From the IMG/VR virus record IMGVR_UViG_3300027985_000918, positions 62,001 to 126,000 of that record: a stretch of DNA of 64,000 bases. One strand, given 5' to 3'. How positions within the stretch are numbered: the stretch's first letter is position 1; each line of letters opens with the position of its first letter. Both the position numbers and the translations under genes were made by a program. This document shows positions 1 through 64,000 of this stretch, piece by piece. Under the pieces are notes generated by a model. It ran no database searches and was not told the origin of the DNA. It was given only the letters and a program-made list of their open reading frames with translations.

Positions 1-318
1 CTTGAAAAACTGGGCTGCCAGCCGGTGATTCCCGTCTTGCACGATCCAATCTACGTAGAATCCCATACTGGGAATCCCTACGTCCAAGCTGAGGGGGTCC
101 CATTCCTCCAGGGTGGACAGGTAGGCCACACGTTCAATGTGTTCCTCCCTCGTGGGGGGTGGGTCTCGGTAGCTCCACAGGGGAACTGGCTGCTCTCGTA
201 GTCTACCCTCCTTCAGAGCTTGGGATACTTCTTCTCGGGTGATGGGGTCGTCCAGACCAACCCATACCGTGTTGTTGAAGGGGTTCCAGGGCTCCAGGTT
301 GAGGGCAGGTATCTTCAT
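1..318 (-). CDS. ParB/Srx-like domain protein, 3' end off the window edge
   Basis: Hand translation from ATG at 318: MKIPALNLEPW...WIVQDGNHRLAAQFFK, open to position 1; DGNHRL motif; phage motif upstream at 326-351. Confidence 0.65.
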   Translation of the reverse strand, partial: MKIPALNLEPWNPFNNTVWVGLDDPITREEVSQALKEGRLREQPVPLWSYRDPPPTREEHIERVAYLSTLEEWDPLSLDVGIPSMGFYVDWIVQDGNHRLAAQFFK

Positions 319-325
319 GCCTAAG

Positions 326-378
326 CTACCCGAAAACCGGGGCTGGTTACCAGGTAACCACTTTGGGGGTTCCGGTAG
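326..378. promoter_or_regulatory. Back-to-back pair of phage promoter-like motifs
   Basis: CTACC-N15-GTTACC (326-351, minus) and GGTAAC-N15-GGTAG (353-378, plus) between divergent ORFs. Confidence 0.65.
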
Positions 379-421
379 AGGGGGGTAGAAAACTTCGGCA
401 GAGGGGACAGCGGAGGTTTGG

Positions 422-742
422 ATGATCAGCAAAACGAAGACTCTTGGAGAACATGTTGCCGAGGGGGAGATTGCCCAGGCGACCCCTCCCAAGAAGAAGC
501 CGGCCGGAATTGAGGCGTTTCTCCGAGAGCGTGCCCGCTATCTTTTGGCCCACGTTTGGTGCGTGGAGGCCACCAACAACAATGGAGTGGTTCGCCATAT
601 CCCCCAGCAGGGGGGGGACGATTACCCCTCCTGGGAGGTCGCCATCAAGGCGGAATGGGTTACGGGGCCGTCAGGTCGGAAACCCCACGGGACTGTAAAG
701 CAAGGCGGCTGGTTCGCCGCCGCCGCCTTTTTGAAGAGGTAA
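422..742 (+). CDS. hypothetical protein
   Basis: 106-aa ORF downstream of plus motif, co-oriented with rIIA. Confidence 0.6.
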   Translation: MISKTKTLGEHVAEGEIAQATPPKKKPAGIEAFLRERARYLLAHVWCVEATNNNGVVRHIPQQGGDDYPSWEVAIKAEWVTGPSGRKPHGTVKQGGWFAAAAFLKR

Positions 743-797
743 CCGCACTGCTCGGCCGAATAGGTAGGCAGCCCCCCCCCACGAAGGAGAAAGCAGC

Positions 798-3254
798 GTG
801 AGAGCTTTGGTGCAAGACCGGACGATGCAGACGAGTCGGAACCACCGGGCTGCCTCGTTCGGCATCGACATGGAGAGCCAGGCCCATCTAGCGATGGTCC
901 TCCGGGATTCCATCTATTCCGACAAGATCTTGGCGGTCTTGCGGGAGTATGGATCGAACGCCTGGGATGCCCACAGGGAGGTTGGGAAGGACGATCTCCC
1001 GATTGAGATTCACATCCCCACGGCCATGAAGCCAGAGCTGATCATCCGGGATCACGGCCCGGGGATGAGCCACTACATGGTGTTCTACCGCTACACCCAG
1101 TACGGAGCCTCTGGCAAACGGGACACCGACCGCCAGGTGGGGTTCCTGGGGCTGGGGTGCAAGTCGGGATTCGCCTACAATGACAGCTTCACGGTGACCT
1201 CCTGGCACAAGGGGGAGAAGCGGATCTACCTGGCCGTCCTTGACGATTCGGACATGGGCCAGATGCAGCTCCTGTATGCTGCCATGTACGGCGAGTTTGC
1301 ACGAGCCTATCTCACCCAGTTCAGCAACGGATCCGGCCCTCCGAGCCTCGTGGATGAGCTAGAGGATGGCGTCCTCATCAAGTCGGAACAGGTGTTCTCC
1401 GCCTGCCCAGAGGATTCCGGGTACTGGGCCAATGGCTATCAGGACTACATCGCTAACTGGTCTCCGGACCCCCGGTTCGAGGACGACGAGCCTCTTCCTT
1501 TCCTCCAGTGGGTGGAAGAAGACTTTTGGGGATGGGCCAGCACCTGTGAGCTGGAGCCCCCCGAAACAGGAATCGAGATCAAGCTGGCAGTCAAGGCCTC
1601 GGACGTGTGGTCCTTCCAGGACAAGGCGCAGAGCCTGTACCGCTACTATGTCCCCCAGCCCCGAATCAACATCAACCTGGCGGATCCCCCGAACCTTGTA
1701 CCTGGTGGGTTCCTCAACGAGAACGACCAGGGGCGCTGGATTGGGGTAATGGGGTGCAACTCGTATAAAATCGACATGCACCAGATCCAGAAAGATTTGG
1801 ACCGGGAAGGTCTTTGGCCTCTCCTCCAGAAGATCGGCGGAGGTATCTTCTTCGGGATCGGAGATGTGCAGTTCAATGCCTCTCGGGAAGAGTTGAAGTA
1901 CAGTGACTCGACGAAGGCCCGCATCGTCGAGGGGCTCAAACTTGTGGTGGACCAGTACATCGAGTCCATGCTGGCCTGCCTCCAGGGGGACACTATGTCC
2001 TCCTGGGAAAAGCGGAAGAAGGCCGTCTTCATGGCTGAGGACTTGGGCTTCCAGATCCCCGACGAGTACGCTCCCTGGCTCGCCAAAACCGTCAAGCTCT
2101 GGGGTCGCACGAAGGAAGGCCTGCCCGTGGGTCCCGATCAGCCCAAGTTGTTCACCCTGATCTCAGGCTCGGACTCCCGGACACCTCGACAGGGTGTCGA
2201 GGTGAACTCCGAGGCTAAGATCTACATTCGGGATAACGACCGGAATCTGAAAGGGTACCCCTATCTCAAGGCTCATCACGTCATCGCCGTGCCAACTGAA
2301 GCAGCTCGCAGGGATGGGGCTTTCGACTTGGAAGGGGTTCAGTCCGAGATCGAAAAGTACCTGGAGGCCGCTGATCTGGCGGGTTTCCCCATCGGAAAGC
2401 TGTCCGACATGTACTGGGACGAAGTCTACGTCCCGGAAAAATCGGGTAGGGCGAAATGGGCCCAGGCCAAGAACCCCAAGCACAGCAAGCGGACCTTCGT
2501 GTTCAACCCAGAGGATCACACCTGGTTCGGGTCTCCTTTCTCGGAATACTGGAAGGCCGAAAACCGAGTCCCCGAGGACACGGACGTCTTCGTGGTCCTG
2601 GATCGGTTCGAGAGTTACGGCTACGGCAAGGACAACTTTTACAACCTCTTCAAGGAGGACAGAGGGCTAGCCGCCACTCTCGGGCTGAAGATGCCCCCGG
2701 TATATGGGTACAAGACCACCACGAAGAAGCCGGTGGAGCCCGAAGACTGCACGGGGACCTACTACTACGACTGGCGTCTGAAGTTCTTCGGGGACTTCCT
2801 GACCCAGCACCACTACAAGGTGCTCGCCTGTGAGAACTGGCTGCGTGAAGCTCCCTACAACGTTCGGGCAGGGCACACCCAACTCCGTCGCCTGGTGGGT
2901 GAGTTGTGTCGGGGCCTGGGACAGAGTCACCCGGCCACCAGGTTCTACGCTCAGGTGATGCGGTCCCAGGAGTTTCTGGAGTCGAAGGGGGATAGGTTCC
3001 GGGACAGCACCTACGAGCTATTCAGGGTGGCGAAGGCGTTCTGCCTGGTTTCCGGGCAGCCCACCCCCAAAGTACCCGATAACGTTCGGGCGACGAAGAG
3101 TAGATCTGCTGTGGCGGATCTAGACCCCAAGTACCCTTTGCTTAAGGTAGCCCGGACGAACATGCTGGAAGCCCTTTCGGGACCCGAAAGGAAATACTGG
3201 ATTGAGTACATCCGCTTGGTAGATGCCAACAGAAAGAGTGGGGACAACCAATGA
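798..3254 (+). CDS. rIIA: rIIA-like protein (GHKL/HSP90-like ATPase N-domain)
   Basis: LREYGSNAWDAH, IRDHGPGM, GFLGLGCKS, FTVTSW GHKL motifs; overlaps rIIB-like gene by ATGA; start may be ATG 825. Confidence 0.85.
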   Translation: MRALVQDRTMQTSRNHRAASFGIDMESQAHLAMVLRDSIYSDKILAVLREYGSNAWDAHREVGKDDLPIEIHIPTAMKPELIIRDHGPGMSHYMVFYRYTQYGASGKRDTDRQVGFLGLGCKSGFAYNDSFTVTSWHKGEKRIYLAVLDDSDMGQMQLLYAAMYGEFARAYLTQFSNGSGPPSLVDELEDGVLIKSEQVFSACPEDSGYWANGYQDYIANWSPDPRFEDDEPLPFLQWVEEDFWGWASTCELEPPETGIEIKLAVKASDVWSFQDKAQSLYRYYVPQPRININLADPPNLVPGGFLNENDQGRWIGVMGCNSYKIDMHQIQKDLDREGLWPLLQKIGGGIFFGIGDVQFNASREELKYSDSTKARIVEGLKLVVDQYIESMLACLQGDTMSSWEKRKKAVFMAEDLGFQIPDEYAPWLAKTVKLWGRTKEGLPVGPDQPKLFTLISGSDSRTPRQGVEVNSEAKIYIRDNDRNLKGYPYLKAHHVIAVPTEAARRDGAFDLEGVQSEIEKYLEAADLAGFPIGKLSDMYWDEVYVPEKSGRAKWAQAKNPKHSKRTFVFNPEDHTWFGSPFSEYWKAENRVPEDTDVFVVLDRFESYGYGKDNFYNLFKEDRGLAATLGLKMPPVYGYKTTTKKPVEPEDCTGTYYYDWRLKFFGDFLTQHHYKVLACENWLREAPYNVRAGHTQLRRLVGELCRGLGQSHPATRFYAQVMRSQEFLESKGDRFRDSTYELFRVAKAFCLVSGQPTPKVPDNVRATKSRSAVADLDPKYPLLKVARTNMLEALSGPERKYWIEYIRLVDANRKSGDNQ

Positions 3255-4450
3255 GCACACCTTCCATCGACGACTACACCATCACCGGCCAGTCCGTCAC
3301 AGTCATCGTGAACGGTGAGCCGATCACGACCACCCGGACGGCAGCCAACTTCGAGGCCCTGCGGGCGGCATGCCTGTCCTATGGTGATGCCGAGGAGGAG
3401 ACGGCCCAGGACGAAGCGGCTCAGGCCATCTGCAAGGCCCTCTCCATCCCGACGCTGGTCCAGTCCTGGGCCAACGGGGAGTGGGCCGAGGGAACTTGGT
3501 TTGAGGTTCAGGGGGAGCGTATCACTTGGCAGGGGGAGCCGGTGGATGAGGCCATCTCCCGCCGCATCCTGGAGCTGGTGGCAGAGAACCGGAACCCCAG
3601 GGGGTTCGCCCAGTTTTGGCTGCGGCTGTGTGCCAACCCGAGCCCTCGCTCGACGGCTCAGCTCTACCCGTTCCTGAACCACCTGGGTATCCCTATCGTG
3701 TTCGTGGGAGACCCGAGGTACGACGGCTGCTTCCTCGCCTACAAGGGGGTTACGGCCGAATACAAAGACGTCCACACGGGGACCATCGACAACCGCCCCG
3801 GTGCCTCCCCCCGAATGCTCCGGGAGAACATCTCGGACGATCCCAACACGGCGTGTCACCAGGGGTTTCACGTAGGTGCCCTGGGGTACGCCAAGAGCTT
3901 CGGCCAGCGGGTGATTATCTGCCTGGTGGACCCCAAAGATGTGGTCAGCATCCCCTACGACCACACGCACCAGAAGATGCGGGTCGAGGGATACACGGTC
4001 ATCGGGTACTGGAACGGCGAAAGTTTGCCGTCCACCTATGTCACCCGGGAAGACATTCCGTTCCTCGACTTCAGCAACCCGGGCAAGGAAATCTCCTCCG
4101 CTGTCCCCTCGGACTACAAGGGGGAGCCGGGTGACGACTGGGACGACGACGAGGAAGAGGACGACTGGGACGACGACGAGGAAGAGGACGACTGGGACGA
4201 GGGGGTCTTGAAGGTCGAGGAGGACCCCAACTCCTTCGCCAACTCGGGCGAGAGTACCCTGGAGCCGGGGGAGCCGGAGGTGGGTTTCTACAATCTCCTC
4301 GACACCCTGGGGTACGAGGATCTGGTGACCTACACGACGGAACACCTCCGCAAGTACGCCACGTACCGGGTGAACATCGTCGGGGCCAGCAAGATCCACG
4401 GCGGTAAGAACGCCCTGGTCAACCTGATCTTGGAGACCCGTCCCGTCTGA
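3251..4450 (+). CDS. rIIB: rIIB-like protein with acidic linker and extra C-terminal domain
   Basis: FLAYKGV...DDPNTACHQGFHVG...VDPKDVVSIPYD..QKMRV rIIB core, directly after rIIA. Confidence 0.85.
   Translation: MSTPSIDDYTITGQSVTVIVNGEPITTTRTAANFEALRAACLSYGDAEEETAQDEAAQAICKALSIPTLVQSWANGEWAEGTWFEVQGERITWQGEPVDEAISRRILELVAENRNPRGFAQFWLRLCANPSPRSTAQLYPFLNHLGIPIVFVGDPRYDGCFLAYKGVTAEYKDVHTGTIDNRPGASPRMLRENISDDPNTACHQGFHVGALGYAKSFGQRVIICLVDPKDVVSIPYDHTHQKMRVEGYTVIGYWNGESLPSTYVTREDIPFLDFSNPGKEISSAVPSDYKGEPGDDWDDDEEEDDWDDDEEEDDWDEGVLKVEEDPNSFANSGESTLEPGEPEVGFYNLLDTLGYEDLVTYTTEHLRKYATYRVNIVGASKIHGGKNALVNLILETRPV
4133..4200 (+). repeat. 27-bp tandem repeat x2.5 encoding DDWDDDEEE
   Basis: GACGACTGGGACGACGACGAGGAAGAG at 4133 and 4160, partial at 4187. 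Confidence 0.9.
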
Positions 4451-4533
4451 AGACTGGGGCCTCCCCAAAGTTAAACGAGAGGGGGCCCCAGGGCCCCCTT
4501 CACGCACAGATCCCCCAAAAGAGGTACATACGA

Positions 4534-5817
4534 ATGGGAATCGCAGGAAAGCTCAAGAAGGAACGCCGGGCACTCCGTGGCGATCTCAAGGAGATCGCCG
4601 AGGCCCCCGTGTTCTACTTTGCCACGGAGCAGGGCGGGATCGTGTTTCGGGGACAGAGCGTCTCCGGGAGGATGGTGAACGTAACCTATGCCTTCACATC
4701 CCACGGTGAGGCCAAGACCAGGGCCGATGAGTACACGGCTGAGTGGGGAGAGCAAGTTCACGTCCGCACCATGCCGGTCGGTACCTTCCTGTCGTTCCTA
4801 TTCCATCATCTCGGGCAGGCCGACATCGACATCATCCTCACCGACGGTGAGAAGCCACTCCCCCTCACTACCATGGGGGTCAACGTCATCCAGGACCCCT
4901 TGTGGGCGGAGTACCTGGAGAAGTCCCGGAAGGACCCGAGCAAGAACGTCCTGCTCGCCAAGGTGGCCCGGGATCTCATGGCCTCCTGCGGAGGGCCACT
5001 GGCTCTTCAGGTGGTTGCCTCCGCCGAGTACGGGGACCTCATCCGGTCTATCACAGGCCAGAAGAGGGCCATTCTCCCCACGGTGGATCTGGGGCTGGTG
5101 TGGTTCCTGACCCGGCAAGTCTTCACCAAGGACGAGGATGGCAACGACATCGGCACCGTCGAACCCATCATGCTCAAGATCACGGGCAAGGACGATCACG
5201 AGCTGCACCAAGAGATCGAATCCCTGGGAGACTCCGCCCTCGACCCCGAGGAATCGATCATCGTGGGCCCCCTGGCTTTCACCTCCCGGCAGGCGGCCTT
5301 CGATTGGGCCAAGGTCCTCCCTCCCCACATCGCCATTCACCTCATGGGAACCAATCTCATGCTGTCGGCGGAGCAAACGGTCGAGTTCCTGGGGCAGATT
5401 CCTTCCCAGTTCCCCGCCTATCGAGTGGACGACATGGCCCCGGACGGCTTCGTGTTCGACGGAGGGGTGCTCCCCCTGACGGAGAGGGGTGCGGCCTATG
5501 TCGAATCCAAAATCAACTACAAGGATTTCGGGTTCGATGAGACCCCCGAGAGGAACTGGCTGACCATCGCCCAGGGCAAGTTCCTTGAGATCTCGGAAGA
5601 GGGGCCCTCCGAGGAAGAGGGGGCTCCGATCAACCACGGTGAGATGATGTGCCGGGAGATGGCCCTCCGCCAGGTGGCCCAGATCATGGGCGTCACCATC
5701 GTGACCCCCGAATCCGAGACCCCGGACGAGTCCTGTATCCTCGATCCCCACTCCGATGACGAGTTGGTGGAGGCGGCCATCGGCCAGTTCATGAGGGAGG
5801 GTCAGCGTGACGGCTGA
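4534..5817 (+). CDS. hypothetical protein
   Basis: 427-aa ORF, phage-like codon usage. Confidence 0.8.
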   Translation: MGIAGKLKKERRALRGDLKEIAEAPVFYFATEQGGIVFRGQSVSGRMVNVTYAFTSHGEAKTRADEYTAEWGEQVHVRTMPVGTFLSFLFHHLGQADIDIILTDGEKPLPLTTMGVNVIQDPLWAEYLEKSRKDPSKNVLLAKVARDLMASCGGPLALQVVASAEYGDLIRSITGQKRAILPTVDLGLVWFLTRQVFTKDEDGNDIGTVEPIMLKITGKDDHELHQEIESLGDSALDPEESIIVGPLAFTSRQAAFDWAKVLPPHIAIHLMGTNLMLSAEQTVEFLGQIPSQFPAYRVDDMAPDGFVFDGGVLPLTERGAAYVESKINYKDFGFDETPERNWLTIAQGKFLEISEEGPSEEEGAPINHGEMMCREMALRQVAQIMGVTIVTPESETPDESCILDPHSDDELVEAAIGQFMREGQRDG

Positions 5818-6034
5818 ACTCATCCTGATCCTCTGGACTGTCGGAGTGATTTTGGTGGCCCTGGAGGTGTCCTCCGGAATCCCCTCGGGTTTCGCCTTCA
5901 GGGTGTTCCGCACCGACCGGCTCCAAGAACTGGAACAAGGAAACATCCAGCTCCTCGAAGCAACTCAAGCCCTCCAGAAGCGGATCGAGGTTCTGGAGGG
6001 CCTTGTCAACCGGGATCCCCCTTTCTTTCCCTAG
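5807..6034 (+). CDS. small membrane protein with coiled coil
   Basis: N-terminal hydrophobic helix, LQELEQ...LQKRIEVLE heptads. Confidence 0.7.
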   Translation: MTAELILILWTVGVILVALEVSSGIPSGFAFRVFRTDRLQELEQGNIQLLEATQALQKRIEVLEGLVNRDPPFFP

Positions 6035-6071
6035 CCGGGGAACTTCCCGCCACTTCGGAGGTAAGCCCACC

Positions 6072-6671
6072 ATGAAACGGGAGATTTACATAAGCATCGA
6101 CGTGGAAGCCGATGGGCGAGTTCCGGGCCTTGGATCAATGCTCAGCTTTGGGGCTGCCGCCTTTGATCTGGAGGCGGAAGACCCCCGAAAGCCAGTCTCT
6201 ACGTTCACCGCCAACCTCCACACCATTATGGGACAAGATTGGCCCCTGTGCCACCAGAACAGGGAAGTGATGGATTGGTGGGCCCAGAACCCTGAAGCCT
6301 GGGAGGCGTGCCGCAAGGACCTCCAAGAACCCTCTGAGGCTATGCCCAAGTTCGTGGAGTGGATCAGGGGGCTTCCTGGGCACCCCGTCATTATCGGGTA
6401 TCCCGTCACCTACGATTTCATGTGGGTGTATTGGTACACCGTCGTGTTCGGGGGACTCGGGGATGCGGGGGTACCGTTCAGTTTCTCCGGGATGGACCTG
6501 AAGACCATGATGTCCGAGCGGCTGGGAACTCCATACCGGCAGACATCGAAGAGGCTGGCCTACAAGAATCGCAAGCAGTGGTTCCAGGGACTCCCGGAGC
6601 ACACCCACATAGCATTGGAGGATGCCATCGGCCAAGGCATCCTGTTCGTCAACATCAAGATGGAGAAGTGA
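6072..6671 (+). CDS. DEDDh 3'-5' exoribonuclease (Rv2179c/RNase AS-like)
   Basis: ISIDVEADG, YPVTYDFMW, MDLKTM, HTHIALEDAIGQ; ATG at 6072. Confidence 0.85.
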   Translation: MKREIYISIDVEADGRVPGLGSMLSFGAAAFDLEAEDPRKPVSTFTANLHTIMGQDWPLCHQNREVMDWWAQNPEAWEACRKDLQEPSEAMPKFVEWIRGLPGHPVIIGYPVTYDFMWVYWYTVVFGGLGDAGVPFSFSGMDLKTMMSERLGTPYRQTSKRLAYKNRKQWFQGLPEHTHIALEDAIGQGILFVNIKMEK

Positions 6672-6676
6672 AGTTC

Positions 6677-7222
6677 ATGATCACTACCACACTCATCATT
6701 TTGTTCATGGCCGGGGGGCTGCTCGTCCGGGGATGCCTAGCAACGGAGAAGACGCTCCTAGCGTTTCTGTCGTTCGCCATCGTACTCGGGGTGTCCTACT
6801 TTGTGCTCGACTTCGATTTCGTTACCGTCATCTTGGGCAATCCGCCTCTCGCCCTAGGGGTGTTCCATGGGTACCTCGTCGCCGGGGGTCTGTACTCCTC
6901 GGTCAGGTGGTTCTTCCGCATGAGACGAACGGCCGCCAAACTGGCAGAAGTCTGCCTGCTCTGGCAGGCACCCCTTGGGGGTTACGATCGAGTACGGAAG
7001 GAGAAGGAAGCCCTGATCCGGAAAATGATTCCGGCCCGACACAAAGGGTTGATTGTGGGGTGGATCACGTTTTGGCCCCTTGATGCGTGCGCCCTGCTGT
7101 TCGAGGAGCCGGTCCTGCAACTCTGGGTGATGCTGACCTCAACCTACCGGAGGATCGCCAAGCAAGCACTGGCCAAGCACGGCTTGGACGAAGAGTTCGG
7201 AAAAGAGATCGAAAAGGGCTAG
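6677..7222 (+). CDS. membrane protein
   Basis: ATG 6677; several hydrophobic segments. Confidence 0.75.
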   Translation: MITTTLIILFMAGGLLVRGCLATEKTLLAFLSFAIVLGVSYFVLDFDFVTVILGNPPLALGVFHGYLVAGGLYSSVRWFFRMRRTAAKLAEVCLLWQAPLGGYDRVRKEKEALIRKMIPARHKGLIVGWITFWPLDACALLFEEPVLQLWVMLTSTYRRIAKQALAKHGLDEEFGKEIEKG

Positions 7223-7288
7223 TAACAGCCACGCTGAGTCCGGTAGATGATGCGAAATTGATTATGGCTAAGCGCCGGAAGGAGAAGC

Positions 7289-7882
7289 ATGAGGAACGGA
7301 ACCGTCGTCAAGATCACGTCCCAGCCCGACAACATCACGGACATCCCGATGATCGGGGAGGTCGGAGTTATCGTCGCCGTCGACGGCGAGACCGCCCACA
7401 TTCACACCATCGGTCTGGACGGGTACCTCAAGTCCTGCTGCCACATCGGCCTCAGCACCTTTGAGGAGGTTGAGAACCCCTCGGACATTTTGGTCCGGTA
7501 CGCCGCCGAACAGACGGCTCTGGGGACCTGGATGCACGGCGTCGGGGTCCAGGCCAAGAGCGTGGCGGCTGAGATGGTCAAAGGTTTGGACGACACCGAG
7601 ATGCTTTCGAGGAGGCACTCCCATATCTCCATCGTCGAGGCCGTTCAGGACAAGATTATGGAGATCCAGGACCAGTTCCCGACGCCGGCCGACGCCCTGG
7701 AGAGCGAAGACCCCCTCGTCCGGGCTCTCGCCCGCAAGTTCCAAGGCACCCCCTCTGACGTGACCCAGCAGTCCCGCATCGACCGGGCCGCCGAACGCCT
7801 GGCCCAGGTCGGCATCACCGACCTCGACAAGGCCAAGATGGTGGCTTTCCTCAAGGTCCTCAAGGAAGAGGGTCTGGACTGA
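7289..7882 (+). CDS. hypothetical protein
   Basis: 197-aa ORF, GGAG RBS, near-consensus motif at 7221-7246. Confidence 0.75.
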   Translation: MRNGTVVKITSQPDNITDIPMIGEVGVIVAVDGETAHIHTIGLDGYLKSCCHIGLSTFEEVENPSDILVRYAAEQTALGTWMHGVGVQAKSVAAEMVKGLDDTEMLSRRHSHISIVEAVQDKIMEIQDQFPTPADALESEDPLVRALARKFQGTPSDVTQQSRIDRAAERLAQVGITDLDKAKMVAFLKVLKEEGLD

Positions 7883-7935
7883 TCCCCCTCCCTCGCCGGG
7901 CCACGGTAGGGGATATGCCGGACCTCAGCGGATAC

Positions 7936-7966
7936 AAAAAGGGCCCCCCTGAGAAAGGGGGGCCCT
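7936..7966. terminator. hairpin terminator between convergent genes
   Basis: AAAAA-GGGCCCCCCT-GAGAA-AGGGGGGCCC. Confidence 0.75.
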
Positions 7967-7989
7967 GCTAGTACGTTCTGGTCAGAACG

Positions 7990-8535
7990 TCAGGGGCAAG
8001 GTTCCAGAGACACGGCCGGAACGTAGACTCTGCCGTCAGGGGCCGCCAGTTCCTCAATCAGCGGACCCTTCACTGCGCTGACGTAGGAGAACACCGCCTT
8101 GGCGATGGCCTTGTCTTCGCAGGACACATCTTTCCCCTCCATGACCAGCAGCGTGATGGACTCGACCGCCGGCAGGATGCTGCCGGATAGAGCGTCAACA
8201 AGCGCCTTCGCATCGGCCTCCAGAACTGGCTCCATCGGGCTCTCCTGAAGAACCAGGCAGGAGTTGATGTCCACCTCCACACTGGGGATGACTCCGGTGG
8301 CCTCGCCTTTGGCCCATCCGTCTACGGCACTCTGAGCCGCCCCGATAGCCGTCAGGAACGAAGAAGTGACGTAGCAGGCTACCACGTTTCTGTCCGCCAC
8401 GGACAGGGCCTTACCCGCTTCGGTCACGCCTTTGGCTCCGATCAGAGACGAGTCGATGATCGGCAGATACTTCTGGGTTGAGCCACAACCGAGCAAGAGC
8501 CCAGCCAGAAGCAGAGTTGCAAACAGCTTCTGCAT
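7990..8535 (-). CDS. lipoprotein
   Basis: MQKLFATLLLAGLLLG-C signal peptide with lipobox; GGAGG RBS before ATG 8535. Confidence 0.75.
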   Translation of the reverse strand: MQKLFATLLLAGLLLGCGSTQKYLPIIDSSLIGAKGVTEAGKALSVADRNVVACYVTSSFLTAIGAAQSAVDGWAKGEATGVIPSVEVDINSCLVLQESPMEPVLEADAKALVDALSGSILPAVESITLLVMEGKDVSCEDKAIAKAVFSYVSAVKGPLIEELAAPDGRVYVPAVSLEPCP

Positions 8536-8614
8536 TGGATTAACCTCCCTCCCACGACGAGAGATCCGCCTCTCGTCCAACTCATAGGGGCAATAGGCAC
8601 TCCACCGAGAGCAC

Positions 8615-8642
8615 TTGACAATTCTTCCTCAAACCCTAAGTT
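8615..8642 (+). promoter_or_regulatory. possible host sigma70-type promoter of hsp20
   Basis: TTGACA-N16-TAAGTT; -10 match is weak. Confidence 0.35.
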
Positions 8643-8680
8643 TCCCGCTGTAACCGGAATCCACTGCAAGGAGCCCTAAC

Positions 8681-9118
8681 ATGAGTGATCGTTGTCAGAA
8701 GCTGGCTGACTCGTTCTTTGGCCCCGGAGGGGTGTTCGATGGCACGTTTCCTCCTCCTGAGGTCACCAAGGGAGGGCCGCTCGATGCTCTGTTCGCCCCT
8801 CCGAAGGTCACCAGGTTCTTTGGTGGGGAGCCGGGGTTGAAGGTCTTCCCCACGAAAGCTGCCTACGAGGTCGAGATCGATCTCCCGGGTCGGGTCAGGG
8901 ATGACGTGACCGTTGATATCTCCGGCAACAAGCTGTACGTCAAGGTTGCGGCTACTGGCAGCCGGAACCCCCGCCCTGAGAAGACATGGGTGTTTGATCT
9001 CGGGACGGAATACGACCCCGAAGGGACCACCGCTCTCTTGGAGAAGGGTGTGCTTTCCCTCAGAGTCCCCCGCCTGAAGACTGCTGATCCTCCTCGTTTC
9101 CGCATCACGGTCGGGTAA
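8681..9118 (+). CDS. small heat shock protein (Hsp20/alpha-crystallin)
   Basis: YEVEIDLPG..DDVTVDISGNKLYV...ALLEKGVLSLRVPR. Confidence 0.85.
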   Translation: MSDRCQKLADSFFGPGGVFDGTFPPPEVTKGGPLDALFAPPKVTRFFGGEPGLKVFPTKAAYEVEIDLPGRVRDDVTVDISGNKLYVKVAATGSRNPRPEKTWVFDLGTEYDPEGTTALLEKGVLSLRVPRLKTADPPRFRITVG

Positions 9119-9139
9119 CGAGCCTCAGAGTTAAGGGGA

Positions 9140-9175
9140 GGATCCACACGGGGGCCTTCTCCCCCGTGTGGATCC
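9140..9175. terminator. hairpin terminator
   Basis: GGATCCACACGGGGG-loop-CCCCCGTGTGGATCC between convergent genes. Confidence 0.7.
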
Positions 9176-9307
9176 TGGATGGTGGGGAACCCCCTCCACC
9201 ATGAGTACAGAGCCCTCAGAGGGATTACCCCAACCCTGCTAAATGATAGACTCTTGGCCTCCTGCCCAGGTAGGCCTGCATTGGGGGTTAGTTTGAGCAG
9301 TTGGGGG

Positions 9308-9718
9308 CTACGGAAGGGTGCGGATGAGTTCTTCGTTCTTCGGACCGGGGACTACTCCAGCCTTCAGACACCTCTCCCAGTCGGATAGGACCGCCTCGAA
9401 GTCCTCCTCTGGCATGTCAGTGAGTCCAGGGCAATCGAACATCCTCCGAAGATTGAGGACATCCATCACGTCCTTGAACTTGATAGTGTCGTGTTCGGTG
9501 CTTCCGATGGGCCTGGAGTTCAGCACCATCCTATTCGTGACAGGCGGGGTTGCAGCCCAGTCGAGGCTCGAACGGGGCCGGCGGAGGAACACTTGCCGTC
9601 TACTGCCGAAGGTGTAGACGTATCCGAACCCCACTCGGAGGTTGTAGTACAGCCTCAGAAGCTCTCCGTCCTGTCGATAGCCGGTAATTCTGTTCACTCT
9701 GTTTCCTCCTTCAAGCAC
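9308..9718 (-). CDS. hypothetical protein
   Basis: 136-aa ORF; motif at 9724-9749; true start may be the GTG after GGAGG RBS. Confidence 0.7.
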   Translation of the reverse strand: MLEGGNRVNRITGYRQDGELLRLYYNLRVGFGYVYTFGSRRQVFLRRPRSSLDWAATPPVTNRMVLNSRPIGSTEHDTIKFKDVMDVLNLRRMFDCPGLTDMPEEDFEAVLSDWERCLKAGVVPGPKNEELIRTLP

Positions 9719-9744
9719 CCCACTTACTCGCTACCTACCTCCTG

Positions 9745-10386
9745 TTACCTAACTTCCAGGAGGGAATCCAAGTTCACACGCTCATCGTCCTGGATGTGGA
9801 CGGGTTCACCATCTTTCAGCACCCAACCGTACTCTAGGGGGGCCAGCCCCAACAGGGGCTGGCCCTTCCTCAAGACAGGACCTTCCAGTCCTTCTCTGCA
9901 CTTCACATAGTAGGCCAATGAGGCGGGGACCGGGATGTAAGTCTCCGAGAGACCACTGTTCTCACACCACTTGGAGATGGGGGTGTTCATGAAGCGGAGG
10001 ACCGCAGTGTGGGGTACCACAATCGCCCACTCCCACCGATGATCGAAAAGGACATACACACACCCCCGGGAGAGATCCCCCGCCTCAATGGCTTTCCTCT
10101 GCTCGATGTGGATGGTGTCGAAACTGAAGTTGCCGTCCGTCCAGGAGTCCCTCCACTTCGAGTCGTCCATCCCCTTGCGGGCCAGCTCTACCCCATATGT
10201 CCCGTCGAGAGATAGCAGGTCGATGCCGTAGCGGTCGGGATTGTCACGAAGCTGGATGCGGTCGAGCCCGAAGATCTCTTTGACCGCCTTCCGCAACTGC
10301 GGGGAATCCGCATAGGCCCTCCGAGCCTGAGGGTCGTTGGTCCGGAAGGCCGAGTCCTCGAACCTCTTGTTCTGGTGGATCTTCAC
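9745..10386 (-). CDS. putative PD-(D/E)xK-like nuclease
   Basis: DNPDRYGIDLLS...VELARK...W...FDTIHIEQRK resembles restriction-endonuclease-fold phage proteins. Confidence 0.5.
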   Translation of the reverse strand: MKIHQNKRFEDSAFRTNDPQARRAYADSPQLRKAVKEIFGLDRIQLRDNPDRYGIDLLSLDGTYGVELARKGMDDSKWRDSWTDGNFSFDTIHIEQRKAIEAGDLSRGCVYVLFDHRWEWAIVVPHTAVLRFMNTPISKWCENSGLSETYIPVPASLAYYVKCREGLEGPVLRKGQPLLGLAPLEYGWVLKDGEPVHIQDDERVNLDSLLEVR

Positions 10387-11057
10387 TCCACTGGCTCCAG
10401 CCGAACCCGTAGGACCACCCGGTGAGTCCAGGAATGCTCCGCCTCGTCTGTCTCGTGATAGAACCGCAGGTCGAACGGACGATTGGTCACCGGGTACGAC
10501 AGGTACTGGGAGGACAGATCCATGGTGAGCGTCTCCCCACAGTGAGGGCAGTCACTGGTGACAGTGATGGGGAGGTAGGTCCTCTTGGACAGTTCGATCT
10601 CCCCGTCGTTGTTCTCGATGGCCACCTTGGGACTCAACTCGTCTCGGATTCGCATCAAGATCTCCCCAAGCTGGTTACGCCCTACCCCAGTGGAGAGGTC
10701 CACCCCCCAGTACAGATCCCCCCAAGTATTGCCCTCCCGCAACTCCCGAGACCCTGTCGCCAGCAGAGCCTCACCTAGGTCCGGGTGCTGGGTGAACTTG
10801 GCCTTGCACACCTCGTACATGACCTGGGCCTTGATGTCCTCCCAGTCCGGCCGGAGGGTGCAGCGCCTCCCATTATGCTTGGACTCTTGGCAGGTTGCCG
10901 AGTTGCGGATCAGCTCATGCTCCGCCTCGATGACGGTCTTGGCAGCCTGGAAGGCATGCTCCGTTGAAGGGTAGGTTTTCCCGTTCCACTCGATAGGGGC
11001 TTCCCAGAAGTTGGAGAGCCAGCGGGTCGGGCCACGAAACTCGTTGATAGGCTTCAT
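10383..11057 (-). CDS. NADAR (YbiA-like) domain protein with C-terminal extension
   Basis: LSNF, YPSTEHAFQAAK, KFTQHPDL, LLATG, EGNTWGDLYWG, GRNQLGEILMRIR. Confidence 0.9.
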   Translation of the reverse strand: MKPINEFRGPTRWLSNFWEAPIEWNGKTYPSTEHAFQAAKTVIEAEHELIRNSATCQESKHNGRRCTLRPDWEDIKAQVMYEVCKAKFTQHPDLGEALLATGSRELREGNTWGDLYWGVDLSTGVGRNQLGEILMRIRDELSPKVAIENNDGEIELSKRTYLPITVTSDCPHCGETLTMDLSSQYLSYPVTNRPFDLRFYHETDEAEHSWTHRVVLRVRLEPVE

Positions 11058-11178
11058 TTTCAGGGGTGCCCCTCACTGTGAGTGTCTGGTTGTTGTACCC
11101 CTAACGGGGTAGACCATTACCGGGTTAGAAGGCCGAAGGCCAAAAATGTAGGGGGCGTTTTTGAGAGGTGGGCCGGAT

Positions 11179-11655
11179 TTACGGGAACAGAAGGTGCTTT
11201 CGCCCAATGAGGGCTTCCCAGGCCGAGGCGGACTGCTCTGCTGTCCGGGGTTCCATCCCCACGACGTGCCAAACCACCTCTGAGTCCCACTCCCCCCAGT
11301 AGTCCTGGGAGCAGGAGTAGGACATCTCGACCCAGAAGGCCTGGCCGGGGGAGATACCCTTCTGCAAGAGGAAGGTCTCCAGCTCGGAGATCAGCCCGAA
11401 AGGGCAGGTGTTCATCCCTAGAACCCCGTCAAGGTTTCCCAGAGCGTCTAGCTCGTAGCCCAGCCAGTGCTGAGGGGGGGCCCCCTCTCCATCGATCTCC
11501 AGAGTCAAAGACCCCCACTCCCAACTCTCCGCCGCCACCAGGCGGACCATGCACCAGGAGTTTCCCCAGATGCCACAGTCGTTCACTACGGGACACTTGA
11601 ATGGCTCAAGGGGTTCTGAGTCCATGCCCACCAGGGTGATGTTGAAGCGTTTCAT
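11179..11655 (-). CDS. hypothetical protein
   Basis: 158-aa ORF in minus-strand run. Confidence 0.7.
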   Translation of the reverse strand: MKRFNITLVGMDSEPLEPFKCPVVNDCGIWGNSWCMVRLVAAESWEWGSLTLEIDGEGAPPQHWLGYELDALGNLDGVLGMNTCPFGLISELETFLLQKGISPGQAFWVEMSYSCSQDYWGEWDSEVVWHVVGMEPRTAEQSASAWEALIGRKHLLFP

Positions 11656-12034
11656 GAATGAACCTCATCTTGGCGGCATCACCGTCGGTGACCCAAAACC
11701 GAACCCCCAACGGAATCCACTCGAACCTCAGACCCGGGAACCTTCTCCGAGGGACATCGTGGGTGAACTTCACACCCGAACCCCCCGTGTACCTGTCGAT
11801 GAACCGTAGCCTAGCCCCCTGGAACAAGGTGGTGTCCCGGTAGTCCCGCCACCGCACCAACGCCGGCCAATACACCGCCGGAGATGCCGTAGACCCCCTC
11901 AAGGCCTGAAGGACAGGCGGAGGCTCCATATCGAACATCTCAGCCATCCGCCGATTCCCCTTGCACAGGTAGAGCTTGAACTCCCACGGACGGGTTAGGC
12001 GGACTAAGACGCCCGGCTGAGGTTCAATCGCCAC
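11606..12034 (-). CDS. hypothetical protein
   Basis: 142-aa ORF, motif at 12117-12142. Confidence 0.6.
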   Translation of the reverse strand: MAIEPQPGVLVRLTRPWEFKLYLCKGNRRMAEMFDMEPPPVLQALRGSTASPAVYWPALVRWRDYRDTTLFQGARLRFIDRYTGGSGVKFTHDVPRRRFPGLRFEWIPLGVRFWVTDGDAAKMRFIHETLQHHPGGHGLRTP

Positions 12035-12149
12035 TGGGGGGCTCGTCCCACTGGGTCTTGTGCCATTCCGACCGGGACTGGTTCACAGAAAGAACTCCTC
12101 TGGAGGTACTGGAGAGATACTCGAATCTGCGTGGGTGTTACCCGGGGAC

Positions 12150-12655
12150 CCGGCGACGGAGCCCACTTGTTAGGGGTTCAGAGGATCAGAGGACTGGCTC
12201 AACCGAGAGGGGTCTATCACCCCTGATAGCGGGGAGGCCCCCGCTACCCTATCAGCCAGCCCCGTCGCCGGGATCCGGTGCCTGTCGCACATTGAGGCCC
12301 CTGCCGGCAGCCGCAGAGGTAGGAGGTCCCCCGCTTTATGAGCCCCCGGGTGAGAGGAGCAGCACCCGAGGACACAAAGCGGAGGGGGTCGGGGGGCACA
12401 TGTGCGAGGTGCTGAGTACCAGCCTGTTGGACACAGGAACAACAGGCCCTACCCTGGGAGGTCTTGCGTGGACCTCTACCAGATACCCCTGACCGATGCA
12501 AAACGGGATCACCCGTAGTTCTTCTTGCTCAAGACGGCGGAGATGCTACCCCCACCCTTATTTCTCAGAGGGGTTGCGGCCGGGACCCTTGGGTGATCCA
12601 TTCTACCCGGGGCCCGGCCGCAATGGGTACTTCGCCTTATCCGTGTTCTGGGGGC
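12150..12655. ncRNA. candidate structured non-coding RNA
   Basis: No credible ORF; multiple hairpins and crossing helices (see findings). Confidence 0.4.
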
Positions 12656-12662
12656 CGCAGCC

Positions 12663-13265
12663 TCAGTTGATGTTGTACTGGACCTTGGCGCCGGGAAGCC
12701 CAGCGAAGATGTCTTCGCCTTCCTGGGCTGCGGCGACGGGCTGGTTCCTGTCGTCCCCCTGAGCCGGGCTCACGCCCAGGGATGCGAGCCCCTCGTCCTT
12801 CATGATGTCCGAGGCGATGCTCCCGTCCGGGTCCTCGATGCCCAGAGCTTCCTTCATGATGAGGCTGAGCGTCTTCTGCAAGGTCCGGGCCAGGATCTGT
12901 TCCTGGAAACTGGACATGGCGGGGGTGCTGTCGTAGATCGTGTCCTGGTAGCGCTGGTACATCGGGGACTGGATCATCGGCAGCAGCTCGGCCAGATCGG
13001 CCTCGGTTAGATGGGCGCAGTACACGGGCGCCATGCTGTCCAGGAAGCCCGGGTACAGCTCCACCATGGCGTTCTCGATGATCCCGCCGATCTGATCCAT
13101 CATGAACGAGAAGTCCTCGGCGGCCGGCACCAAGACCTGCTCGGCCTGGAACCGCAACTGGACCATGGCCCTGACCAGGTGCCTGAGACGATCCTCGGAG
13201 TACGTGGCCTCCAGCACCGTCCTGGCGGCCTTGATGTGCTCCTGGGTGTATTCGCTGTTGTTCAT
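12663..13265 (-). CDS. DUF2059-like protein
   Basis: YCAHLTEADLAELLPMIQSPMYQRY resembles DUF2059 pattern; motif at 13316-13341. Confidence 0.5.
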   Translation of the reverse strand: MNNSEYTQEHIKAARTVLEATYSEDRLRHLVRAMVQLRFQAEQVLVPAAEDFSFMMDQIGGIIENAMVELYPGFLDSMAPVYCAHLTEADLAELLPMIQSPMYQRYQDTIYDSTPAMSSFQEQILARTLQKTLSLIMKEALGIEDPDGSIASDIMKDEGLASLGVSPAQGDDRNQPVAAAQEGEDIFAGLPGAKVQYNIN

Positions 13266-13336
13266 TTTCCCATCCTTCGGCCCCGAATCTCCGGGGTTTC
13301 CTGTTCCGGTACTAGCTACCGGAAAATGGGTTGAGG

Positions 13337-13792
<456 letters not shown>

Positions 13793-13806
13793 CTATCTGC
13801 TCCCTT

Positions 13807-13995
13807 TCAGGCTGTCCAGAGGGCGTAGGAACCCACTACCGCTCCGGACAGGATGACCCGGTACCAGAAGTCCGAGGTCAGCAACTTCCCGGGGTTCGTG
13901 AAGTAGTCGGGGTTCCGGTCCCCAGCCGGCTGGATGAACGTCACCAGCAGGAACGACAGGAAGTACACCAGGATGAAGATCGCCAGGTATTTCAT
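13807..13995 (-). CDS. small membrane protein
   Basis: 62 aa, two hydrophobic segments. Confidence 0.65.
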   Translation of the reverse strand: MKYLAIFILVYFLSFLLVTFIQPAGDRNPDYFTNPGKLLTSDFWYRVILSGAVVGSYALWTA

Positions 13996-13996
13996 G

Positions 13997-14191
13997 TCAC
14001 CAGCTCCTCAGGAGAATGTCCTTGTGGCAGCGGGGGCACTCGACCCACCTACGGCCGTCTGGCCCCCCACTGTAGTCCTTACCGTTGTACTCCTGCACGT
14101 CCTGTGGCAGGTACTCCACGATCCCTCCGCAGTTCTGACAGGTGATCCGCTTCTTTGCGGAAGGATCCTCACCCACGATCTTCGCCATCAC
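13997..14191 (-). CDS. small zinc-ribbon protein
   Basis: CQNC...CPRC. Confidence 0.75.
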   Translation of the reverse strand: MMAKIVGEDPSAKKRITCQNCGGIVEYLPQDVQEYNGKDYSGGPDGRRWVECPRCHKDILLRSW

Positions 14192-15015
14192 ACCAGCTCC
14201 AAGTCAGTCGGGGCGTAGGACCCGACCTCCCCGTTGAGAGACACGTTGAAGCGCAGGCCCTGGGAGTCATGCCAGCTCACCACCACACCCTCGACCCCCC
14301 TGTGATCCCCCCCCTGCGCCGGCTGGGATACGAACAGCTCGGACAGAGGAGCCTGAGCGTCTACCGTGACCTTGGACCCCGGCTGGAACACGAACAGCTC
14401 GAACAGGGGTACCAGGGCGTCTACCATGTCCAGGGTCAGGTGCATCCGCATCGACACCTGATCCCCAGCACAGTTCGTGTCTACCCCGAACCAGCAGGCC
14501 GCCTCCGACGCCAGAGAGCTGTCCTGGAGACTGCATTGCTGGCCCAAGGAGTCCTCGAACTTCATCACCCCGAACCCCCGGGACGTCCAGGTGTTCGCCG
14601 GTACGGTGCCGTTCTGCTGGAAGTAGCGCAACCCCAACAGGGCCGGGTATGCTGCTTTCGGGTCGGAGAAACTTAGCGTGTCCCGGTTGTCGTACATCTC
14701 GTCCGTCCACGGAGGACGGGCATCCGGGGCGTACAGAGCCCACCGAACTCCGAGATTCAGCTCGTTCGGGGCTAGACATACCTGGCAGATCTGGCCGGAG
14801 CGGTCGTAGAAGGTTCCGAAGTTGCGCTCACCGTCCGTCCACTGGATGTCCATCGGGAGACGGGGGTTTCCCCGCCACACCCAGTCTTGGTTCATCTGGA
14901 ACACCGGACACTCACTGCTATCTCGGTCCAGACAGTTGCCATCGCAGGTGGCAGCATGGAGGTCCCGCCAGTTCACAGGGGCCCTCCGACTGGTCTTGGT
15001 GAAATCTTGCTTCAT
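14188..15015 (-). CDS. hypothetical multi-domain protein
   Basis: 275-aa ORF, motif at 15043-15069. Confidence 0.75.
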   Translation of the reverse strand: MKQDFTKTSRRAPVNWRDLHAATCDGNCLDRDSSECPVFQMNQDWVWRGNPRLPMDIQWTDGERNFGTFYDRSGQICQVCLAPNELNLGVRWALYAPDARPPWTDEMYDNRDTLSFSDPKAAYPALLGLRYFQQNGTVPANTWTSRGFGVMKFEDSLGQQCSLQDSSLASEAACWFGVDTNCAGDQVSMRMHLTLDMVDALVPLFELFVFQPGSKVTVDAQAPLSELFVSQPAQGGDHRGVEGVVVSWHDSQGLRFNVSLNGEVGSYAPTDLELV

Positions 15016-15071
15016 GATCCCGCCTTTTTTGTTCTATCGGACCTACTTGGGATTGGGATTAGGGTTACCTC

Positions 15072-15392
15072 TCATTGACCAGGAGCCGTTAGGGCCATCC
15101 CGACGATGCTGTCCCACCCCGAACCGCCACCACAAGGGTTCCCATACCATCGGTTGTGATCGTTGGAGTCGAACCCCCGGAATTCCCGCTCTTTTTCCCG
15201 CACCAACAGGGAGAATCCCCAGTCGAACAGGGCCTTCTTGATTGAGTGGACCGGAACCCGGAGGCTCCTGTTCAACGCCTGAAGGTCGATGTGATCGAAG
15301 AACTCCCGATCGTCATCGCACAGGTATTCCACGAACGCCTCGATGGAGGCGTATTCGGGATCCTGGAACAGGGCTTCGGGGTCTCGAATCAT
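15072..15392 (-). CDS. hypothetical protein
   Basis: ATG 15392 after AAGGAGG; motif at 15419-15444. Confidence 0.75.
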   Translation of the reverse strand: MIRDPEALFQDPEYASIEAFVEYLCDDDREFFDHIDLQALNRSLRVPVHSIKKALFDWGFSLLVREKEREFRGFDSNDHNRWYGNPCGGGSGWDSIVGMALTAPGQ

Positions 15393-15439
15393 GGGGTCCT
15401 CCTTCCGTTCTGGAGGACCTACTTGCATAGAGGGAGTTG

Positions 15440-15673
15440 TTACCCGAGGAGCCGGGCCTTGATGAGGTCAGCGGCGTCGTAGCACCCCGCACGGGTCGCT
15501 AGCTCCACCACCGTCCGAAGCTGGTCCGTCACACTGTCCTGACGCTGAGGCTGGACCTTCTTGATGAGTCGAGCCCCCTCCTTCTCCGGGTCACATGCCA
15601 CTTGCAGCGCCTTCCACGCCCGCCAGGCCCGTTCCAAGGGGAGCAGTTCCTCATCCACCTTCACCTTCGCCAT
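15440..15673 (-). CDS. hypothetical protein
   Basis: Short ORF in operon; start uncertain. Confidence 0.55.
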   Translation of the reverse strand: MAKVKVDEELLPLERAWRAWKALQVACDPEKEGARLIKKVQPQRQDSVTDQLRTVVELATRAGCYDAADLIKARLLG

Positions 15674-15899
15674 GCCGAGGTTCGCCCGAACCTTGCCAGA
15701 CGACTGCCCCAATGGCGTCTACCAAATCGTAGGTATCCCCCGGTTCCAGAATCAGCCCGTTCTTGTTGGTGCTGAGATCCCCATCCTCGTGATACCAGTC
15801 GTCGCCCATCGGCCAGTCCTTGTAGAACTGCTGCAGCTCATACCCCTTGACTCTCATAACCAACTCCTGAATGACCCTCTCTTGGGCCTCGGTGGTCAT
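15651..15899 (-). CDS. hypothetical protein
   Basis: 82-aa ORF. Confidence 0.65.
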   Translation of the reverse strand: MTTEAQERVIQELVMRVKGYELQQFYKDWPMGDDWYHEDGDLSTNKNGLILEPGDTYDLVDAIGAVVWQGSGEPRHGEGEGG

Positions 15900-15950
15900 G
15901 TCCCGAAAGTTCCGCTCCGGACGGGGCCAAGCTCCGGGGCCATGTACCCA

Positions 15951-16409
15951 TCATGCCGAAACGAAGCATAGATCGAAGCTGTAGTAGGGCTCAGTGTACC
16001 ACCCCGACCCCCTCGTGAAGCGGGGGCTCACTACGATCCCGGCACCCAGGCTGTCGGCAATCCCCCAATCCGAGGGACCCGACTCCCAGCACACCCGCCA
16101 TTCCCCACTGCTCACCTGATCCTCCTCCGGCGGCACGCAGAACGTCTCCCAGCCCGGCGACATGCCCTCAGTCTCGTGGCAGTACATCACCACCTGGGCG
16201 TAGGCGTAGATCACCGCCTCTTCCAGGCTCTGAGCCACGGCCACGCTCAAGTCGAACCGCTCCGCCCACTCCACCATCCGGTCCCCAAGGGCACGGTAGC
16301 GGCGATCCTGAGCATCATAGGAGGAGCCCTCCGAGCGGCGGATGGCCCTACCCTCCCTGTAGAAGTTCCGAAGAGTCGCAAGATGTTGCTGAATCGTCTC
16401 GGGTTGCAT
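15951..16409 (-). CDS. hypothetical protein
   Basis: ATG 16409 after GGAG. Confidence 0.7.
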   Translation of the reverse strand: MQPETIQQHLATLRNFYREGRAIRRSEGSSYDAQDRRYRALGDRMVEWAERFDLSVAVAQSLEEAVIYAYAQVVMYCHETEGMSPGWETFCVPPEEDQVSSGEWRVCWESGPSDWGIADSLGAGIVVSPRFTRGSGWYTEPYYSFDLCFVSA

Positions 16410-16425
16410 CGGTTGACTCCTGGGA

Positions 16426-16632
16426 TCAGTCTCCCGTCCTCTCCACCACTCGAAGATCCCCAGGGGAACAGCCGTAGTGGGAGTTGTAGTGGGACACCAC
16501 CACCTGGATCCGTTCCTCTGCCTGCTCCCGGGTGAGGTACCCCCTCTTAGAAGAGGAGGTGCGGTACGGCAACCGTCCCGGCCAGGCGGCGTGGGTGCGG
16601 TCTTCGATGACGTAGTCGGTTCTCTGGGCCAT
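16426..16632 (-). CDS. hypothetical protein
   Basis: ATG 16632 after AAGGAGG; motif at 16662-16688. Confidence 0.7.
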   Translation of the reverse strand: MAQRTDYVIEDRTHAAWPGRLPYRTSSSKRGYLTREQAEERIQVVVSHYNSHYGCSPGDLRVVERTGD

Positions 16633-16757
16633 CCTCGGTCCTCCTTCGCTGTACACACCCCCTACTTGGCTGACCTAAGGGGGTTACCTTCAGGAGCGAA
16701 AAATTAATCCGGCGAAAAATGCGGGTCCGACGGGATGCCAAAAGAAAACGAAGAGTT

Positions 16758-17024
16758 TTAGCGGCCGGTTGTACTCAGGTGAGACGACTCAGGGGGCAGT
16801 CTGGAAGACCTCTCTTGACGGTACTCCATCACCGTCATGTTCCCGCTCGCCCCCACATACACCATGAACGTGCCCCAGTAGGATAGCACCGCCCCCAACA
16901 GGGCGTTTTCTAGGCTCGGGTGAAAGACGAGCAGGATCAGAAGCACCAGTAGGGGGACACCGTGGAAGAACGCTAGCCAACACCTAGCTCGGAACCGAAG
17001 GTTTTGGAAGTCGGCATCGGTCAT
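16758..17024 (-). CDS. small membrane protein
   Basis: 88 aa, two hydrophobic helices. Confidence 0.6.
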   Translation of the reverse strand: MTDADFQNLRFRARCWLAFFHGVPLLVLLILLVFHPSLENALLGAVLSYWGTFMVYVGASGNMTVMEYRQERSSRLPPESSHLSTTGR

Positions 17025-17250
17025 CGGATCGTCCTCTGGGGAGAAAACCCCGCTGGAATAGGGCTCGGGGAGTCGTTTTTGGGGGGGATGGGCACATCGC
17101 TACCCCCAAAGCAGACGCCCCCTGTGAGAGAAACTACCCTTCTCAGCGTTGATCCGAACCCTGTTGCCTTCGACAATGTCATTTTGGGTGCAGATTCAAT
17201 CCCCCGTCTGGAGGGCTGGCGGGGACCCGATCACCTTTTTTAAGCGGTTC

Positions 17251-17430
17251 TGGCACGGAGCTTGCACACACCCACCACCCCAGGTGGACACCCCGAGTCA
17301 CGGGGGGTGTGCAAGCTCCGTGCCACCCTTCAACAGGTAACCCAGGGCTTGCACCCCCACCCCCCTCAGGGTACACCCCAAGTATTGGTGGAGTGTGCAA
17401 GCCCTGGGCCACCCTTCAACAGGTAACCCA
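17251..17430. repeat. two long hairpins separated by a 23-bp direct repeat
   Basis: 19-bp perfect IR 17251-17269/17307-17325; 14-bp perfect IR 17341-17354/17395-17408; GCCACCCTTCAACAGGTAACCCA at 17322 and 17408. Confidence 0.85.
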
Positions 17431-17551
17431 CCAAAAGTTGTGCCAAGCTACTCTGTCCCGCAACTTGTTCCGTAGTACCTACTTGCGGAGCCCCTGAAGT
17501 TACCTCCCCCGGCGCTCCCAAGAACCCGTGGGGGGGCGCCGGGGGAGAGGC

Positions 17552-18232
17552 TCAGCTCCCGCTGGTCGGCAGGGGTACCGTCCTCGTGGGGTCCCACACC
17601 GTCACGCCGAGCCATTCCGCCGCCTCGTACCAGGCTGCCAGCTCGGCGGGGTGAAGGTCGCCGTACAGGTACACGGTCACGTCGAGGTCGGAGACGTCTT
17701 GCAAGACGCTCATGCAGGCCTCCGCACACAAGGTGTGCGGCACGCCGTAGGCCCCCGTGCTGAGGGCAGGCACGGCCAGGCTCTTGCAGCCCAAGAGCTG
17801 GGCCATGGTGACTGCCCCGCTGTAGCACGAGTACAGGGCGTCGACCACGTCGTCCTCGTCCTCGGTGACGCTCTCTCCCACACGCAGCACTTCCTCCCGC
17901 AGAGGGCTCATGATGGGCCCCACGGTGTTGAGGACCCAGCCCACGCTGAGCCCCGTGCCGGTGGCCGGTACCGGGCGCACCTGGCCTTGGGGGCAGCGGA
18001 GGGTCACGTACCTTTCTGATAGGGGTCCCTCGGGCAGGTTGTGGCTGCTTTCCCGATAGGGGTGCCGCACGCCAATCACCTCTTCACACCGCTTCCGAAG
18101 GATTGCTCCAGCCTTGCGGTGGATGGCTCCGTCGACCCCTCCTCCCCCCAGCATCTGAGGGTTGGCGGCGTTCAGCAGAGCGTCCCCCTTGAACTCGGAA
18201 ATGTCCCCAAGGACGATGGTCATGGCACTCAT
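17552..18232 (-). CDS. macrodomain protein (ADP-ribose hydrolase, YmdB/MacroD-like)
   Basis: GDISEFKGDALLNAANPQMLGGGGVDGAIHRKAG, VLNTVGP, SLAVPALSTGAYG; motif at 18346-18372. Confidence 0.9.
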   Translation of the reverse strand: MSAMTIVLGDISEFKGDALLNAANPQMLGGGGVDGAIHRKAGAILRKRCEEVIGVRHPYRESSHNLPEGPLSERYVTLRCPQGQVRPVPATGTGLSVGWVLNTVGPIMSPLREEVLRVGESVTEDEDDVVDALYSCYSGAVTMAQLLGCKSLAVPALSTGAYGVPHTLCAEACMSVLQDVSDLDVTVYLYGDLHPAELAAWYEAAEWLGVTVWDPTRTVPLPTSGS

Positions 18233-18386
18233 ACAGGACCTCCAGGTCAATGCGGTACCGGATATACTGGGGAGTAGGGGACTGTTACCCCCTTTCCGGC
18301 AGCCTTGGGAAGAGGCACCGCTGGTCTCTGAGCCTTGCGACAAGCCTACTGGCGAAGAGTGAGGGGGTTACCTCCCCCAAGAACGA

Positions 18387-18423
18387 CAACCCCCGCTCTG
18401 AGGCGATCCCAGAGCGGGGGTTG
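18387..18423 (-). terminator. hairpin terminator closing candidate ncRNA
   Basis: CAACCCCCGCTCTG-loop-CAGAGCGGGGGTTG. Confidence 0.7.
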
Positions 18424-19157
18424 AAGGGTGTCCGGCGTAGCAGGTTGAACGACGAAGGAGGACACAACGCCGGGGCACCAGCGGACTTAGGTAGCTTCTT
18501 GACACCTTGAGGGAGAGCACGCCAGGCCACTCAGGGAACCTTTTCCGACTTCTTCGGATCCTGAGTCAACCCGTCCGCCTTGGCTTCGGGGGACTGCGCT
18601 GCGGTGGTCCTCGGTTTCCCGAGATCCCCCTTGTGGGGGTCCCCACCGTCTCGACCCAGCTCCGGGAGCTACCCGTATGCCTCTTGTCGTCCGTCGGCTC
18701 CATGTACCCCTGCCTCCTGCCCTCTCAGGCAGAGGCTCCAGGGTGTAGGTTAAGATGGCTCAGAGGGGGCTTCAAAAGCCCACTCTGCCCCGCTTCAGAC
18801 TTCCCTTCTGCTTGCGGGGACCGTCCGGTCGTGGTCTATGCTAGGTTGTGGCTTGGCTGACGTCGCCCACCTCTACCCGTGGGGCTCTGTAGGGCTCTCC
18901 AGTTCACCGCTCGTCACGGATCCCTAGGACTGGTCCCGGGAGGGGTCAGCTCCCGTCCCCGGTTACTGGCCGGTGGACCTGGCTCTTTGGTTCAAGCCAC
19001 CCTACATTGTGTTCAGTCTTCCGGCTGCTCCTGGGGGTCTCAGCTTTCGCTCTCCCAGGCCCTGCTCTGCCTTCTTATGAAGGCAGTCCAGACAAGCCTG
19101 CCGTGCTCTCTCTCAAGCTGTCAAAGAGTGTGTCGGGGGTCTGTTCCCCTTCCACGC
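18387..19157 (-). ncRNA. candidate large structured ncRNA (~750 nt)
   Basis: Own motif at 19163-19189, terminator at 18387-18423, no credible ORF, 26/29-bp terminal pairing, internal hairpins. Confidence 0.6.
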
Positions 19158-19205
19158 TATAGCTACTCGAACCCGGGGGTGTTGTTACCACCCCACTAGC
19201 ACTTT

Positions 19206-19865
19206 TCAGCCGGCTTGGGAGGTCAATCGAAGCCGGTTGGGGGTCACCGCCTTGGCCCTCCAGTGCTTGTCCCCCACGGGAACGTGGTTGGCTCGGACGA
19301 ACTTGGCCACCTTGCGAGGGAACTCGGCGTACCGGAAGGACTCTGCCACCCGGACCACATAGCCCTCCTGCTCACCTCCGAGCCGGCTCACTCCCGAGAA
19401 ACACGCCTTCACGGCGTCTTCGTCCCAGGGGCCCTCGTACAGGGCTGGGGCGGTCTCCAGCCCCAGAAGGGCAGCCCACTCCATGGTCTCTTCCCAGGAC
19501 AGGCAGCGGTCCTCTTCGTCGTACATGGCGAACACGTAGAAGTAGCTGCCCAGAGCATCGTAGTGGATGCTGTGCTGGGCGAAGAGGTTCTCGCCGCAGA
19601 CCCGCCACCCCTTAGGGAGGTCGGGCGCTACGCTAGCTGCCAGCGCTCTTACCCAGTTCTGGCTCTCATGGGCCCGACCATCCACGGAACGGGCATGCAG
19701 GTACCCGTCTGGGTAGATGGTGGTGTTCTCTCCGTCCAGTTTCTCGGTCACCAGGACACGCTCGCCCTGGAAGTGTTCCACGTCCGAGAGGGTCTTGTCG
19801 TCGTCAGTAGCCCCAGGGGACCACGGAAGGTGGAACGTGCGGGGGTACTTGGTTCGAGGTTCCAT
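19206..19865 (-). CDS. ATP-dependent RNA ligase family protein
   Basis: KYPRTFHLPWSPG, VTEKLDGENTT (KxDG motif I), GENLFA, EGYVVR, KFVR; motif at 19899-19924. Confidence 0.9.
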   Translation of the reverse strand: MEPRTKYPRTFHLPWSPGATDDDKTLSDVEHFQGERVLVTEKLDGENTTIYPDGYLHARSVDGRAHESQNWVRALAASVAPDLPKGWRVCGENLFAQHSIHYDALGSYFYVFAMYDEEDRCLSWEETMEWAALLGLETAPALYEGPWDEDAVKACFSGVSRLGGEQEGYVVRVAESFRYAEFPRKVAKFVRANHVPVGDKHWRAKAVTPNRLRLTSQAG

Positions 19866-19939
19866 GACACACCTACCAGTTAGGATCGTTCCCCGCACCT
19901 ACTAATGACTCCCCTGCTGTTACCACCCGCCAAGTAGGA

Positions 19940-19965
19940 GGTAACCCCAGCCCCTTGGCGAGTAG
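19940..19965 (+). promoter_or_regulatory. phage promoter-like motif
   Basis: GGTAAC-N15-AGTAG, back to back with 19899-19924. Confidence 0.7.
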
Positions 19966-20057
19966 GGGGAGTCGATAGCAACGAGGACCCCCCCACACGG
20001 CGGGATCCGAACACCACATCTGCCAAGGAGAAGAAGCATGCTGAAGTGAACCCGCAA

Positions 20058-20094
20058 GCCGTCCCGGCCCCCTCCGTCTACAGGCCGGGACGGC
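20058..20094 (+). terminator. hairpin terminator
   Basis: GCCGTCCCGGCC-loop-GGCCGGGACGGC followed by CCTTTG. Confidence 0.6.
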
Positions 20095-20194
20095 CCTTTG
20101 GGCCGGGTAACCTCCGACGTCTGTAGGTGAGGAGTCGGGTCCAGCCGCCAGGCTACCCCCGTTGGGATGGCCTTCCCTGCTCCTTACGCTCCAC

Positions 20195-20773
20195 CTACTG
20201 GTCAGGGGACAGGCGGTTACCTCGAAAATTGGGGGTAACACCCCCACACATGGCCAGTAGCCACCCCGTAAGGACCACCCCACCCCCCACCCCCGGCGGA
20301 TGCCGCCCCTTGCACCCTACCTACTTGTCAAGAGGGGCCTTGTTACCTTGAAAACTGGGGGTAACACCCCCACACATGGCCAGTAGCTACCCCGTAAGGA
20401 CCACTCCGAAGGCGGGGAGGGGCGGCATCCGCCCCTTGCACCCTATCTACTTGTCAAGAGGGGCCTTGTTACCTCGAAAATTGGGGGTAACAACCCCGCC
20501 CCTGCCGAGTAGTCTAGGAGTAAGGGGCGCCCCATAGGGAAACCGATGCGCCGCCCCCCATCCTGCCCCTTGCATTCCCTCTACTTGTCAAGGGGCAGGT
20601 GGTTACCTCGAAAATTGGGGGTAACACCCCCACACATGGCCAGTAGATACCCCGTAAGGACCACCCACGAAGGACCATCTACCCCGCACCCACTCCCTAC
20701 GCCCTATCTACTGGTCAATGAACAGGCTGTTACCTCGAAGATAGAGGGTAACACGGGTACCTCCGGCGAGTAG
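20195..20773. repeat. five tandem ~126-bp units, each with a 66-bp symmetric double promoter-like core
   Basis: CTACT-N16-GTTACC-N12-GGTAAC-N16-AGTAG starting at 20195, 20321, 20447, 20581, 20708. Confidence 0.9.
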
Positions 20774-20913
20774 ACCAGACGTAAGGAGCGTTCACCCCTT
20801 CGACTGCTGAGAGCGGGGTAACTTCGACCGGCAGATGAGTAGGTGTTTCGTAAGGAGTGACCTTGTGCTTTTCCTATTGGGGAGGGAGGAACCCCCCTCC
20901 CTGAGGGCCCCAG

Positions 20914-21195
20914 CTACACCCAGAGCACGTCCCCCCACCCTACCTGGTCCGCAGGCACACCGAAGGTCTCCGTGGCCTCCTGGCGGGCGTCACGACCCGC
21001 CACGAAGTGCCCCAGCACATGCTCGTCCACCAGCACATCCCCAGGTACCGTGGTCAGGGCGAAACCCGTCAGCACGTCCCTCCCCATGAAGGGAGCGCCG
21101 TACTCAGGGACTACCAGACTCTCACCTCGCTTGTGGACAGGGCGGATGTACGCCCGGCGAGGGGCTGCGGCTCCGTCATCGAAGATGTCCATCAT
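20914..21195 (-). CDS. hypothetical protein
   Basis: 93 aa, AAGGAGG RBS, motif at 21218-21243. Confidence 0.75.
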   Translation of the reverse strand: MMDIFDDGAAAPRRAYIRPVHKRGESLVVPEYGAPFMGRDVLTGFALTTVPGDVLVDEHVLGHFVAGRDARQEATETFGVPADQVGWGDVLWV

Positions 21196-21244
21196 GTTCC
21201 TCCTTCAATCACCCCACCTACTCGCTACCTACCTCCTGTTACCT

Positions 21245-21610
21245 AACTTCGACCCCCACAACTCGAAACTTTGCCCTTCCGAAACTTTCAAGCCGAAACT
21301 TTCATCAAAGTTTCGGCAACTTGGCGGAAGTTTCGAGCTGGGGAGGTAACTAAGGCCTCTTGCCAAGTAGACACGGGGAACTTTGGAGAACCGCCACTAT
21401 GAAGGTCCCCAAGCCCGTTCCGGGATACCCGCTCACCTTGGAGTGCGGAGGCCCCCACCGATTCGAGTGGGGGCCTGGGGAAGCATGAACTTCGGCACCT
21501 AGAAGCCCTTTGAAAGTTTCAAAGGGCGCCCTAACGCCAAACTTTGAGTGTAGAAGTGCTCTTGAAAGTTTCGAGGACACTTCGGCACGCAAACTTTCGC
21601 AACTTTTCTG
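21245..21610. repeat. clusters of AAAGTTTC/GAAACTTT motifs
   Basis: Repeated in both orientations at 21245-21335 and 21490-21610. Confidence 0.75.
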
Positions 21611-21673
21611 CTTGACAGCGGGGAAGCCACCCCCCATGGTACGGGGGCTGCTACCAACCGACGGGGGGCGAAC

Positions 21674-22546
21674 ATGCAGCAGATGGACCAGTTGGCAAGG
21701 CTCCTCATTCTCGAAGGTACGGCGGCTGTGGAGCCGTACAGTTGGGTCAAGGGCTCCGCTCATGACCTGGAGTGTGCTCGCATCCGGCTGGAAGGGCAGC
21801 CCGACGATTCGTGGTTCTCCGAGAAGGACTCAGGGATGTATGCCCTGCTAATGGCCCGGGTGCAGCGGGAACTCAACCGCTCCCGCATCCTGCACGTCAC
21901 TGCCGAGGACATTCTCCAGCAGGCCATGAGTGGGCTCCTGTCGGACGGGAGCCTCGGGAAGCACCGCTTCCACGCCGTGGGAGTCATCGCCAGGGAGAAC
22001 ATTCTCCACGGTGTGGAGACCCCCGCCAGGTTGGCCTCGGGGACCCTCGGGTCCTGGCTCCACCGGATGGCCATCAACACCATCAAGAAGAAGGACGCTG
22101 CCTTCTCCCTCGATGCTATGGTGGATTCCCACCCCGACTGGGGCTTCGACTCCCTCACTCCCGTACAGGGAGAGAAGGACAACGTCGTGATCCTCGTCGA
22201 GTGCATGGCCGGGGACACCCCCCTGTCTGTCCAGCTCCGGGGGCTCATGTGGCTCGCCATCACCAAGCGCTTCCGGACCCAAGCCCAAGCGCTTGGACTC
22301 CGCATCATGACGGCCTGGTTCCAGGAGATCTGCAACGGAAGGCTGCTCACCCCAGGGCTCGACTGGGCCAAAAGAGCCGAGCTGCCCCTCACCACCGAGG
22401 AAGACAAGGTGAGGGCGAAGGTCCAGACCTGGCGGACGTGGGAGAAGGCGGCTCCCGTGATTCGAGAAGCCGTGCAGGGGGACCCCGATGTGGCGTCCTT
22501 CGTGGACCTCCGCCTCACCTACGAGGCTGAGGTCCACCGTCACTAG
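21674..22546 (+). CDS. sigma-70/ECF region-2-like protein (no clear region-4 HTH)
   Basis: AEDILQQAMSGLL...LGSWLHRMAINTIKKK matches ECF region 2 pattern. Confidence 0.5.
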   Translation: MQQMDQLARLLILEGTAAVEPYSWVKGSAHDLECARIRLEGQPDDSWFSEKDSGMYALLMARVQRELNRSRILHVTAEDILQQAMSGLLSDGSLGKHRFHAVGVIARENILHGVETPARLASGTLGSWLHRMAINTIKKKDAAFSLDAMVDSHPDWGFDSLTPVQGEKDNVVILVECMAGDTPLSVQLRGLMWLAITKRFRTQAQALGLRIMTAWFQEICNGRLLTPGLDWAKRAELPLTTEEDKVRAKVQTWRTWEKAAPVIREAVQGDPDVASFVDLRLTYEAEVHRH

Positions 22547-22570
22547 GGCCAACTGGTCGCCCACTGCAAG

Positions 22571-22688
22571 AAACTTCCAAAGTTTCGACTTGAAAGTTTC
22601 GGGGGAGCGAAGTTTCGACTTGTGAGGGTCGAAGTTTCGACTTGAAAGTTTCGGGGGAGCAAAGTTTCGACTTGTGAGGGTCGAAGTT
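22571..22688. repeat. tandem AAGTTTCG array
   Basis: About 8 copies, incl. duplicated ~44-bp block, abutting motif at 22690-22715. Confidence 0.85.
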
Positions 22689-22744
22689 AGGTAACAGAGG
22701 GGGAGTGGCGAGTAGGTCCTTCAGAACGGAAGGAGGACACCACA

Positions 22745-23020
22745 ATGAGCAGCACCATCATGGCCATCACGTGCGGACGCATGGGCTCTCGCATGGCAAA
22801 CGTCAAGAGGGGGAGAAGGACCCTGAGCTTCCCCATCTACAGCGTGAAGCTCTACGCCCTCCGGGAGAGGGCTGACGGAGTAAAGACCTGGCGTTTTGTC
22901 CGGCACCTGTCGGACGGGCACACCGTGTTCAGCACGGTGGAACGTCAAGCGGAACAAGAAGCCCTGCTGAAGGGGCTCAGCTTCGTTCCCAACCTCATCC
23001 ACGGGGCCAGGGCCTCATAG
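22745..23020 (+). CDS. hypothetical protein
   Basis: 91 aa, AAGGAGG RBS, motif at 22690-22715. Confidence 0.75.
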   Translation: MSSTIMAITCGRMGSRMANVKRGRRTLSFPIYSVKLYALRERADGVKTWRFVRHLSDGHTVFSTVERQAEQEALLKGLSFVPNLIHGARAS

Positions 23021-24136
23021 CTCCCCCTGCCACTGCCGGGCCTGTTCCCTCAGGTAGGTCAGGCCCCGGCTCACCGACGCTCTCGAAACCCCCAACTGCT
23101 CTGCGATCTCCGACCGAGTCATCCCAGCCGACACCATCGGGAGAATGGCTACCGCCATCTTCCCATCCTGCGTGTGGGACTTCTCCGACTCCCCCAGCCA
23201 CACCGTCAACGCCTCTTGGGCCTCCGCCATACCCTGGGCTTCCTCTGCCCCTGAGGGCTCCGCAGGGATGGTCTGACTGGAGGCCACGTCCATCAACCCA
23301 TAATCCCCGTCACCCCCATACCCCATCACCCCAGGGGACTCGAACTCCTTCCGGCGCTTCTGCTTCCGGTGGTAGTTGCTCAGGACCCCCTGACACACCA
23401 TGTGGACGTAGTGCCCGAAGGAGGACTTGCGGGCATCCCAAGGGCAGTGACCCTCATTCCGGGCCAGCAGACCTTTGTAGACCTCTTGGAGCACATCATC
23501 CGGGTCGTAACGGGCGGAGAAGATCCACTGCCCGAACCCAGCGAACAGCAACTTGGCGACCTCCTCCGCCCTGTTCACCAGATCGATCCCTAGCTCCGGG
23601 TTGTCGTCCAGTACCCCCTCGGCTACCACCAAGGCGGCCTGAGCGGCGTTCACCGATTCGGGGATCACGGTAACCAGAGCCTGCTCGCCAGTAGGCTCCA
23701 CGTAAGCCCCGCCCCTCTTACGGGGGGACTCCGTACCACGAGGGGTAACGCTGGCCGACTTCCGAGTAGCTGGGGTGTTGGGAGTCTGAGCCACACCGAA
23801 CTCGATCATGAGGTCGAGTCCAGGCTCACCCTTCGAGGCTGCCGGAGCGTGGCGGCCAATGCGGAAGTACCGCTCGAAGGTCCAATGACGATCGTGCCCG
23901 GTCAGGGCTAGGAGGAGCTGCCTCTTGGACGTGTAGACGACATGATCCCCCTCGGGAAGCACCAACACCAGGTGCTGGGGTGACCTAACCACCACCTCGT
24001 GGCTTCCGTCCATGTGACGGGCCCGAAGGCGAAGGGTCTCGCTGCTGTCAAGCGAGATCGACGCCGGGGTTCGCTTTTCTTCGGCGGAGGGTTCGATGTC
24101 AGTCTGGGGGCGGGTTTGATTTTTCGAGGGTTGCAA
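23015..24136 (-). CDS. ECF-like RNA polymerase sigma factor with N-terminal extension
   Basis: YDPDDVLQEVYKGLL...FGHYVHMVCQGVLSNYHRKQKRR (region 2), MTRSEIAEQLGVSRASVSRGLTYLRE (region 4 HTH); TTG 24136 follows GGAGGGAGG. Confidence 0.8.
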   Translation of the reverse strand: MQPSKNQTRPQTDIEPSAEEKRTPASISLDSSETLRLRARHMDGSHEVVVRSPQHLVLVLPEGDHVVYTSKRQLLLALTGHDRHWTFERYFRIGRHAPAASKGEPGLDLMIEFGVAQTPNTPATRKSASVTPRGTESPRKRGGAYVEPTGEQALVTVIPESVNAAQAALVVAEGVLDDNPELGIDLVNRAEEVAKLLFAGFGQWIFSARYDPDDVLQEVYKGLLARNEGHCPWDARKSSFGHYVHMVCQGVLSNYHRKQKRRKEFESPGVMGYGGDGDYGLMDVASSQTIPAEPSGAEEAQGMAEAQEALTVWLGESEKSHTQDGKMAVAILPMVSAGMTRSEIAEQLGVSRASVSRGLTYLREQARQWQGEL

Positions 24137-24189
24137 GTTACGTCCTCCCTCCGTACATCGGGATGTGCCGGAAGTTTCATCGTCCCGCA

Positions 24190-24218
24190 CTTCTACCACT
24201 TTCAGCCCCCAAGTGCAA
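24190..24218 (-). promoter_or_regulatory. possible host sigma70-type promoter of the sigma gene
   Basis: TTGCAC-N17-TAGAAG on minus strand. Confidence 0.4.
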
Positions 24219-24493
24219 GGAAACAGTAGGGCATCCCGCCCCCAAACGGGCGGGTCAACCCCCCTTCATAGCCCTAAAGTTCTGCAGGGGGAGTTTGGCT
24301 AAGGCCAGAACCGAAACTTTGGGGTGAACTTCGATGGTCTCAAAGTTTGCTGTGGGCTTCCCTGCCCCCTCGGAGAGGGGTGCCCTTCCCTCTCCAACCC
24401 CCCTTATCGAAGCAGCCCTCCAACTGGCTGTTGGCCCCCTTCAAGAGTGAGGAGTCAGCCGGCCGACCGAGTCCCGCCGTGTTGAAGAATCCA

Positions 24494-24519
24494 GGTAACC
24501 CGGACTCTCTTATGAGTAG
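24494..24519 (+). promoter_or_regulatory. phage promoter-like motif heading the paralog array
   Basis: GGTAAC-N15-AGTAG. Confidence 0.75.
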
Positions 24520-24564
24520 GCCTTTCAGGACGAAACCTCTTGTAAGTCCCAGAGGAGGCAACCC

Positions 24565-24950
24565 ATGAACACGAGTTAAGAACGGCATCGTGAGGCATTG
24601 AGAGGATGGGCCTGCTGTCGAGTGGTACCTCAACGGGAATCGGCATGAGTGAGGCGCCCCAGCCATTGAGGGGCCTAAACGGACTCAATGGCTGGGGCTG
24701 TGGGACGGACTCAATGGCTGGGGCTGTGGGATCGATCCCACACCGAGGTGATTCGGGAGGCAGCCATGAACATCTGGTAGGTCCAACACCAAAGGTTATA
24801 AAATCCCTGCTGGGCCGTTCGGGCCGTTGAAGGTGGTGGTTCTGAGGCCAGCTCCACCGTGAAGGCCCCCGGTTACGAGGGTGCCGACAGCTTCAAAGCG
24901 TGGTGGTCCCCTGGGGTCTGCACCCGAATCGAGGAGAAATCTGGCCGATG
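24565..24950 (+). pseudogene. decayed HREDGPA-repeat gene remnant(s)
   Basis: Fragments equivalent to EDGPAVEW, IDPTPEVIREAA, QLHREG, CTRIEE with stops/frameshifts; 26-bp tandem duplication 24679-24730. Confidence 0.75.
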
Positions 24951-25577
24951 ATCACCGTACCGACCTTGAAAACCCTCAATGCCTGCTCGGACCAGGTGAC
25001 TCTTTTCGAGTCCTTTTTGGGGGATCGAGAAGGTGTTGATCCCACGCCGGATGTGATCCGGGAAGCAGCCCTGTCCGGCCTAGATGTGAAGTGGGCTCAG
25101 GCTCGGGGGTTGCTCACGATCCCCGACGGGAAGATCACGTACAAAGACAGCCGCAAAGAGTGGTACCTCGATGGGAACCTCCATCGGGAGGATGGCCCCG
25201 CTGTTGAGGGGGCCGACGGAACCCAGGAGTGGTGGCTCAACGGGCAGCTCCATCGGAAGGATGGGCCTGCTGTCGTGCGGTCCGACGGCCGCAGGTTGTG
25301 GTGGCTCTACTGGAAACTCCACCGAGAGGATGGGCCTGCTGTCGAGGGGGCCGATGGTCACCAAGAGTGGTGGGTCAACGGGAAACGCCACCGGGAGGAT
25401 GGGCCGGCGATCGAGTGGGCCAAAGGCTACAAAGAGTGGTACCGCAACGGGAAGCGGCACCGAGAGGACGGACCTGCGATCGAGTGGCCCGACGGCTCCA
25501 AGGAGTGGTACCACAACGGGAAATTCCACCGAGAGGATGGCCCTGCTTTCGAGGGGCCCGACGTCACCCGGTCGTAG
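24948..25577 (+). CDS. HREDGPA-repeat protein 1 (6 repeats, premature stop)
   Basis: N-domain + repeats; TAG TGA where paralogs have TGG TGG. Confidence 0.85.
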   Translation: MITVPTLKTLNACSDQVTLFESFLGDREGVDPTPDVIREAALSGLDVKWAQARGLLTIPDGKITYKDSRKEWYLDGNLHREDGPAVEGADGTQEWWLNGQLHRKDGPAVVRSDGRRLWWLYWKLHREDGPAVEGADGHQEWWVNGKRHREDGPAIEWAKGYKEWYRNGKRHREDGPAIEWPDGSKEWYHNGKFHREDGPAFEGPDVTRS

Positions 25578-25621
25578 TGAACCCACGGAGTCCACATCCA
25601 AACTGAGGAGGAATCTGGCCG

Positions 25622-26226
25622 ATGATCACTATCGAAAAGCTGGAGAAGCTGGGGGTTAGCCCTTACCAGATGGATCTGTTCCTGAAGTTCCTGGGGGTCG
25701 AGAGGGGGTCGAACCTACGCCCGAGGTAGTGCGAGAAGTTGCCCTACTCGGGTTGGATGTTGAGTGGGCCCAGTCTCAGGGTCTGCTACGGATCCCGGAC
25801 GGTATGCTCATCTACAAGGACGGCAGGCGGGAGTGGTGGGTCAATGGGCAGCTCCACCGAGAGGATGGGCCTGCGATCGAGCAGCCCGATGGCACCAAGG
25901 AGTGGTTCTTCCACGGTCAACGCCACCGAGAAGGTGGGCCTGCGGTCGAGGGGGCTGACGGCACCAAGGAGTGGTATCTCCACGGGGAAAGGCACCGTGA
26001 GGATGGCCCCGCTTACGAGGGAACCGATGGTCACCAAGAGTGGTGGGTCAACGGGGAACGCCACCGAGAGGATGGGCCTGCGATCGAGTGGACCGATGGC
26101 CGTCAAGGATGGTATTGCAACGGCCGTAGACACCGTGAGGATGGTCCGGCGGTTGAGTGGGCCGACGGCACCCTAGAGTGGTGGATCCACGGGGCCCGCA
26201 TCCGAATCAAGAGGGGTTACGAATGA
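25622..26226 (+). pseudogene. HREDGPA-repeat protein 2 (5 repeats), frameshift in G-run
   Basis: G5 at 25693-25697, G6 would restore frame. Confidence 0.8.
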
Positions 26227-27035
26227 TCACTGTCGAAAAGCTGGAGAACCTGGGGGTTAGCCCTTACCAGAGGGCTCTGTTCCTGGAGTTTCTCGGGGGT
26301 CGGGAGGGGGTCGAGCCCACGCCGGAGATGATCCGAGAAGCTGCTCTGCTTGGACTGGATGTGGCTTGGGCTCAGGGACTGGGGCTGCTGCAGATCCCCG
26401 ACGGGATGCTCCTCTACAAGGACGGCCTACGGGTGTGGTACCTCGACGGTCAGATCCACCGAGAGGATGGGCCTGCGATCGAGAGATCCAACGGCACCCG
26501 GGAGTGGTGGGTCCGAGGGAAGCTCCACCGAGAGAGCGGACCTGCGATCGAGATGGCCGATGGTCACAAAGAGTGGTTCTTCCACGGTCAACGCCACCGA
26601 GAAGGTGGGCCTGCTTTCGAGATGGCCTCTGGCACCAAGGAGTGGTGGTTCCACGGCCAACGCCACCGTGAGGATGGTCCTGCTTTCGAGTGGGCCGACG
26701 GCTACAAGGCGTGGTGGGTCCACGGGGAACGCCACCGTGAGGATGGTCCGGCAGTCGAGTACGCCAACGGCACCAAGGAGTGGTGGATCCAGGGGCAGCG
26801 TCACCGAGAGGATGGCCCCGCCATGGAGTACGCCAACGGCCACAAGGAGTGGTGGATCCACGGTCGGAGGCACCGTGAGGATGGGCCTGCTATCGTGCGG
26901 GCCAACGGCCGCAAGGAGTGGTACATCCACGGCCGTAGACACCGAGAGGATGGCCCCGCCATGGAGTGGGCCGACGGCTACAAGGAGTGGTGGATCCACG
27001 GGGTCCTCACTCGAACTGAGGAGGGTCCCGAATGA
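26223..27035 (+). CDS. HREDGPA-repeat protein 3 (8 repeats)
   Basis: N-domain + repeats, ATGA overlap. Confidence 0.9.
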   Translation: MITVEKLENLGVSPYQRALFLEFLGGREGVEPTPEMIREAALLGLDVAWAQGLGLLQIPDGMLLYKDGLRVWYLDGQIHREDGPAIERSNGTREWWVRGKLHRESGPAIEMADGHKEWFFHGQRHREGGPAFEMASGTKEWWFHGQRHREDGPAFEWADGYKAWWVHGERHREDGPAVEYANGTKEWWIQGQRHREDGPAMEYANGHKEWWIHGRRHREDGPAIVRANGRKEWYIHGRRHREDGPAMEWADGYKEWWIHGVLTRTEEGPE

Positions 27036-27691
27036 TCACGATCGAAACTCTCCGGAAGTTGAGGGCTTGCCGGTCTCAGGTGGACCTTTTCCGGGAGTTC
27101 TTGGGTGACCGGGAGGGTGTCGAGCCCACGGATGAGATGATCCGGGAAGCTGCCCAGTATGGGCTGGATGTGGCTTGGGCTCAGGGTCAGAATCTTCTGC
27201 GGATCCCGGATGGGATGCTCCTCTACGAGGACGGCAGTCGGGAGTGGTGGTTCAATGGCCAGCTCCACCGTGAGGATGGTCCTGCGATCGAGTGGTCCAC
27301 CGGCACTCTGGAGTGGTTCTTCCACGGCCAGCGACATCGTGAAGAGGGGCCTGCGATCGAGTGGTCCACCGGCACTCTGGAGTGGTTCTTCCACGGTCAA
27401 CTTCACCGAGAGGGTGGCCCCGCCATGGAGTGGCCAGACGGCCACAAGGAGTGGTGGGTCAACGGCCAACTTCACCGAGAGGATGGGCCTGCTTATGAGT
27501 GGTCCGACGGCCACAAGGCGTGGTGGGTCCATGGGTTGCGGCACCGAGAGGATGGGCCTGCTTACGAGGGGGCCGATGGCACCAAGGAGTGGTGGGTCCA
27601 TGGGTTGCGGCACCGAGAGGATGGGCCTGCGGTCGAGTGGGCCAACGGAACCAGGGAGTGGTGGATCCACGGGGTTCGCACCCCGAACTGA
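27032..27691 (+). CDS. HREDGPA-repeat protein 4 (6 repeats)
   Basis: N-domain + repeats; tail shifted at C-run 27681-27684. Confidence 0.9.
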   Translation: MITIETLRKLRACRSQVDLFREFLGDREGVEPTDEMIREAAQYGLDVAWAQGQNLLRIPDGMLLYEDGSREWWFNGQLHREDGPAIEWSTGTLEWFFHGQRHREEGPAIEWSTGTLEWFFHGQLHREGGPAMEWPDGHKEWWVNGQLHREDGPAYEWSDGHKAWWVHGLRHREDGPAYEGADGTKEWWVHGLRHREDGPAVEWANGTREWWIHGVRTPN

Positions 27692-27704
27692 GGGGATGAT
27701 CCCA

Positions 27705-28382
27705 ATGATCACGATCGAAACTCTCCGGAAGCGAGAGGCTTGCCAGAATCAGGTGACCCTTTTTGAGTCCTTTCTTGGAGGCCGGGAGGGGGTCGAACCC
27801 ACACCTGAGGTGATCCGAGAGGCAGCCTTGTTTGGGCTGAACGTCCGGTGGGCCCAGGAGCAGGGTTTGCTCACAATCCCCGACGGACAAATCAAATTCA
27901 AATACGGCACCAAGGAGTGGTGGCTCAACGGCCGGTGGCACCGTGAAGACGGGCCTGCTTTCGAGGGATCCTGCGGTCACAAGGAATGGTGGACCCACGG
28001 CCAGAGGCACCGTGAGGATGGGCCTGCGGTGGAGCTGGCCGATGCCCGTCGGGAATGGTGGGTCCACGGAACGAAGCACCGGGATGGCGGGCCCGCTGTC
28101 GAGTGGGCCGACGGGTCCAAAGAATGGTGGGTCGACAGCCAACTCCACCGAGAGGATGGTCCGGCTGTTGAGCGGACCAACGGGTCCAAAGAATGGTGGG
28201 TCAACGGTCAGCTCCATCGAGAGGACGGGCCTGCCATTGAGTACGCCGACGGCACCCGGGAGTGGTACCTCAACGGGGAAAGGCATCGAGAGGGGGGGGC
28301 GGCGATCGAAGCAGCCGACGGCACTCGGGAGTGGTGGGTTCAGGGGGTCCGCATCCGAACTGAGGGGAGGATGGGGAGATGA
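27705..28382 (+). CDS. HREDGPA-repeat protein 5 (6 repeats)
   Basis: ATG 27705 MITIETLRKREAC. Confidence 0.9.
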   Translation: MITIETLRKREACQNQVTLFESFLGGREGVEPTPEVIREAALFGLNVRWAQEQGLLTIPDGQIKFKYGTKEWWLNGRWHREDGPAFEGSCGHKEWWTHGQRHREDGPAVELADARREWWVHGTKHRDGGPAVEWADGSKEWWVDSQLHREDGPAVERTNGSKEWWVNGQLHREDGPAIEYADGTREWYLNGERHREGGAAIEAADGTREWWVQGVRIRTEGRMGR

Positions 28383-29020
28383 TCACGATCGAGATGCTAG
28401 AGAACCTGGGGGCTTGCCAGGACCAGGTGGACCTTTTCCAAGAGTTCCTTGGTGTCCGAGATGGAATCGAGCCTACGCCCGAGGTGGTTCGGGAGGCAGC
28501 CCTGTATGGGTTGGATGTCGAGTGGATCCAGTCTCTGGGTTTGCTGCAGATCCCCGACGGGATGCTCCTCTACAAGGACGGCTCTAAGGAGTGGTATCTC
28601 GATGGAAAGCTCCACCGAGAGGGCGGGCCTGCGATCGAGTGGCCCGATGGCACTCTTGAGTGGTGGGTCCACGGGGTGAACCACCGTGTGGAAGGGCCTG
28701 CGGTCGAGAGGGCCAACGGAACCCTGGAGTGGTGGCTCAATGGTCTCAGGCACCGTGAAGGGGGCCCTGCGATTGAGTATTCCCACGGCACCAGGGAATG
28801 GTGGTTTAACGGCCAGCTCCATCGGGAGGATGGGCCTGCGATTGAGAGGGCCTCCGGCACCAGAGTTTGGTACCTCGACGGGTTGCGGCACCGAGGGGAT
28901 GGGCCGGCTTACGAGTGGCCCGACGGCACCAGGGAGTGGTGGACCCACGGGCAGTACATCCGAACTGAGGGGGACTCCCCAGTCCTCAGTCTGCTGCAGA
29001 TCCTGTACGGGGGGAGTTAA
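28379..29020 (+). CDS. HREDGPA-repeat protein 6 (5 repeats)
   Basis: N-domain + repeats; tail DSPVLSLLQILYGGS. Confidence 0.9.
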   Translation: MITIEMLENLGACQDQVDLFQEFLGVRDGIEPTPEVVREAALYGLDVEWIQSLGLLQIPDGMLLYKDGSKEWYLDGKLHREGGPAIEWPDGTLEWWVHGVNHRVEGPAVERANGTLEWWLNGLRHREGGPAIEYSHGTREWWFNGQLHREDGPAIERASGTRVWYLDGLRHRGDGPAYEWPDGTREWWTHGQYIRTEGDSPVLSLLQILYGGS

Positions 29021-29118
29021 TGGTAATGCTAATCGCAACAGCCTTCCTCACTGAAGGGGGGGAGGAGCCCCCCCTATCATCTGACTTATCAGTTTCTCCC
29101 CCCAGATGAAGAATTCCG

Positions 29119-29144
29119 GGTAACCCTAACCCCCTGCTGAGTAG
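29119..29144 (+). promoter_or_regulatory. internal phage promoter-like motif (duplicate at 39306-39331)
   Basis: GGTAACCCTAACCCCCTGCTGAGTAG, identical at both sites. Confidence 0.75.
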
Positions 29145-29209
29145 GCGTCTCAGAACGATGGCTCAGAGGAGCCAATAGGAAACGTCACTGAGCAAAAGGG
29201 GAATGTCAG

Positions 29210-29746
29210 ATGATCACCCGTAAAACGTTGGAAGGCCTGTGGGTTCACTCCGTACAGTGGGATCTCTTCGAGCAGTTCCTGGGTGATCGAGAAGGGGTCG
29301 AACCTACTCCGGATGTGATCCGGGAAGCCGCACTGTTCGGACTGGATGTTCAAGGGGGCCGGGATGCCGGCCTGTTCCAACTCCCCGATGGGCCGATCGT
29401 GTTCAAGGACGGTCACCGGGTGAACTACCTCAACGGTCAGATCCACTGCGAGGATGGCCCGGCCATCGTGTGGCCCGATGGCCACCAAGAGTGGTGGGTT
29501 CACGATGAACGTCATTGTGAGGATGGGCCGGCTATCCTGCGGCCTAACGGCGACCGGGAGTGGTGGGTCAACGGGCAGAAGGACCGAGCGGATGGTCCGG
29601 CCATCGAGCGTGCCAATGGCCGCAAGGAGTGGTGGGTCAACGGGGAGCGCATCAAGATCGAAGGGGCCGACTACAGCAAGGAATGGTGGTTTCACGGGAA
29701 GCCCCACCGTGAAAACCCCCCGGCCGTTATGATGGAAGAACAGTAG
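29210..29746 (+). CDS. HREDGPA-repeat protein 7 (divergent, HCEDG type)
   Basis: MITRKTLEGLWVHS N-domain, about 4 repeats. Confidence 0.9.
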   Translation: MITRKTLEGLWVHSVQWDLFEQFLGDREGVEPTPDVIREAALFGLDVQGGRDAGLFQLPDGPIVFKDGHRVNYLNGQIHCEDGPAIVWPDGHQEWWVHDERHCEDGPAILRPNGDREWWVNGQKDRADGPAIERANGRKEWWVNGERIKIEGADYSKEWWFHGKPHRENPPAVMMEEQ

Positions 29747-29749
29747 TTC

Positions 29750-29808
29750 AACAGAAAACTCCCCCTCGGACTCTCGACAGCGGGTAGGCCGAGGGGGAGT
29801 TTTCTGTT
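29750..29808 (+). terminator. hairpin terminator within array
   Basis: AACAGAAAACTCCCCCTCGG-loop-CCGAGGGGGAGTTTTCTGTT. Confidence 0.75.
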
Positions 29809-29871
29809 GTCTAGGCTCGAAGGCAGCAAAGAACGGTGTCTTCCTGAACAGCAAGGGGGAGGATTCAAGAG

Positions 29872-30333
29872 ATGATCACTATCCAGACCCTACGGGAGCT
29901 GGGAGCTTGCTCTAATCAGGTGGAGTTGTTCCGGGAGTTCCTCGGGGACCGAGAGGGGGTCGAGCCCACTCCCGAGATGATCCGAGAGGCCGCTTTGTAC
30001 GGGCTGAATATCCTGTGGGCCCAAGGCAAGGGTCTTTTGGATTTCCCCGATGGTCTATTGGTCTACAAAGACGGTTGGAGAGTGTGGCACCTCAACGGGA
30101 AGCTCCACCGTGAGGATGGGCCTACCATCGAGTGGCCGGACGGGACTCGGGAGTGGTATGCCTATGGCCAACTCCATCGGAAGGATGGGCCGGCAGTCGA
30201 ATGGGCCAACGGCCGTAAGGAGTGGTTCTTCCACGGTTATAGGCACCGAGAGGATGGACCGGCTTTCGAGGGACTCTGCGGTATCAAAGCGTGGTATATC
30301 AACGGTCAACACATTAAGGGATCCCTCTCATGA
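29872..30333 (+). CDS. HREDGPA-repeat protein 8 (3 repeats)
   Basis: N-domain + repeats. Confidence 0.9.
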   Translation: MITIQTLRELGACSNQVELFREFLGDREGVEPTPEMIREAALYGLNILWAQGKGLLDFPDGLLVYKDGWRVWHLNGKLHREDGPTIEWPDGTREWYAYGQLHRKDGPAVEWANGRKEWFFHGYRHREDGPAFEGLCGIKAWYINGQHIKGSLS

Positions 30334-30959
30334 TCACTATCCAGACCCTGCTGGAACTGGGGGCTTGCCCCAATCAGGTGACCCTCTTCGAGGATTTCCT
30401 TGGTGTCCGAGAGGGAGTTGAACCCACTCCCGATGTGATCCGGCTGGCCGCTCTGTATGGTTTGGCTATCGAGTGGGCCCAGTCACACGGTTTGCTCACC
30501 ATCCCCGATGGGATAATCCTCTACAAGAACGGCCACAAATCGTGGTATACCCACGGCCAACTCCACCGTGAGGACGGGCCGGCAATTGAGTGGCCCGACG
30601 GCACTCGGGAGTGGTGGATCCACGGCCGGAGACACCGAGAGGAGGGGCCTGCCATTGATGGGGTCAAAGGCCACCAAGAATGGTGGTGCAATGGCCAACT
30701 TCACCGAGAAGCTGGACCGGCTATCAAATTGGGCCGAGGCCATCAAGAGTGGTTTTTCCAAGGCCGGCCCCATCGTGAGGACGGGCCAGCTATCGAGAGG
30801 CCCAATGGCTTCCGGGCATGGTACTTCAACGGGGTGAGGCATCGAGAGGGAGGGCCTGCGATCGAGTGGGCCGATGGTACCAAGGAGTGGTGGGTCAACG
30901 GGATCCGGCAGTGCTGTGGGGAAAGCCTAATAGTGGCAAAGAAAGCAGCAACATCCTAG
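30330..30959 (+). CDS. HREDGPA-repeat protein 9 (5 repeats)
   Basis: N-domain + repeats. Confidence 0.9.
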   Translation: MITIQTLLELGACPNQVTLFEDFLGVREGVEPTPDVIRLAALYGLAIEWAQSHGLLTIPDGIILYKNGHKSWYTHGQLHREDGPAIEWPDGTREWWIHGRRHREEGPAIDGVKGHQEWWCNGQLHREAGPAIKLGRGHQEWFFQGRPHREDGPAIERPNGFRAWYFNGVRHREGGPAIEWADGTKEWWVNGIRQCCGESLIVAKKAATS

Positions 30960-31104
30960 CCAATTTCCCTACAGGGGTAACCATCTCGGATTGTTCGGTA
31001 ACCCCCATTGGGTAACCCTTCGGAGTGTTCCTCCCCTCAGAAGAAGGGGATACTGTCGGCTTTGTCTAACAGTAGCATTTCCGAACTGAGGAGAAGGCAA
31101 TCCA

Positions 31105-32124
31105 ATGATCTCGATCGAAACTCTTAAGAACCTGAAGGCTTGCTCGAATCAGGTGGCCCTTTTTGAGTCTTTTCTTGAGGGCCGGGGAGAGATCGAACCC
31201 ACACATGAGGTGATCCGGAAGGCAGCCTTGTACGGGTTGGACGTCCGGTGGGCCAAAGAGCGGGGTCTGATCAAATTCCCCGATGGGCAGATCGAATTCA
31301 AACACGGCACCCGGGAGTGGTGGCTCAACGGGAAGCGGCACCGTGAGGACGGGCCTGCGATCGAGGGGGCCGACGGCAGCCGGGAGTGGTTCCTCCACGG
31401 GAAGCGGCACCGAGTTGATGGGCCTGCAGTCAAGTATTCTGACGGAAGCCAGTCGTGGTGTCTCGAAGGGAAGCTCCACAGAGAGGATGGGCCGGCTTTC
31501 GAGGGGGCCAACGGCCGCAAAGAGTGGTTCCTCCACGGGAAGCTCCACAGAGAGGATGGGCCTGCGATCGAGGGGGCCAACGGTACCAAAGCGTGGTGGA
31601 TCCACGGGAAGCAGCACCGAGAGGATGGTCCTGCGATCGAGCGGGCCGACGGCCGCAAAGAGTGGTGGCTCCACGGTCGGAGGCACCGTGAGGATGGACC
31701 TGCTGTCGAGTGGGTCAACGGCCACAAAGAGTGGTTTCTCCACGGCCAGCGTCACCGAGAGGATGGGCCGGCGATCGAGGGGGCCCACGACCACCGGGAG
31801 TGGTACCTCAGCGGGAACCTCCACCGGGAGGATGGGCCGGCTGTCGAGGAGGTCAACGGCCACAAAGAGTGGTTTCTCCACGGCCAGCGACACAGGGAGG
31901 ACGGGCCTGCTGTCGAGGGGGCCTACGGCTCCCGAGAGTGGTTTCTCAACGACCGACGGCACCGAGAGGATGGACCTGCTGTCGAGTGGGCCGACGGCTG
32001 GAAGGAGTGGTGGATCCACGGGAAGCTCCACAGGGAGGATGGTCCGGCGGTCGAGAGGTCCGGCGGCTCCCGGGAGTGGTGGATCGAAGGACAGTACATC
32101 CGAACTGAGGAGGGATCCAAGTGA
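31105..32124 (+). CDS. HREDGPA-repeat protein 10 (11 repeats)
   Basis: N-domain + repeats. Confidence 0.9.
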   Translation: MISIETLKNLKACSNQVALFESFLEGRGEIEPTHEVIRKAALYGLDVRWAKERGLIKFPDGQIEFKHGTREWWLNGKRHREDGPAIEGADGSREWFLHGKRHRVDGPAVKYSDGSQSWCLEGKLHREDGPAFEGANGRKEWFLHGKLHREDGPAIEGANGTKAWWIHGKQHREDGPAIERADGRKEWWLHGRRHREDGPAVEWVNGHKEWFLHGQRHREDGPAIEGAHDHREWYLSGNLHREDGPAVEEVNGHKEWFLHGQRHREDGPAVEGAYGSREWFLNDRRHREDGPAVEWADGWKEWWIHGKLHREDGPAVERSGGSREWWIEGQYIRTEEGSK

Positions 32125-33422
32125 TTACTGTACAGACCTTGAGGGATCTCGACGCATGCTCCAATCAGGTCATCCTCTTTCAGGAGTTCCTCGGAGATCG
32201 AGAGGGTGTTGAGCCCACGGCTGAGGTAGTTCGAGAGGCAGCCTTGTACGGGCTGAATGTCAAGTGGGCTCAAGCCCAAGGGTTGTTGCAGATCCCCGAT
32301 GGGCTGTTGGTCTACAAGAACGGCATTCGGGAGTGGTGCCTCAACGGAGAGCTCCACCGAGAGGATGGGCCTGCTTTCGAGTGGTCCGACGATATCAAGG
32401 AGTGGTGGTTCCACGGCCAGCTCCACCGTGAGGATGGCCCGGCCGTCGAGCAAGATGATGGGGGCAAGGAATGGTACATCCACGGGGTGCGGCACCGTGT
32501 GGGTGGTCCGGCGGTTGAGACGGCCTCTGGGCGTAAGGAGTGGCGAATCCACGGCCAGCTCCATCGAGAGGATGGGCCCGCTTACGAGTCTCTCCGACCA
32601 GGGCTTAAGATGTGGTACTCCCACGACATTCTCCACCGAGAAGATGGCCCGGCAGTTGAGCTGGCTAGCGGTTCCAAGGAGTGGTACCTCAACGGGAAGC
32701 TCCACCGAGAGGATGGGCCAGCGATCGAGCGGGCCAACGGTCGTCGAGAATGGTGGCTCCACGGCCTGAGGCACCGAAAGGATGGTCCTGCTTTCGAGGG
32801 GGCCGACGGAACCCGGGAGTGGCGGATCAATGGGAAGGCCCATCGGGAGGATGGTCCTGCGATCGAGGGGGACGACGGCATCCGGTCTTGGTGGGTCCAC
32901 GGACAGCGACACAGGGAGGACGGGCCTGCTGTCGAGAGGCCCGACGGCTGGAAGGAGTGGTGGATCCACGGGAAGCTCCACAGGGAGGATGGTCCAGCGG
33001 TCGAGAGGTCCGGCGGCTGGAAGGAGTGGTTCCTCAACGGGAAACGGCACAGGGAGGATGGTCCGGCTGTCGAGAGGTCCGACGGCTCCCGGGAGTGGTA
33101 CCTCAACGGTCAGCTCCACAGGGAGGATGGCCCCGCTGTCGAGTACGCCGAAGGTTCCCGAATTTGGTGTCTTAACGGGCAGCTCCACCGGGAGGATGGT
33201 CCCGCTGTCGAGTGGGCCTGCGGCCGCAAGGCGTGGTGGATCAACGGTCAGCGGCACCGAAAGGATGGGCCTGCTGTCGAGTGGGCCAACGGCTCCAAGG
33301 CGTGGTGGCTCAACGGTCAGCGGCACCGAAAGGATGGGCCTGCTGTTGAGCGGGCCGACGGCCGCAAAGAGTGGTGGACCCACGGCCAGTACCTCCGAAC
33401 TGAGGAAGGGAATCTTCAATGA
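32121..33422 (+). CDS. HREDGPA-repeat protein 11 (15 repeats)
   Basis: Longest member, GTG start. Confidence 0.9.
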   Translation: MITVQTLRDLDACSNQVILFQEFLGDREGVEPTAEVVREAALYGLNVKWAQAQGLLQIPDGLLVYKNGIREWCLNGELHREDGPAFEWSDDIKEWWFHGQLHREDGPAVEQDDGGKEWYIHGVRHRVGGPAVETASGRKEWRIHGQLHREDGPAYESLRPGLKMWYSHDILHREDGPAVELASGSKEWYLNGKLHREDGPAIERANGRREWWLHGLRHRKDGPAFEGADGTREWRINGKAHREDGPAIEGDDGIRSWWVHGQRHREDGPAVERPDGWKEWWIHGKLHREDGPAVERSGGWKEWFLNGKRHREDGPAVERSDGSREWYLNGQLHREDGPAVEYAEGSRIWCLNGQLHREDGPAVEWACGRKAWWINGQRHRKDGPAVEWANGSKAWWLNGQRHRKDGPAVERADGRKEWWTHGQYLRTEEGNLQ

Positions 33423-34441
33423 TCACTCTAGATACTCTAGAGAATCTGAGGGCTTGCTTGAACCAGGTCACCCTTTTCCGAAAGTTCCTGGGAGATCGAG
33501 AGGGTGTTGAGCCCACGCTGGAGGTGATCCGGGAAGCAGCCCTGTACGGGTTGGATGTTGAGTGGGCCAAAAGCAAGGGGTTGCTCACGATCCCGGACGG
33601 GATGGTCTTCTACAGGGGCGGCACAAAGAGGTGGTACCTCAACGGCCTGAGGCACCGGGAGGATGGTCCGGCTGTCGAGGGGGCCAACGGCTCCAAGGAA
33701 TGGTGGGTCAACGGCCAGCGGCACAGGGAGGACGGGCCGGCTTTCGAGGGGGCTGACGGTTCCCGGGAATGGTGGGTCCACGACCTCAGGCACAGGGAAG
33801 GGGGGCCTGCGATCGAGTGGGCTGACGGGTCCAAAGAGTGGTACCTCAACGGCCAGCTCCACCGAGAGGATGGGCCTGCTTTCGAGTGGGCCGACGGCTG
33901 GAGGGAGTGGTGGGTCCACGGCCAGCGACACAGGGAGGATGGGCCTGCTTATGAGTGGCCCAACGGCTCCAAGGAATGGTGGCTCCACGGTCTGAGGCAC
34001 CGTGAGGATGGATCTGCTTTCGAGGGGGCCGACGGTGCCAAGGAGTGGTACCGCCACGGTCTGTGCCACCGAGAGGATGGTCCTGCTATTGAGCGGGCCA
34101 ACGGCTCTCGGGAGTGGAACATCCACGGCCTGAGACACCGAGAGGATGGGCCCGCTGTCGAGGGGGCCGATGGCACCCGGTCTTGGTGGGTCAACGGAAA
34201 GCTCCACAGGGAGGATGGGCCGGCGATCGAGAGGGCCGACGGTACTCGGTCGTGGTGGGTCCACGGCCTGAGGCACCGAGAGGATGGGCCTGCTGTCGAG
34301 GGGGCCAACGGCTGGAAGGAGTGGTACATCCACGGCCAGCGGCACCGAAAGGATGGCCCGGCGATCGAGTACGCTGGGGGCACTCGGGAATGGTGGGTCA
34401 ACGGTCAGTACATCCGAACTGAGGAGGGGACCGGCCGATGA
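33419..34441 (+). CDS. HREDGPA-repeat protein 12 (11 repeats)
   Basis: N-domain + repeats. Confidence 0.9.
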   Translation: MITLDTLENLRACLNQVTLFRKFLGDREGVEPTLEVIREAALYGLDVEWAKSKGLLTIPDGMVFYRGGTKRWYLNGLRHREDGPAVEGANGSKEWWVNGQRHREDGPAFEGADGSREWWVHDLRHREGGPAIEWADGSKEWYLNGQLHREDGPAFEWADGWREWWVHGQRHREDGPAYEWPNGSKEWWLHGLRHREDGSAFEGADGAKEWYRHGLCHREDGPAIERANGSREWNIHGLRHREDGPAVEGADGTRSWWVNGKLHREDGPAIERADGTRSWWVHGLRHREDGPAVEGANGWKEWYIHGQRHRKDGPAIEYAGGTREWWVNGQYIRTEEGTGR

Positions 34442-35250
34442 TTACTGTGGATACCCTTCGGCACATGAAGGCTTGTTCGGACCAGATTACCCTTTTCGAG
34501 GAGTTCCCCGGAGGTCGAGAGGGTGTCGAGCCCACGGCTGAGGTAGTTCGAGAGGCAGCCTTGTACGGGCTGGATGTGAGGTGGGCCCAGTATCAGGGTC
34601 TGATCACGATCCCGGACGGGATGATTATCTTCAAGGACGGTTCCAAGGAGTGGTACCTCAACGGTCTGAGACACCGAGAGGATGGGCCGGCTGTCGAGGG
34701 GGTCAACGGCCACAAAGAGTGGTTTCTCCACGGCCAGCGACACAGGGAGGACGGGCCTGCTTTCGAGGGGACTGACGGCAGTTCGGAGTGGTACTTCCAT
34801 GGCCTTCTCCACCGAGAGGACGGGCCCGCTATCGAGATGGCTGGCGGTACTTTGGAGTGGTACATCCACGGTCTGAGGCATCGAGAGGATGGACCTGCTA
34901 TCGAGCGGGATTCGGGATCCAAAGAGTGGTGGTTCAAAGGCTTTCGCCACCGAGACGGGGCCCCTGCTGTCGAAAATGTCGACGGAACCAAAGCGTGGTA
35001 CCTCAACGGCCAGCTCCACCACGTTGACGGCCCGGCTCTCTCGATCGCCGGCGGCCGCAAGGAGTGGTACATCCACGGCCTACCTCATCGAAAGGATGGG
35101 CCCGCAATTGAATGGCCCGATGGAACTCGGGAGTGGCGGATCCGAGGCCTTCTTCACCGAGATGATGGACCTGCGGTCGAGTACACCGACGGCACCAAAG
35201 AGTGGTGGGACCACGGGCAGCGCACCCGAATCGAGAGGAAACCCCAATGA
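34438..35250 (+). CDS. HREDGPA-repeat protein 13 (8 repeats)
   Basis: N-domain + repeats. Confidence 0.9.
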   Translation: MITVDTLRHMKACSDQITLFEEFPGGREGVEPTAEVVREAALYGLDVRWAQYQGLITIPDGMIIFKDGSKEWYLNGLRHREDGPAVEGVNGHKEWFLHGQRHREDGPAFEGTDGSSEWYFHGLLHREDGPAIEMAGGTLEWYIHGLRHREDGPAIERDSGSKEWWFKGFRHRDGAPAVENVDGTKAWYLNGQLHHVDGPALSIAGGRKEWYIHGLPHRKDGPAIEWPDGTREWRIRGLLHRDDGPAVEYTDGTKEWWDHGQRTRIERKPQ

Positions 35251-35927
35251 TCACAGTAAACACCCTTAAGGACCTGAGGGCTTGCTCGGACCAGGTGGAA
35301 CTCTTCGAGTCTTTCCTCGGGGAGAGGGAAGAAGTCGAACCCACGCCCGACGTGGTGAGGGCAGCAGCCCTGTACGGGTTGGACATTTGGTGGGCCCAAT
35401 ACCAGGGTTTGCTTAAGATCCCCGACGGGGTGATCGTCTACAAGGACGTCTTCAAGAAGTGGTGGTACCTCAACGGGAAGCGGCACCGTGAGGATGGGCC
35501 GGCGGGCGAGTGGGCCGACGGCCGCAAAGAGTGGTGGATCCACGGGAAGCTCCACCGTGAGGGTGGGCCTGCTATCGAGGGGGCAGGCGGCCACAAGGAG
35601 TGGTGGATCAACGGGAAGTGTCATCGGGAGGATGGCCCCGCAGTCGAGTGGGCCAACGGTACCAAAGCGTGGTGGATCCATGACCAGCTCCATCGGGAGG
35701 ATGGGCCTGCGATCGAGGGGGGCGGCGGCTGGAGGGAGTGGTGGATCCACGGCCTGAGGCACCGAGAGGATGGGCCTGCTTTCGAGGGGTCCGACGGCCA
35801 CAAGGAGTGGTGGCTCAGGGGGAAACGCCACCGAGAGGATGGCCCCGCAGTCAAGTACGCTGGGGGCACTCGGGAATGGTGGGTCAACGGTCAGTACATC
35901 CGAACTGAGGAGGGGAACCCTCGATGA
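35247..35927 (+). CDS. HREDGPA-repeat protein 14 (6 repeats)
   Basis: ATG 35247. Confidence 0.9.
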   Translation: MITVNTLKDLRACSDQVELFESFLGEREEVEPTPDVVRAAALYGLDIWWAQYQGLLKIPDGVIVYKDVFKKWWYLNGKRHREDGPAGEWADGRKEWWIHGKLHREGGPAIEGAGGHKEWWINGKCHREDGPAVEWANGTKAWWIHDQLHREDGPAIEGGGGWREWWIHGLRHREDGPAFEGSDGHKEWWLRGKRHREDGPAVKYAGGTREWWVNGQYIRTEEGNPR

Positions 35928-36532
35928 TCACTGTACAGACCTTGATGAACCTCGATGCCTGCCCGGATCAGGTAGCTCTTTTCCAGGAGTTTTTGGGGGA
36001 TCGAGAGGGTGTCGAGCCCACGGATGAGGTGATTCGGGAGGCAGCCTTGTACGGGCTGGCTGTGGTGTGGGCCCAGTCCCACGGCCTGCTGCGGATTCCA
36101 GACGGCATCCTCGTGTACAGGAACGGCCAAAAGGAGTGGTGGATCAACGGAAAGCTCCACCGAGAGGATGGCCCCGCAATCGAATGGGCCAGCGGTGTAC
36201 TAGAGTGGTGGATCCAGGGTCAGCGACACCGTGAGGATAGGCCTGCGATCGAGTGGCCTGACGGCTCCAAGGAGTGGTGGACCAACGATCAGGTTCACCG
36301 TGAGGATGGCCCCGCTGTCGAGTGGGCCTGCGGCCGCAAGGAGTGGTGGATCAACGGAAAGCCCCACCGAGAGGATGGCCCGGCGATCGAGAGGACCAAC
36401 GGCTCCCGAGAGTGGTGGCTCCACGGCCAACGGCACCGAGAGGATGGGCCGGCGGTTGAGCGGGCCAACGGCCGCAAAGAGTGGTGGATCCACGGGGTTT
36501 GTACCCGAATCGAGGAAGGGACAGTCCAATGA
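35924..36532 (+). CDS. HREDGPA-repeat protein 15 (5 repeats)
   Basis: N-domain + repeats. Confidence 0.9.
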   Translation: MITVQTLMNLDACPDQVALFQEFLGDREGVEPTDEVIREAALYGLAVVWAQSHGLLRIPDGILVYRNGQKEWWINGKLHREDGPAIEWASGVLEWWIQGQRHREDRPAIEWPDGSKEWWTNDQVHREDGPAVEWACGRKEWWINGKPHREDGPAIERTNGSREWWLHGQRHREDGPAVERANGRKEWWIHGVCTRIEEGTVQ

Positions 36533-37341
36533 TCACCGTACAGACCTTGAAAACCCTCAATGCCTGCCCATGTCAGGTAACCCTTTTCGAGTCTTTTCTT
36601 GGTGACCGAGAAGGGATCGAGCCCACGGCTGAGGTGATTCGGGAAGCAGCCCTGTCCGGCCTAGATGTGAGGTGGGCCCAGTATCAGGGTCTGATCACGA
36701 TCCCGGACGGGATGATTATCTTCAAGGACGGCTCCCGAGAGTGGTGGCTCAACGGGAAGTTCCATCGGAAGGATGGCCCCGCTGTTGAGAGGTTCAACGG
36801 CTCCCGAGAGTGGTGGATCCAGGGGAAGCGGCACCGAGAGGATGGTCCTGCTTTTGAGGGGGCCGACGGCACCCGAGAGTGGTGGCTCAACGGTCAGAGA
36901 CACCGAAAAGAGGGGCCGGCTGTTGAAGGAACCGACGGCCACAAGGAATGGTGGACTCACGGCCATCTTCACCGTGAGGATGGGCCTGCTGTCGAGTGGG
37001 CCGACGGCCGTCGGGAATGGTGGATCCACGGGAAGTTCCATCGGGAGGATGGCCCCGCTCTTGAGAGGGCCGACGGTACCAAAGCGTGGTTCCTCCACGG
37101 AAAGCGTCACCGAGAGGATGGGCCTGCTGTCGAGGGGGCCAATGGCTGGAAGGAGTGGTACTTCCATGGACAGCGGCACCGTGGAGATGGTCCGGCGATC
37201 GAGTACGCTGGGGGCACTCGGGAGTGGTACCTCAACGGAAAGCTCCACAGAGAGGACGGGCCGGCGATCGAGCGGGCCAACGGCACCAAGGAATGGTGGA
37301 TCCACGGACAGTTCATACGATCTGAGGAGGAATCCAAGTGA
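36529..37341 (+). CDS. HREDGPA-repeat protein 16 (8 repeats)
   Basis: ATG 36529. Confidence 0.9.
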   Translation: MITVQTLKTLNACPCQVTLFESFLGDREGIEPTAEVIREAALSGLDVRWAQYQGLITIPDGMIIFKDGSREWWLNGKFHRKDGPAVERFNGSREWWIQGKRHREDGPAFEGADGTREWWLNGQRHRKEGPAVEGTDGHKEWWTHGHLHREDGPAVEWADGRREWWIHGKFHREDGPALERADGTKAWFLHGKRHREDGPAVEGANGWKEWYFHGQRHRGDGPAIEYAGGTREWYLNGKLHREDGPAIERANGTKEWWIHGQFIRSEEESK

Positions 37342-38429
37342 TCACTGTCAACACCCTTCGGAACCTGAAAGCATGTCGGAACCAGGTAGTTCTTTTCCAG
37401 GAGTTTTTGGGGAATCGAGAGGGTGTCGAGCCCACGGCTGAGGTAGTTCGAGAGGCAGCCTTGTACGGGTTGGACGTGAGGTGGGCCCAATACAGGGGTC
37501 TGCTCACGATCCCCGACGGGCTGCTCACATACAAAAACGGATCCAAGGAGTGGCGGCTCAACGGGCAGCTCCACCGAGAGGATGGGCCTGCGATCGAGTG
37601 GGCCGACGGCCGCAAGGAGTGGTACAGCAACGGGAAGCTCCACAGAGTTGATGGGCCTGCTGTCGAGGGGTCCAACGGCCCCACGGAGTGGTGGGTCCAC
37701 GGCCGGAGGCACCGAGAGGATGGGCCTGCTGTCGAGTACGCCGACGGCTCCACGGAGTGGTACTTCCAAGGACAGAGGCACCGTGAATGTGGGCCTGCTG
37801 TCGAGGGGTCCAACGGCCACAAGGAGTGGTGGATCAACGGGCAGAGGCACCGAGAGGATGGGCCGGCTATCGAGTGGACCGATGGATCCCGGGAGTGGTA
37901 CCTCAACGGGCAGAGGCATAGGGAGGAGGGGCCCGCTGTCGAAAGGGCCGACGGCTCCCGGGAATGGTGGGTTCACTACCAGCTTCATCGAGAAGCTGGG
38001 CCGGCTGTCGAACGGGACAACGGCCACAAGGAGTGGTGGCTCTACGGGCAGCTCCATCGGGAGGATGGGCCTGCTGTCGAGTGGGCCGACGGCTCCCGAG
38101 AGTGGTACCTCAATGGCCAGCTCCACCGGGACGATGGGCCCGCAGTTACGAAGCCCAATGGCACCAAGGAATGGTACCTCGATGGTCGTAGGCACCGAGA
38201 TGATGGCCCGGCGATCGAGTGGAGCACTGGCCGCCAATGGTGGTGGGTCAACGGGAAGCGGCACCGAGTGGATGGACCTGCGATCGAGTACGCTGGGGGC
38301 ACTCGGGAGTGGTACCTCCACGGTCAGCGGCACCGAAAGGATGGCCCCGCTGTTGAAGGGGCCGACGGCCGCAAAGAGTGGTGGACCCAGGGTCAGTACA
38401 TCCGAACTGAGGAGGGGACAGTCCAATGA
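37338..38429 (+). CDS. HREDGPA-repeat protein 17 (12 repeats)
   Basis: GTG start. Confidence 0.9.
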   Translation: MITVNTLRNLKACRNQVVLFQEFLGNREGVEPTAEVVREAALYGLDVRWAQYRGLLTIPDGLLTYKNGSKEWRLNGQLHREDGPAIEWADGRKEWYSNGKLHRVDGPAVEGSNGPTEWWVHGRRHREDGPAVEYADGSTEWYFQGQRHRECGPAVEGSNGHKEWWINGQRHREDGPAIEWTDGSREWYLNGQRHREEGPAVERADGSREWWVHYQLHREAGPAVERDNGHKEWWLYGQLHREDGPAVEWADGSREWYLNGQLHRDDGPAVTKPNGTKEWYLDGRRHRDDGPAIEWSTGRQWWWVNGKRHRVDGPAIEYAGGTREWYLHGQRHRKDGPAVEGADGRKEWWTQGQYIRTEEGTVQ

Positions 38430-39206
38430 TCACTATCGAAAAGCTGGAGAAGTTGGCGGGTTGCCGGGACCAGGTGGACCTTTTCCGGAAGTTCTTGGGT
38501 GACCGAGAGGGGGTCGAACCCACACCTGAGGTGATCCGTGAGGCAGCCCTGTTTGGGCTGGATGTTGTTTGGGCTCAATATCAGGGCCTTTTTACGATCC
38601 CCGACGGGATGCTCATCTACGAGGACGGCGGGCGGGAGTGGTACCTCGACGGCCGACTCCATCGGGAGGATGAGCCGGCGATCGAGTGGCCCGACGGCTC
38701 CAAGGGGTGGTGGGTCAACGGGGAACGCCACCGAGAAGATGGGCCTGCTTACGAGGGAGCCGACGGCCGGCGGGAGTGGTGGGTCAACGGGGAACGCCAC
38801 CGTGAAGACGGGCCTGCGGTCGAGGGGGCCAATGGAACCCGGGCGTGGTTCTTCCACGGGAAATCCCACCGTGAAGGGGGGCCTGCGGTCGAGTATGCCG
38901 ACGGCCACAAGGAGTGGTGGGTCCACGGTCAACGCCACCGTGAGGCTGGGCCTGCGATCGAGAGGGCCGACGGCACCAAGGCGTGGTTCTTCCACGGGAA
39001 AGCCCACCGTGAAGGGGGCTCCTTCTGTTGAGTGGCCCGATGGCACCAAGGAGTGGTGGGTCGACGGGCTGCGGCACCATGAAGATGGTCCGGCGATCGA
39101 GCGACCCGATGGCACCAAGGAGTGGTGGACCCACGGGCAGTACATCCGAACTGAGGGGGACTCCCCAGTCCTCAGTCTGCTGCAGATCTTGGACGGGGGG
39201 AGTTAA
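38426..39206 (+). pseudogene. HREDGPA-repeat protein 18 (7 repeats), +1 frameshift near 39020
   Basis: Stops at 39031; consensus repeat and DSPVLSLLQILDGGS tail continue in another frame. Confidence 0.8.
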
Positions 39207-39395
39207 TGGTAATGCCAATCGCAACAGCCTCCCTCACTGAGGGGGAGGGGGAGCCCCCCCTTATCATGTGACTTATCAGTTTCTCCCCCAAGATGAAGAA
39301 TTCCGGGTAACCCTAACCCCCTGCTGAGTAGGCACCCCAGAACGATGGCTCAGAGGAGCCAATAAAAAACGGCACTGAGCAAAAAGGAATGTCAG

Positions 39396-39932
39396 ATGAT
39401 CACCCGTAAAACGTTGGAAGGCCTGTGGGTTCATTCCAGACAGTGGGATCTCTTCGAGCAGTTCCTGGGCGATCGAGAAGGGGTCGAACCTACTCCGGAT
39501 GTGATCCGGGAAGCCGCACTGTTCGGACTGGATGTTCAAGGGGCTCAGGACGCCGGGCTGCTGCAACTTCCCGATGGGCCGATCGTGTTCAAGGACGGTC
39601 ACCGGGTGAACTACCTCAACGGCCAGATCCACTGCGAGGATGGCCCGGCCATCGAATGGCCCGATGGCCACCAAGAGTGGTGGGTTCACGATGAACGTCA
39701 TTGTGAGGATGGGCCGGCTATCCTGCGGCCCAACGGCGACCGGGAGTGGTGGGTCAACGGGCAGAAGGACCGAGCGGATGGTCCGGCCATCGAGCGTGCC
39801 GATGGCCGCAAGGAGTGGTGGGTCAACGGGGAGCGCATCAAGATCGAGGGGGCCGACTACAGCAAGGAATGGTACCTCGAAGGGCCCCCCCACCGTGAAA
39901 ACTCCCCGGCTTTCATGCGGGGAGAACAGTAG
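39396..39932 (+). CDS. HREDGPA-repeat protein 19 (near-copy of protein 7)
   Basis: MITRKTLEGLWVHSRQ. Confidence 0.9.
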   Translation: MITRKTLEGLWVHSRQWDLFEQFLGDREGVEPTPDVIREAALFGLDVQGAQDAGLLQLPDGPIVFKDGHRVNYLNGQIHCEDGPAIEWPDGHQEWWVHDERHCEDGPAILRPNGDREWWVNGQKDRADGPAIERADGRKEWWVNGERIKIEGADYSKEWYLEGPPHRENSPAFMRGEQ

Positions 39933-39940
39933 CTCAACAG

Positions 39941-39983
39941 AAAAACCTTCGGCCTCTCGACAACGGGTGGGCCGAAGGTTTTT
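39941..39983 (+). terminator. hairpin terminator within array
   Basis: AAAAACCTTCGGCC-loop-GGCCGAAGGTTTTT. Confidence 0.75.
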
Positions 39984-40050
39984 GTTGTTGGGGGGGCCGA
40001 GGGTAGCTAAGAAGGGTAGGTTCAGGGACAGCAGCGGAGGAAATCAGGAG

Positions 40051-40508
40051 ATGATCACTATCCAGACTCTTCAGAGGTTGGGAGCTTGCTCCAATCAGGT
40101 GGACATGTTCCGGGAGTTTCTGGGAGGTCGAGAAGGCGTTGAGCCCACTCCGGAGGTGATCCGAGAAGCTGCCCTTTTTTCGGGCTGAGCATCCTGTGGG
40201 CCAAAGTCAAGGGGATTTTGGAATTCCCCGATGGGATGCTCGTCTACAAGGATGGCCGCCGTGTGTGGTATCTCAACGGCCAACTCCACCATGAGGATGG
40301 GCCTGCGATCAAGTGGCCAGACGGGACCCGGAAGTGGTATTTCAAGGGCCAACTTCATCGGAAGGGTGGTCCGGCAGTCGAATGGGCCAACGGCCGTAAG
40401 GAGTGGTTCTTCCACGGTCGTAGGCATCGAGAAGATGGGCCGGCTTACGAGGGACTCTACGGCCTCAATGTGTGGTACATCCACGGCCAGCGCATCCCTA
40501 CCTTCTGA
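40051..40508 (+). pseudogene. HREDGPA-repeat protein 20 (3 repeats), frameshift in T-run
   Basis: T6 at 40175-40180; T4 or T7 would restore frame; paralog of protein 8. Confidence 0.8.
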
Positions 40509-40520
40509 GAGGGCTTTTCC

Positions 40521-41126
40521 ATGATCACTATCCAGACCTTGCAGAAATTGGGAGCTTGTCTCAGCCAGGTGGACCTGTTCCAAGAGTTCCTTGGTGGTCG
40601 ACAGGGAGTCGAGCCTACTCCGGATGCGATCCGAACTGCCGCCCTGTACGGTTTGGCTATCGAGTGGGCTCAGTCTCACGGTCTGCTGCAGATCCCCGAC
40701 GGGATGCTCCTCTACAAGGACGGATCTAAGGCGTGGTATCTCGGGGGGAAGCTCCACCGGGGGGATGGCCCGGCTGTTGAGGGGGCCGATGGCCGTCGGG
40801 AATGGTGGATCCACGGGGTGAGGCACCGTGCAGATGGCCCTGCCATTGATGTGGTCAACGGCACCAAGGAGTGGTGGCTCAACGGCCAACTCCACCGAGA
40901 AGATGGTCCGGCAGTCGAATGGGGTAAAACCCACCGAGAGTGGTTCTTCCATGGACAGCGGCACCGGGAGGACGGTCCGGCTGTCGAGAGGTCCAACGGC
41001 TCCTGGGCATGGTACTTCGGTGGATTGCTCCACCGGGAGGACGGACCGGCAGTTGAGTGGCCCAGTGGCACTCGGGAGTGGTGGACCCATGGGGTCCGCA
41101 CCCGAATCGAGGAGGGCCCCAAGTGA
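40521..41126 (+). CDS. HREDGPA-repeat protein 21 (5 repeats)
   Basis: Paralog of protein 9. Confidence 0.9.
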   Translation: MITIQTLQKLGACLSQVDLFQEFLGGRQGVEPTPDAIRTAALYGLAIEWAQSHGLLQIPDGMLLYKDGSKAWYLGGKLHRGDGPAVEGADGRREWWIHGVRHRADGPAIDVVNGTKEWWLNGQLHREDGPAVEWGKTHREWFFHGQRHREDGPAVERSNGSWAWYFGGLLHREDGPAVEWPSGTREWWTHGVRTRIEEGPK

Positions 41127-41905
41127 TCACCGTACAGACATTGACCGGACTCGAAGCCTGCCACAACCAGGTGGCCCTTTTCCGGGAGTTTCTCGGGGGT
41201 CGTGAAGGGATCGAACCCACACCAGATGTTATTCGGGAGGCAGCCCTATACGGGCTGAATGTCAAGTGGGCGCAAGCCCAGGGGCTGTTGGAATTCCCCG
41301 ATGGGGTGCTCGTCTACAAGGGCGGCCGTAAGGAGTGGTACCTCGACGGTCAGCTCCATCGAGAGGGCGGGCCAGCGTTCGAGTGGTCCGACGATATCAA
41401 GGAGTGGTGGTTCCACGGCCGTCTCCACCGTGAGGATGGTCCTGCTGTCGAGCAGGAAGATGGGGGCAAGGAATGGTACATCCACGGGGTGCGGCACCGT
41501 GTGGGTGGTCCCGCCATCGAGACTGCCTATGGGCGTAAGGAGTGGAGGGTCAAGGGGCAGCTCCACCGTGAAGATGGGCCCGCTTATGAGTCTCCCTTAG
41601 TTAAGATGTGGTGCTTCCACGACCTGCTCCACCGAAAGGATGGCCCGGCAGTTGAGCTTCCTAACGGAACCGAGGAGTGGTACCTCAACGGGGAACGCCA
41701 CCGAGTTGGGGGTCCGGCGATCGAGTGGGCCGACGGCCGCAAGGAGTGGTGGTTCAACGGGGAACGCCACCGTGAAGACGGCCCCGCTGTTGAACGGTCT
41801 GACGGCACCAAGGAGTGGTGGACTCACGGGGTGAAGCATCCGGATCGGAAAGGAATTCCGATGATCACTACCCAGTCCCTTCGGATTGAGGAAGATTCCC
41901 AATGA
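41123..41905 (+). CDS. HREDGPA-repeat protein 22 (7 repeats), fused to collapsed minigene
   Basis: GTG 41123; tail contains second MITTQ start at 41861. Confidence 0.85.
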   Translation: MITVQTLTGLEACHNQVALFREFLGGREGIEPTPDVIREAALYGLNVKWAQAQGLLEFPDGVLVYKGGRKEWYLDGQLHREGGPAFEWSDDIKEWWFHGRLHREDGPAVEQEDGGKEWYIHGVRHRVGGPAIETAYGRKEWRVKGQLHREDGPAYESPLVKMWCFHDLLHRKDGPAVELPNGTEEWYLNGERHRVGGPAIEWADGRKEWWFNGERHREDGPAVERSDGTKEWWTHGVKHPDRKGIPMITTQSLRIEEDSQ

Positions 41906-42369
41906 TCACTACCCAGACTCTTCAAAACCTGGGGGCTTGCCGAGACCAGGTTATTCTCTTCCAAGAGTTCTTGAGAGATCGGGAGGGTGTCGAGCCCACG
42001 CCCGAGGTGGTCCGAGAGGCAGCCCTGTATGGGCTGGATGTTGAGTGGGCCTTGTACCATGACATTCTGCGGATCCCCGATGGGATGCTCGTCTACAAGG
42101 ACGGCCGCAAGGAGTGGTACCTCGACGGTCATCTCCACAGAGAGGATGGGCCAGCGGTCGTGACTGCCGTGGGCACCCGGGAGTGGTGGCTCCACGGCCG
42201 GTGGCATCGTGAGGGGGGGCCTGCTTACGAGGGGGCCTGCGGTCACAAAGAGTGGTGGTTCCACGGCCAGAGGCACCGTGAGGATGGTCCTGCGGTCGAG
42301 TGGGCCAACGGACACAAAGAGTGGTGGCTCGACGGGCAGCACACCCCAACCGAAGGAGCAGATCAATGA
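41902..42369 (+). CDS. HREDGPA-repeat protein 23 (3 repeats)
   Basis: N-domain + repeats. Confidence 0.9.
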   Translation: MITTQTLQNLGACRDQVILFQEFLRDREGVEPTPEVVREAALYGLDVEWALYHDILRIPDGMLVYKDGRKEWYLDGHLHREDGPAVVTAVGTREWWLHGRWHREGGPAYEGACGHKEWWFHGQRHREDGPAVEWANGHKEWWLDGQHTPTEGADQ

Positions 42370-43247
42370 TCACAATCCAAAATTTGAAGGACCTCAGGGC
42401 TTGCTCGGACCAGGTGGATCTCTTTGGGGAGTTTCTCGGGAGTCGAGAGGGGATCGAACCCACGCCCGATGCGGTGCGGGAAGCCGCCCTGTTTGGGCTG
42501 GACTTCGAGTGGGCCCAGTGCAAAGGTTTGCTCACGATCCCGGACGGGATGATCACGTACAAGGACGGCTCTCAGTTGTATTACCTCGACGGCTGTCTCC
42601 ACCGTGAAGACGGGGCTGCGGTCGAGTGGGCCGACGGCTCCCGAGAGTGGTGGGTCCAGGGCCAGGCCCACCGAGTGGGCGGGGCGGCTTTCGAGGGGGC
42701 CGACGGTCGTCGAGAATGGTGGGTCAACGGCCAGCGGCACCGTGAAGACGGGCCGGCTTTCGAGGAATCTGACGGCAGCTCGGAGTGGTACTTCCACGAC
42801 CATCTCCACCGAGAAGACGGGCCCGCTATCGAGATGTCCTCCGGCACCAAGGAGTGGTGGATCCACGGGGTGAGGCATCGTGAGGAGGGACCAGCGGTCG
42901 AGCGGAACTTGGGATCCAAAGAGTGGTGGGTCAAGGGCCTGCGCCACCGTGAAGGGGCCCCTGCTGTCGAAGGGGTCGACGGAACCAAAGCGTGGTATTC
43001 CTACGGTCAACTCCACCGAGTTGACGGCCCGGCGATCGAGAGAGCCGGAGGCCTCAAAGAATGGTTCATCCACGGTCTACATCACCGAGAAGACGGGCCC
43101 GCTATCGAAAGGCCCGATGGAACTTGGGAGTGGCGGATCCGAGGCCTTATCCACCGTGGTGATGGCCCTGCCATCAAACGGAAAGATGGAACCCAAGAGT
43201 GGTGGGTCCACGGGCAGCGCACCCAAATCGAGAGACCATGCCGATGA
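42366..43247 (+). CDS. HREDGPA-repeat protein 24 (9 repeats)
   Basis: ATG 42366. Confidence 0.9.
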   Translation: MITIQNLKDLRACSDQVDLFGEFLGSREGIEPTPDAVREAALFGLDFEWAQCKGLLTIPDGMITYKDGSQLYYLDGCLHREDGAAVEWADGSREWWVQGQAHRVGGAAFEGADGRREWWVNGQRHREDGPAFEESDGSSEWYFHDHLHREDGPAIEMSSGTKEWWIHGVRHREEGPAVERNLGSKEWWVKGLRHREGAPAVEGVDGTKAWYSYGQLHRVDGPAIERAGGLKEWFIHGLHHREDGPAIERPDGTWEWRIRGLIHRGDGPAIKRKDGTQEWWVHGQRTQIERPCR

Positions 43248-43918
43248 TCACTATCAGCACCTTGAAAGGCCTCAAGGCCTGCTCGGACCAGGTCACCCTT
43301 TTCCGGGAGTTCCTCGGAGATCGAGAGGGTGTCGAGCCCACGCCGGAGGTAGTTCGAGAGGCAGCCCTGTTTGGGCTGGATGTGAAGTGGGCCCAGTATC
43401 AGGGTCTGCTGCGGATTCCAGACGGGAAGATCACATACAAGGACGACTCCCGAGAGTGGTGGATCCACGGGAAGCTCCATCGGGAGGATGGGCCTGCGAT
43501 CGAAGGGTCCAACGGTTCCAAGGAGTGGTACCTCCAGGGGAAGTTCCATCGTGAGGACGGGCCGGCTTACGAGTGGGCCAACGGCTCCCGAGAGTGGTAT
43601 ATCCACGGCCTGAGGCACCGGGAGGATGGGCCGGCTGCCGAGTACGCCAACGGCACCAAAATGTGGTACCTCAACGGGAAGCTCCACCGAGAGGATGGCC
43701 CCGCTGTTGAAGGGGCCGACGGCTCCCGGTCGTGGTGGATCCACGGCCTGAGGCACAGGGAGGATGGGCCGGCGATCGAGTGGGATGACGGCTGGAAGGA
43801 GTGGTACTTCCAAGGACAGAGGCACCGTGAGGGGGGGCCTGCGATCGAGGGTCCCGACGGCTTCCGGGAGTGGTGGAGCCACGGGCAGCTCATCCCCATT
43901 AAGGAGGAACCCAAATGA
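43244..43918 (+). CDS. HREDGPA-repeat protein 25 (6 repeats)
   Basis: ATG 43244. Confidence 0.9.
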   Translation: MITISTLKGLKACSDQVTLFREFLGDREGVEPTPEVVREAALFGLDVKWAQYQGLLRIPDGKITYKDDSREWWIHGKLHREDGPAIEGSNGSKEWYLQGKFHREDGPAYEWANGSREWYIHGLRHREDGPAAEYANGTKMWYLNGKLHREDGPAVEGADGSRSWWIHGLRHREDGPAIEWDDGWKEWYFQGQRHREGGPAIEGPDGFREWWSHGQLIPIKEEPK

Positions 43919-44382
43919 TCACTGTCCAGACCTTGGTTGATTTGGAAGCCTGCTCGGACCAGGTCACTCTTTTCCGGGAGTTCCTGGGAGATCGAGAGGG
44001 TGTTGAGCCCACGCCGGAGGTGATCCGTGAGGCAGCTTTGTACGGGTTGGACATTTGGTGGGCCCAACACATGGGCCTGCTCACGATCCCGGACGGGAAG
44101 ACCACGTACAAGGATGGCTCTCAGTCGTGGCACCTCGAAGGGAAGCTCCATCGGGAGGATGGCCCTGCGATCGAGTGGACCAATGGCACCCGGTCTTGGC
44201 GGATCAACGGCCTGAGGCACAGGGAAGGGGGGCCGGCAATCGAGTACGCCGACGGCAGCCGGGAATGGTGGCTCAACGGAAAGCACCACCGAGAGGATGG
44301 GCCGGCTTTCGAGGGGGCCGACGGCCACCGGGAGTGGTGGACCCACGGGGTTTGTACCCGAATTGAGAGGGGGGACGAATGA
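43915..44382 (+). CDS. HREDGPA-repeat protein 26 (3 repeats)
   Basis: N-domain + repeats. Confidence 0.9.
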   Translation: MITVQTLVDLEACSDQVTLFREFLGDREGVEPTPEVIREAALYGLDIWWAQHMGLLTIPDGKTTYKDGSQSWHLEGKLHREDGPAIEWTNGTRSWRINGLRHREGGPAIEYADGSREWWLNGKHHREDGPAFEGADGHREWWTHGVCTRIERGDE

Positions 44383-45329
44383 TCACTGTCAACACTTTGA
44401 TGAACCTCGATGCCTGTCCTGAACAAACCACCCTTTTCCTAGAGTTCCTCAGGGATCGAGAGGGTGTTGAGCCCACGCCGGAGGTGATCCGTGAGGCAGC
44501 CTTGTACGGGCTGAACGTTGGGTGGGCTCAACTCAAGGGGTTGCTCACGATCCCGGACGGTCTGCTGGTGTGCAAAGACGGCATTCGGGAGTGGTACCTC
44601 GAAGGGAAGCTCCATCGGGAGGACGGGCCTGCTGTCGAGCGGGACGACGGCCGCAAAGAGTGGTACCTCCACGGGAAGCCCCACCGAGAGGATGGGCCTG
44701 CTTTCGAGGGGGCCGACGGCTCCCGAATTTGGTGTCTTAACGGGGAGGTCTCCAGGGAAGATGGGCCTGCGATCGAGCGGGCCGACGGCTCCACGGAGTG
44801 GTACCTCAACGGGAAGCGGCACCGTGAGGACGGGCCGGCGTTCGAGTGGGCCAACGGCTCCAAAGCGTGGTGGCTCAACGGTCAGCGGCACCGAAAGGAT
44901 GGGCCTGCTGTTGAGCGGGCCGGTGGTACCCGGGAGTGGTGGATCCACGGGGTGAGACATCGTGAGGAGGGACCAGCGGTCGAGCGGAATTCGGGATCCA
45001 AGGAGTGGTGGGTCAAGGGCCTTCTCCACCGTGAGGGGGCCCCTGCTGTCGAAGGGGCCAACGGAACCAAAATGTGGTATTCCTACGGCGTTCTCCACCG
45101 AGAGGATGGGCCGGCAGTCGAGATTGCCGGGGGCCGCAAAGAATGGTTCATCCACGGTCTACCTCACCGAGAGTCTGGGCCAGCAATCGAATGGCCCAAT
45201 GGAACTTGGGAGTGGCGGATCCGAGGCCTCCTCCACCGTGATGATGGACCTGCTGTCAAACGGGAGGATGGAACCCAAGAGTGGTGGGCCCACGGTCAGC
45301 GTACCCGAATTGAGAGGCCCTGCCGATGA
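44379..45329 (+). CDS. HREDGPA-repeat protein 27 (10 repeats)
   Basis: N-domain + repeats. Confidence 0.9.
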   Translation: MITVNTLMNLDACPEQTTLFLEFLRDREGVEPTPEVIREAALYGLNVGWAQLKGLLTIPDGLLVCKDGIREWYLEGKLHREDGPAVERDDGRKEWYLHGKPHREDGPAFEGADGSRIWCLNGEVSREDGPAIERADGSTEWYLNGKRHREDGPAFEWANGSKAWWLNGQRHRKDGPAVERAGGTREWWIHGVRHREEGPAVERNSGSKEWWVKGLLHREGAPAVEGANGTKMWYSYGVLHREDGPAVEIAGGRKEWFIHGLPHRESGPAIEWPNGTWEWRIRGLLHRDDGPAVKREDGTQEWWAHGQRTRIERPCR

Positions 45330-46069
45330 TCACGATCGAAACTCTCCGGAACCGGGGGGCTTGCCAGAGTCAGGTGACCCTTTTTGAGTCCTTTCTTGGA
45401 GGTCGGGAGGGGGTCGAACCCACACCTGAGGTGATCCGAGAGGCAGCCTTGTTTGGGCTGAACGTCCGGTGGGCCAAGGAGCAGGGTCTGCTCACGATCC
45501 CCGATGGGCAGATCGAATTCAAGGATGGTCACAAGGAGTGGTATCTCCACGGCCTGAAGCACCGAGAGAACGGGCCAGCAGTCGAGTGGGGCTGCGGCAC
45601 CAAGGGGTGGTATTCCCACGGCCAGCGGCACCGTGAAGACGGTCCTGCTATCGAGATGGCCGACGGGTCCAAGGCGTGGTGGATTCACGGGAAAGCCCAC
45701 CGAGAGGATGGGCCTGCGATCGAGTGGAATGACGGGTCCAAAGAGTGGTGGATCAATGGTCAGCCCCACCGAGAGTCGGAGCCGGCGATCGAGTATGCCG
45801 ACGGCACTCGGGAGTGGTGGACCAACGGCCAGCTCCACCGAGAGGATGGGCCGGCGATCGAGAGGAGCGACGGCACCAAGGAGTGGTACTTCCAAAGTCA
45901 GCTCCACCGAGATGGCGGGCCAGCGGTCGAAACGGCTTACGGACGTAAGGAGTGGTACCGCAATGGGGAACTCCACCGTGAAGACGGACCTGCTTACGAG
46001 TCCCCCACTGGTTACAGGGTGTGGTGGGTAAACGGGCGCTGGATCCGGGCCGAGAGGAGAAGCAAATGA
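45326..46069 (+). CDS. HREDGPA-repeat protein 28 (7 repeats)
   Basis: N-domain close to protein 5. Confidence 0.9.
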   Translation: MITIETLRNRGACQSQVTLFESFLGGREGVEPTPEVIREAALFGLNVRWAKEQGLLTIPDGQIEFKDGHKEWYLHGLKHRENGPAVEWGCGTKGWYSHGQRHREDGPAIEMADGSKAWWIHGKAHREDGPAIEWNDGSKEWWINGQPHRESEPAIEYADGTREWWTNGQLHREDGPAIERSDGTKEWYFQSQLHRDGGPAVETAYGRKEWYRNGELHREDGPAYESPTGYRVWWVNGRWIRAERRSK

Positions 46070-46812
46070 TCACGGTAGGGATTCTGAAAAACCTGGAGGA
46101 TTGCCCCGATCAGCTCTCTCTCTTTCGGAAGTTCCTTGGAGGCCGGAAGGGGGTCGAACCCACACCTGAGGTGATCCGAGAGGCAGCCCTGTTTGGGCTG
46201 GATGTGAAGTGGGCCCAGTATCAGGGTCTGCTCACGATCCCGGACGGGAAGATCACGTACAAAGACAGCCACAAGGAGTGGTATCTCAACGGGAAGTTCC
46301 ATCGGGAGGATGGGCCTGCTTACGAGGGGGCCGATGGATCCCGGGAGTGGTGGCTCAACGGGCAGCTCCACCGAGAGGATGGGCCTGCTGTCGAGGGGGC
46401 CGATGGCACCCGGTCTTGGTGGATCAACGGCCAGAGGCACCGAGAGGACGGGCCGGCTATTGAGGTGGCAGACGGCCATCGAGAGTGGTGGGCCAATAAT
46501 CAGCTCCACCGGGAAGACGGGCCGGCAATCGAGGGTCTTTTTGGTTTTCAGCATTGGTATCACCACGGTTATCTTCACCGAGAAGAAGGGCCGGCGGTTG
46601 TGGGCACCGAGGGATCCAAGGCGTGGTGGTCTTACGGCTTACTCCACCGAGCGGGGGGGCCTGCGATCGAGGGAGCCGACGGCACCAAGGAGTGGTACAG
46701 CCACGGTTTGTGCCACCGTGAGGACGGGCCGGCTATCGAGCGGGCCAACGGCATCAAGGAATGGTGGACCCACGGAGTCCGCACCCGAACTGAGGAGGGG
46801 AACCCTCAATGA
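46066..46812 (+). CDS. HREDGPA-repeat protein 29 (7 repeats)
   Basis: ATG 46066. Confidence 0.9.
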   Translation: MITVGILKNLEDCPDQLSLFRKFLGGRKGVEPTPEVIREAALFGLDVKWAQYQGLLTIPDGKITYKDSHKEWYLNGKFHREDGPAYEGADGSREWWLNGQLHREDGPAVEGADGTRSWWINGQRHREDGPAIEVADGHREWWANNQLHREDGPAIEGLFGFQHWYHHGYLHREEGPAVVGTEGSKAWWSYGLLHRAGGPAIEGADGTKEWYSHGLCHREDGPAIERANGIKEWWTHGVRTRTEEGNPQ

Positions 46813-47555
46813 TCACTGTCAACACTTTGGTGGCTCGCAAGGCATGCTCGGATCAGGTCACACTCTTTCAGAAGTTCCTGGGAGATCGAGAGGGGGTTGA
46901 TCCCACACCCGACGTGGTGAGGGAAGCAGCCCTGCTTGGGTTGGATGTCGAGTGGGCCCAATACAGGGGTCTGCTCACGATCCCCGACGGGATGATTATC
47001 TATAGGGACGGCACAAAGAGGTGGTGGCTCAACGGGAAGCGGCACCGAGAGGATGGGCCTGCTGTCGAGTGGGCTGACGGCTCTCGGGAATGGTGGGTTC
47101 ACTACCAGCTTCATCGAGAAGCTGGGCCGGCTGTCGAGCGGGCCGACGGCCGCAAGGAGTGGTACCTCCACGGGAAGCTCCACCGTGGAGATGGTCCGGC
47201 TATCGAGGGGGCCGACGGTCGGAGGGAATGGTGGATCAACGGCCAGTACCACAGGGAGGATGAGCCTGCTGTCGAGTGGGCCGGCGGAACCCGAGAGTGG
47301 TGGCTCCACGGCCTTCTCCACCGAGAGGATGGGCCGGCGATCGAGTACGCCAACGGCACCAAAATGTGGTACCTCAACGGGAAGCTCCACCGAGAGGATG
47401 GGCCTGCTGTCGAGTACGCCGACGGAACCCAGGAGTGGTACCTCAACGGGAAGCTCCACCGTGGAGATGGTCCGGCTATCGAGGGGGCCGACGGCTCTCG
47501 GGAGTGGTGGACCCACGGACAGTTCATACGATCTGAGGAGGGGAACCCTCAATGA
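46809..47555 (+). CDS. HREDGPA-repeat protein 30 (7 repeats)
   Basis: N-domain + repeats. Confidence 0.9.
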   Translation: MITVNTLVARKACSDQVTLFQKFLGDREGVDPTPDVVREAALLGLDVEWAQYRGLLTIPDGMIIYRDGTKRWWLNGKRHREDGPAVEWADGSREWWVHYQLHREAGPAVERADGRKEWYLHGKLHRGDGPAIEGADGRREWWINGQYHREDEPAVEWAGGTREWWLHGLLHREDGPAIEYANGTKMWYLNGKLHREDGPAVEYADGTQEWYLNGKLHRGDGPAIEGADGSREWWTHGQFIRSEEGNPQ

Positions 47556-47929
47556 TCACTGTCAACACTTTGGTGGCTCGCAAGGCATGCTCGGATCAGG
47601 TCACACTCTTTCAGGAGTTCCTCAGGGATCGAGAGGGTGTCGAGCCCACACCCGACGTGGTGAAGGAAGCAGCCCAGTACGGGTTGGACGTGAGGTGGGC
47701 CCAATACAGGGGTCTGATCACGATCCCCGACGGGCTGCTCGTCTTCAAAGACGGCACTCGGGAGTGGTACCTCAACGGTCTGAGACACCGAGAGGATGGG
47801 CCTGCGATCGAGGGGGTCGACGGCCGCAAGGAGTGGTTCCTCTACGGGAAGCGGCACCGAGAGGATGGGCCGGCTTTCGAGGGGTCCGACGGAACTCGGG
47901 AGTGGTGGATCCACGGCCTGTTCTATTGA
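47552..47929 (+). pseudogene. HREDGPA-repeat protein 31, truncated after 2 repeats
   Basis: TGA where consensus has CGA, followed by GAGGATGG remnant; 5' end near-identical to protein 30. Confidence 0.75.
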
Positions 47930-48033
47930 GAGGATGGCCTGCCTCTAAACAAAGGCTATCCAATCCCAATCTTTCCTTTGCAGGTAACCCCTCCGGGTTG
48001 GTGAGTAGGCACCCTGAGCAAAGGAAGAAGGCA

Positions 48034-48417
48034 ATGCGAAAAGAATGGCGTGATGAGAATGGGCTCCTTCATCGAGAGGGGGGAGCCGCAATCGAAGCGA
48101 GCAGCGGGAAGACGTATTACCGTCATGGTCTTGTCCATTGTGAAGATGGGCCAGCGATTGTGGGGACCGACGGCTATCGAGAGTGGCGCCTCAACGGGCA
48201 GAGGCACAGGGTAGATGGACCGGCTATCGAATGGCCGGATGGAACCAAGGAATGGTGGCTCAACGGCCAGAGGCATCGGGTAGAAGGGCCGGCCATTGAG
48301 CAACCCAATGGCTTTCAAGCGTGGTATCTCAACGGTCTGCTGCACAAGGAAGATGGCCCTGCTATCCGGTGGCCTTATGGTTTTCAGGAGTGGTACATCC
48401 ATGGGGTGCGGCAGTAA
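48034..48417 (+). CDS. HREDGPA-repeat protein 32, lacking N-domain (5 repeats)
   Basis: MRKEWRDENGLLHREGG; own motif at 47983-48008. Confidence 0.85.
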   Translation: MRKEWRDENGLLHREGGAAIEASSGKTYYRHGLVHCEDGPAIVGTDGYREWRLNGQRHRVDGPAIEWPDGTKEWWLNGQRHRVEGPAIEQPNGFQAWYLNGLLHKEDGPAIRWPYGFQEWYIHGVRQ

Positions 48418-48512
48418 CTGGGACCATTCCGGACGAAATTCGTCACTGAGGTAACCCAGCCTCCTTGCCGAGTAGGGTGCCGAACATCGAGCGGCCGGAG
48501 AAGGGGATTCCA

Positions 48513-49211
48513 ATGTCGACGGACGAGATGAGGGCCCAGGCCAAGTTTCTGGCTCAGGAAACCCAAGAAGCCCGCCAAATGGTGGACCTGCAAGTCCTCC
48601 AGAACGAGCTGGATGCCGCTGTCGAACAGGCGTGGCGGGAAGCCTATCCCCGTCGGAAGAAGGTCCCCAGCAAGGACAAGCTCAGGGAGTGGGAGGGGTA
48701 CCCGGCCCTCTTGGACTTGGCCAAGGCCAACCTGAACCGCCTGCGAGACGAACAGACCGCCAGGTTGGCAGACCTGGACAAGAGGCTGGAAGCCCTGATC
48801 GCAGAGGGTGTCCGACCCCAGGCAGGGGATCAAGAAGCTGAGTTGTATCGGGCGTATTCGTTCACCTACAACTCTCAGGGGTATGCGAGCGCCAAGTACA
48901 CTCGGGGAATGGTGGAGATGCAGGCTGACGTGGCCCGCATGTACCAAATCCCAGTCGATGTGGTGGAGTATGAGCCGGAGTGGGCTCAGGTGAAGAGCTA
49001 CCAGATCCCGCCACGAGAAGTCGTGGCGTTCGTGAAGGTACAGGACCCCGAAGTGGATCTGTTCCTGCTGCGAGCCTGCCCTCCCCCCAGCTTGGCGGAA
49101 CAGGTCCGCATGTGCTGGAAGAGGGGTGTCAACCCCCGGGTGTACAATCCTTTCCTGCCCCACGAGTTCGAGAGCCAGCACGGACTCGACTATCAGGGTG
49201 GCCGGGTCTGA
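48513..49211 (+). CDS. hypothetical protein
   Basis: ATG 48513; motif at 48450-48475. Confidence 0.8.
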   Translation: MSTDEMRAQAKFLAQETQEARQMVDLQVLQNELDAAVEQAWREAYPRRKKVPSKDKLREWEGYPALLDLAKANLNRLRDEQTARLADLDKRLEALIAEGVRPQAGDQEAELYRAYSFTYNSQGYASAKYTRGMVEMQADVARMYQIPVDVVEYEPEWAQVKSYQIPPREVVAFVKVQDPEVDLFLLRACPPPSLAEQVRMCWKRGVNPRVYNPFLPHEFESQHGLDYQGGRV

Positions 49212-49221
49212 GGAGGAAACG

Positions 49222-49749
49222 ATGCTGCTTACTGAACTCCCTCCTGAAGGGGTGCTGAGCATTCCGGAAGGGGCTGAAACTTGGACCTGCGAGACATGCG
49301 GTAGCTCTTTCGACCTGTCCTCCGAGATCGGAAAGCAGGGTTGGGAGCACCACCAGAAGCTGGCCGAGCTGGTTCTGAGCCGTTTGGTGGCGGATCTCCC
49401 CACCGCCCTGGCCTTGGTGGGCCGGGAATTCAAGGTGGTCTACTTGCCCCGCTACCCCAACTTCCCCGAGGATGCCCTCGGGGAGATCTCCGTGAAGGTG
49501 GTGGGGGTTCAGGTGAACCCCCACCCTTGCTCTACGGAGCTGCCCCAACTGCTCCTGGACAAGGAGATCCCTGAGGTGGTGGGCACTGGCTACGGCAGTG
49601 TCGTGCGGGCATCGAGGACCCCTCTGTTCTACAGTAAGGTGGCGAGGGACCTGGAATCCTTCGGGGTGGTGTATTTCCAGCCTTGTGGGAAGGAATCCCA
49701 CTTCCTGGAAAACTCGATCCGAGAAAGGTTGGCAGGAGGCACCCCATGA
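49222..49749 (+). CDS. hypothetical protein
   Basis: GGAGG RBS, CETC motif. Confidence 0.75.
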   Translation: MLLTELPPEGVLSIPEGAETWTCETCGSSFDLSSEIGKQGWEHHQKLAELVLSRLVADLPTALALVGREFKVVYLPRYPNFPEDALGEISVKVVGVQVNPHPCSTELPQLLLDKEIPEVVGTGYGSVVRASRTPLFYSKVARDLESFGVVYFQPCGKESHFLENSIRERLAGGTP

Positions 49750-50192
49750 CCCCCCGCATGGATGGCCACTACGGTGGAGGGGCCGAGGCCTTTGGCTTCA
49801 ACGAAGATACGGTGAGACGGTACACGGAAGGGTGGTGTTGGGAGCTGGCCTTGTCCCTGTCGGAGATGACGGGGTGGCCGGCGGCATGGGTGGAGGGGAG
49901 CAAGGGCATGCACGCCTTCATCGTATCCCCCAGCGGAACGATGGCCGTGGACGTGCTAGGGATCCGCCCCCTAGAGGAAATGCTAGAGGATTGGGATGTC
50001 ATCCCCACCAACTTCGTAGTGGCTTCCTCCTATGGGGAGGCACAGCGTGAACTGAAGGAGTGGGATCTTGGCCTCAACCCTACCGACGACAGGGCACTAA
50101 CGCTCATGGACGTGACCCAGAGGATCGTCCGCCGAATCGAAGGGCGTTGGAGATTTTTGGAAAGGAGATCTTCATGTTCCGTGACGATCTGA
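49746..50192 (+). CDS. hypothetical protein
   Basis: ATGA overlap, GGAGG RBS. Confidence 0.75.
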   Translation: MTPRMDGHYGGGAEAFGFNEDTVRRYTEGWCWELALSLSEMTGWPAAWVEGSKGMHAFIVSPSGTMAVDVLGIRPLEEMLEDWDVIPTNFVVASSYGEAQRELKEWDLGLNPTDDRALTLMDVTQRIVRRIEGRWRFLERRSSCSVTI

Positions 50193-50611
50193 TTGCTGAA
50201 TTGGCAGCCATGACTCACCAAGAGAGGATGCAGCTCTGGGAGCTGGCCTGGCAGAGTTCGGCGGGCCAACCCAAGCGGGTCGTGACGGGGTGCCGTGCCG
50301 CCCTCTGCTGCAATGCTGGGGAGAAACTGAACGTGCCGAGGGTGGCTCGTGCCTTCCGAAAGGCGGAGCCCGACATGGGGGTCGAGGAAGCGATCCTCAC
50401 AGCCCGTGAACTTGTGGCCGAGGGTGAGCTGAGCGAGGTGGTCTATTTCCATAACCAGTACGCATCCCTGGAGGATGCCTACGTTTACTCCCCCCGAATG
50501 GCTATGTTCGACCGTGTTGCTTGCCTGATCCCGGGATTGACATTCACCCGAGAGCCTATCTACGACGAGGTGTTCGAGAAGAATCCCTGCTGGCCAGGAC
50601 CGACGGCGTGA
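50174..50611 (+). CDS. hypothetical protein
   Basis: AAGGAG RBS before ATG 50174. Confidence 0.75.
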   Translation: MFRDDLIAELAAMTHQERMQLWELAWQSSAGQPKRVVTGCRAALCCNAGEKLNVPRVARAFRKAEPDMGVEEAILTARELVAEGELSEVVYFHNQYASLEDAYVYSPRMAMFDRVACLIPGLTFTREPIYDEVFEKNPCWPGPTA

Positions 50612-50934
50612 GAGCCTGGCTACTGTCCAAGATGGCGTCCCTCTCCGAGTCCTTCCTTGCCGGAGAGGGGCACCCCTCCGTGTTCGAGTCTCAGTACCTG
50701 GTGTACCTAGAGTGCTTCGTGGCAGCCTCCGACGGGCCCGTAGAGGACTTCTGGCGGGAGTTCTCCAACTACTCAGGGGGGCAGGCCTTGTCGAATCGGG
50801 AGGTCGACCGGGAGACCCTTGTGGCGTCCCTGCGGGTCTTCCGTCAGCGGTACGAAGGTCCCTCACCGCACCACTTCATGACTCCTAAAGAAGGCAACGT
50901 GTTTGCCGAGATGCTGGAGAACGTGGGGGATTGA
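50608..50934 (+). CDS. hypothetical protein
   Basis: GTGA overlap with upstream gene; start uncertain. Confidence 0.6.
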   Translation: MRAWLLSKMASLSESFLAGEGHPSVFESQYLVYLECFVAASDGPVEDFWREFSNYSGGQALSNREVDRETLVASLRVFRQRYEGPSPHHFMTPKEGNVFAEMLENVGD

Positions 50935-50991
50935 CGGGTAACAGAGAGCCCGTCCCGAGTAGTACAGGCGAACCACCAAAGAGGTAGTCCG

Positions 50992-53178
50992 ATGTTTCTT
51001 CCCGGTGACCGAATCCAGAGCCTGGCAACCCGTGGAACCCTGGAGTTCCTCCGCTACTCGGATGATGGCCAATCCGCCGTCTGCCGCAACCGCTATGGAA
51101 CCGTCCAGACCGAACCCCTCGGGGTTCTGGATCGGGCACCCCTGATTCAGGGGTGCCAGGGCGTGGGGTACGAGTGGGAGGAGGGGATCCCGGTGATGTT
51201 CCGCAAGCCGGGGCAGTTGATCGACGACCCCACGTTGACCGAGGGGGTCTTCCAGCGATACCTGACGGCCAAGGAGCTGCAGGCCCAGTTTCCGTCCGGC
51301 TACCCCCAGACCAACGACTTGGTCAAGGTCCAGGACGGCGAGGGCAACTCCTACCAGATCAGGACGCAGAACATGATCCGGGACCCGGAACGGGCGGCCT
51401 CGATGGTCTGGGATGTGAGGACCTACCGAAAAAACCGCAAGATCCAGAAGTTCCCCGAGCTGGCTGAGCTGTTGAAGCAGCTTGACTGGGAGAACATCGA
51501 CTGGAATGGCCACAACCGAGATGGCAGAAAGAGCCAGGGTGGCGTGCTTAGCCAGGAAGAGACGGACCTCTCCTGGTGGGTGGAGGGGACGGGTTCTCCC
51601 ACGCTGGAGCAGATGCAGCAGATCAAGGAGGTCGTCGAGGCAGGTGAATGGCTGCCCAACGGTGAATGGCTGCCCATTGGCAAACCTCGGCACTCTCACT
51701 GGCTCCACTGCACCTATTGCGGCCAGGTGCCGTACTTGGAAACGGACGGCAAGCGGGTTCGCCTGGCGGGACCCCGGTGTCCGTTCCCAGAGGGCAACCT
51801 GGACGTAACGTTCCGGCTGTCCTTCCCGAGCGGCAAGGTGCTGGTGAACGACGATCTGCGGGATTTTGCCCCCATCAAGGAGGACCATTCGAGCATCAAC
51901 ACGCTGAAGGGCCAAGCCGAGTGGACAGCAGAGTGTGCCAAGGCGGGCCTGGCCCTGGGCTCAGTGGGGAACTCCTGCCCGTCGGTGTGGCGGATGGCAG
52001 ACGGATCGTTTACCGTTGCCAACTGGGCCTACGAATCGGAGATGGGTGAGCAGAGGATTCCCGAGGGGGTTACGGGACTGACGGGCATCCTCACGGACCT
52101 GTGGGCTTACTCCATCATGTCCTTGGATCTGGCCGAGAGCCGGGCCAAGTGGGCAAAGATCGATCTGAAGGACCTCATCGAGAAGGGGTCGGTCTCGGTG
52201 ATCGAGATCGAGCCGGGAGAGTACGAGTTCAAGCACCACACGGGAGCGGGGCGTCAGGACGGTGGAGACAAGGTCTACTGCACGTTCCGGCGGGTGGGGG
52301 ATGCCAAGCCGGTGTTCCCGGATACCTACCTGGAGCAGTGGCTCTCCGAGGACCTGACGGCCCACCAAGTGTTGGCCCAGACTATCAAGGATGGGTCGGA
52401 CTTGTACAACGGGGGGGTGCTGGAGCAGCAGGTGGTCCGAGCAGCCGACCACCTGCTGTGTACCATCGGCAGTGGGGTGGAGTGGCACGAGAATGGGTTC
52501 CCGGTGACGAACATGGACAAGGACACGGTGCCCTTGGCCGAGATCCCGGTGTTCCGTGGGCGCTACCCCTGGTATCCCTACTCGCCGGGTTACAGCGGTC
52601 TCATGCAGGCGGCCGGGCTGGCAGGCTATGGGGAGACGGAGGATCGTCCCTTCGAGCGCTGCCTGTACCTGAACCCGAGCTTCCAGGAGCTGGCATACCG
52701 GGTGCTTCAGAACATCATCCGCTACGGCCTGACCCCCTACCAGGACCACTGGGATCCGAGGATGGCCGAGGAACGCAAGGGGTTTTTCCAGTTCAAAAAT
52801 CAGGCCGAGCTAGACGCCCATTCGGACGAACAGACCCGGAATCGGATCCGCAATGCGGTCCGGGCCTTCAACCGGCTGGCGGAGCGGTGGCCGGACACGT
52901 TCGGCGGAGTGGACCCTGAGTTCACGGCTTGGATGGCGCAAAGCTCGCTGGTCGAGGACTGGGTCGAGAGGATGCAGCTCACCCCCTACAACCAGGCTGA
53001 GCCGCCCAGGGAAGACCAGGAGAGGCACCCCGGCCGGCGGGGCTACCAGACCTACATGCCCATCCTGGGCGAGGGCTGGGAGAAGGTGACTGCTGAGCGA
53101 GCGGCCCGCACCAAGGCCCGGCTGAGTCGGATGTGGGGGGTTAGCCCGACTGAGTCGGAGAAGAGCAAAGTAGAATAG
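50992..53178 (+). CDS. large hypothetical protein
   Basis: 728 aa, CTYC..CP motif, motif at 50937-50962. Confidence 0.85.
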   Translation: MFLPGDRIQSLATRGTLEFLRYSDDGQSAVCRNRYGTVQTEPLGVLDRAPLIQGCQGVGYEWEEGIPVMFRKPGQLIDDPTLTEGVFQRYLTAKELQAQFPSGYPQTNDLVKVQDGEGNSYQIRTQNMIRDPERAASMVWDVRTYRKNRKIQKFPELAELLKQLDWENIDWNGHNRDGRKSQGGVLSQEETDLSWWVEGTGSPTLEQMQQIKEVVEAGEWLPNGEWLPIGKPRHSHWLHCTYCGQVPYLETDGKRVRLAGPRCPFPEGNLDVTFRLSFPSGKVLVNDDLRDFAPIKEDHSSINTLKGQAEWTAECAKAGLALGSVGNSCPSVWRMADGSFTVANWAYESEMGEQRIPEGVTGLTGILTDLWAYSIMSLDLAESRAKWAKIDLKDLIEKGSVSVIEIEPGEYEFKHHTGAGRQDGGDKVYCTFRRVGDAKPVFPDTYLEQWLSEDLTAHQVLAQTIKDGSDLYNGGVLEQQVVRAADHLLCTIGSGVEWHENGFPVTNMDKDTVPLAEIPVFRGRYPWYPYSPGYSGLMQAAGLAGYGETEDRPFERCLYLNPSFQELAYRVLQNIIRYGLTPYQDHWDPRMAEERKGFFQFKNQAELDAHSDEQTRNRIRNAVRAFNRLAERWPDTFGGVDPEFTAWMAQSSLVEDWVERMQLTPYNQAEPPREDQERHPGRRGYQTYMPILGEGWEKVTAERAARTKARLSRMWGVSPTESEKSKVE

Positions 53179-53229
53179 TGGAATAGTGAAGCCTTTGGGG
53201 TCCCTAACCAAAACGAAACGAGTAATCCA

Positions 53230-54861
53230 ATGAGAGCACCACAAAACACTCCGAAGAGCACTGCCATGCCGTTTCTCTCCGACTTGAGCGGCACCTCGTT
53301 CATGTTCATCGAGGATGCTGGCGACGACCCCGCCAAGGATCCCGCCAAGGATCCCGCCAAGGATCCCGCCAAGGATCCCGCCAAGGATCCCGCCAAGGAT
53401 CCCACCTGGGGGCAATCCTTGCTCCGACCCCGCTCTATCAAACTCCCGTTCATGTCCTTCGAGGATGCTCACTTCATGATCTCCAACTCCACGGCAAAGA
53501 CCGTCGAAGAACGCACTCAGGAGATCCTGGCGGTGTACCCCTCCATCGAGGACTACCTGCGATCCAACGGTCTCGGCAAGGAATACGGGAAAGTGACTTC
53601 CTGTAGGGAGATCGCCGGCTTGGTTCCGAAAATCCGCCGCTTGGAGGTTCGTGCGGACCGCATCCTGTCTTACGAGTCGGTGGAGGCCATGACTCCGGCG
53701 CAGCGGAATAGCTTGGCTCAATCCCTTTCCGAAGAGGAATACCTGTTCGTGGTCGGTGGTCGGGCCAACCGACACCCAAATGAGTCCCAGGTCAAGACGG
53801 TGGAGGCGAGCTTTCTGCTGAATGGCACCCACCCCACGGCGATGGCGCTTTACACCCGTCCGGAGTTCGGCCAAAAGTTCTTGTTCTCTGCTGACTCCCA
53901 CCAGCGGCTGACGGCCATCCGCCGGGAGAACCTGCGGGCACAATTCGTGGTGTTCCTATACAAAAACCTGACCCTGACGCAGGCTCGCCAGGTCTTGGCG
54001 ATCTGGAACCTGTCGAAATCCCTCTCCGTGGACGAACACCTGGTTTCCAAGTACGAGGACTCCCCGGTGGTTCAGGCGATGTTGGACGACAACACCAACA
54101 TCAATCTGTTCTACATCGACAAGGTTGACAAGGAGGGTCGGCTCAGCAAAGCCCGCCGGGATCTGCGTGGCCGTAACTTGCCGAAGTTGGACCCCCTCCC
54201 CGTGGTCAAGCTCACCGATGTCACATGGGGGTTCGTCAACGTGTTTCGTGACGGGAACAAGGTAGGAAACACCATCCAACACGGGCGGGGCACCCGAGAC
54301 CTGACGATCCCTCAAGTCCAGCTCACGATGGAGCCCAATGCTGCCCAGGCTGTGATGATGGCAAGATCCCTCTCCGTGGGTCTTTCGGTGTGCTTCCGGG
54401 AGGGCATCCTGTTCGGGAAGACCCGGGGCAAGACGCCCGGCATCGAAGAGGGAATGACCCCTTACCAGTTCGGCAAGGTTCTCAAGGATGGGCTTCTGAA
54501 TCCGGAGATGGTAGGGGTCTGGGAGGCCGCTCTGCTCATGGACGACGTGGATCACGAGGTCCCGGACCCGTGGCTGCTGAAGCGTCCGATGCTGCTGGTG
54601 TTTTTCTATCTCATCCGCTCCAACGGCCTGGAACCGATCCTAGAACGGCTTCCCAGCTTTGTTCACTGGTACAGGGAAACCTCCCGCACCAAGGGGACAA
54701 CCATGCTTTCCCTTTACACGGAAGTGGAGAAGAAAGGCACCAAGGAGATGAACCTGCTCAACGCCCTCAAGTGCGTAGAGGCAGGGTTGAGCTACGGGCG
54801 GCACTCTCCTCTAATCCACCCGTACAGCTTCACCCATAACGACCTGTTCGGGAGTAAGTGA
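53230..54861 (+). CDS. ParB-N/DGQHR-like domain protein with (DPAK)6 linker
   Basis: FLFSADSHQRLTAI...LTLTQARQVLAIWN resembles DGQHRL-type domains. Confidence 0.5.
   Translation: MRAPQNTPKSTAMPFLSDLSGTSFMFIEDAGDDPAKDPAKDPAKDPAKDPAKDPAKDPTWGQSLLRPRSIKLPFMSFEDAHFMISNSTAKTVEERTQEILAVYPSIEDYLRSNGLGKEYGKVTSCREIAGLVPKIRRLEVRADRILSYESVEAMTPAQRNSLAQSLSEEEYLFVVGGRANRHPNESQVKTVEASFLLNGTHPTAMALYTRPEFGQKFLFSADSHQRLTAIRRENLRAQFVVFLYKNLTLTQARQVLAIWNLSKSLSVDEHLVSKYEDSPVVQAMLDDNTNINLFYIDKVDKEGRLSKARRDLRGRNLPKLDPLPVVKLTDVTWGFVNVFRDGNKVGNTIQHGRGTRDLTIPQVQLTMEPNAAQAVMMARSLSVGLSVCFREGILFGKTRGKTPGIEEGMTPYQFGKVLKDGLLNPEMVGVWEAALLMDDVDHEVPDPWLLKRPMLLVFFYLIRSNGLEPILERLPSFVHWYRETSRTKGTTMLSLYTEVEKKGTKEMNLLNALKCVEAGLSYGRHSPLIHPYSFTHNDLFGSK
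53326..53403 (+). repeat. 12-bp tandem repeat (GATCCCGCCAAG) x6.5
   Basis: Encodes (DPAK)6DP. Confidence 0.95.
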
Positions 54862-55472
54862 TGATGATCCAACTGGAACGTCGAGAACTGGAGCTTCTGC
54901 GGTCCTATCTGGACCGGGAGCAATACGAGCGGGCCAAGGGGATGCTCCAAGTTCTCATGGATACCTCCTTGGACAGTGCCAGTAAGATCTTTCTGGATAA
55001 GGACCAGACAGAGCTCTTTGGTTTGGAAATCTCCTCTGTTAGGGATCTCTCCCTCCCAACGGAGCATCCCCTGCTTTCGGGATTGCCCGATGTGACGGAG
55101 AAGTTCCCGGCAACGATTCCAGAGCTGCGGTGGGACAAGGCCACCTACGGTATCCTCCGACTTCTGTCGGAAGGGACGGAGTTCCAGACCCAGATCAATG
55201 AGATGCTCTCCCCCTGGAATCACGGGGGAGTGGGGCAAGTGTCGTCTTCGGTTCGTCGTGCAGCGTGTCATCTTCTGAATTCGGGAAATGTCCCCATTCG
55301 AGTGACTGAGAACATGCTAGAGCATCTCTCTGGTTTCGAGTTCTGGGGGGCGTTGTCCTTTGCCACTGGGATCCCTGCTACCCAACTGGCTTCCAAGAAG
55401 GAGAGGGGTGTTCGCTTGACAAGGACACGGAAGCTGGAGTACGCCCACACCCTTATCGACTTTAGCCGGTGA
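54858..55472 (+). CDS. hypothetical protein
   Basis: 204 aa, GTGA overlap. Confidence 0.75.
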   Translation: MMMIQLERRELELLRSYLDREQYERAKGMLQVLMDTSLDSASKIFLDKDQTELFGLEISSVRDLSLPTEHPLLSGLPDVTEKFPATIPELRWDKATYGILRLLSEGTEFQTQINEMLSPWNHGGVGQVSSSVRRAACHLLNSGNVPIRVTENMLEHLSGFEFWGALSFATGIPATQLASKKERGVRLTRTRKLEYAHTLIDFSR

Positions 55473-55482
55473 GGTCTTTGCT

Positions 55483-55854
55483 ATGAGCTACGAAGGGTAC
55501 GTCCAGCGCATCTGCGAGAACGGGCATCGGTACGACACCGACGCCATGTCCGACACCCACATGGGTGACGGCCTCTGCCCCTTCTGTGGGGCAGCCTCGG
55601 CGTTCGAGAACCACGTCGACGAGACGAACTGTGACTCCATCGGATTCGTGACCATCGAGGATTGGGAGCGGTTCATTATCGAGCCTGAGGAGACCCAGAC
55701 CTGCGACCTGGGTCACATCCACATCACGAAGGATGCCGTCTACCGGGTCCCCACGACCGAGGAGTTGGCCCCCCTTCGCCGCTACTACGACCCCCAGACG
55801 AAGGGCTACCTGCCCCTCCAAGAGCCTCAAGAACGGGAAGAGTGGTGGACTTGA
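55483..55854 (+). CDS. putative metal-binding protein
   Basis: CENGH, CPFC, CDLGH. Confidence 0.75.
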   Translation: MSYEGYVQRICENGHRYDTDAMSDTHMGDGLCPFCGAASAFENHVDETNCDSIGFVTIEDWERFIIEPEETQTCDLGHIHITKDAVYRVPTTEELAPLRRYYDPQTKGYLPLQEPQEREEWWT

Positions 55855-55932
55855 TACCCACCCCCAAGTGACATGGGTAGGATCTCTCCGTGACCAATAC
55901 CACCCCTGTCAAAATGAAGAGGAGACGTTCCT

Positions 55933-56364
55933 ATGCCTACCGAGTCGTTCCACGAATCCCTGTACGCCTCTCTGAAGACGATGGTGGAAGCAACCATCGA
56001 GTTCTCCAACCAGCCGGAGGTTCTGGCTCAAAAAAGCCACATGGACGCCCTATCCTGGACCAAGGAGTTCCGCACGGTGCGATTCGGCGTTGGCCGGCGG
56101 ATGGGTCATACCACGATGGGCCTTCGGTTGGCCGAAGAGATGTTCCCGAGAGAGTCGGTTTTCCTGGCCCTCAACAACAAATCCCCCCGTTCCATGTGCC
56201 CCCCCAACGTCCGCATGAAGTCATCCCACAACCCAGAGGGGCTGAGGGGACTGAACGTGAAGATGGTGGTCGTGGACTGCTCGACCTTTCTGTCCCAGAC
56301 CAACCTCGATCAGGTGATTCGGATCTCGTCCCCCTGCGACCCGGTGATTGTGCTACTCCAGTAG
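55933..56364 (+). CDS. hypothetical protein, possible degenerate P-loop
   Basis: GRRMGHTT and MVVVD echo Walker A/B. Confidence 0.6.
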   Translation: MPTESFHESLYASLKTMVEATIEFSNQPEVLAQKSHMDALSWTKEFRTVRFGVGRRMGHTTMGLRLAEEMFPRESVFLALNNKSPRSMCPPNVRMKSSHNPEGLRGLNVKMVVVDCSTFLSQTNLDQVIRISSPCDPVIVLLQ

Positions 56365-56413
56365 GTAACAACCCCAACCCTTTCGAGTAGGGCGGCGAAA
56401 CCAAGGAGACGAT

Positions 56414-57334
56414 ATGGGAAAGACACGTTCCCGCATCCAACTGGGTGACGCCAACCGTAAGCCCGAGAGAGTGAAACCGCCCGTTTCGCTGGCGGAGAAC
56501 CTCCGACCCCTCGTTGAGTTCAAGAAGTGGGGTCAGGTCCAGGTCAAGGCTATCGCCCCCTGCGGACCCGCCAAGAGCGGCTACAAGTGCGTTGCGTCCT
56601 GGAAGGTGCTGAACTCCAATGAGGACGAGCAGGCCTTCCTGGACGCCTGGGAGGCCATCGGGTTGGACCCCACCCGGTTGTTCCACGGAACCAAAGCCAC
56701 CAACGTGGCTTCGATCACCCAGCAAGGACTGGTGGCAGGCCGCCGGGGCTGCATGTTCGGCTCCGGGATCTACTTCGGAAAGATCAACAAGGCGTTGATG
56801 TACAGCAATGGAAGCGGCGATGCCCACTACGTGTTCGAGGCCGATGTCTTGCTGGGGAAAAGCAAGGTTGCCGATGCGCCCCACCCGTGGAACCTGAAGG
56901 CCTTGCGGAAGGAGGGGTACGACTCCATCCATGGCAAGTTGGGGAGGACGGTTAGCAGGGGAGGAACCCTCCGCAACGACGAGTGGGTGGTGTACTCCAG
57001 GGATCAGATCCTGCTGGATAAGCTCCACGAGTACCAGTACCTCTCGGGCGAGTTCTGGGTTCCTCCTCCCATCAAGGGGTCGTGCGGCCTGATTACCACC
57101 AAGGATGTCTACCTGGGCAAATCCGCCCGGGCATTCAGGGACGTGATCGAGAGGCAGATGTGTGGGAACGAAGGGTACACCCAGCTCATCTTGGAGGGCA
57201 ACAAGCGGGTATGGGCCTGCAACTCCTGCATCCAGAAGGGGAAGCTGCGGGTGGGCTCCAAGGTCACGGTGCGGATGTCGGGGAACGGGTGGAGGGAGCC
57301 AGAAAAGCAGTTCCGAGTAATCGGCCAGGAGTAG
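56414..57334 (+). CDS. PARP-like (H-Y-E) ADP-ribosyltransferase with Cys-rich C-terminus
   Basis: LFHGT, GCMFGSGIYFG, KALMYS, DVLLGK, GYDSI, NDEWVVY; motif at 56364-56390. Confidence 0.85.
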   Translation: MGKTRSRIQLGDANRKPERVKPPVSLAENLRPLVEFKKWGQVQVKAIAPCGPAKSGYKCVASWKVLNSNEDEQAFLDAWEAIGLDPTRLFHGTKATNVASITQQGLVAGRRGCMFGSGIYFGKINKALMYSNGSGDAHYVFEADVLLGKSKVADAPHPWNLKALRKEGYDSIHGKLGRTVSRGGTLRNDEWVVYSRDQILLDKLHEYQYLSGEFWVPPPIKGSCGLITTKDVYLGKSARAFRDVIERQMCGNEGYTQLILEGNKRVWACNSCIQKGKLRVGSKVTVRMSGNGWREPEKQFRVIGQE

Positions 57335-57388
57335 GTGTCCGGTTCCTTGTGGGGGAGTAGTACCCCCACAAGAGGAGGTTTCCCCAGG

Positions 57389-58309
57389 ATGAGTATTGGC
57401 TACATCCCCAACGAGGTTCACTTCTATCTCAGGGCCCCCAGTAAGCCCCCCTACGACGTCCCCACTGTCCGAGAGATTAGGGAAGCCTGGCCGGTCAATG
57501 GCCGGTTGGGCAAGTCCGCCGCCATCCATGCCAAGGCCAAGAGTTGGGCGGAGAACGTGAGGTACGACCCCACCACAAAGAAGCCCCTGCCGATCCCCCC
57601 AGAAGCCGGAGAAGAGGTCCGCACAAGGAACACCCCCAGGCGGGGGTACCGCCTGGTGGGATCCGAAGTTCGCACCGAGGGAGGGCGGGTGTGGAAGGTG
57701 CTGACCCCGGACGACTACCTGGTGGACTTGCGGGAAGACGTGTTCCTGCCGATCCTTCTGTCCCGAGGTGTTCCCAAGGGTCCCCTAGCGGAGATTGATA
57801 CCGAGTTCCAGTGGTGCGTGTCGGGATCCCAAATTCGGTTGGAAGAGGTTGGGTCGGATCAGCACCAGGAGTACCTGACCGAAAAAGAGCAGTTTTGCCC
57901 CCAAACCAGCCGGGGCAAAACGATGTCGGAGGATCTGGTAGTCGGCGGGGTCTATGCCCCTTTGAGCAAGGGGGGACGCCCCCTCATCTATCTGGGGAAG
58001 GCACGTTACGACGGGAAGCAGAAGTTCGCCTTCGTGGAGCTGGCGCCGATGTGGCGGGTGTACCAGAAACCGGATCCCAGTGTGAAGGACACCGACCCTT
58101 CCACTTTCCAAGAGAGAGCCGACTTCACCCTTCGCCGCACCCTCAAGAAGGAGAAGCATTGCTACGAGGCCATCCGGGTCAAGTCGAGGGGGGCAGTGGG
58201 AGGGAAGATTGGAGAAGTCCAGGTGACTCTCGACCCCAAGGCTTCGGAGTATTTCTGGCAGAGGACTTACGGGGTTGGCAGTAAGGAGCCCGCTGTGGAG
58301 TGGCTGTAG
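57389..58309 (+). CDS. hypothetical protein
   Basis: GGAGG RBS before ATG 57389. Confidence 0.8.
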   Translation: MSIGYIPNEVHFYLRAPSKPPYDVPTVREIREAWPVNGRLGKSAAIHAKAKSWAENVRYDPTTKKPLPIPPEAGEEVRTRNTPRRGYRLVGSEVRTEGGRVWKVLTPDDYLVDLREDVFLPILLSRGVPKGPLAEIDTEFQWCVSGSQIRLEEVGSDQHQEYLTEKEQFCPQTSRGKTMSEDLVVGGVYAPLSKGGRPLIYLGKARYDGKQKFAFVELAPMWRVYQKPDPSVKDTDPSTFQERADFTLRRTLKKEKHCYEAIRVKSRGAVGGKIGEVQVTLDPKASEYFWQRTYGVGSKEPAVEWL

Positions 58310-58383
58310 GGGCTCAGGGGCGCTTCTCCCTCCTCCCCTACCCAACCCCCTGCCAGCCAGCCCCGATCCAGCCGTAGGGCCTG

Positions 58384-58686
58384 TTACGGAACCACAGGCA
58401 CAACCAGGATCTCCTGGGTCTCCGTGTCGATCTCGACCGTGAGATACTCATCGTCTCGGACGTACCTGGCGATGGCCCTCTGGGCCTTCTCCAAGGCCTC
58501 TTCCCTCTCCTCCTCGTCTTTGTAGTCGGTCTCGATCATGAGGTACTCGTCATCCCGGGTGTACTTGGAGATGGACTTCTGGACCCTCTCCAAACCCTCG
58601 TCTTTGAAGCGGAGGTAGAGGTCTTGCAGAGCGTAGGCGGAAACGTCTGGGGTCTTGAAGGTGAGGCGGATCTTCATGGGGTGCAT
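58384..58686 (-). CDS. hypothetical protein with internal duplication
   Basis: KYTRDDEYLMIETD / RYVRDDEYLTVEID. Confidence 0.7.
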   Translation of the reverse strand: MHPMKIRLTFKTPDVSAYALQDLYLRFKDEGLERVQKSISKYTRDDEYLMIETDYKDEEEREEALEKAQRAIARYVRDDEYLTVEIDTETQEILVVPVVP

Positions 58687-58693
58687 CCTTCTG

Positions 58694-59545
58694 TTACTTG
58701 GGGTCCCCCATCCTCTTACGGGTCTCTCTGACCCAGAACTCGAACAGGCTGGGATCCCGGACCAAGGAGTTCATGATATGGTACGTGACATCGAACCGGG
58801 CAGTATCAACGTAGTTGGCGGATGTCTCGATGTAGTGGGCACCCGGTAGGTTGAGGGCGATCGTCGAGTGGGAGGCCATGATGATCTGAACCCCCTTCAG
58901 GTCGGCCAGCCTTTCCAGGAACTTGATCTCGGTGCGGAGGTCAAGCGACCGGCTGGGCTCGTCCAGAAGCATGGTCGGGATCCCCGTGGCTTCCATCCCC
59001 CTGGAAAGGTTTCCTCTCAGGAAGCCAGCTAGCTCGGGCTTGGACTTCTTCAGGTTCTTGGCGGAACACACCCCCTTGTACTCGACTCCCTTGGGCCACT
59101 GCCCCTTGAACAAGGCGTCCAGGTGTCGGGCCATGCGGACGATGCCCGTCTGCCCCGTACTGCCCTTGTAGCAAGCGTTCACGACTCCCTGGTCCATGAA
59201 GTCGTAGTCGAACGATCCCCCGAAGAGGCCGACTGTCTTGCTGGGGTCGTAGTGCATGATGGGGGCACCATCATGGATGGGCAGGACCCCGTCGAGGAAT
59301 TTCTTGGACCTATCATAGAGATCCCGAGTGCTCCAGTCCCCGATGGACTGCACGTCCCCCTGCTCGCAGCAGAGCATCCGGGCGATCAGGGTGAGGACCG
59401 TGGATTTGCCGGACCCGTTGGGTCCGTAGATGATGTTCAGTCCAGGTTTGAACTCGATCTTGTCCTTGCCCTGGAGCCAGGGCACCTTGGACCACCACGG
59501 GACGGAAGAGCGGCTGGGGTTGGTGATGCGGATTTCGTGGATCAC
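58694..59545 (-). CDS. ABC/SMC-type ATPase
   Basis: GLNIIYGPNGSGKST, MLLDEPSRSLD, IIMASHS. Confidence 0.85.
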   Translation of the reverse strand: MIHEIRITNPSRSSVPWWSKVPWLQGKDKIEFKPGLNIIYGPNGSGKSTVLTLIARMLCCEQGDVQSIGDWSTRDLYDRSKKFLDGVLPIHDGAPIMHYDPSKTVGLFGGSFDYDFMDQGVVNACYKGSTGQTGIVRMARHLDALFKGQWPKGVEYKGVCSAKNLKKSKPELAGFLRGNLSRGMEATGIPTMLLDEPSRSLDLRTEIKFLERLADLKGVQIIMASHSTIALNLPGAHYIETSANYVDTARFDVTYHIMNSLVRDPSLFEFWVRETRKRMGDPK

Positions 59546-59552
59546 ATTGTCC

Positions 59553-59915
59553 TCAGAAGCCGTGGGCCCAGTACCCCCGGCTGTGGATGGCGACGTGGCC
59601 GGGCTTGCCGGGGACCTCGATCCTGGGAGTGAGCACGATGTTCAGGAACTGACCCTCGAAGGGCTCGCAGCGAACGATGGCGTCCGGGATGGCTCCGATG
59701 AACACCATCGCATCGGCTACCAGATCCGCTTGGTCTTCGGGGACCACTGCCACGCAGCGACCCTTCCAGTGACCGTCATTCACGACGTGAGCATTGAAAG
59801 CATCCCGCAGCTCATCGGCCTTGGCCGGGTTGTTGATCAGCTCGTCCGTCGACGAGATGGCGACGGGACGGAAGTTGCCAGGATACTGGGTCATGGTCGG
59901 GCTATCGAAAAACAT
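59553..59915 (-). CDS. hypothetical protein
   Basis: 120 aa; motif at 59952-59977. Confidence 0.75.
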   Translation of the reverse strand: MFFDSPTMTQYPGNFRPVAISSTDELINNPAKADELRDAFNAHVVNDGHWKGRCVAVVPEDQADLVADAMVFIGAIPDAIVRCEPFEGQFLNIVLTPRIEVPGKPGHVAIHSRGYWAHGF

Positions 59916-59972
59916 CGGGGACCTCCTTGACGTTTCCGTCGTTCGCAGGGCCTACTTGTGGCGGCCCCGGAG

Positions 59973-61328
59973 TTACCCCTTTTCTCCTAGGCTTCCGGAA
60001 CCTGGGGACCATTGATTGAGAGCCCGATGGACGATTCGACGGGCTTTTTGAAGGACAACTCTACGGTTGTAGGAGTCCTGTTCCGGACTCCTCTGCCTCT
60101 CATCCTCGTTGCGGAATGGTTTGACAACCTTCTTCTTCTGGTAGACCTCAGCAGTGGAGTACACCTCGGCAAGGGTTCCCCCCTGCTTGAGGGATTCGGG
60201 GATAGGGGCTTCGGGGTTCTCTTTCAGGCGGCGGTACACGGCGGCGGTTCGTTCCGGGCTCAGCCTCCCGACATGGATCTCTTCGGACAGGCGGCCGGGC
60301 CTTTTGATGGCCGGGTCGATTTCGTCCATCTCGACATTGGTCGTGCCGACGACGTAGATCTTCAACAATTCCCCAAACATGCCGTCGGTGAGATTAAGCG
60401 CAGAGGAGATGGCGTTCGTATTCTCCTCGCTCCTCCGCCGGAAGATCACGTCAGCGTCTTCAGCCAGGAGGATGATCCGTTGGGATACATCCTTACGGCT
60501 ATTGGTGAACACTTCAATGAGTTCGGGGTTGCCTAGATCTGCTACCAAGGTGTTGGGGACGTAGATCACCAGAGCCTTGGGGCACGCCTGGGTGATGGCC
60601 TTGAGCAGATAGGTCTTGCCAGTCCCGGGGGTTCCGTGAATGATCGCCATTCGGCCTCGGGGGGTGTGGCTGTTCAGGTCGGCGATGAGGCGACTGAACT
60701 TCTCAATCACCTCAGGCTCGTAGTTCTCGGGTTCATAGGTGTCCTCGAACCTTCCCAGGGTGATGAGGTGGAAAGAGCTGTTTGGTTTGGGCCGAGACAG
60801 GCAGCGGACCACCCCTTTGTGCTCGATGGGGGTCAATTTCTGCTCGCACCATCGCCGGACCTTCCAGTACAGATCCTTGTCGGAGGTGTATACCTCGACG
60901 GAGGTTACGGGGGGATCTGATATGGGAGAGTGCCTGACCTCGATGGATCCGTCAGGGAATGAGGCTACGAGCTTATTCACGGGACGGGGGTCTTCGGGCC
61001 ATTCCTGGCCTTCTTCAGCGTCGGCCACATGGAGGAAATCCTCATGTACGACGCTGAAGCGGTCCTCCCACAAGTCAGCCATGATGTTGTCCCAGGTGCC
61101 TTCGTAGCAGCCTTCTGTCAACCAGGAGTACAGCACCTCCCCTTCAAGCTGGGCAGCTCGATTCAACAAACCTTTGTATGCAATAGCCCCAGTGAGCCCG
61201 AAACTGTCGTAGGGTTCTTTGTACTCCCACCAGGGGGCCGGCCGCTGATTCTTTCGGGGGAGCCCAAAGTCATTTCGATTCTGGTTTACCACAGTGAGCT
61301 GTCTCCCTTTCCCTGGTGTCAACGCCAC
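59973..61328 (-). CDS. AAA+ ATPase
   Basis: IIHGTPGTGKT, LLAEDAD, LNLTDG, VGTTN, DPAIKRPGRL. Confidence 0.85.
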   Translation of the reverse strand: MALTPGKGRQLTVVNQNRNDFGLPRKNQRPAPWWEYKEPYDSFGLTGAIAYKGLLNRAAQLEGEVLYSWLTEGCYEGTWDNIMADLWEDRFSVVHEDFLHVADAEEGQEWPEDPRPVNKLVASFPDGSIEVRHSPISDPPVTSVEVYTSDKDLYWKVRRWCEQKLTPIEHKGVVRCLSRPKPNSSFHLITLGRFEDTYEPENYEPEVIEKFSRLIADLNSHTPRGRMAIIHGTPGTGKTYLLKAITQACPKALVIYVPNTLVADLGNPELIEVFTNSRKDVSQRIILLAEDADVIFRRRSEENTNAISSALNLTDGMFGELLKIYVVGTTNVEMDEIDPAIKRPGRLSEEIHVGRLSPERTAAVYRRLKENPEAPIPESLKQGGTLAEVYSTAEVYQKKKVVKPFRNEDERQRSPEQDSYNRRVVLQKARRIVHRALNQWSPGSGSLGEKG

Positions 61329-61360
61329 CGCCCTACCGTGTTGGTGTGGTAGGGCGGTGG
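61325..61360 (-). terminator. hairpin terminator
   Basis: CCACCGCCCTACC-loop-GGTAGGGCGGTGG. Confidence 0.6.
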
Positions 61361-61394
61361 CAGCTCTCAGATGACGTTGCTGGTGGGACTGCTA

Positions 61395-62375
61395 CTACCC
61401 GAAGAACTTGTCGGCGTCTTCGTACTGGAAACCACAGCGTTCTGCGAACGTCTGGTCGGTCTGCATGTCACCGACCACGATGACCTTGGAGGGGTCGAGA
61501 CGGTACCGTTCGAGGAACACGACTCCCATGCCGGGACAGGGCTTCCTCCAAAAAGACTGAGGCACTCCTGCCCTCTCGGGGGCGTAGGCCACGTCCATGT
61601 CAGGCTGGCCGAGCTGTTCCAGGGTCTCTTCGATGCACTCGATGACCGTGGACTCGGAAACGTACCTATAGTCGTTGGCCGGGCGGCTAGTCCCGGATTG
61701 GTTGGTAGCCCCCAGGAGGAGGTACCCCTGGGCCTTGAGGTCGGCCAGGCGGGACTTCCGGCCCGGCAGGATCTTCACGTCAGCCGGATGGCGGGGGTAG
61801 ATCTCCCCACTCCGAGTACCCCTTAGGGTGCCGTCGAGATCGAAGATCACGGCCTTGGCCGTGTACTCTGGGCCGAGCTTGATCTCGACATCGACTCTCT
61901 CGACGGAGTCGAACCCCTCATCCGTGGTGGGGGGCTCGAACCGCTTGAAGTAGGCGAACTGGGCGGCTGGGGGGAACATGCTGGGGTTCCCTTTGACTGC
62001 CGGGTCCTTGTAGTCGTCCGGCGTCAGCAGTCGGCCGTAGTGGCGGACCTGACGGAGGCTCGCCAGGAACTGGACCTGGCCGAGATCGGCATTCAGCCAG
62101 ATGACCCGGATGGGCAGGCCCAGTTCCTTGGCGATGGCGACCGCAGCCATCCTCGACTCCTTCGTGCCGAATGTGTTGTCGAGGACAAACTTGCGGTGTC
62201 CTTCCCCGTACTTCTCCCGTAGGGATTGGTAGATGGGGGCTCCGGCCATGCCCAGAGAACCACCGAGGCTGTCTCGGTTGAGACGGCAGTAGCCCTGCTC
62301 CACCAGGGACTTGCTGTAGGTGGTCTTCCCGCAGGCGGGAGGGCCCATAACGAGAACGATCTCACCATTGAACAT
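61395..62375 (-). CDS. polynucleotide kinase / HAD 3'-phosphatase (PNKP-like)
   Basis: GPPACGKTT, NRDSLG, VLDNT kinase; DLDGTL, TNQSG, RKPCPGM, VGD HAD-IIIA phosphatase. Confidence 0.85.
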   Translation of the reverse strand: MFNGEIVLVMGPPACGKTTYSKSLVEQGYCRLNRDSLGGSLGMAGAPIYQSLREKYGEGHRKFVLDNTFGTKESRMAAVAIAKELGLPIRVIWLNADLGQVQFLASLRQVRHYGRLLTPDDYKDPAVKGNPSMFPPAAQFAYFKRFEPPTTDEGFDSVERVDVEIKLGPEYTAKAVIFDLDGTLRGTRSGEIYPRHPADVKILPGRKSRLADLKAQGYLLLGATNQSGTSRPANDYRYVSESTVIECIEETLEQLGQPDMDVAYAPERAGVPQSFWRKPCPGMGVVFLERYRLDPSKVIVVGDMQTDQTFAERCGFQYEDADKFFG

Positions 62376-62386
62376 GATGCACTCCC

Positions 62387-63031
62387 TCAGTTCAGGATTT
62401 TGGGGAAAGTGATCTCCCCGGGCAAGTGGTCCCCCGTGAGCAGGTTCTTCGGGGGTAGGGGGTCGATGACAAACATGTCCGGGAACTGGCTGGCCAGGGA
62501 TGTTACCAGCTCTTGAACATCGGGAAGATCGAGGACCCCCACAAGGTCCTCATGGCCCTCTGTGAGGGCCACAACGGCATGGAGCGTCTCTGTCTGGGGA
62601 TCCCATTCCAGGGGGACACTCAAGTGTTCCCCCATATGGATGCAGACGGACAACCCTTCCTCCATGAAATTAGATGTGGTGAGGTAGCTGACCTTGGTCA
62701 CGGAAGGCCACTCTTCGAGGGCCCTCAGGAACGGGGTTTGCTTGCATTCCCGTTCGAGGACACCGGCCATCTCGTTCAGCTCCCCCAACATCTTCCGTAG
62801 ACTCAGCAGAACGGGCAACGTTCCGTCGGTGGCCGGGCGAATCAGCTCCGCCTCCAGCAGGTAACGTGCCATCTTCCCGATGGCGTACAGCGTCTCCGCC
62901 CGGCTCACTGGTCGTAGGGAGGCGACGTCCAAGTTACCGATGGCCGTCCCGGTTTCTTTGACCTGGGAGAGAAGCCCGAGAGCCATCAAGCCCTCAGGGT
63001 TTTTGGGGGTGTAGCTAGGCTTATCGCTCAC
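62387..63031 (-). CDS. hypothetical protein
   Basis: Likely GTG 63031 after AAGGAGG. Confidence 0.7.
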   Translation of the reverse strand: MSDKPSYTPKNPEGLMALGLLSQVKETGTAIGNLDVASLRPVSRAETLYAIGKMARYLLEAELIRPATDGTLPVLLSLRKMLGELNEMAGVLERECKQTPFLRALEEWPSVTKVSYLTTSNFMEEGLSVCIHMGEHLSVPLEWDPQTETLHAVVALTEGHEDLVGVLDLPDVQELVTSLASQFPDMFVIDPLPPKNLLTGDHLPGEITFPKILN

Positions 63032-63151
63032 GGGGCCTCCTTGTTTGCTCCGTCCCTGTACCCGAAACTGGTGCTTCGTTACCAGCCACTCTACTCGCTC
63101 AAGCTCCAGTCCTAGCCTTCCACCAGTTCTCAAGATTTGGGTTGTAGGGCT

Positions 63152-63847
63152 TCATGGCTTGGGCTCCCCCAGCGGGATGACATGTTTCCAGCTCCGCTGA
63201 GTCTTCATGGCTTCCCGAGCCATCCGGTCCGCCTGAGTGTTCAGGAACGCCGGGGTATCCTCAGCCCCTCGATGTCCCTTGACCCACTGCACAATCAGCT
63301 TCAACTCAGCGTCTTCCACCAACTGGTAGCTCCGGTGCAGAAGGTCAAGGACCTGGATCTTCTTGGGGAGCTTGGATGCTCCCCCATTCCACCCATACAG
63401 CCTTGCCACATGTTGACTGTCTGTCTTCAGGACCAGGATGTTCGCTTTGCCCGTGTCGAAATTCGACACTGCTGTCCAAATGGCGGCAAACACGGCGGTC
63501 AGCTCAGCGTCGTTCGAGGATTTGACCCAAGGGGGGCACGGACCACACCGTAAGATTCGGGTGTTGCTGTCCCGTAGCCAGATTCCCCACCCCGCCCGGT
63601 GGGTGTCCGAATGCAGGCTGGCATCCGAATAGCCCGAGATAAAGACAGCACGATCCGGGTTGCGCTGTCGGTTGACCAGTTGGAGACGACGAACGTCTTC
63701 TGACGTGGGTTTCACAACACCCCTCCAGGTTGGGGGGTCGTTCGGCTCAGGCAAAGTGCGGAAAGTCTGGACTGTAGGAAGACCCCCCACTTCTTGTGGG
63801 TCCAAATCCTCCAGGATGTCTCCCCACATGTCTGTCACGATTTCCAA
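63152..63847 (-). CDS. rnhA: ribonuclease HI
   Basis: YSDAS, AGWG, SNDAELTAV, TDSQ, QWVKGH, NTQADRMA; start uncertain. Confidence 0.85.
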   Translation of the reverse strand: MEIVTDMWGDILEDLDPQEVGGLPTVQTFRTLPEPNDPPTWRGVVKPTSEDVRRLQLVNRQRNPDRAVFISGYSDASLHSDTHRAGWGIWLRDSNTRILRCGPCPPWVKSSNDAELTAVFAAIWTAVSNFDTGKANILVLKTDSQHVARLYGWNGGASKLPKKIQVLDLLHRSYQLVEDAELKLIVQWVKGHRGAEDTPAFLNTQADRMAREAMKTQRSWKHVIPLGEPKP

Positions 63848-63940
63848 GTCCTCCAGCCGGGCGTTGCTGGTGAGGCAACTCTCAGGCCCTTCTGGTTCGC
63901 TGAGGGGTCCGGTACAAGGGGTTTTTTGGCAGGCTGGCTA

Positions 63941-64000
63941 TCAGTACCCGAGATCGGCGATGATGCTGTTCATGTCGAGTCCGTACTTCTGACAGACAGC
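63941..64000 (-). CDS. 3' end of a gene entering from the right edge
   Basis: AVCQKYGLDMNSIIADLGY followed by TGA TAG. Confidence 0.5.
   Translation of the reverse strand, partial: AVCQKYGLDMNSIIADLGY

What the first reader, a model, noticed from the sequence alone, without database searches (positions are those of the whole stretch)
21612..24218. Two convergent sigma-like genes, each behind a host-type promoter: candidate transcription cascade
Seen: 23015-24136 has ECF-like region 2 and region-4 HTH plus a long N-terminal extension; 21674-22546 has a region-2-like segment but no obvious HTH. Upstream are TTGCAC-N17-TAGAAG (24190-24218, minus) and TTGACA-N17-CATGGT (21612-21640, plus). Inference: host sigma70 makes the phage sigma(s), which then fire the GGTAAC/AGTAG promoters; the region-2-only protein may be a split partner, core-binding competitor or anti-host factor.
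Basis: partly seen in the sequence, partly recalled or inferred. Interest (0 to 1): 0.7.

Follow-up and report, generated by a model that had tools for sequence, protein, structure and literature searches.

The report
Phage sigma-factor pair with early promoters
A 402-kb phage with no detectable RNA polymerase of its own carries two convergent sigma-like genes behind conserved host-style promoters, an ordinary kind of phage takeover circuit with some unusual details.

Summary
ORF A (23015-24136, minus) is an ECF-type sigma factor, with sigma-2 and sigma-4 domains and a family-specific N-terminal domain. ORF B (21674-22546, plus) matches no Pfam, PHROG or NCBIfam model. Profile comparison, fold comparison and a modelled complex with the RNA polymerase beta-prime clamp helices (0.77, best control 0.01) mark it as a very divergent sigma-like protein.

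Both promoter strings sit at the stated coordinates. They are weak against the consensus but are conserved, with identical 17-nt spacing, in relatives: five genomes for A and two for B.

GGTAAC-N15/16-RGTAG is a real promoter class: 37 copies in the window against 0.07 expected, and 85 in the genome. No phage RNA polymerase was found.

A's sigma-4 recognition helix is identical in exactly the five phages that share this motif. A is therefore the likeliest reader of it.

- All five relatives have a GGTAAC-class promoter embedded antisense in A's linker, which suggests self-limiting shut-off.
- Phased AAASTTT boxes cluster at the sigma loci.
- A motif-type promoter lies 303 nt upstream of B.

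This is a known kind of system, close to phiEco32 and 7-11. The assignment of each sigma to a promoter class is inference.

The parts
23015..24136 (-). ORF A, 373 aa: ECF-type sigma factor with a family-specific N-terminal domain
   Evidence: TIGR02937 at E 1.4e-10. PF07638 sits at its cut-off. The top Foldseek and VIA hits are ECF sigma factors. The family has more than 597 members, on contigs up to 619 kb.
23837..24049 (-). A residues 30-100: conserved N-terminal domain of unknown function
   Evidence: It is conserved across 32 family members and modelled with pLDDT 86-95. No structural or feature match was found.
23342..23581 (-). A residues 186-265: sigma domain 2 (regions 2.1-2.4)
   Evidence: VIA matches to sigma-2 domains of SigE, SigR, SigC and sigma-70 at Z 6.3-6.9. 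It is 84-89% identical among close relatives.
23039..23128 (-). A residues 337-366: sigma-4 helix-turn-helix, the -35 reader
   Evidence: Helix-turn-helix Pfam hits. Sigma-4 matches at Z up to 7.8. The recognition helix is identical in the 5 phages that share the GGTAAC motif.
24190..24218 (-). P_A: TTGCAC-N17-TAGAAG preceded by TG, a sigma-70-style extended -10 promoter
   Evidence: TTG, then TGnTAnAA, are invariant at 17-nt spacing in 5 relatives.
23744..23769 (+). GGTAAC-N15-AGTAG promoter, antisense inside A's linker
   Evidence: An antisense site is present in A's linker in all 5 relatives. In L015 the motif is encoded in a different reading frame.
23669..23694 (+). Second antisense GGTAAC-N15-AGTAG promoter inside A
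21674..22546 (+). ORF B, 290 aa: very divergent sigma-like protein (alternative start at 21683)
   Evidence: No library hit. The exhaustive search found 232 cluster representatives. hhalign to A's region 2.1-2.2. VIA sigma-4 and sigma-2 hits. Modelled complex with beta-prime.
21884..21949 (+). B residues 71-92: region-2.2-like helix predicted to contact the beta-prime clamp helices
   Evidence: Interface list. Aligned to A's region 2.2.
22214..22507 (+). B residues 181-278: sigma-4-like helical domain, poorly conserved
   Evidence: The top 5 VIA hits are sigma region 4 at Z 5.1-5.6. It is 22-36% identical to the L014 ortholog.
21612..21640 (+). P_B: TTGACA-N17-CATGGT, a sigma-70-style promoter
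   Evidence: Conserved as TTGACA-N17-CATTGT upstream of the B ortholog in L014. The TTGACA promoter class is exclusively intergenic.
21506..21597 (.). Four AAASTTT boxes at exact 26-bp spacing, including a 21-nt perfect palindrome at 21506-21526, upstream of P_B
   Evidence: Boxes are also present upstream of B in L014.
21345..21370 (+). GGTAAC-N15-AGTAG promoter 303 nt upstream of B, with no predicted terminator between them
22580..22688 (.). 52-bp tandem repeat (2.1 copies) rich in AAAGTTT boxes
22690..22715 (+). GGTAAC-N15-AGTAG promoter that drives the small ORF and points into the 3' end of A
   Evidence: Relatives L012, L014 and L016 have convergent promoters in the equivalent place.
22745..23020 (+). 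Small ORF of 91 aa between B and A; it overlaps A's stop by 6 nt
   Evidence: It has no family and is not conserved in relatives.
24314..24348 (.). Two AAASTTT boxes upstream of P_A
   Evidence: Boxes are conserved in relatives upstream and downstream of P_A.
21218..21313 (.). Minus-strand GGTAAC promoter (21218-21243) plus four AAASTTT boxes (21266-21313)

Best explanation
This locus is the entry point of a sigma-factor cascade in a jumbo phage that has no detectable RNA polymerase of its own.

1. Early in infection, the host holoenzyme most likely starts at two conserved sigma-70-style promoters. P_A is TTGCAC-N17-TG-TAGAAG. P_B is TTGACA-N17-CATGGT. This step is inferred from conservation.
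2. P_A yields ORF A, an ECF-type sigma factor. It has sigma-2 and sigma-4 domains and an N-terminal domain of unknown role. This is shown by sequence and fold.
3. A binds host core polymerase and most likely reads the 85 GGTAAC-N15/16-RGTAG promoters that precede many phage genes. This is inferred from the ECF-like shape of the motif and from A's recognition helix being conserved together with the motif.
4. Three promoters of that same class fire against A: one convergent at 22690 and two embedded in its linker. Switching the class on should therefore shut A off by antisense or colliding transcription. This is inferred; the arrangement is conserved in five genomes.
5. P_B, and possibly read-through from the motif promoter at 21345, yields ORF B. 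B is a very divergent sigma-like protein. It is predicted to grip the beta-prime clamp helices with a region-2.2-like helix. It most likely acts as a second initiation factor, or as a competitor of the host sigma, at a later step.
6. The phased AAASTTT boxes are probably operators for an unidentified regulator of these loci.
For: A is a sigma factor.
- TIGR02937 matches at E 1.4e-10, and PF07638 sits at its cut-off.
- The top Foldseek hits are SigH, SigE and SigL, with probability 0.9-0.99.
- Nearly all of the top 50 VIA hits are sigma factor domains, at Z up to 7.8.

No phage polymerase. Searches for PF00562, PF00623 and PF00940 found nothing.

Early promoters.
- P_A is conserved in 5 relatives with identical spacing.
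- P_B is conserved in L014, where the B ortholog is 42% identical at the protein level.
- The same convergent layout of A, a small ORF and B occurs in L014.
- All 7 sites of TTGAC[AT]-N16-18-TAnnnT are intergenic.

The GGTAAC promoter class.
- The window has 37 sites against 0.07 expected.
- The genome has 85 sites, of which 80 are intergenic. Most lie 22-70 nt before a start codon.

Link between A and the motif.
- The motif occurs only in the relatives whose A is at least 60% identical.
- Those five share an identical recognition helix.
- B's sigma-4-like half is only 22-36% identical between two phages that have the same motif.

Antisense promoters. They are present in A's linker in 5 of 5 genomes. 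In L015 the motif is kept even though it is read in a different frame.

B is sigma-like.
- hhalign gives probability 80% and E 1.4e-5.
- The top five VIA hits are sigma region 4, and the N-terminal half matches ECF sigma-2 domains.
- Atlas structure rows 1, 4 and 9 are ECF sigma clusters.
- The modelled complex with E. coli beta-prime 230-340 scored 0.77, against a best control of 0.01. That mark was reached by 58 of 80 solved complexes and by 2 of 110 mismatched pairs. The three runs agree in at least 43% of contacts, and the partner's pLDDT is at least 71. The interface joins beta-prime 262-298 to B 71-92.

Co-occurrence. B-family genes are present in three near-complete or complete jumbo genomes that have a full-length A homolog.
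Against: - No transcription data exist. Only DNA runs from a hydrothermal vent metagenome hold this sequence.
- The host is unknown, so calling a promoter host-type rests on its resemblance to the general sigma-70 consensus.
- P_A's -10 element lacks the usual final T in all five relatives, and P_B's -10 matches only 3 of 6 positions. Neither passes a consensus scan.
- The genome encodes at least three further sigma-like proteins: A-prime, B-prime and C. Any of them could read the GGTAAC class.
- The co-conservation of A's helix with the motif rests on one closely related clade.
- B's fold matches (Z 4.5-5.6) are in the range that the tool calls common for helical proteins. Foldseek finds nothing for B in PDB or BFVD.
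- The modelled complex could score high simply from likeness to solved sigma complexes, and it used E. coli beta-prime rather than the real host's.
- A and B are adjacent only in 2 of the 4 close relatives with enough flank to judge, and they lie far apart in distant relatives.
Confidence: 0.6

Rival explanations
1. A different phage sigma reads the GGTAAC class: B, B-prime, A-prime or C. A would then serve another promoter set, for example the CCTATAG-type sites upstream of tail and baseplate genes.
For: The genome has five sigma-like genes. A third motif, CCTATA[GA], is intergenic at 16 of 20 sites and precedes baseplate-like genes. No experiment links A to any motif.
Against: A is the most canonical ECF sigma, and the motif has an ECF-like -35 element ending in AAC. 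A's recognition helix is identical in exactly the phages that have the motif. B's sigma-4-like half diverges between phages that share the motif.
Confidence: 0.2
2. B is not an initiation factor. It is a sigma mimic that occupies the beta-prime clamp helices to displace or block the host primary sigma. That would make it an anti-host factor, not a promoter reader.
For: The predicted interface is confined to the region-2.2-like helix and the N-terminal helix. The sigma-4-like half evolves fast and its helix-turn-helix is interrupted. No library model recognises B as a sigma.
Against: The region 2.3-2.4-like segment, with its conserved aromatic residue and asparagine, is among B's best conserved parts at 65-74% identity. 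That would be unnecessary for a pure blocker. A second paralog, B-prime, sits beside another sigma-like gene.
Confidence: 0.25
3. The sigma-70-like strings are not used by the host holoenzyme. The loci would instead be driven through the AAASTTT boxes by an unidentified activator or by another sigma.
For: The -10 elements are poor. AAASTTT boxes cluster at every sigma-like locus and are conserved in relatives. The boxes also sit upstream of GGTAAC promoters at 21345, 22690 and genome position 183180.
Against: The -35 and -10 hexamers, rather than the spacer, are the invariant columns, at fixed 17-nt spacing. The TTGACA-N17-TAnnnT class is exclusively intergenic across the genome.
Confidence: 0.15
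4. B is an unrelated helical protein and its sigma likeness is coincidental.
For: Foldseek gives E above 0.2 in both PDB and BFVD. The VIA scores are below 8. No family model matches.
Against: Independent lines converge in the correct domain order. The modelled complex places exactly the region-2.2-like helix on the known sigma-binding site of beta-prime, and controls scored at most 0.01.
Confidence: 0.12

Closest known systems
Sigma factors of phiEco32-like phages: phiEco32 gp36 and Salmonella phage 7-11 gp47 (PMC12276001, PMC8948821)
   Same: In these phages a phage-encoded sigma binds host core polymerase. Early genes use host sigma-70 promoters, and later genes use phage-specific promoters. 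The 7-11 promoters are bipartite, GTAAtg-N16-aCTA, which is close in shape to GGTAAC-N15/16-AGTAG. The gp36 chain (9m7y_F) appears among the structural matches of both A and B.
   Different: Those phages are small podoviruses with one sigma. Here a 402-kb genome carries at least five sigma-like genes. A has an extra conserved N-terminal domain and antisense promoters of the phage class inside its own gene. No gp79-like partner was sought.
Bacterial ECF (group 4) sigma factors such as SigE, SigH, SigL, SigW and SigX
   Same: A has the two-domain sigma-2 plus sigma-4 architecture and matches TIGR02937 and PF07638. The candidate -35 element ends in AAC, as in ECF promoters; that comparison rests on my own knowledge.
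   Different: A scores just under the curated cut-offs. It carries a 180-residue N-terminal extension. No anti-sigma gene was recognised next to it, and the small neighbouring ORF is not conserved. It is not autoregulated by a sense promoter of its own class.
Sigma factors of jumbo phages that lack a polymerase (group 2 jumbo phages; PMC7824862)
   Same: These jumbo phages have no RNA polymerase of their own. They encode sigma factors that are thought to recruit the host catalytic subunits.
   Different: That survey describes a minimal single-HTH type and an RpoD-like type. It does not describe A's ECF-like type with an N-terminal domain, or the B family.
T4 gp55 and the SPO1 gp28 / gp33-gp34 cascades (from my own knowledge, not tested here)
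   Same: These are very divergent phage sigma-like proteins. They bind the beta-prime clamp helices and switch host polymerase to later phage promoter classes.
   Different: No sequence or fold comparison of B with gp55, gp28 or gp34 was made. B keeps a sigma-4-like domain, which gp55 lacks.

Membership tests
Sigma-70 family, group 4 (ECF): ORF A | Sigma domain 2 (regions 2.1-2.4) recognisable by family models | tested here: met
   TIGR02937 at E 1.4e-10, covering profile positions 19-163 of 165. PF07638 at 20.8-21.9 bits. VIA sigma-2 matches at Z 6.3-6.9.
Sigma-70 family, group 4 (ECF): ORF A | Score above the curated family cut-off | tested here: inconclusive
   41.0 bits against 42.9 for TIGR02937. 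For PF07638, 20.8 bits on the protein and 21.9 on the six-frame match, against a cut-off of 21.1.
Sigma-70 family, group 4 (ECF): ORF A | Sigma domain 4 with a helix-turn-helix that reads the -35 element | tested here: met
   Helix-turn-helix models hit residues 337-366. Sigma-4 structural matches at Z 7.5-7.8.
Sigma-70 family, group 4 (ECF): ORF A | No region 1.1 and no sigma-3 domain | tested here: met
   In the model, sigma-2 (186-265) joins sigma-4 (from about residue 300) through a short linker. Whole-chain alignments are to ECF sigmas. The N-terminal domain matches nothing.
Sigma-70 family, group 4 (ECF): ORF A | Binds core polymerase and directs initiation at a cognate bipartite promoter | not testable with these tools
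   A candidate motif exists and is conserved together with A's recognition helix.
Sigma-70 superfamily: ORF B | Match to a sigma family sequence model | tested here: not met
   No Pfam, PHROG or NCBIfam hit for B or for 43 family members.
Sigma-70 superfamily: ORF B | Region 2.1-2.2 core-binding segment | tested here: inconclusive
   hhalign to the A family gives probability 80% and E 1.4e-5 over 37 columns.
Sigma-70 superfamily: ORF B | Sigma-2 and sigma-4 folds in the correct order | tested here: inconclusive
   The top 5 VIA hits are sigma-4 (Z 5.1-5.6), and the N-terminal half matches ECF sigma-2 (Z 4.5-4.8). These scores are in the tool's grey zone. Foldseek is negative. The Atlas rows are ECF clusters with TM below 0.5 by the query, although row 4 reaches 0.63 by the target.
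Sigma-70 superfamily: ORF B | Docks on the beta-prime clamp helices | tested here: met
   In silico only. The score was 0.77 against a best control of 0.01. The mark was reached by 58 of 80 solved complexes and 2 of 110 mismatched pairs. Runs agree in at least 43% of contacts, and partner pLDDT is at least 71. The interface joins beta-prime 262-298 to B 71-92.
Sigma-70 superfamily: ORF B | Promoter-specific initiation | not testable with these tools
No promoter class could be assigned to B.
Phage sigma cascade of the phiEco32 / 7-11 type | Phage sigma gene expressed from a host sigma-70 promoter | tested here: inconclusive
   Conserved TTG-N17-TGnTAnAA upstream of A, and TTGACA-N17-CATKGT upstream of B. 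The -10 elements are weak, and there are no expression data.
Phage sigma cascade of the phiEco32 / 7-11 type | A distinct phage-specific promoter consensus upstream of later genes | tested here: met
   85 sites, 80 of them intergenic, mostly 22-70 nt before start codons.
Phage sigma cascade of the phiEco32 / 7-11 type | Reliance on host core polymerase | tested here: met
   No beta, beta-prime or single-subunit polymerase family was found. Two caveats apply: very divergent polymerases could be missed, and the PF00940 control rang nowhere.

The most novel reading that the evidence does not exclude
B and its roughly 230 cluster relatives may be an unrecognised class of sigma-2-centred initiation factors of jumbo phages. 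Their distinctive features are their own N-terminal beta-prime-contacting helix, a conserved insertion of about 30 residues carrying a G-x-E-T-P motif, and a fast-evolving sigma-4 remnant. They would drive a late promoter class. Separately, the ECF-type sigma A may be a self-limiting pulse generator, because promoters of the class it activates are embedded antisense in its own coding sequence and held there by selection on the DNA rather than on the protein.
Probability: 0.3. Interest if true: 0.75.

Novelty: new variant of a known kind. Interest (0 to 1): 0.55.

Why it matters
Phage sigma cascades are textbook biology. For the large uncultured jumbo phages found in metagenomes, however, almost nothing is known about how they are transcribed.

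This locus gives a testable wiring diagram for one such clade. It has conserved early promoters, an 85-copy phage promoter with a likely cognate sigma, and a conserved antisense shut-off feature. It also has a second, unannotated sigma-like family that is predicted to bind RNA polymerase.

If confirmed, the B family would extend the known sequence range of sigma-like factors. The A sigma with its promoter would be a compact orthogonal transcription pair. The embedded antisense promoters would be a clear example of regulatory DNA maintained inside a coding linker.

Tried and rejected
- blastn of 21000-25000 against the phage collection gave no match.
- The word-based protein search for B found only B itself. 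The exhaustive profile search was needed.
- The search for related loci with the B alignment failed, because it has no conserved 7-10-column stretch.
- The records behind L012 and L013 are not held, so they could not be searched whole.
- Foldseek of the B model against PDB and BFVD found nothing significant.
- The profile search of PDB sequences with the B family gave only spurious helical hits.
- Rfam found no RNA family in 18500-25000.
- No RNA sequencing runs hold this sequence, so transcription starts could not be read.
- I considered whether the small ORF between B and A is an anti-sigma. It has no family and no conservation among relatives, so the idea is unsupported.
- I considered whether A drives itself from a sense promoter of its own class. 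A weight-matrix scan found none on the minus strand upstream of A.
- K-mer searches for the promoter type of distant relatives were dominated by codon bias and gave nothing usable.
- An Atlas search for A's N-terminal domain gave no lead.
- A-prime shows no BLASTP similarity to A.
- The repeat proteins at 24948-29020 looked MORN-like to me, but Pfam gave only weak DUF6745 hits.
Full report
**Setting.** The window is bases 62001-126000 of a single 402,383-bp viral contig. The contig has 60% G+C and direct terminal repeats, and its CheckV completeness estimate is 76%. It was assembled from a hydrothermal vent metagenome. Only DNA runs hold it. Nothing in the phage collection resembles it at the DNA level.

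**The two genes.** ORF A occupies 23015-24136 on the minus strand and encodes 373 aa. Its TTG start follows a GGAGG ribosome site. The start matches the JGI gene call and is conserved in relatives. ORF B occupies 21674-22546 on the plus strand and encodes 290 aa; JGI starts it at 21683. The genes are convergent. A 91-aa ORF at 22745-23020 lies between them and overlaps A's stop codon.

**ORF A is an ECF-type sigma factor.**
- TIGR02937 matches residues 203-368 at E 1.4e-10. The score is 41 bits against a cut-off of 42.9.
- PF07638 sits at its cut-off.
- An AlphaFold model built on 32 homologs has mean pLDDT 77.
- Its best Foldseek PDB matches are SigH, SigE and SigL.
- Nearly all of the top 50 VIA matches are sigma-2, sigma-4 or whole ECF sigma chains, at Z up to 7.8.
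- Ahead of the sigma core lies a confidently folded domain at residues 30-100. It is conserved across the family but matched nothing. A disordered, variable linker follows it.
- The family is large, with at least 597 hits. It occurs on viral contigs up to 619 kb.

**ORF B is a very divergent sigma-like protein.** No Pfam, PHROG or NCBIfam model matches B or any of 43 relatives. An exhaustive profile search found 232 cluster representatives. One is a paralog, B-prime, elsewhere in this genome at 32% identity. Four independent lines point to sigma ancestry:
- A profile-profile comparison aligns B 54-93 with A's region 2.1-2.2, at probability 80% and E 1.4e-5.
- In a Foldseek-independent search of the B model (pLDDT 89.6), the top five hits are all sigma region 4. 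The N-terminal half matches ECF sigma-2 domains. The Z scores of 4.5-5.6 are in the tool's grey zone.
- Three of the ten nearest Atlas structure rows are ECF sigma clusters.
- A modelled complex of B with E. coli beta-prime 230-340 scored 0.77, against a best control of 0.01. That mark was reached by 58 of 80 solved complexes and by 2 of 110 mismatched pairs. The runs agree in at least 43% of contacts, and partner pLDDT is at least 71. The interface joins beta-prime 262-298 to B 71-92. From my own knowledge of sigma-core structures, beta-prime 262-298 is the clamp helix pair that binds region 2.2 of every sigma.

Foldseek alone finds nothing for B. The case is therefore good but not closed.

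**The two host-type promoters.** They are weak against the E. coli consensus, and a consensus scan of 19000-27000 finds none. Phylogenetic footprinting changes the picture.
- Upstream of A, five genomes were compared: the window, L012, L014, L015 and L016. Their A proteins are 60-71% identical to the window's. The invariant columns are TTG of the -35 element and TGnTAnAA of an extended -10 element, always 17 nt apart.
- Upstream of B, the ortholog in L014 is 42% identical at the protein level. It keeps TTGACA-N17-CATTGT, followed by the same CGGGG.
- L014 also keeps the convergent layout of A, a small ORF and B.
- Genome-wide, all 7 sites of TTGAC[AT]-N16-18-TAnnnT are intergenic, although only 9% of the genome is intergenic by my gene calls.
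- A third sigma-like gene, A-prime, has TTGACT-N16-TG-TATGGT upstream of it.
- One caveat: A's -10 element lacks the usual final T in all five genomes.

**The phage promoter class.** GGTAAC-N15/16-AGTAG occurs 56 times in the genome, always with a 15 or 16 nt spacer. A sister form with GGTA[GT] as the -10 element occurs 29 times, and all 29 are intergenic. Of the 85 sites in total, 80 are intergenic, and most lie 22-70 nt before a start codon. In the window there are 37 matches against 0.07 expected. No beta, beta-prime or T7-type polymerase was detected. Host core polymerase must therefore be redirected.

**Which sigma reads it?**
- The motif is present only in the four relatives whose A is at least 60% identical. 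It is absent around more distant A homologs.
- In exactly those five genomes, A's sigma-4 recognition helix is identical over 14 residues. Overall identity among them is only 60-71%, and the helix differs in the distant homologs.
- B's sigma-4-like half is only 22-36% identical between the window and L014, although both share the motif.
- The motif's shape resembles the GTAAtg-N16-aCTA promoters read by the sigma of phage 7-11 (PMC8948821).

I therefore assign the class to A. This is an inference, at about 60% confidence.

- No promoter of the phage class lies upstream of A in the sense direction. Two lie inside A in antisense, at 23669 and 23744. A third, at 22690, converges on A's 3' end.
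- Every one of the five related genomes has an antisense GGTAAC-N15-AGTAG in A's variable linker.
- In the window the GTTACC box is read as Val-Thr. In L015 it is read in another frame as Gly-Tyr-Pro. The DNA, not the peptide, is therefore what is conserved. This suggests that switching on the class shuts A off.
- B has a promoter of the phage class 303 nt upstream, at 21345. No predicted terminator lies between them.
- AAASTTT boxes are strongly clustered. Of the window's 15 copies, 14 lie in 21266-24348, against 2.2 expected for the whole window. Four of them sit upstream of P_B at exact 26-bp spacing, and one forms a 21-nt perfect palindrome. Elsewhere in the genome they cluster at the other sigma-like loci. 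They are conserved in relatives. They look like operators for an unidentified regulator.

**Wider context.**
- The genome also encodes A-prime (507 aa, weak sigma match), arranged divergently from B-prime.
- It encodes protein C, which has two sigma-4 repeats and sits next to a NusG-like gene.
- B-family genes are present in three near-complete or complete jumbo genomes that carry a full-length A homolog, but they are not adjacent to it there.
- A third motif, CCTATA[GA], is intergenic at 16 of 20 sites. It lies in the 169-359 kb region and precedes several baseplate-like genes. It may be a late promoter class.

**Comparison with known systems.** The system works like the sigma switches of phiEco32 and phage 7-11 (PMC12276001, PMC8948821). 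It also fits the general picture of polymerase-less jumbo phages that encode sigma factors (PMC7824862). From my own knowledge, it resembles the SPO1 and T4 cascades. It differs in four ways:
- the number of sigma-like genes;
- A's extra N-terminal domain;
- the embedded antisense promoters;
- the B family, which no library recognises.

**Verdict.** The cascade interpretation is partly supported. The kind of system is known, but this variant has new features worth testing.

Noticed in passing
window 19899-20842: Units of about 126 bp repeat in tandem (TRF: 20216-20666, 3.5 copies). Each unit carries two back-to-back divergent GGTAAC-N16-AGTAG promoters. There is no ORF and no Rfam match. It could be a small-RNA factory or a sink for the phage sigma.
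   Followed up: partly
window 24948-29020: A cluster of paralogous genes encodes proteins built of ~23-residue repeats with an HREDGPA core. Pfam gives only weak DUF6745 hits. The cluster is served by GGTAAC promoters at 24494 and 29119.
   Followed up: partly
window 19206-19865 (minus) and 17552-18232 (minus): An RNA ligase gene (PF09414, E 1.6e-33) and a Macro-domain gene lie next to the sigma locus. The Macro gene is also near the A homolog in relative L012.
   Followed up: no
genome 393171-396115 (L003, L006), outside the window: A second sigma-like pair is arranged divergently. B-prime has 396 aa and is 32% identical to B. A-prime has 507 aa and carries an acidic coiled-coil N-terminal half. 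A-prime has TTGACT-N16-TG-TATGGT upstream of it.
   Followed up: partly
genome about 364.5-365.8 kb (L005), outside the window: A 238-aa protein has two sigma-4 repeats (PF08281, 39.8 bits). It sits directly next to a NusG/KOW homolog, with AAAGTTT boxes nearby.
   Followed up: no
genome 169-359 kb, outside the window: CCTATA[GA] is intergenic at 16 of 20 sites. It lies 20-100 nt upstream of large genes, three of which hit baseplate or tail PHROGs. It may be a late promoter class.
   Followed up: partly
window 29119 and 39306; genome 55853: Near-identical promoter-plus-leader cassettes recur upstream of different genes. Each consists of a GGTAAC promoter followed by the same leader of about 30 nt ending in a GGAG ribosome site.
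   Followed up: no
G008:C1:61534-63477 (relative, 436 kb): Two B-family copies lie in tandem inside one 722-aa open frame. This would be a fused double sigma-like protein.
   Followed up: no

What the first reader, a model, noticed from the sequence alone, without database searches (positions are those of the whole stretch)
24565..48417. 24-kb tandem repertoire of 32 paralogous 23-aa-repeat proteins
Seen: 32 co-oriented genes plus a decayed remnant, mostly coupled by (A/G)TGA overlaps, with each tail (IRTEEG..) encoding the next RBS. Each has a conserved ~60-aa N-domain and 2-15 repeats of consensus EWWLNGQLHREDGPAIEWADGTK (69 nt), ~200 repeats in total. W, G, HR and GPA are nearly fixed while intervening positions vary widely. 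Known: this resembles MORN-variant beta-hairpin repeats as in YwqK-type antitoxin/immunity proteins (from memory, not searched). Inference: a scaffold-plus-variable-surface binder library, e.g. to neutralise diverse host defence toxins or sensors. Over a third of the window devoted to one family is exceptional.
Basis: partly seen in the sequence, partly recalled or inferred. Interest (0 to 1): 0.92.

Follow-up and report, generated by a model that had tools for sequence, protein, structure and literature searches.

The report
32-gene MORN-like repeat array in phage
A 402-kb uncultured phage devotes 24 kb to 32 back-to-back, long-diverged copies of one soluble repeat-protein gene, a gene-family expansion not seen at this scale in the phage collections searched; it most likely makes a battery of protein binders for host takeover or counter-defence, but no function has been tested.

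Summary
Window 24566-48417 (+ strand) holds a decayed remnant and 32 co-oriented paralogs. Of these, 28 are intact genes with the N-domain, 3 are frameshifted at homopolymer runs, and 1 has repeats only. They contain 205 full 23-aa units (2-15 per gene). 22 of 31 junctions are ATGA/GTGA overlaps.

The copies are old: units average 67.5% nt identity and nothing over 143 nt reaches 85%. This is not an assembly artefact. The genes are under purifying selection (dN/dS 0.2-0.3).

AlphaFold (pLDDT 94.8) gives a 4-helix head plus a beta-hairpin array. Foldseek matches MORN1, junctophilin and MORN4. By sequence the proteins fail Pfam MORN and MORN_2, so they are MORN-like but not proven YwqK members.

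The repeat type is widespread (over 7,700 proteins, including phages and giant viruses). The head domain is rare (58 relatives among 1.84 billion representatives), has no Pfam or PDB match, and is fused elsewhere to other repeats or to Imm5-like immunity domains.

The flanks carry rIIA/B, RNA ligase, PNK, Macro and PARP-like genes.

Best reading: a polycistronic, "polyimmunity-like" binder battery. Variable positions show relaxed constraint (omega about 0.5), not demonstrated positive selection. The function is inferred.

The parts
24494..24520 (+). promoter-like motif GGTAACCC-N12-GAGTAGG at the head of the array
   Evidence: 6 copies in the window, all + strand, 0 expected by chance
24566..24947 (+). 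decayed remnant(s): repeats-only relic followed by N-domain/tail relic, with many stops
24948..25577 (+). paralog 1, 209 aa, 6 units; ends at a double stop just before its ancestral tail
25622..26226 (+). paralog 2, frameshifted at a G5 run (~25694); 5 units in the downstream frame
26223..27035 (+). paralog 3, 270 aa, 8 units
27032..27691 (+). paralog 4, 219 aa, 6 units
27705..28382 (+). paralog 5, 225 aa, 6 units
28379..29020 (+). paralog 6, 213 aa, 5 units; first gene of the duplicated 4-gene block
29119..29145 (+). promoter-like motif upstream of paralog 7
29210..29746 (+). paralog 7, 178 aa, divergent type (N-domain lacks the Cys; degenerate units)
29872..30333 (+). paralog 8, 153 aa, 3 units
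30330..30959 (+). paralog 9, 209 aa, 5 units
31105..32124 (+). paralog 10, 339 aa, 11 units
32121..33422 (+). paralog 11, 433 aa, 15 units (longest), GTG start
33419..34441 (+). paralog 12, 340 aa, 11 units
34438..35250 (+). paralog 13, 270 aa, 8 units
35247..35927 (+). paralog 14, 226 aa, 6 units
35924..36532 (+). paralog 15, 202 aa, 5 units
36529..37341 (+). paralog 16, 270 aa, 8 units
37338..38429 (+). paralog 17, 363 aa, 12 units, GTG start
38426..39206 (+). paralog 18, frameshifted at a G5 run (~39013); about 7 units over two frames
39306..39332 (+). promoter-like motif upstream of paralog 19
39396..39932 (+). paralog 19, 178 aa, divergent type; 92% aa identical to paralog 7
40051..40508 (+). 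paralog 20, frameshifted at a T6 run (~40174); 3 units in the downstream frame
40521..41126 (+). paralog 21, 201 aa, 5 units
41123..41905 (+). paralog 22, 260 aa, 7 units, GTG start; tail carries a duplicated copy of the next gene's start
41902..42369 (+). paralog 23, 155 aa, 3 units
42366..43247 (+). paralog 24, 293 aa, 9 units
43244..43918 (+). paralog 25, 224 aa, 6 units; the member modelled with AlphaFold2
43915..44382 (+). paralog 26, 155 aa, 3 units
44379..45329 (+). paralog 27, 316 aa, 10 units
45326..46069 (+). paralog 28, 247 aa, 7 units
46066..46812 (+). paralog 29, 248 aa, 7 units
46809..47555 (+). paralog 30, 248 aa, 7 units
47552..47929 (+). paralog 31, 125 aa, 2 units (shortest)
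47983..48009 (+). promoter-like motif upstream of the last gene
48034..48417 (+). paralog 32, 127 aa, repeats only (no N-domain), 4-5 units

Best explanation
This is a lineage-specific tandem expansion, in a 402-kb uncultured phage, of one family of soluble cytoplasmic proteins.

**Architecture (shown).** Each protein has a conserved ~58-aa four-helix head. This head is a rare domain absent from Pfam and without a PDB fold match. It is followed by a rigid MORN-like beta-hairpin array of 2-15 units of 23 aa. Nine positions of each unit build the scaffold. Eleven positions differ from unit to unit and from paralog to paralog.

**Expression (partly shown, partly inferred).** The genes are arranged for co-expression. 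They are linked by 4-nt start/stop overlaps, and each Shine-Dalgarno lies in the previous gene's tail. A recurring promoter-like motif suggests a few transcription units.

**Function (inferred).** The array works as a battery of non-enzymatic binders, a viral counterpart of bacterial homogeneous polyimmunity loci. Made together, probably early in infection, the paralogs would present many different beta-sheet surfaces that bind and block a range of host or competitor proteins. Toxin effectors or sensors of defence systems are the leading candidates. The shared head would give every paralog one common interaction or localisation.

**Evolution (shown).** The array grew by repeated gene and segment duplication followed by long divergence, with some members now decaying (birth-and-death).
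For: **Anatomy**
- 32 paralogs, 205 units and 22 of 31 overlapping junctions.

**Real and old**
- Units average 67.5% nt identity, and only 0.05% of unit pairs exceed 90%.
- The largest internal duplication is 2.2 kb at 82.6% identity. Nothing longer than 143 nt reaches 85%.
- An independent ENA library matches window 43497-44076 at 100%.

**Selection**
- Paralog pairs give dN/dS of 0.22-0.33 overall, 0.06-0.08 at scaffold positions, about 0.5 at variable positions and about 0.2 in the head.
- 204 of 205 units are distinct, and unit pairs differ at 7.8 of the 11 variable positions on average.

**Fold**
- The AF2 model has pLDDT 94.8 and pTM 0.82.
- Foldseek matches MORN1, junctophilin-2 and MORN4 at prob 1.0.
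- There is no TM segment or signal peptide (maximum KD19 of 1.37), and no enzymatic Pfam domain was found in the members scanned.

**Head domain**
- Only 58 relatives at E<=1e-3 among 1.84 billion representatives.
- In those relatives it is fused to the same repeats, to other repeat types (including LRV), or to Imm5_like immunity domains at E 7e-14 and 2e-10.
- Another contig carries at least 4 tandem head-plus-repeat paralogs.

**Context**
- Neighbours include rIIA/rIIB, Macro, RNA ligase, PNK/phosphatase and a PARP-like gene.

**Concept**
- Homogeneous polyimmunity loci are tandem paralogs of one immunity family, thought to be read as one polycistronic message (PMC3482391).
- YwqK is the cognate immunity protein that protects against the YwqJ toxin and co-purifies with its toxin domain (bioRxiv 10.64898/2026.09.29.755374).
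Against: - There are no expression, binding or phenotype data. The phage is uncultured and its host is unknown.
- Variable positions have omega of about 0.5. This is relaxed constraint, not demonstrated positive selection, and the estimates are crude and partly saturated.
- The proteins fail the Pfam MORN_2 and MORN thresholds and match nothing in PADLOC.
- The immunity link is indirect: 2 of 10 head-domain relatives scanned carry Imm5_like, and one homolog carries a JGI "YwqK" name.
- The highly conserved head and the conserved H-R-E-D-G-P-A face could mean that all paralogs bind one common partner.
- The same repeat is fused to many unrelated domains in cells and giant viruses, so it has no single function.
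- Three members are frameshifted and one is truncated, so not all copies are maintained.
Confidence: 0.45

Rival explanations
1. Substrate-receptor (adaptor) family. The conserved head docks every paralog onto one common machine, such as a host protease, a phage enzyme like the nearby ADP-ribosyltransferase, or RNA polymerase. The variable repeat arm recruits different targets to that machine. This would be the phage analogue of the F-box-MORN and ankyrin-PRANC multigene families of large eukaryotic viruses.
For: - The head is the most uniformly conserved part across paralogs (77% mean column identity, omega about 0.2).
- The head is modular. It is fused to at least four different repeat or helical tails in other genomes.
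- The high pTM (0.82) suggests a defined head-arm geometry.
- BFVD holds F-box+MORN proteins of pitho- and pandoraviruses among the structural matches.
- Giant-virus repeat families have been described (PMC5753266).
Against: - The head has no Pfam hit and no PDB fold match (best E 3.8), so nothing ties it to any docking function.
- No partner has been identified.
- The repeats-only genes (48034-48417 and genes in L012) would need another explanation.
Confidence: 0.2
2. Structural or tethering proteins. Like eukaryotic MORN proteins, the rigid arrays of graded length (2-15 units) would act as spacers or scaffolds. They could tether membranes or a phage replication compartment, or bind a repetitive polymer (nucleic acid, cell-envelope polymer, poly-ADP-ribose) through the conserved W/H/R/E/D ladder.
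For: - The best structural matches are scaffold and tether proteins: MORN1, junctophilin and radial-spoke proteins.
- Charged and aromatic residues are strictly conserved in every unit.
- Unit number varies widely.
- PARP-like and Macro genes are nearby.
Against: - A scaffold does not need 32 diverged paralogs with 204 distinct units.
- There is no membrane-binding segment, and the proteins are only mildly acidic (pI about 5.7, about -1 charge per unit).
- The conserved residues are shared by thousands of homologs with unrelated partners, which points to a fold-building role.
Confidence: 0.13
3. Frozen gene accordion. A single useful gene was amplified for dosage, as poxviruses do under host pressure. 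The copies have since drifted, most are redundant, and they are slowly decaying.
For: - There are pseudogenes and relics: 3 frameshifts, a premature stop and a remnant.
- Junction duplications and a segmental duplication are footprints of unequal recombination.
- Omega at variable positions is below 1 but high.
Against: - Synonymous divergence is near saturation, yet 28 of 32 reading frames are intact and dN/dS is 0.2-0.3. Redundant copies would not be kept open that long.
- Similarity does not fall with distance along the array (r = -0.015).
- Translational coupling is preserved at 22 junctions.
Confidence: 0.12
4. Assembly artefact (collapse or expansion of a repeat), or non-coding repetitive DNA.
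For: - The contig comes from short-read metagenomics.
- The two IMG/VR records are identical and may be one assembly.
- Three frameshifts lie in homopolymers and could be sequencing errors.
Against: - The copies are only about 68-80% identical, so an assembler sees them as unique sequence.
- The reading frames, codon bias (GC3 about 0.74) and start/stop overlaps are coherent.
- An independent library matches 580 nt across a gene junction at 100%.
Confidence: 0.03

Closest known systems
Eukaryotic MORN-repeat proteins (MORN1, junctophilin-2, MORN4; Pfam PF02493)
   Same: Both have a 23-residue beta-hairpin unit forming an elongated antiparallel sheet. They are the top Foldseek PDB matches (E 7e-8 to 3e-4, prob 1.0).
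   Different: There is no PF02493 sequence hit even at E<=10. The signature is different (W-x3-G-x2-HR-x2-GPA-x-E-x3-G). TM-scores are only 0.3-0.4. The setting is phage and cytoplasmic, with a novel helical head.
YwqK / MORN_2 (PF07661, COG2849) immunity proteins of polymorphic toxin systems
   Same: Both have a 22-23-aa G-rich hairpin repeat and are small, non-enzymatic, cytoplasmic proteins. One homolog of the window's repeat is named YwqK by JGI, and a few homologs carry precomputed PF07661 hits. YwqK is the cognate immunity protein that protects against the YwqJ deaminase toxin and co-purifies with its toxin domain (bioRxiv 10.64898/2026.09.29.755374).
   Different: The window proteins score 15.6 and 8.7 bits against a cut-off of 29.6. 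No toxin gene is adjacent. There are 32 tandem copies rather than one. The extra N-terminal domain is not part of YwqK.
Homogeneous polyimmunity loci of bacteria (Zhang et al. 2012, PMC3482391)
   Same: Both are tandem co-oriented paralogs of one small binder family with no toxin gene in the locus. Both appear to be read as one polycistronic message, and both show copy-number turnover.
   Different: The described loci are in bacterial chromosomes and involve SUKH, Imm6, Imm11, Imm28, Imm33, Imm36 and Imm41 families. Here the locus is in a phage, the family is not an established immunity family, and at 32 genes it is far longer than the 'four or more' that defines an extended locus.
MORN2 gene expansions in invasive Fusobacterium (PMC4222103)
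   Same: Both are large lineage-specific expansions of 22-23-aa MORN-type repeat genes, with variable repeat number per gene and clustering in the genome.
   Different: 87% of the Fusobacterium proteins have signal peptides and are thought to act at the cell surface. They are spread over a bacterial genome (about 32 genes per genome). The phage proteins have no signal peptide and form a single array.
Repeat-domain multigene families of giant viruses and poxviruses (ankyrin, F-box+MORN; PMC5753266)
   Same: Both occur in large viral genomes that devote a sizeable share to paralogous repeat proteins. Both have an adaptor-plus-repeat architecture. The same HRxDGPA-type repeat is found in megavirus, mimivirus R871 and Marseillevirus proteins (35-37% identity).
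   Different: Those are eukaryotic viruses with a ubiquitin-system logic. The head domain here is not an F-box, and no comparable family has been reported or found for a phage in the collections searched.
Solitary small HRxDGPA-repeat proteins of phages (Celeribacter phage P12053L gp09, Agrobacterium phage Atu_ph07, uncultured Caudovirales)
   Same: The repeat subtype is the same (44-55% identity) and so is the early-region context among small hypothetical genes.
   Different: Those proteins are about 100 aa, lack the head domain, and occur at 1-9 scattered copies per genome. All are annotated as hypothetical.

Membership tests
MORN repeat (Pfam PF02493) | Sequence match to the family HMM at or above the gathering score | tested here: not met
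   No PF02493 hit for three members, even at E<=10.
MORN repeat (Pfam PF02493) | Units of about 23 residues, each a beta-hairpin, stacking into an elongated antiparallel sheet | tested here: met
   The AF2 model has pLDDT 94.8 with a regular hairpin pattern. Foldseek matches 6t68, 6t69, 9uo9, 7rxe and 6jle at prob 1.0.
MORN_2 / YwqK (PF07661, COG2849) | Sequence match to PF07661 at or above the gathering score (29.6 bits) | tested here: not met
   Scores were 15.6 bits (433-aa member) and 8.7 bits (224-aa member), with no hit for the 363-aa member.
MORN_2 / YwqK (PF07661, COG2849) | 22-23-residue period with conserved Gly turns and aromatic residues | tested here: met
   The period is a strict 23 aa (69 nt). 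W2, G6, G13 and G21 are 93-98% conserved.
MORN_2 / YwqK (PF07661, COG2849) | Encoded next to its cognate toxin gene (YwqJ-type LXG deaminase or another polymorphic toxin) | tested here: not met
   The array holds only paralogs. The larger flanking ORFs scanned gave rII, RNA ligase, Macro, PARP-like, PNK and ATPases, and no LXG or deaminase toxin. Small ORFs were not all scanned.
MORN_2 / YwqK (PF07661, COG2849) | Binds and neutralises a toxin | not testable with these tools
   This needs co-expression or binding assays.
DUF6745 (PF20530) | Match over the 206-position domain profile | tested here: not met
   Hits cover only profile positions 62-87, which is one repeat-like stretch. One of five members tested reaches the cut-off (28.4 against 27).
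Homogeneous polyimmunity locus (PMC3482391) | Four or more tandem, co-oriented paralogs of one family with no toxin gene in the locus, apparently polycistronic | tested here: met
   There are 32 paralogs, 22 of 31 junctions overlap by 4 nt, and there are no interleaved genes.
Homogeneous polyimmunity locus (PMC3482391) | The family is an established immunity family | tested here: inconclusive
   The link is indirect only: head-domain relatives are fused to Imm5_like PF21805, one homolog carries a JGI 'YwqK' name, and MORN_2 hits are sub-threshold.
Homogeneous polyimmunity locus (PMC3482391) | Located in a bacterial genome exposed to polymorphic toxins | tested here: not met
   The contig is an IMG/VR viral genome of 402,383 bp with rIIA/rIIB and other phage genes.
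F-box/PRANC-type viral substrate-receptor families | A recognisable adaptor domain (F-box, PRANC, BTB) joined to the repeats | tested here: not met
   The head domain has no Pfam hit and no PDB fold match (best E 3.8). The architecture is only analogous.

The most novel reading that the evidence does not exclude
The array is the first phage example of a viral "receptor library". A previously undescribed four-helix head domain plugs every paralog into one common phage or host machine. The 32 different MORN-like arms each capture a different host defence or toxin protein. One co-expressed polycistronic battery would then give broad, pre-emptive counter-defence. This would be a phage counterpart of both bacterial polyimmunity loci and the F-box/ankyrin families of giant viruses.
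Probability: 0.22. Interest if true: 0.85.

Novelty: new variant of a known kind. Interest (0 to 1): 0.62.

Why it matters
**What is new.** Multigene families of repeat proteins are a hallmark of giant eukaryotic viruses, and polyimmunity loci are a hallmark of bacteria. A 32-member, 24-kb, translationally coupled family in a phage would show that huge phages use the same strategy.

**What it offers for experiments.**
- A ready-made natural library: 28 intact paralogs and 204 distinct repeat surfaces on one scaffold.
- This library could be screened against defence systems and toxins.
- It also defines a small head domain, with no Pfam or PDB match, whose partner could reveal a new hub of phage-host conflict.
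- The repeat itself occurs in over 7,700 proteins with no solved structure and no known function, so any functional result would annotate a large dark family.

Tried and rejected
- **Megablast of the first 24 kb against 50,697 phage records:** no match. The phage has no close cultured relative.
- **Sequence searches of PDB** with a single member and with the family profile: no hit even at E<=10.
- **PHROGs, NCBIfam and PADLOC on members:** nothing meaningful.
- **Head domain.** There is no PDB fold match. The word-based search found only the contig's own proteins. IMG/VR pattern scans found only the same contig. The JGI metagenome scan found nothing. The broad head-domain alignments were too divergent for pattern scans of genomes. 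A single-protein genome scan gave one uninformative hit.
- **DNA-mimic idea** (a regularly acidic rod, like Ocr or pentapeptide proteins): weakened. The proteins are only mildly acidic, with pI 4.8-6.3 and about -1 charge per unit.
- **Recent gene conversion or homogenisation:** rejected for most of the array. It remains possible for paralogs 7 and 19 and their upstream region.
- **Simple step-wise tandem duplication:** not supported, since similarity does not correlate with gene order.
- **Diversity-generating retroelement:** not pursued. Copies differ at synonymous sites as much as at variable codons, which is not the DGR pattern. No reverse transcriptase was seen among the ORFs scanned, but not every ORF was scanned.
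- **Sigma-70 promoters and intrinsic terminators:** no promoters found, and terminator counts are at chance level.
- **Rfam and tRNA:** no Rfam family and no tRNA in the window.
- **Literature:** no paper mentions DUF6745.

Full report
**1. What is there**

The window is GC-rich (about 61%). From about 24 kb to 50 kb it has a strong positive GC skew, as expected for one long + strand transcription block.

A loose repeat motif occurs 168 times on the + strand between 25173 and 48265, and once on the - strand elsewhere. Stop-to-stop ORFs, a start-motif search and hand inspection of the gaps give 32 co-oriented genes:
- 28 intact genes begin M/V-I-T-x-x-T-L and carry a conserved head of about 58 aa.
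- 3 genes carry the head but change frame (25622-26226, 38426-39206, 40051-40508).
- 1 gene (48034-48417) consists of repeats only.
- Upstream, 24566-24947 is a stop-ridden relic containing recognisable repeat, head and tail pieces.

All three frameshifts lie in G5 or T6 runs. They may be real slippage mutations or sequencing errors.

A profile built from 153 regex-anchored units finds 205 full 23-aa units in strict register. The first always starts at residue 71. There are 2-15 units per gene, and each gene ends in a 7-8-residue partial unit and a short tail.

The consensus is EWWLHGQRHREDGPAIEWADGTK. W2, G6, H9, R10, G13, P14, A15, E17 and G21 are 91-100% conserved. Eleven positions carry 1.8-2.75 bits of entropy.

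22 of 31 junctions are 4-nt ATGA/GTGA overlaps.

The array spans 23,853 nt, which is 37% of the window.

**2. Not an artefact, and old**

Repeat units average 67.5% nucleotide identity, and only 0.05% of unit pairs exceed 90%.

A self-BLAST finds one large internal duplication: a four-gene block, 28612-30827 against 38797-41018, at 82.6% identity. Nothing longer than 143 nt reaches 85%. Sequences this different do not collapse or expand in assembly.

The contig is IMGVR_UViG_3300027985_000918 (402,383 bp), and the window is contig 62001-126000. A second IMG/VR record is identical over the three overlapping loci compared. This may be the same assembly.

Independent ENA contigs from a loxP mate-pair library match window 43497-44076, across a gene junction, at 100%.

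A 33rd, solitary paralog lies about 6 kb upstream of the window.

Head-region similarity does not decrease with distance along the array (r = -0.015). The array was therefore shuffled by segmental events rather than built by simple neighbour duplication. A copy of the next gene's start inside the tail of gene 41123-41905 is a footprint of such events.

**3. Selection**

For the three gene pairs of the duplicated block that could be compared over most of their length:

| Partition | dN/dS |
|---|---|
| Whole gene | 0.22-0.33 |
| Scaffold positions (two diverged pairs) | 0.06-0.08 |
| Variable positions | about 0.5 |
| Head domain | about 0.2 |

The fourth pair, compared over 44 head residues only, gave 0.13. 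Column-wise pN/pS over all units gives the same picture: 0.01-0.2 at scaffold positions and 0.4-1.4 at most variable positions (one column reaches 3.4). Synonymous sites are near saturation, so these values are crude.

The paralogs are therefore maintained as proteins, and the variable positions are relaxed. Positive selection is not demonstrated.

204 of 205 units are distinct, and unit pairs differ at 7.8 of 11 variable positions on average.

**4. Fold and family**

AlphaFold2 on the paralog alignment gives a confident model (pLDDT 94.8, pTM 0.82). It has four short helices (residues 1-55) followed by a regular beta-hairpin array.

Foldseek against the PDB returns MORN1 of Trypanosoma, Toxoplasma and Plasmodium, junctophilin-2, MORN4 and radial-spoke MORN proteins (E 7e-8 to 1e-3, prob 1.0).

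Against predicted viral structures, the best matches carry the same repeat at 35-53% identity. They include uncultured Caudovirales, Powai lake megavirus, mimivirus R871, Marseillevirus, Atu_ph07 and Celeribacter phage P12053L. Among the weaker structural matches (14-17% identity) are F-box+MORN and F-box proteins of pitho- and pandoraviruses.

By sequence the picture is weaker:
- Pfam MORN gives no hit.
- MORN_2 scores 15.6 and 8.7 bits against a cut-off of 29.6.
- DUF6745 matches only profile positions 62-87.
- There is no PDB sequence relative, even with a profile.

The repeat subtype is nevertheless very common. More than 7,700 proteins matched among the 8,000 candidates scored. They are fused to DUF7666, RING fingers, TM segments and other domains, and one is named "antitoxin YwqK" by JGI.

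In cultured phages the repeat occurs in hypothetical proteins of about 100 aa in early-type regions.

The fair description is a MORN-like, YwqK-like repeat subtype that current models do not capture. It is not a proven member of either family.

**5. The head domain**

A profile of the 28 heads, searched against 1.84 billion representative proteins, finds only 58 proteins at E<=1e-3, and 6 at E<=1e-10, some of them the contig's own or loxP-chimeric fragments of the same phage.

The relatives align convincingly (I-T-x3-L-x4-A-C-x2-Q-V-x-L-F ... T ... A ... G-L-D-x-x-W-A). All are small proteins in which the head is followed by one of several tails:
- the same HRxDGPA repeats;
- helical "YAYRYARxVD"-type repeats;
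- short Ala/Trp-rich helical repeats;
- LRV repeats (PF01816);
- an Imm5_like immunity domain (PF21805, E 7e-14 and 2e-10).

The head alone folds confidently (pLDDT 92.4) but has no PDB match (best E 3.8). It also has no Pfam hit.

The contexts of relatives look phage-like, with runs of small co-directional unknown genes:
- One 2.6-kb contig of 41% GC carries at least four tandem head-plus-repeat paralogs directly after an RlaP gene.
- A marine contig has one head-plus-repeat gene and two repeats-only genes near an RNA ligase.

Tandem multiplication is therefore a recurring habit of this family, but nothing approaches 32 copies. In three other contigs of 390-585 kb, the repeat genes were solitary or paired within 20 kb.

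**6. Surroundings**

The window also encodes the following:

| Coordinates | Gene or hit |
|---|---|
| 798-4447 | rIIA/rIIB |
| 17552-18343 (-) | Macro domain protein |
| 19206-19898 (-) | RNA ligase |
| 23015-24199 (-) | weak sigma/HTH-like protein, divergent from the array |
| 56414-57331 | PARP-like ADP-ribosyltransferase |
| 58694-59545 (-) and 59973-61328 (-) | ABC/AAA ATPases |
| 61395-62375 (-) | polynucleotide kinase/phosphatase |

From general knowledge, rII, RNA ligase plus PNK, and Macro proteins are classic phage answers to abortive-infection, anticodon-nuclease and ADP-ribosylation defences. The array therefore sits in a host-takeover and counter-defence neighbourhood. This is circumstantial.

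An invariant motif, AGGTAACCC-N12-GAGTAGG, occurs six times in the window, always on the + strand and 25-100 nt before a start codon. It is found at the head of the array (24494), before the two divergent-type genes (29119, 39306), before the last gene (47983), and at 19940 and 48450. It also occurs before the outlying 33rd paralog. None is expected by chance.

The motif is most simply a phage-specific promoter that divides the array into a few polycistronic units. There are no sigma-70-type promoters and no excess of intrinsic terminators.

**7. How it most likely works**

*Shown:* a co-oriented, translationally coupled family of soluble proteins (no TM or signal peptide) with no enzymatic domain in the members scanned. 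Each has a conserved head and a rigid repeat arm, and the arm's non-scaffold positions differ in nearly every unit.

*Inferred:* the arms are binding surfaces, and the array is a battery of binders produced together. The closest functional concept is the homogeneous polyimmunity locus of bacteria, meaning tandem paralogs of one immunity family read as one message and thought to pre-empt many toxins (PMC3482391). Here that concept would be transplanted into a phage.

The head's fusion elsewhere to Imm5-like domains, and the YwqK-like nature of the repeat, fit this reading. They do not prove it.

The conserved head implies something common to all paralogs. The adaptor (substrate-receptor) model is therefore a serious rival or refinement. 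Scaffold or tether, dosage-accordion and artefact readings are less likely, for the reasons given under rivals.

**8. Novelty**

*Known:*
- The fold is known.
- The repeat subtype is widespread but uncharacterised.
- Repeat-protein multigene families are known from giant viruses (PMC5753266).
- MORN2 expansions are known from Fusobacterium (PMC4222103).

*New:*
- the head domain;
- the head-plus-MORN-like architecture;
- the scale and organisation of the expansion in a phage.

I rate it a new variant of a known kind. The interest is moderate to high but rests on an untested function.

Noticed in passing
window 19940-19966, 24494-24520, 29119-29145, 39306-39332, 47983-48009, 48450-48476; L005 ~9910: An invariant motif (A)GGTAACCC-N12-GAGTAGG occurs six times in the window and once in L005, always on the + strand and 25-100 nt upstream of a start codon. 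None is expected by chance. It looks like a phage-specific (ECF-like?) promoter, and the neighbouring gene 23015-24199 (-) has weak sigma-factor/HTH hits.
   Followed up: partly
L005:10001-10525 (contig ~55947-56470, about 6 kb upstream of the window): A 33rd, solitary paralog of the 'divergent type' (like 29210-29746 and 39396-39932). It has the same conserved ~105-nt upstream region, including the promoter-like motif.
   Followed up: partly
window 29021-29746 vs 39207-39932: Divergent-type genes 7 and 19 and their 190-nt upstream regions are 92-94% identical (dS 0.14). They sit inside a duplicated block whose other genes have dS of about 0.85. This suggests local gene conversion or a second, more recent duplication.
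   Followed up: partly
window ~25694, ~39013, ~40174: All three frameshifts in array genes fall in homopolymer runs (G5, G5, T6). They could be slippage-prone switches or sequencing errors.
   Followed up: partly
window 41850-41905: The tail of gene 41123-41905 contains a copy of the next gene's first residues (MITTQ.L). This small junction duplication is a footprint of unequal recombination.
   Followed up: no
window 17552-18343 (-), 19206-19898 (-), 56414-57331 (+), 61395-62375 (-), 798-4447 (+): Genes for a Macro domain, RNA ligase, PARP-like ADP-ribosyltransferase, polynucleotide kinase/phosphatase and rIIA/rIIB flank the array. Together they form an RNA-repair, ADP-ribose and anti-abortive-infection gene set.
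   Followed up: partly
L010:207-2637; L012:6021-8558; L013: Distant head-domain relatives sit next to RNA-repair genes in two unrelated contigs. RlaP lies directly upstream of four tandem paralogs in L010, and an RNA ligase lies about 700 nt upstream in L012/L013. This echoes the RNA ligase 4.7 kb from the array here.
   Followed up: no
L016, L017 (ENA ERZ926216); proteins P0122, P0123: These contigs are mate-pair chimeras joined by a loxP linker. The peptide 'ITSYSIHYTKLY' at the end of the two database proteins is translated loxP, not biology.
   Followed up: yes
L021:3822-17329 (390-kb ENA contig): Another very large contig carries at least nine YopX-domain paralogs within 20 kb. Paralog arrays of other families therefore exist in huge phage-like genomes.
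   Followed up: no
L012:4338-4793 and 12647-13036; P0124: Some repeat proteins, with or without the head, end in a conserved C-terminal module (C-x-G-K-[IVL]-[IV]-E-[IM]-[DE]-G ... Y-[QR]-L). This may be a second accessory domain of the repeat family.
   Followed up: no

What the first reader, a model, noticed from the sequence alone, without database searches (positions are those of the whole stretch)
31984..47555. Repeat modules shuffled between non-adjacent paralogs
Seen: genes 13, 24 and 27 share a distinctive 4-5-repeat C-terminal block (GSKEWW.KG...WRIRGL.HR.DG...QRT.IER) behind different front halves. Gene 27's front shares TCCCGAATTTGGTGTCTTAACGGG and an ~80-nt stretch with gene 11's end (about 33.16/33.28 kb vs 44.72/44.84 kb). 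Genes 11 and 22 share the WSDDIKEW...VRHRVGG block; WWVHYQLHREAG occurs in 17 and 30; ~75 nt near 31.99 kb recurs near 32.94 kb. Inference: ongoing in-register recombination/gene conversion generates new repeat combinations, a combinatorial diversification mechanism needing no RT.
Basis: partly seen in the sequence, partly recalled or inferred. Interest (0 to 1): 0.65.

Follow-up and report, generated by a model that had tools for sequence, protein, structure and literature searches.

The report
Mosaic MORN-repeat gene array in megaphage
A 402-kb bacteriophage genome carries 31 tandem copies of one repeat-protein gene, and the copies have exchanged short stretches of DNA; this is the usual way multigene families evolve, here unusually large for a phage, and nothing shows a dedicated diversification device.

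Summary
Window 24948-48417 is a same-strand array of 31 paralogs. It lies in a 402,383-bp IMG/VR phage record that has terminal repeats, rIIA/rIIB and its own RecA-like gene.

Each gene has three parts:
- a 66-aa helical head with no Pfam family;
- 3-15 repeats of 23 aa (69 nt) that fold as MORN-type beta-hairpins;
- a short tail whose codons hold the next gene's ribosome-binding site.

Paralogs differ by about 33% at the nucleotide level (dS about 1). Even so, 49 tract pairs of at least 45 nt are at least 95% identical. Single units reach 96-99% identity while their neighbours sit at background.

A PHI test, a GENECONV-like test and tree comparisons (AU p about 0.001-0.002) reject duplication plus point mutation alone. 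Assembly chimeras are unlikely, because the longest exact repeat is 82 nt.

Recombination, meaning patch gene conversion and unequal crossover, is therefore supported. No reverse transcriptase is present.

Two parts of the interpretation are not shown. "Ongoing" is untested, because no raw reads or related strains were available. A dedicated combinatorial mechanism is also not shown: selection is mostly purifying (dN/dS 0.13-0.43), at least five copies are broken, and all intact copies are full genes rather than silent cassettes.

Verdict: a birth-and-death multigene family, a new member of a known kind.

The parts
24948..48417 (+). Whole tandem array: 31 paralogous genes (g1-g31) plus a headless 5-unit ORF at the end. 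It is about 23.5 kb, or 5.8% of the phage genome.
   Evidence: N-domain HMM hits, unit table, genome search
32121..33422 (+). g11, the longest copy (433 aa, 15 full units). It shares units 2-5 with g22, unit 10 with g10 unit 11 (99%) and unit 15 with g27 unit 5 (99%).
34438..35250 (+). g13. Its N domain is itself a mosaic: nt 62-135 match g11 (96%), 78-152 match g17 (97%) and 136-203 match g16 (100%). Unit 2 matches g10 unit 9 (96%). The C block is shared with g24 and g27.
42366..43247 (+). g24. Units 5-10 are colinear with g27 units 6-11. Unit 4 matches g13 unit 3 (90%).
44379..45329 (+). g27, a chimera. Its N domain is nearest g26, units 3-5 resemble the end of g11, and units 6-11 resemble g24.
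34912..35250 (+). C-terminal shared block, g13 copy (units 5-9 plus the tail ending ..TRIER..)
42840..43247 (+). C-terminal shared block, g24 copy
   Evidence: g24/g27: 86% nt, dS 0.36
44922..45329 (+). C-terminal shared block, g27 copy
33277..33357 (+). 81-nt tract, 98.8% identical to 44842-44922 in g27. Flanking units are 75% and 46% alike.
44842..44922 (+). Partner of the g11 tract, in g27 unit 5
31975..32068 (+). 94-nt tract in g10 unit 11, 96.8% identical to 32925-33018 in g11 unit 10
32925..33018 (+). Partner of the g10 tract, in g11
37950..38037 (+). 88-nt tract in g17 unit 7, 94.3% identical to 47076-47163 in g30 unit 2
47076..47163 (+). Partner of the g17 tract, in g30
32388..32666 (+). 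g11 units 2-5, colinear with g22 units 2-5 (41390-41662) at 90/93/83/81%
41390..41662 (+). g22 units 2-5, partner of g11 units 2-5
34573..34640 (+). 68 nt, 100% identical to 36664-36731 (g13 vs g16, across the head/unit-1 junction). The rest of the aligned region is 68% alike.
36664..36731 (+). Partner of the g13 tract, in g16
28612..30827 (+). Segmental duplication, copy A (end of g6, g7, g8, g9)
   Evidence: 2.2 kb, 82.6% overall; g7/g19 96%
38797..41018 (+). Segmental duplication, copy B (end of g18, g19, g20, g21)
25622..26220 (+). g2, disrupted by a frameshift inside the N domain
40051..40520 (+). g20, disrupted by a frameshift inside the N domain; its repeats continue in another frame
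47552..48417 (+). g31, stopped after 2 units (47929). A degenerate stretch and a headless 5-unit ORF follow.
41801..41905 (+). g22 tail holding a deletion scar: the first codons of an N domain (MITTQ..) are fused to a tail end

Best explanation
The region is a tandem multigene family in a bacteriophage of about 400 kb from a hydrothermal-vent metagenome.

There are 31 translationally coupled genes. Each encodes a small four-helix head domain of unknown function followed by a variable number of 23-residue MORN-type beta-hairpin repeats. Such repeats most likely form an elongated protein-binding surface (inferred).

The family grew by tandem and segmental duplication. It has since been reshaped by homologous recombination between misaligned copies:
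- unequal crossovers changed unit number and made chimeric genes;
- short patches of about 50-220 nt were copied between paralogs, whether neighbouring or distant (gene conversion);
- some copies decayed (birth and death).

The 69-nt periodicity, with the nearly invariant ..HREDGPA.. codons, keeps every exchange in frame and in unit register. That is a by-product of homology, not a special device. The phage's own RecA/UvsX-like recombinase is a plausible agent (inferred).

Shown: the anatomy, the fold, the mosaic pattern, its statistical support, the broken copies and the absence of a reverse transcriptase.
Inferred: the enzyme, the timing, and any benefit from the variety of proteins produced.
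For: Anatomy:
- Constant gene plan and 69-nt unit spacing.
- ATGA stop/start overlaps, and a GGAGG ribosome-binding site inside the tail codons of the upstream gene.

Phage identity:
- 402,383-bp virus record with terminal repeats.
- rIIA/rIIB homologs.
- RecA-like gene, E 3e-47.

Fold:
- AlphaFold2 pLDDT 94.9.
- Best Foldseek matches are MORN1 and junctophilin, E 1.5e-7, probability 1.0.

Mosaicism:
- 49 tract pairs of >=45 nt at >=95% identity, against a background of 67%.
- Near-identical single units with flanks at background.
- PHI p=0.0015.
- GENECONV-like test: best pair Bonferroni 4e-5, and 7 pairs beyond the 5% global permutation threshold.
- Region-specific control: the g13-g16 tract is 100% identical, against a 69% median and an 88% 99th percentile for all pairs in the same region.
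- {g13,g24,g27} form a 100/100 clade for the C end, while the N-domain clades are rejected there, AU p 0.001-0.002.
- Ages differ within one gene pair: g11/g22 dS is 1.02 in the head and 0.47 in units 1-4.

Birth and death:
- A 2.2-kb segmental duplication.
- Disrupted copies g1, g2, g18, g20 and g31, and an upstream relic.
- A deletion scar in the g22 tail.

Coding constraint:
- dN/dS 0.13-0.43.
- Scaffold codons show 75 nonsynonymous vs 281 synonymous differences; variable positions show 453 vs 113.

Arrays of the same repeat in other viral contigs show the same patchy identity.
Against: - No direct view of recombination in a population. Only contig-level data from the source sample could be laid, and no related genome was found.
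- The N-domain data alone do not reject a {g13,g24,g27} clade (AU p=0.147), so that one tree conflict is significant in one direction only.
- The column-shuffling tests ignore clustering of conserved sites and codon structure. They may be somewhat anti-conservative, although the region-specific control argues against that.
- The function of the proteins is unknown, and no expression data were available.
- The long-range order of the array rests on one metagenome assembly that I could not check with raw or long reads.
Confidence: 0.75

Rival explanations
1. A dedicated, adaptive combinatorial diversification system. On this view, frequent in-register exchange between paralogs continuously produces new repeat combinations on ecological time scales. 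It would be analogous to cassette-based antigenic variation or to the assembly of lamprey VLR receptors, and would give the phage a changing repertoire of binders.
For: - Exchanges join units at different ordinal positions (17 of 24 tracts) and occur between distant genes (mean distance 8.2 genes vs 10.7 for random pairs).
- Several tracts are 100% identical over 55-82 nt, so some events are recent.
- Variable repeat positions change at about the neutral rate or slightly faster (453 nonsynonymous vs 113 synonymous codon differences).
- The phage has its own RecA-like recombinase.
- No reverse transcriptase is present.
Against: - Background dS of about 1 between paralogs means exchange is rare relative to mutation.
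- Tracts of >=95% identity cover only 22% of the array, including a segmental duplication.
- Overall dN/dS is 0.13-0.43.
- Broken copies are tolerated.
- All intact copies are complete genes with their own start codon and ribosome-binding site, with no donor/acceptor asymmetry.
- No variants or alternative joints appear in the contigs of the source sample.
- No specialised site, nuclease or recombinase gene lies next to the array.
Confidence: 0.1
2. The mosaics came from recombination between co-infecting, related phage genomes carrying diverged arrays (exchange between genomes), not from gene conversion within one genome.
For: Large phages with RecA/UvsX-type recombinases recombine freely on co-infection (established for T4-like phages; my own knowledge). 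The patterns do not reveal where the donor was.
Against: For almost every young tract the matching partner lies in the same array, which is what intragenomic exchange predicts. No related genome could be found to serve as donor.
Confidence: 0.08
3. The chimeric genes are artefacts of short-read metagenome assembly across a repetitive region.
For: - The array is highly repetitive.
- It comes from a single metagenome assembly.
- Contigs of the same sample in other collections are fragmented, and some are chimeric at mate-pair (loxP) adapters.
Against: - The longest exact repeat in the array is 82 nt, and none reaches 91 nt. That is shorter than usual reads and the largest assembly k-mers.
- Logan contigs of 200-760 nt match piecewise with zero differences at even depth of about 30-37x.
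- All junctions keep the reading frame, and 26 genes are intact, which random misjoins would not give.
- The same contig is on record for two JGI samples.
Confidence: 0.04
4. Duplication and point mutation only. The highly similar tracts would reflect local differences in selective constraint or chance.
For: The repeat scaffold is strongly constrained, which raises background identity. N-domain data alone do not reject the {g13,g24,g27} clade.
Against: - The tracts are identical at synonymous sites too (dS 0.06-0.08, against about 1 for background).
- They sit at different positions in different gene pairs.
- Region-matched controls place them far outside all other pairs.
- The PHI, GENECONV-like and AU tests are all significant.
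Confidence: 0.03

Closest known systems
Multigene families of repeat-domain proteins (MORN, ankyrin, F-box and others) in giant viruses of amoebae
   Same: Both are large viral genomes carrying clustered paralogs of short-repeat proteins, MORN repeats of 23 aa among them, expanded by duplication and recombination (PMC5753266; PMC6418002 for pandoraviruses). Other viral contigs found here carry arrays of the same repeat.
   Different: The host genome here is a bacteriophage: rIIA/rIIB, Shine-Dalgarno sites, ATGA overlaps and a RecA-like gene. The head domain is different and rare, with 53 representatives among 1.84 billion proteins. I found no paper describing such an array in a phage.
MORN repeat proteins (MORN1, junctophilins, radial-spoke proteins) and the bacterial MORN_2/YwqK variant
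   Same: The period is 23 residues, the architecture is a beta-hairpin repeat, and the best structural matches are MORN1 and junctophilin. Some database relatives are named YwqK-type antitoxin by their source.
   Different: The window's proteins have no Pfam MORN or MORN_2 hit; MORN_2 hits to relatives fall below the cut-off. The consensus (..G.KEWW.NG..HREDGPA.E..) is its own variant, and it matches only about 20 positions of DUF6745. TM-scores are modest (0.37-0.41) because elongated repeat arrays bend differently.
Gene-conversion antigenic variation systems (Neisseria pilE/pilS, Borrelia vlsE, trypanosome VSG)
   Same: Short segments are copied between homologous, diverged copies, which gives mosaic genes without a reverse transcriptase.
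   Different: Those systems have one expressed locus and silent, truncated donor cassettes with one-way transfer. Here every intact copy is a complete gene with its own start codon and ribosome-binding site in one co-directional series. No rate or direction could be measured.
Diversity-generating retroelements of phages
   Same: Both are a phage-borne means of varying a binding protein.
   Different: No reverse transcriptase is present in the whole 402-kb record. There is no pairing of a template repeat with a variable repeat. Variation is spread over 31 paralogs.
Arrays of immunity genes in polymorphic-toxin loci
   Same: Both involve tandem paralogous small proteins. Elsewhere the head domain is fused to an Imm5-like immunity domain (PF21805) in place of the repeats. 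The MORN_2/YwqK type is annotated as an antitoxin.
   Different: No toxin gene was seen beside the array. The link rests on two fusion proteins and on an annotation, so it is a lead only.

Membership tests
MORN repeat proteins (Pfam MORN PF02493 / MORN_2 PF07661) | Repeat period of 23 residues in tandem | tested here: met
   Units start every 69 nt throughout all genes
MORN repeat proteins (Pfam MORN PF02493 / MORN_2 PF07661) | Beta-hairpin repeat fold like solved MORN structures | tested here: met
   AlphaFold2 pLDDT 94.9 with two short strands per unit. Foldseek top hits are 6t68, 6t69 and 9uo9, E 1.5e-7 to 2e-6, probability 1.0, TM 0.33-0.41
MORN repeat proteins (Pfam MORN PF02493 / MORN_2 PF07661) | Match to the Pfam profile above its gathering score | tested here: not met
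   The window's proteins have no MORN hit at E<=0.01. MORN_2 hits to relatives score 13-17 bits against a cut-off of 29.6
DUF6745 (PF20530) | Match over the 206-position profile above 27 bits | tested here: not met
   Only profile positions 62-83 match, at 16.9 bits. Hits in relatives cover the same roughly 20 positions
Diversity-generating retroelement | A reverse transcriptase gene in the element or genome | tested here: not met
   PF00078 has no match in the 402-kb record, while the control genomes do match
Cassette-type gene-conversion antigenic variation | One expression locus plus silent, truncated donor copies | tested here: not met
   26 copies are complete ORFs with an ATG/GTG start, an upstream GGAGG and a full head domain
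Cassette-type gene-conversion antigenic variation | High-frequency, one-way transfer seen within a population | not testable with these tools
   Only contigs of the source sample were available, and they show no variants
Tandem multigene family evolving by birth-and-death with gene conversion | Tandem paralogs with segmental duplications and pseudogenes | tested here: met
   31 copies, a 2.2-kb four-gene duplication, and disrupted copies and relics
Tandem multigene family evolving by birth-and-death with gene conversion | Mosaic similarity: segments of one gene have different nearest relatives, with statistical support | tested here: met
Immunity-gene arrays of polymorphic toxin systems | Adjacent toxin gene, or a recognised immunity domain in the proteins | tested here: not met
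   No toxin domain was found in the flanking genes tested. The window's proteins hold no Imm family; only distant head-domain relatives carry an Imm5-like domain

The most novel reading that the evidence does not exclude
The array may be a phage-encoded repertoire of modular binders that share a common head domain, perhaps an adaptor. Elsewhere that head is fused to immunity-type domains. On this reading each paralog neutralises or recruits a different host or competitor protein. In-register exchange of MORN units would then be selected for because it renews the repertoire. That would be a reverse-transcriptase-free counterpart in phages of VLR-like or var-like combinatorial diversification.
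Probability: 0.1. Interest if true: 0.8.

Novelty: new member of a known kind. Interest (0 to 1): 0.42.

Why it matters
Very large phages are mostly known from metagenomes, and much of their extra DNA is unexplained. Here about 6% of a 402-kb genome is one expanded family of repeat proteins, evolving as the repeat-protein families of eukaryotic giant viruses do. This suggests that genome growth by expansion of binder families is shared across large viruses.

The family has a head domain that no database describes and a repeat variant that occurs in thousands of unannotated proteins. Learning what these proteins bind would annotate a large block of viral dark matter.

The recombination itself is ordinary biology. 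It would become important only if it were shown to be fast and selected.

Tried and rejected
- Gapped self-BLAST with an identity filter hid the blocks, because long low-identity alignments swallowed them. A pure-Python diagonal scan timed out. Ungapped BLAST with a high mismatch penalty replaced both.
- Pfam, PHROG and NCBIfam gave no family for the proteins.
- The head domain gave no solved-fold match (best Z 4.1) and only weak ESM Atlas leads.
- Searches for the head domain in viral contigs found only this genome, and in JGI metagenome contigs found nothing.
- Two apparent relatives in ENA (P0122, P0123) turned out to be contigs of the same sample. They are chimeric at loxP mate-pair adapters, and one is the lone copy at genome 55974. 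They are not independent strains.
- Laying Logan contigs showed presence and identity only. The two odd joints in its table 5c are probably other paralogs; I traced one to g31 and did not trace the other. Neither is evidence of a population variant.
- The AU test of {g13,g24,g27} on the N domain alone was not significant (p=0.147).
- The sigma-70 promoter and terminator scan found nothing above chance inside the array.
- The N-terminal heads of the arrays in L002 and L013 recalled an F-box to me, but Pfam did not confirm it, so I make no such claim.
- No complex prediction was run, because no binding partner is proposed.


Full report
WHAT IS THERE

The window is positions 62001-126000 of a 402,383-bp IMG/VR virus record with direct terminal repeats. 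G+C is about 61%. The source appears to be a hydrothermal-vent metagenome.

Several features mark it as a bacteriophage:
- rIIA and rIIB homologs at window 798-4450;
- a sigma-70/ECF-like protein at 23015-24199 on the minus strand;
- a RecA/UvsX-like gene elsewhere in the genome, at 378132-378902, E 3e-47;
- Shine-Dalgarno sites and ATGA stop/start overlaps between genes.

From 24948 to 48417 the plus strand carries 31 paralogous genes in series. One further copy lies outside the window at genome position 55947.

Every gene has the same plan:
- A 66-residue head, 75% mean column identity among copies.
- Then 3 to 15 full units of 23 residues (69 nt), with consensus D-G-x-K-E-W-W-x-N/H-G-x-x-H-R-E-D-G-P-A-x-E-x-A.
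- Then a half unit and a short tail.
- The tail codons contain GGAGG 8-14 nt before the next start codon, so the genes look translationally coupled.

WHAT THE PROTEINS ARE

No Pfam, PHROG or NCBIfam family reaches threshold. Only about 20 positions of DUF6745 and the MORN_2 variant give weak hits.

An AlphaFold2 model of g25 built on an alignment of 23 paralogs is confident (pLDDT 94.9, pTM 0.82). It shows four helices in the head and then two short strands per unit. Foldseek against the PDB puts MORN1 of Trypanosoma, Toxoplasma and Plasmodium first, with junctophilins and radial-spoke MORN proteins (E 1.5e-7 to 1e-4, probability about 1, TM 0.3-0.4). The repeats are therefore MORN-type beta-hairpins. 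By Pfam's own threshold, however, the proteins are not members of the Pfam MORN families.

The repeat variant is very common. More than 7,700 proteins matched at E<=0.001, with many different N termini.

The head is rare. A profile search found 53 representatives among 1.84 billion proteins at E<=0.001. It has no solved-fold match (best Z 4.1). Elsewhere it sits in front of the same kind of repeats, in front of other repeats, or in front of an Imm5-like immunity domain. One such relative lies in phage-like contigs as a single or few-copy gene. The function is unknown; an elongated binding scaffold is the natural inference from the fold.

CHECKING THE OBSERVATION

All five items hold; details are in the observation check. 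In-phase units are on average 66.9% identical (sd 7.5%, 21,528 pairs), and N domains have a median of 69%. Against this background:
- g24 units 5-10 and g27 units 6-11 are 78-91% alike and colinear, and g13 units 5-9 join them at 78-86%.
- g11 unit 15 and g27 unit 5 are 99% alike.
- g10 unit 11 and g11 unit 10 are 99% alike.
- g17 unit 7 and g30 unit 2 are 96% alike.
- g11 and g22 share units 2-5 at 81-93%.

IS IT RECOMBINATION?

Six lines of evidence say yes.

1. Near-identical single units are flanked by units at background identity. For g11.15/g27.5 the neighbours are 75% and 46% alike. For g10.11/g11.10 they are 68% and 39% alike.

2. In the gap-free alignment of head plus first unit (28 genes), PHI gives p=0.0015. 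A GENECONV-like run test gives four pairs significant after Bonferroni correction. The best is g13-g16: 68 nt at 100% identity, against 68% in the rest (p 4e-5). Seven pairs lie beyond the 5% global permutation threshold. In the same 68-nt region all other pairs have a median of 69% and a 99th percentile of 88%, so local conservation does not explain the tract. The head of g13 is itself a patchwork of g11-like, g17-like and g16-like tracts.

3. The trees disagree.
   - For the last three units plus tail (270 nt, 24 genes), {g13,g24,g27} is a 100/100 clade.
   - The clades seen in the head tree are rejected there. These are g26+g27 (support 95/84), g13+g17 (support 77/87), and g14+g24+g30, which belong to the head-tree group g14+g24+g30+g31 (support 91/91). 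AU p is 0.001-0.002.
   - The reverse test is not significant (p=0.147), which I attribute to the 198-nt head holding little signal.

4. Ages differ within gene pairs.
   - Background dS is about 1.0-1.1.
   - The C block has dS 0.36-0.49.
   - The young tracts have dS 0.06-0.08.
   - g11/g22 has dS 1.02 in the head but 0.47 in units 1-4.

5. Larger events are visible:
   - a 2.2-kb duplication of four genes, 28612-30827 vs 38797-41018;
   - recent unit duplications inside g4, g10, g11 and g30;
   - a scar in the tail of g22, where the first codons of a head are fused to a tail end.

6. All 24 young tracts that lie in repeats keep the unit phase, and 17 of them join units at different ordinal positions. 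Partners are on average 8.2 genes apart, against 10.7 for random pairs, so distance matters little.

COULD IT BE AN ASSEMBLY ARTEFACT?

The longest exact repeat in the array is 82 nt, and none reaches 91 nt. Ordinary reads and large k-mers therefore resolve it.

Logan contigs of runs from the source sample cover 31900-37800 in pieces of 200-760 nt, with no differences, at even depth of about 30-37x. They cannot confirm long-range order.

ENA contigs that looked like relatives come from the same sample and are chimeric at loxP mate-pair adapters. I rate the artefact explanation at about 4%.

IS IT A DIVERSIFICATION MECHANISM?

The evidence does not reach that far.
- Paralogs are old (dS about 1).
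- Tracts of at least 95% identity cover 22% of the array, including the segmental duplication.
- dN/dS is 0.13-0.43 on all blocks tested.
- At least five copies are disrupted: g2 and g20 by frameshifts in the head, g18 by a frameshift before its last units, g31 by a stop after two units, and g1 by stops in its last unit. A relic also lies upstream of g1.
- There is no expression site with silent cassettes.
- No dedicated recombinase or nuclease was seen among the flanking genes tested.
- No population variants were seen.

Two points favour some adaptive value in variety. At the variable hairpin positions, codon differences between closest units are 453 nonsynonymous to 113 synonymous, which is about neutral or slightly above. 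The scaffold positions show 75 to 281 (a crude count).

Arrays of the same repeat behind other heads occur in other large viral contigs and show the same patchy identity. The behaviour therefore seems to be a general property of such arrays.

COMPARISON WITH WHAT IS KNOWN

The closest known kind is the clustered multigene families of repeat-domain proteins, MORN included, in giant viruses of amoebae (PMC5753266, PMC6418002). More broadly it resembles any tandem family evolving by birth and death with gene conversion.

It differs in three ways: it sits in a bacteriophage, its head domain is undescribed, and it is large (31 copies, 5.8% of the genome). I found no paper on such arrays in phages.

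It is not a DGR, because there is no RT. It is not a cassette-type antigenic variation system, because all copies are complete genes.

VERDICT

- Observation: confirmed.
- Recombination between paralogs: supported.
- 'Ongoing' and 'mechanism': not shown.
- Novelty: a new member of a known kind, of moderate interest. The interest lies mainly in the unannotated family and its scale in a phage.

The read-laying run used 5,901 letters.

Noticed in passing
window 798-4450 (+): Adjacent rIIA-like (818 aa) and rIIB-like (399 aa) genes, PHROG E 7e-78 and 2e-50. They mark the record as a T4-like-lineage large phage.
   Followed up: partly
window 17552-18343 (-): A protein with a Macro domain (PF01661, E 1e-19), which binds or hydrolyses ADP-ribose. 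It could be a counter-defence gene.
   Followed up: no
window 23015-24199 (-): A sigma-70/ECF-like protein with a C-terminal HTH (TIGR02937, E 1.7e-10). It is transcribed away from the start of the array.
   Followed up: no
window 27159-28382, 39640-40188, 40231-40524 (+): Long ORFs that read the repeats in a wrong frame, giving ..GSGGS..RMGL.. peptides. They are by-products of the 69-nt periodicity or of frameshifted copies, not separate genes.
   Followed up: yes
window, 45 nt before each gene start (e.g. 33374-33418): The conserved tail codons (..R-T-E-E-G..) of each gene spell GGAGG 8-14 nt before the next ATG. The protein tail and the next gene's ribosome-binding site are therefore the same DNA, and most stops overlap the next start as ATGA.
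   Followed up: yes
window 29210-29746 and 39396-39932; genome C1:55947-56393: An aberrant subfamily: g7, g19 and the lone copy outside the window. The head lacks the conserved Cys (..WVHS.QW..), and the repeats read H-C-E-D-G-P-A. About 190 nt of non-coding DNA precedes g7 and g19. g7 and g19 are 96% identical; the lone copy is 78% identical to them.
   Followed up: partly
window 41801-41905: The tail of g22 contains the first five codons of a head domain (MITTQ) joined directly to a tail end. This looks like the scar of a deleted gene.
   Followed up: partly
L003/L005/L007, L010, L002/L013: Other large viral contigs (GC 35-43%) carry tandem arrays of 10 to about 18 genes built from the same 23-aa ..HREDGPA.. 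repeat behind different, unidentified N-terminal heads. L010 has 44 near-identical tract pairs in 8 kb.
   Followed up: partly
L018, L023 (ENA contigs) and run X3: Contigs and loose ends contain loxP-like adapter sequence from a Cre-lox mate-pair library. This creates chimeric contigs and false protein C termini (..ITSYSIHYTKLY..) in public protein collections.
   Followed up: yes
genome C1:378132-378902 (-), outside the window: A RecA/UvsX-like recombinase gene (PF00154, E 3e-47), in an open frame of 441 aa.
   Followed up: no
P0125, P0148 (metagenome proteins): The head domain of the array proteins also occurs fused to an Imm5-like putative immunity domain (PF21805, E 7e-14 and 2e-10). This hints that the head is a shared module of immunity-type or counter-defence proteins.
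   Followed up: partly
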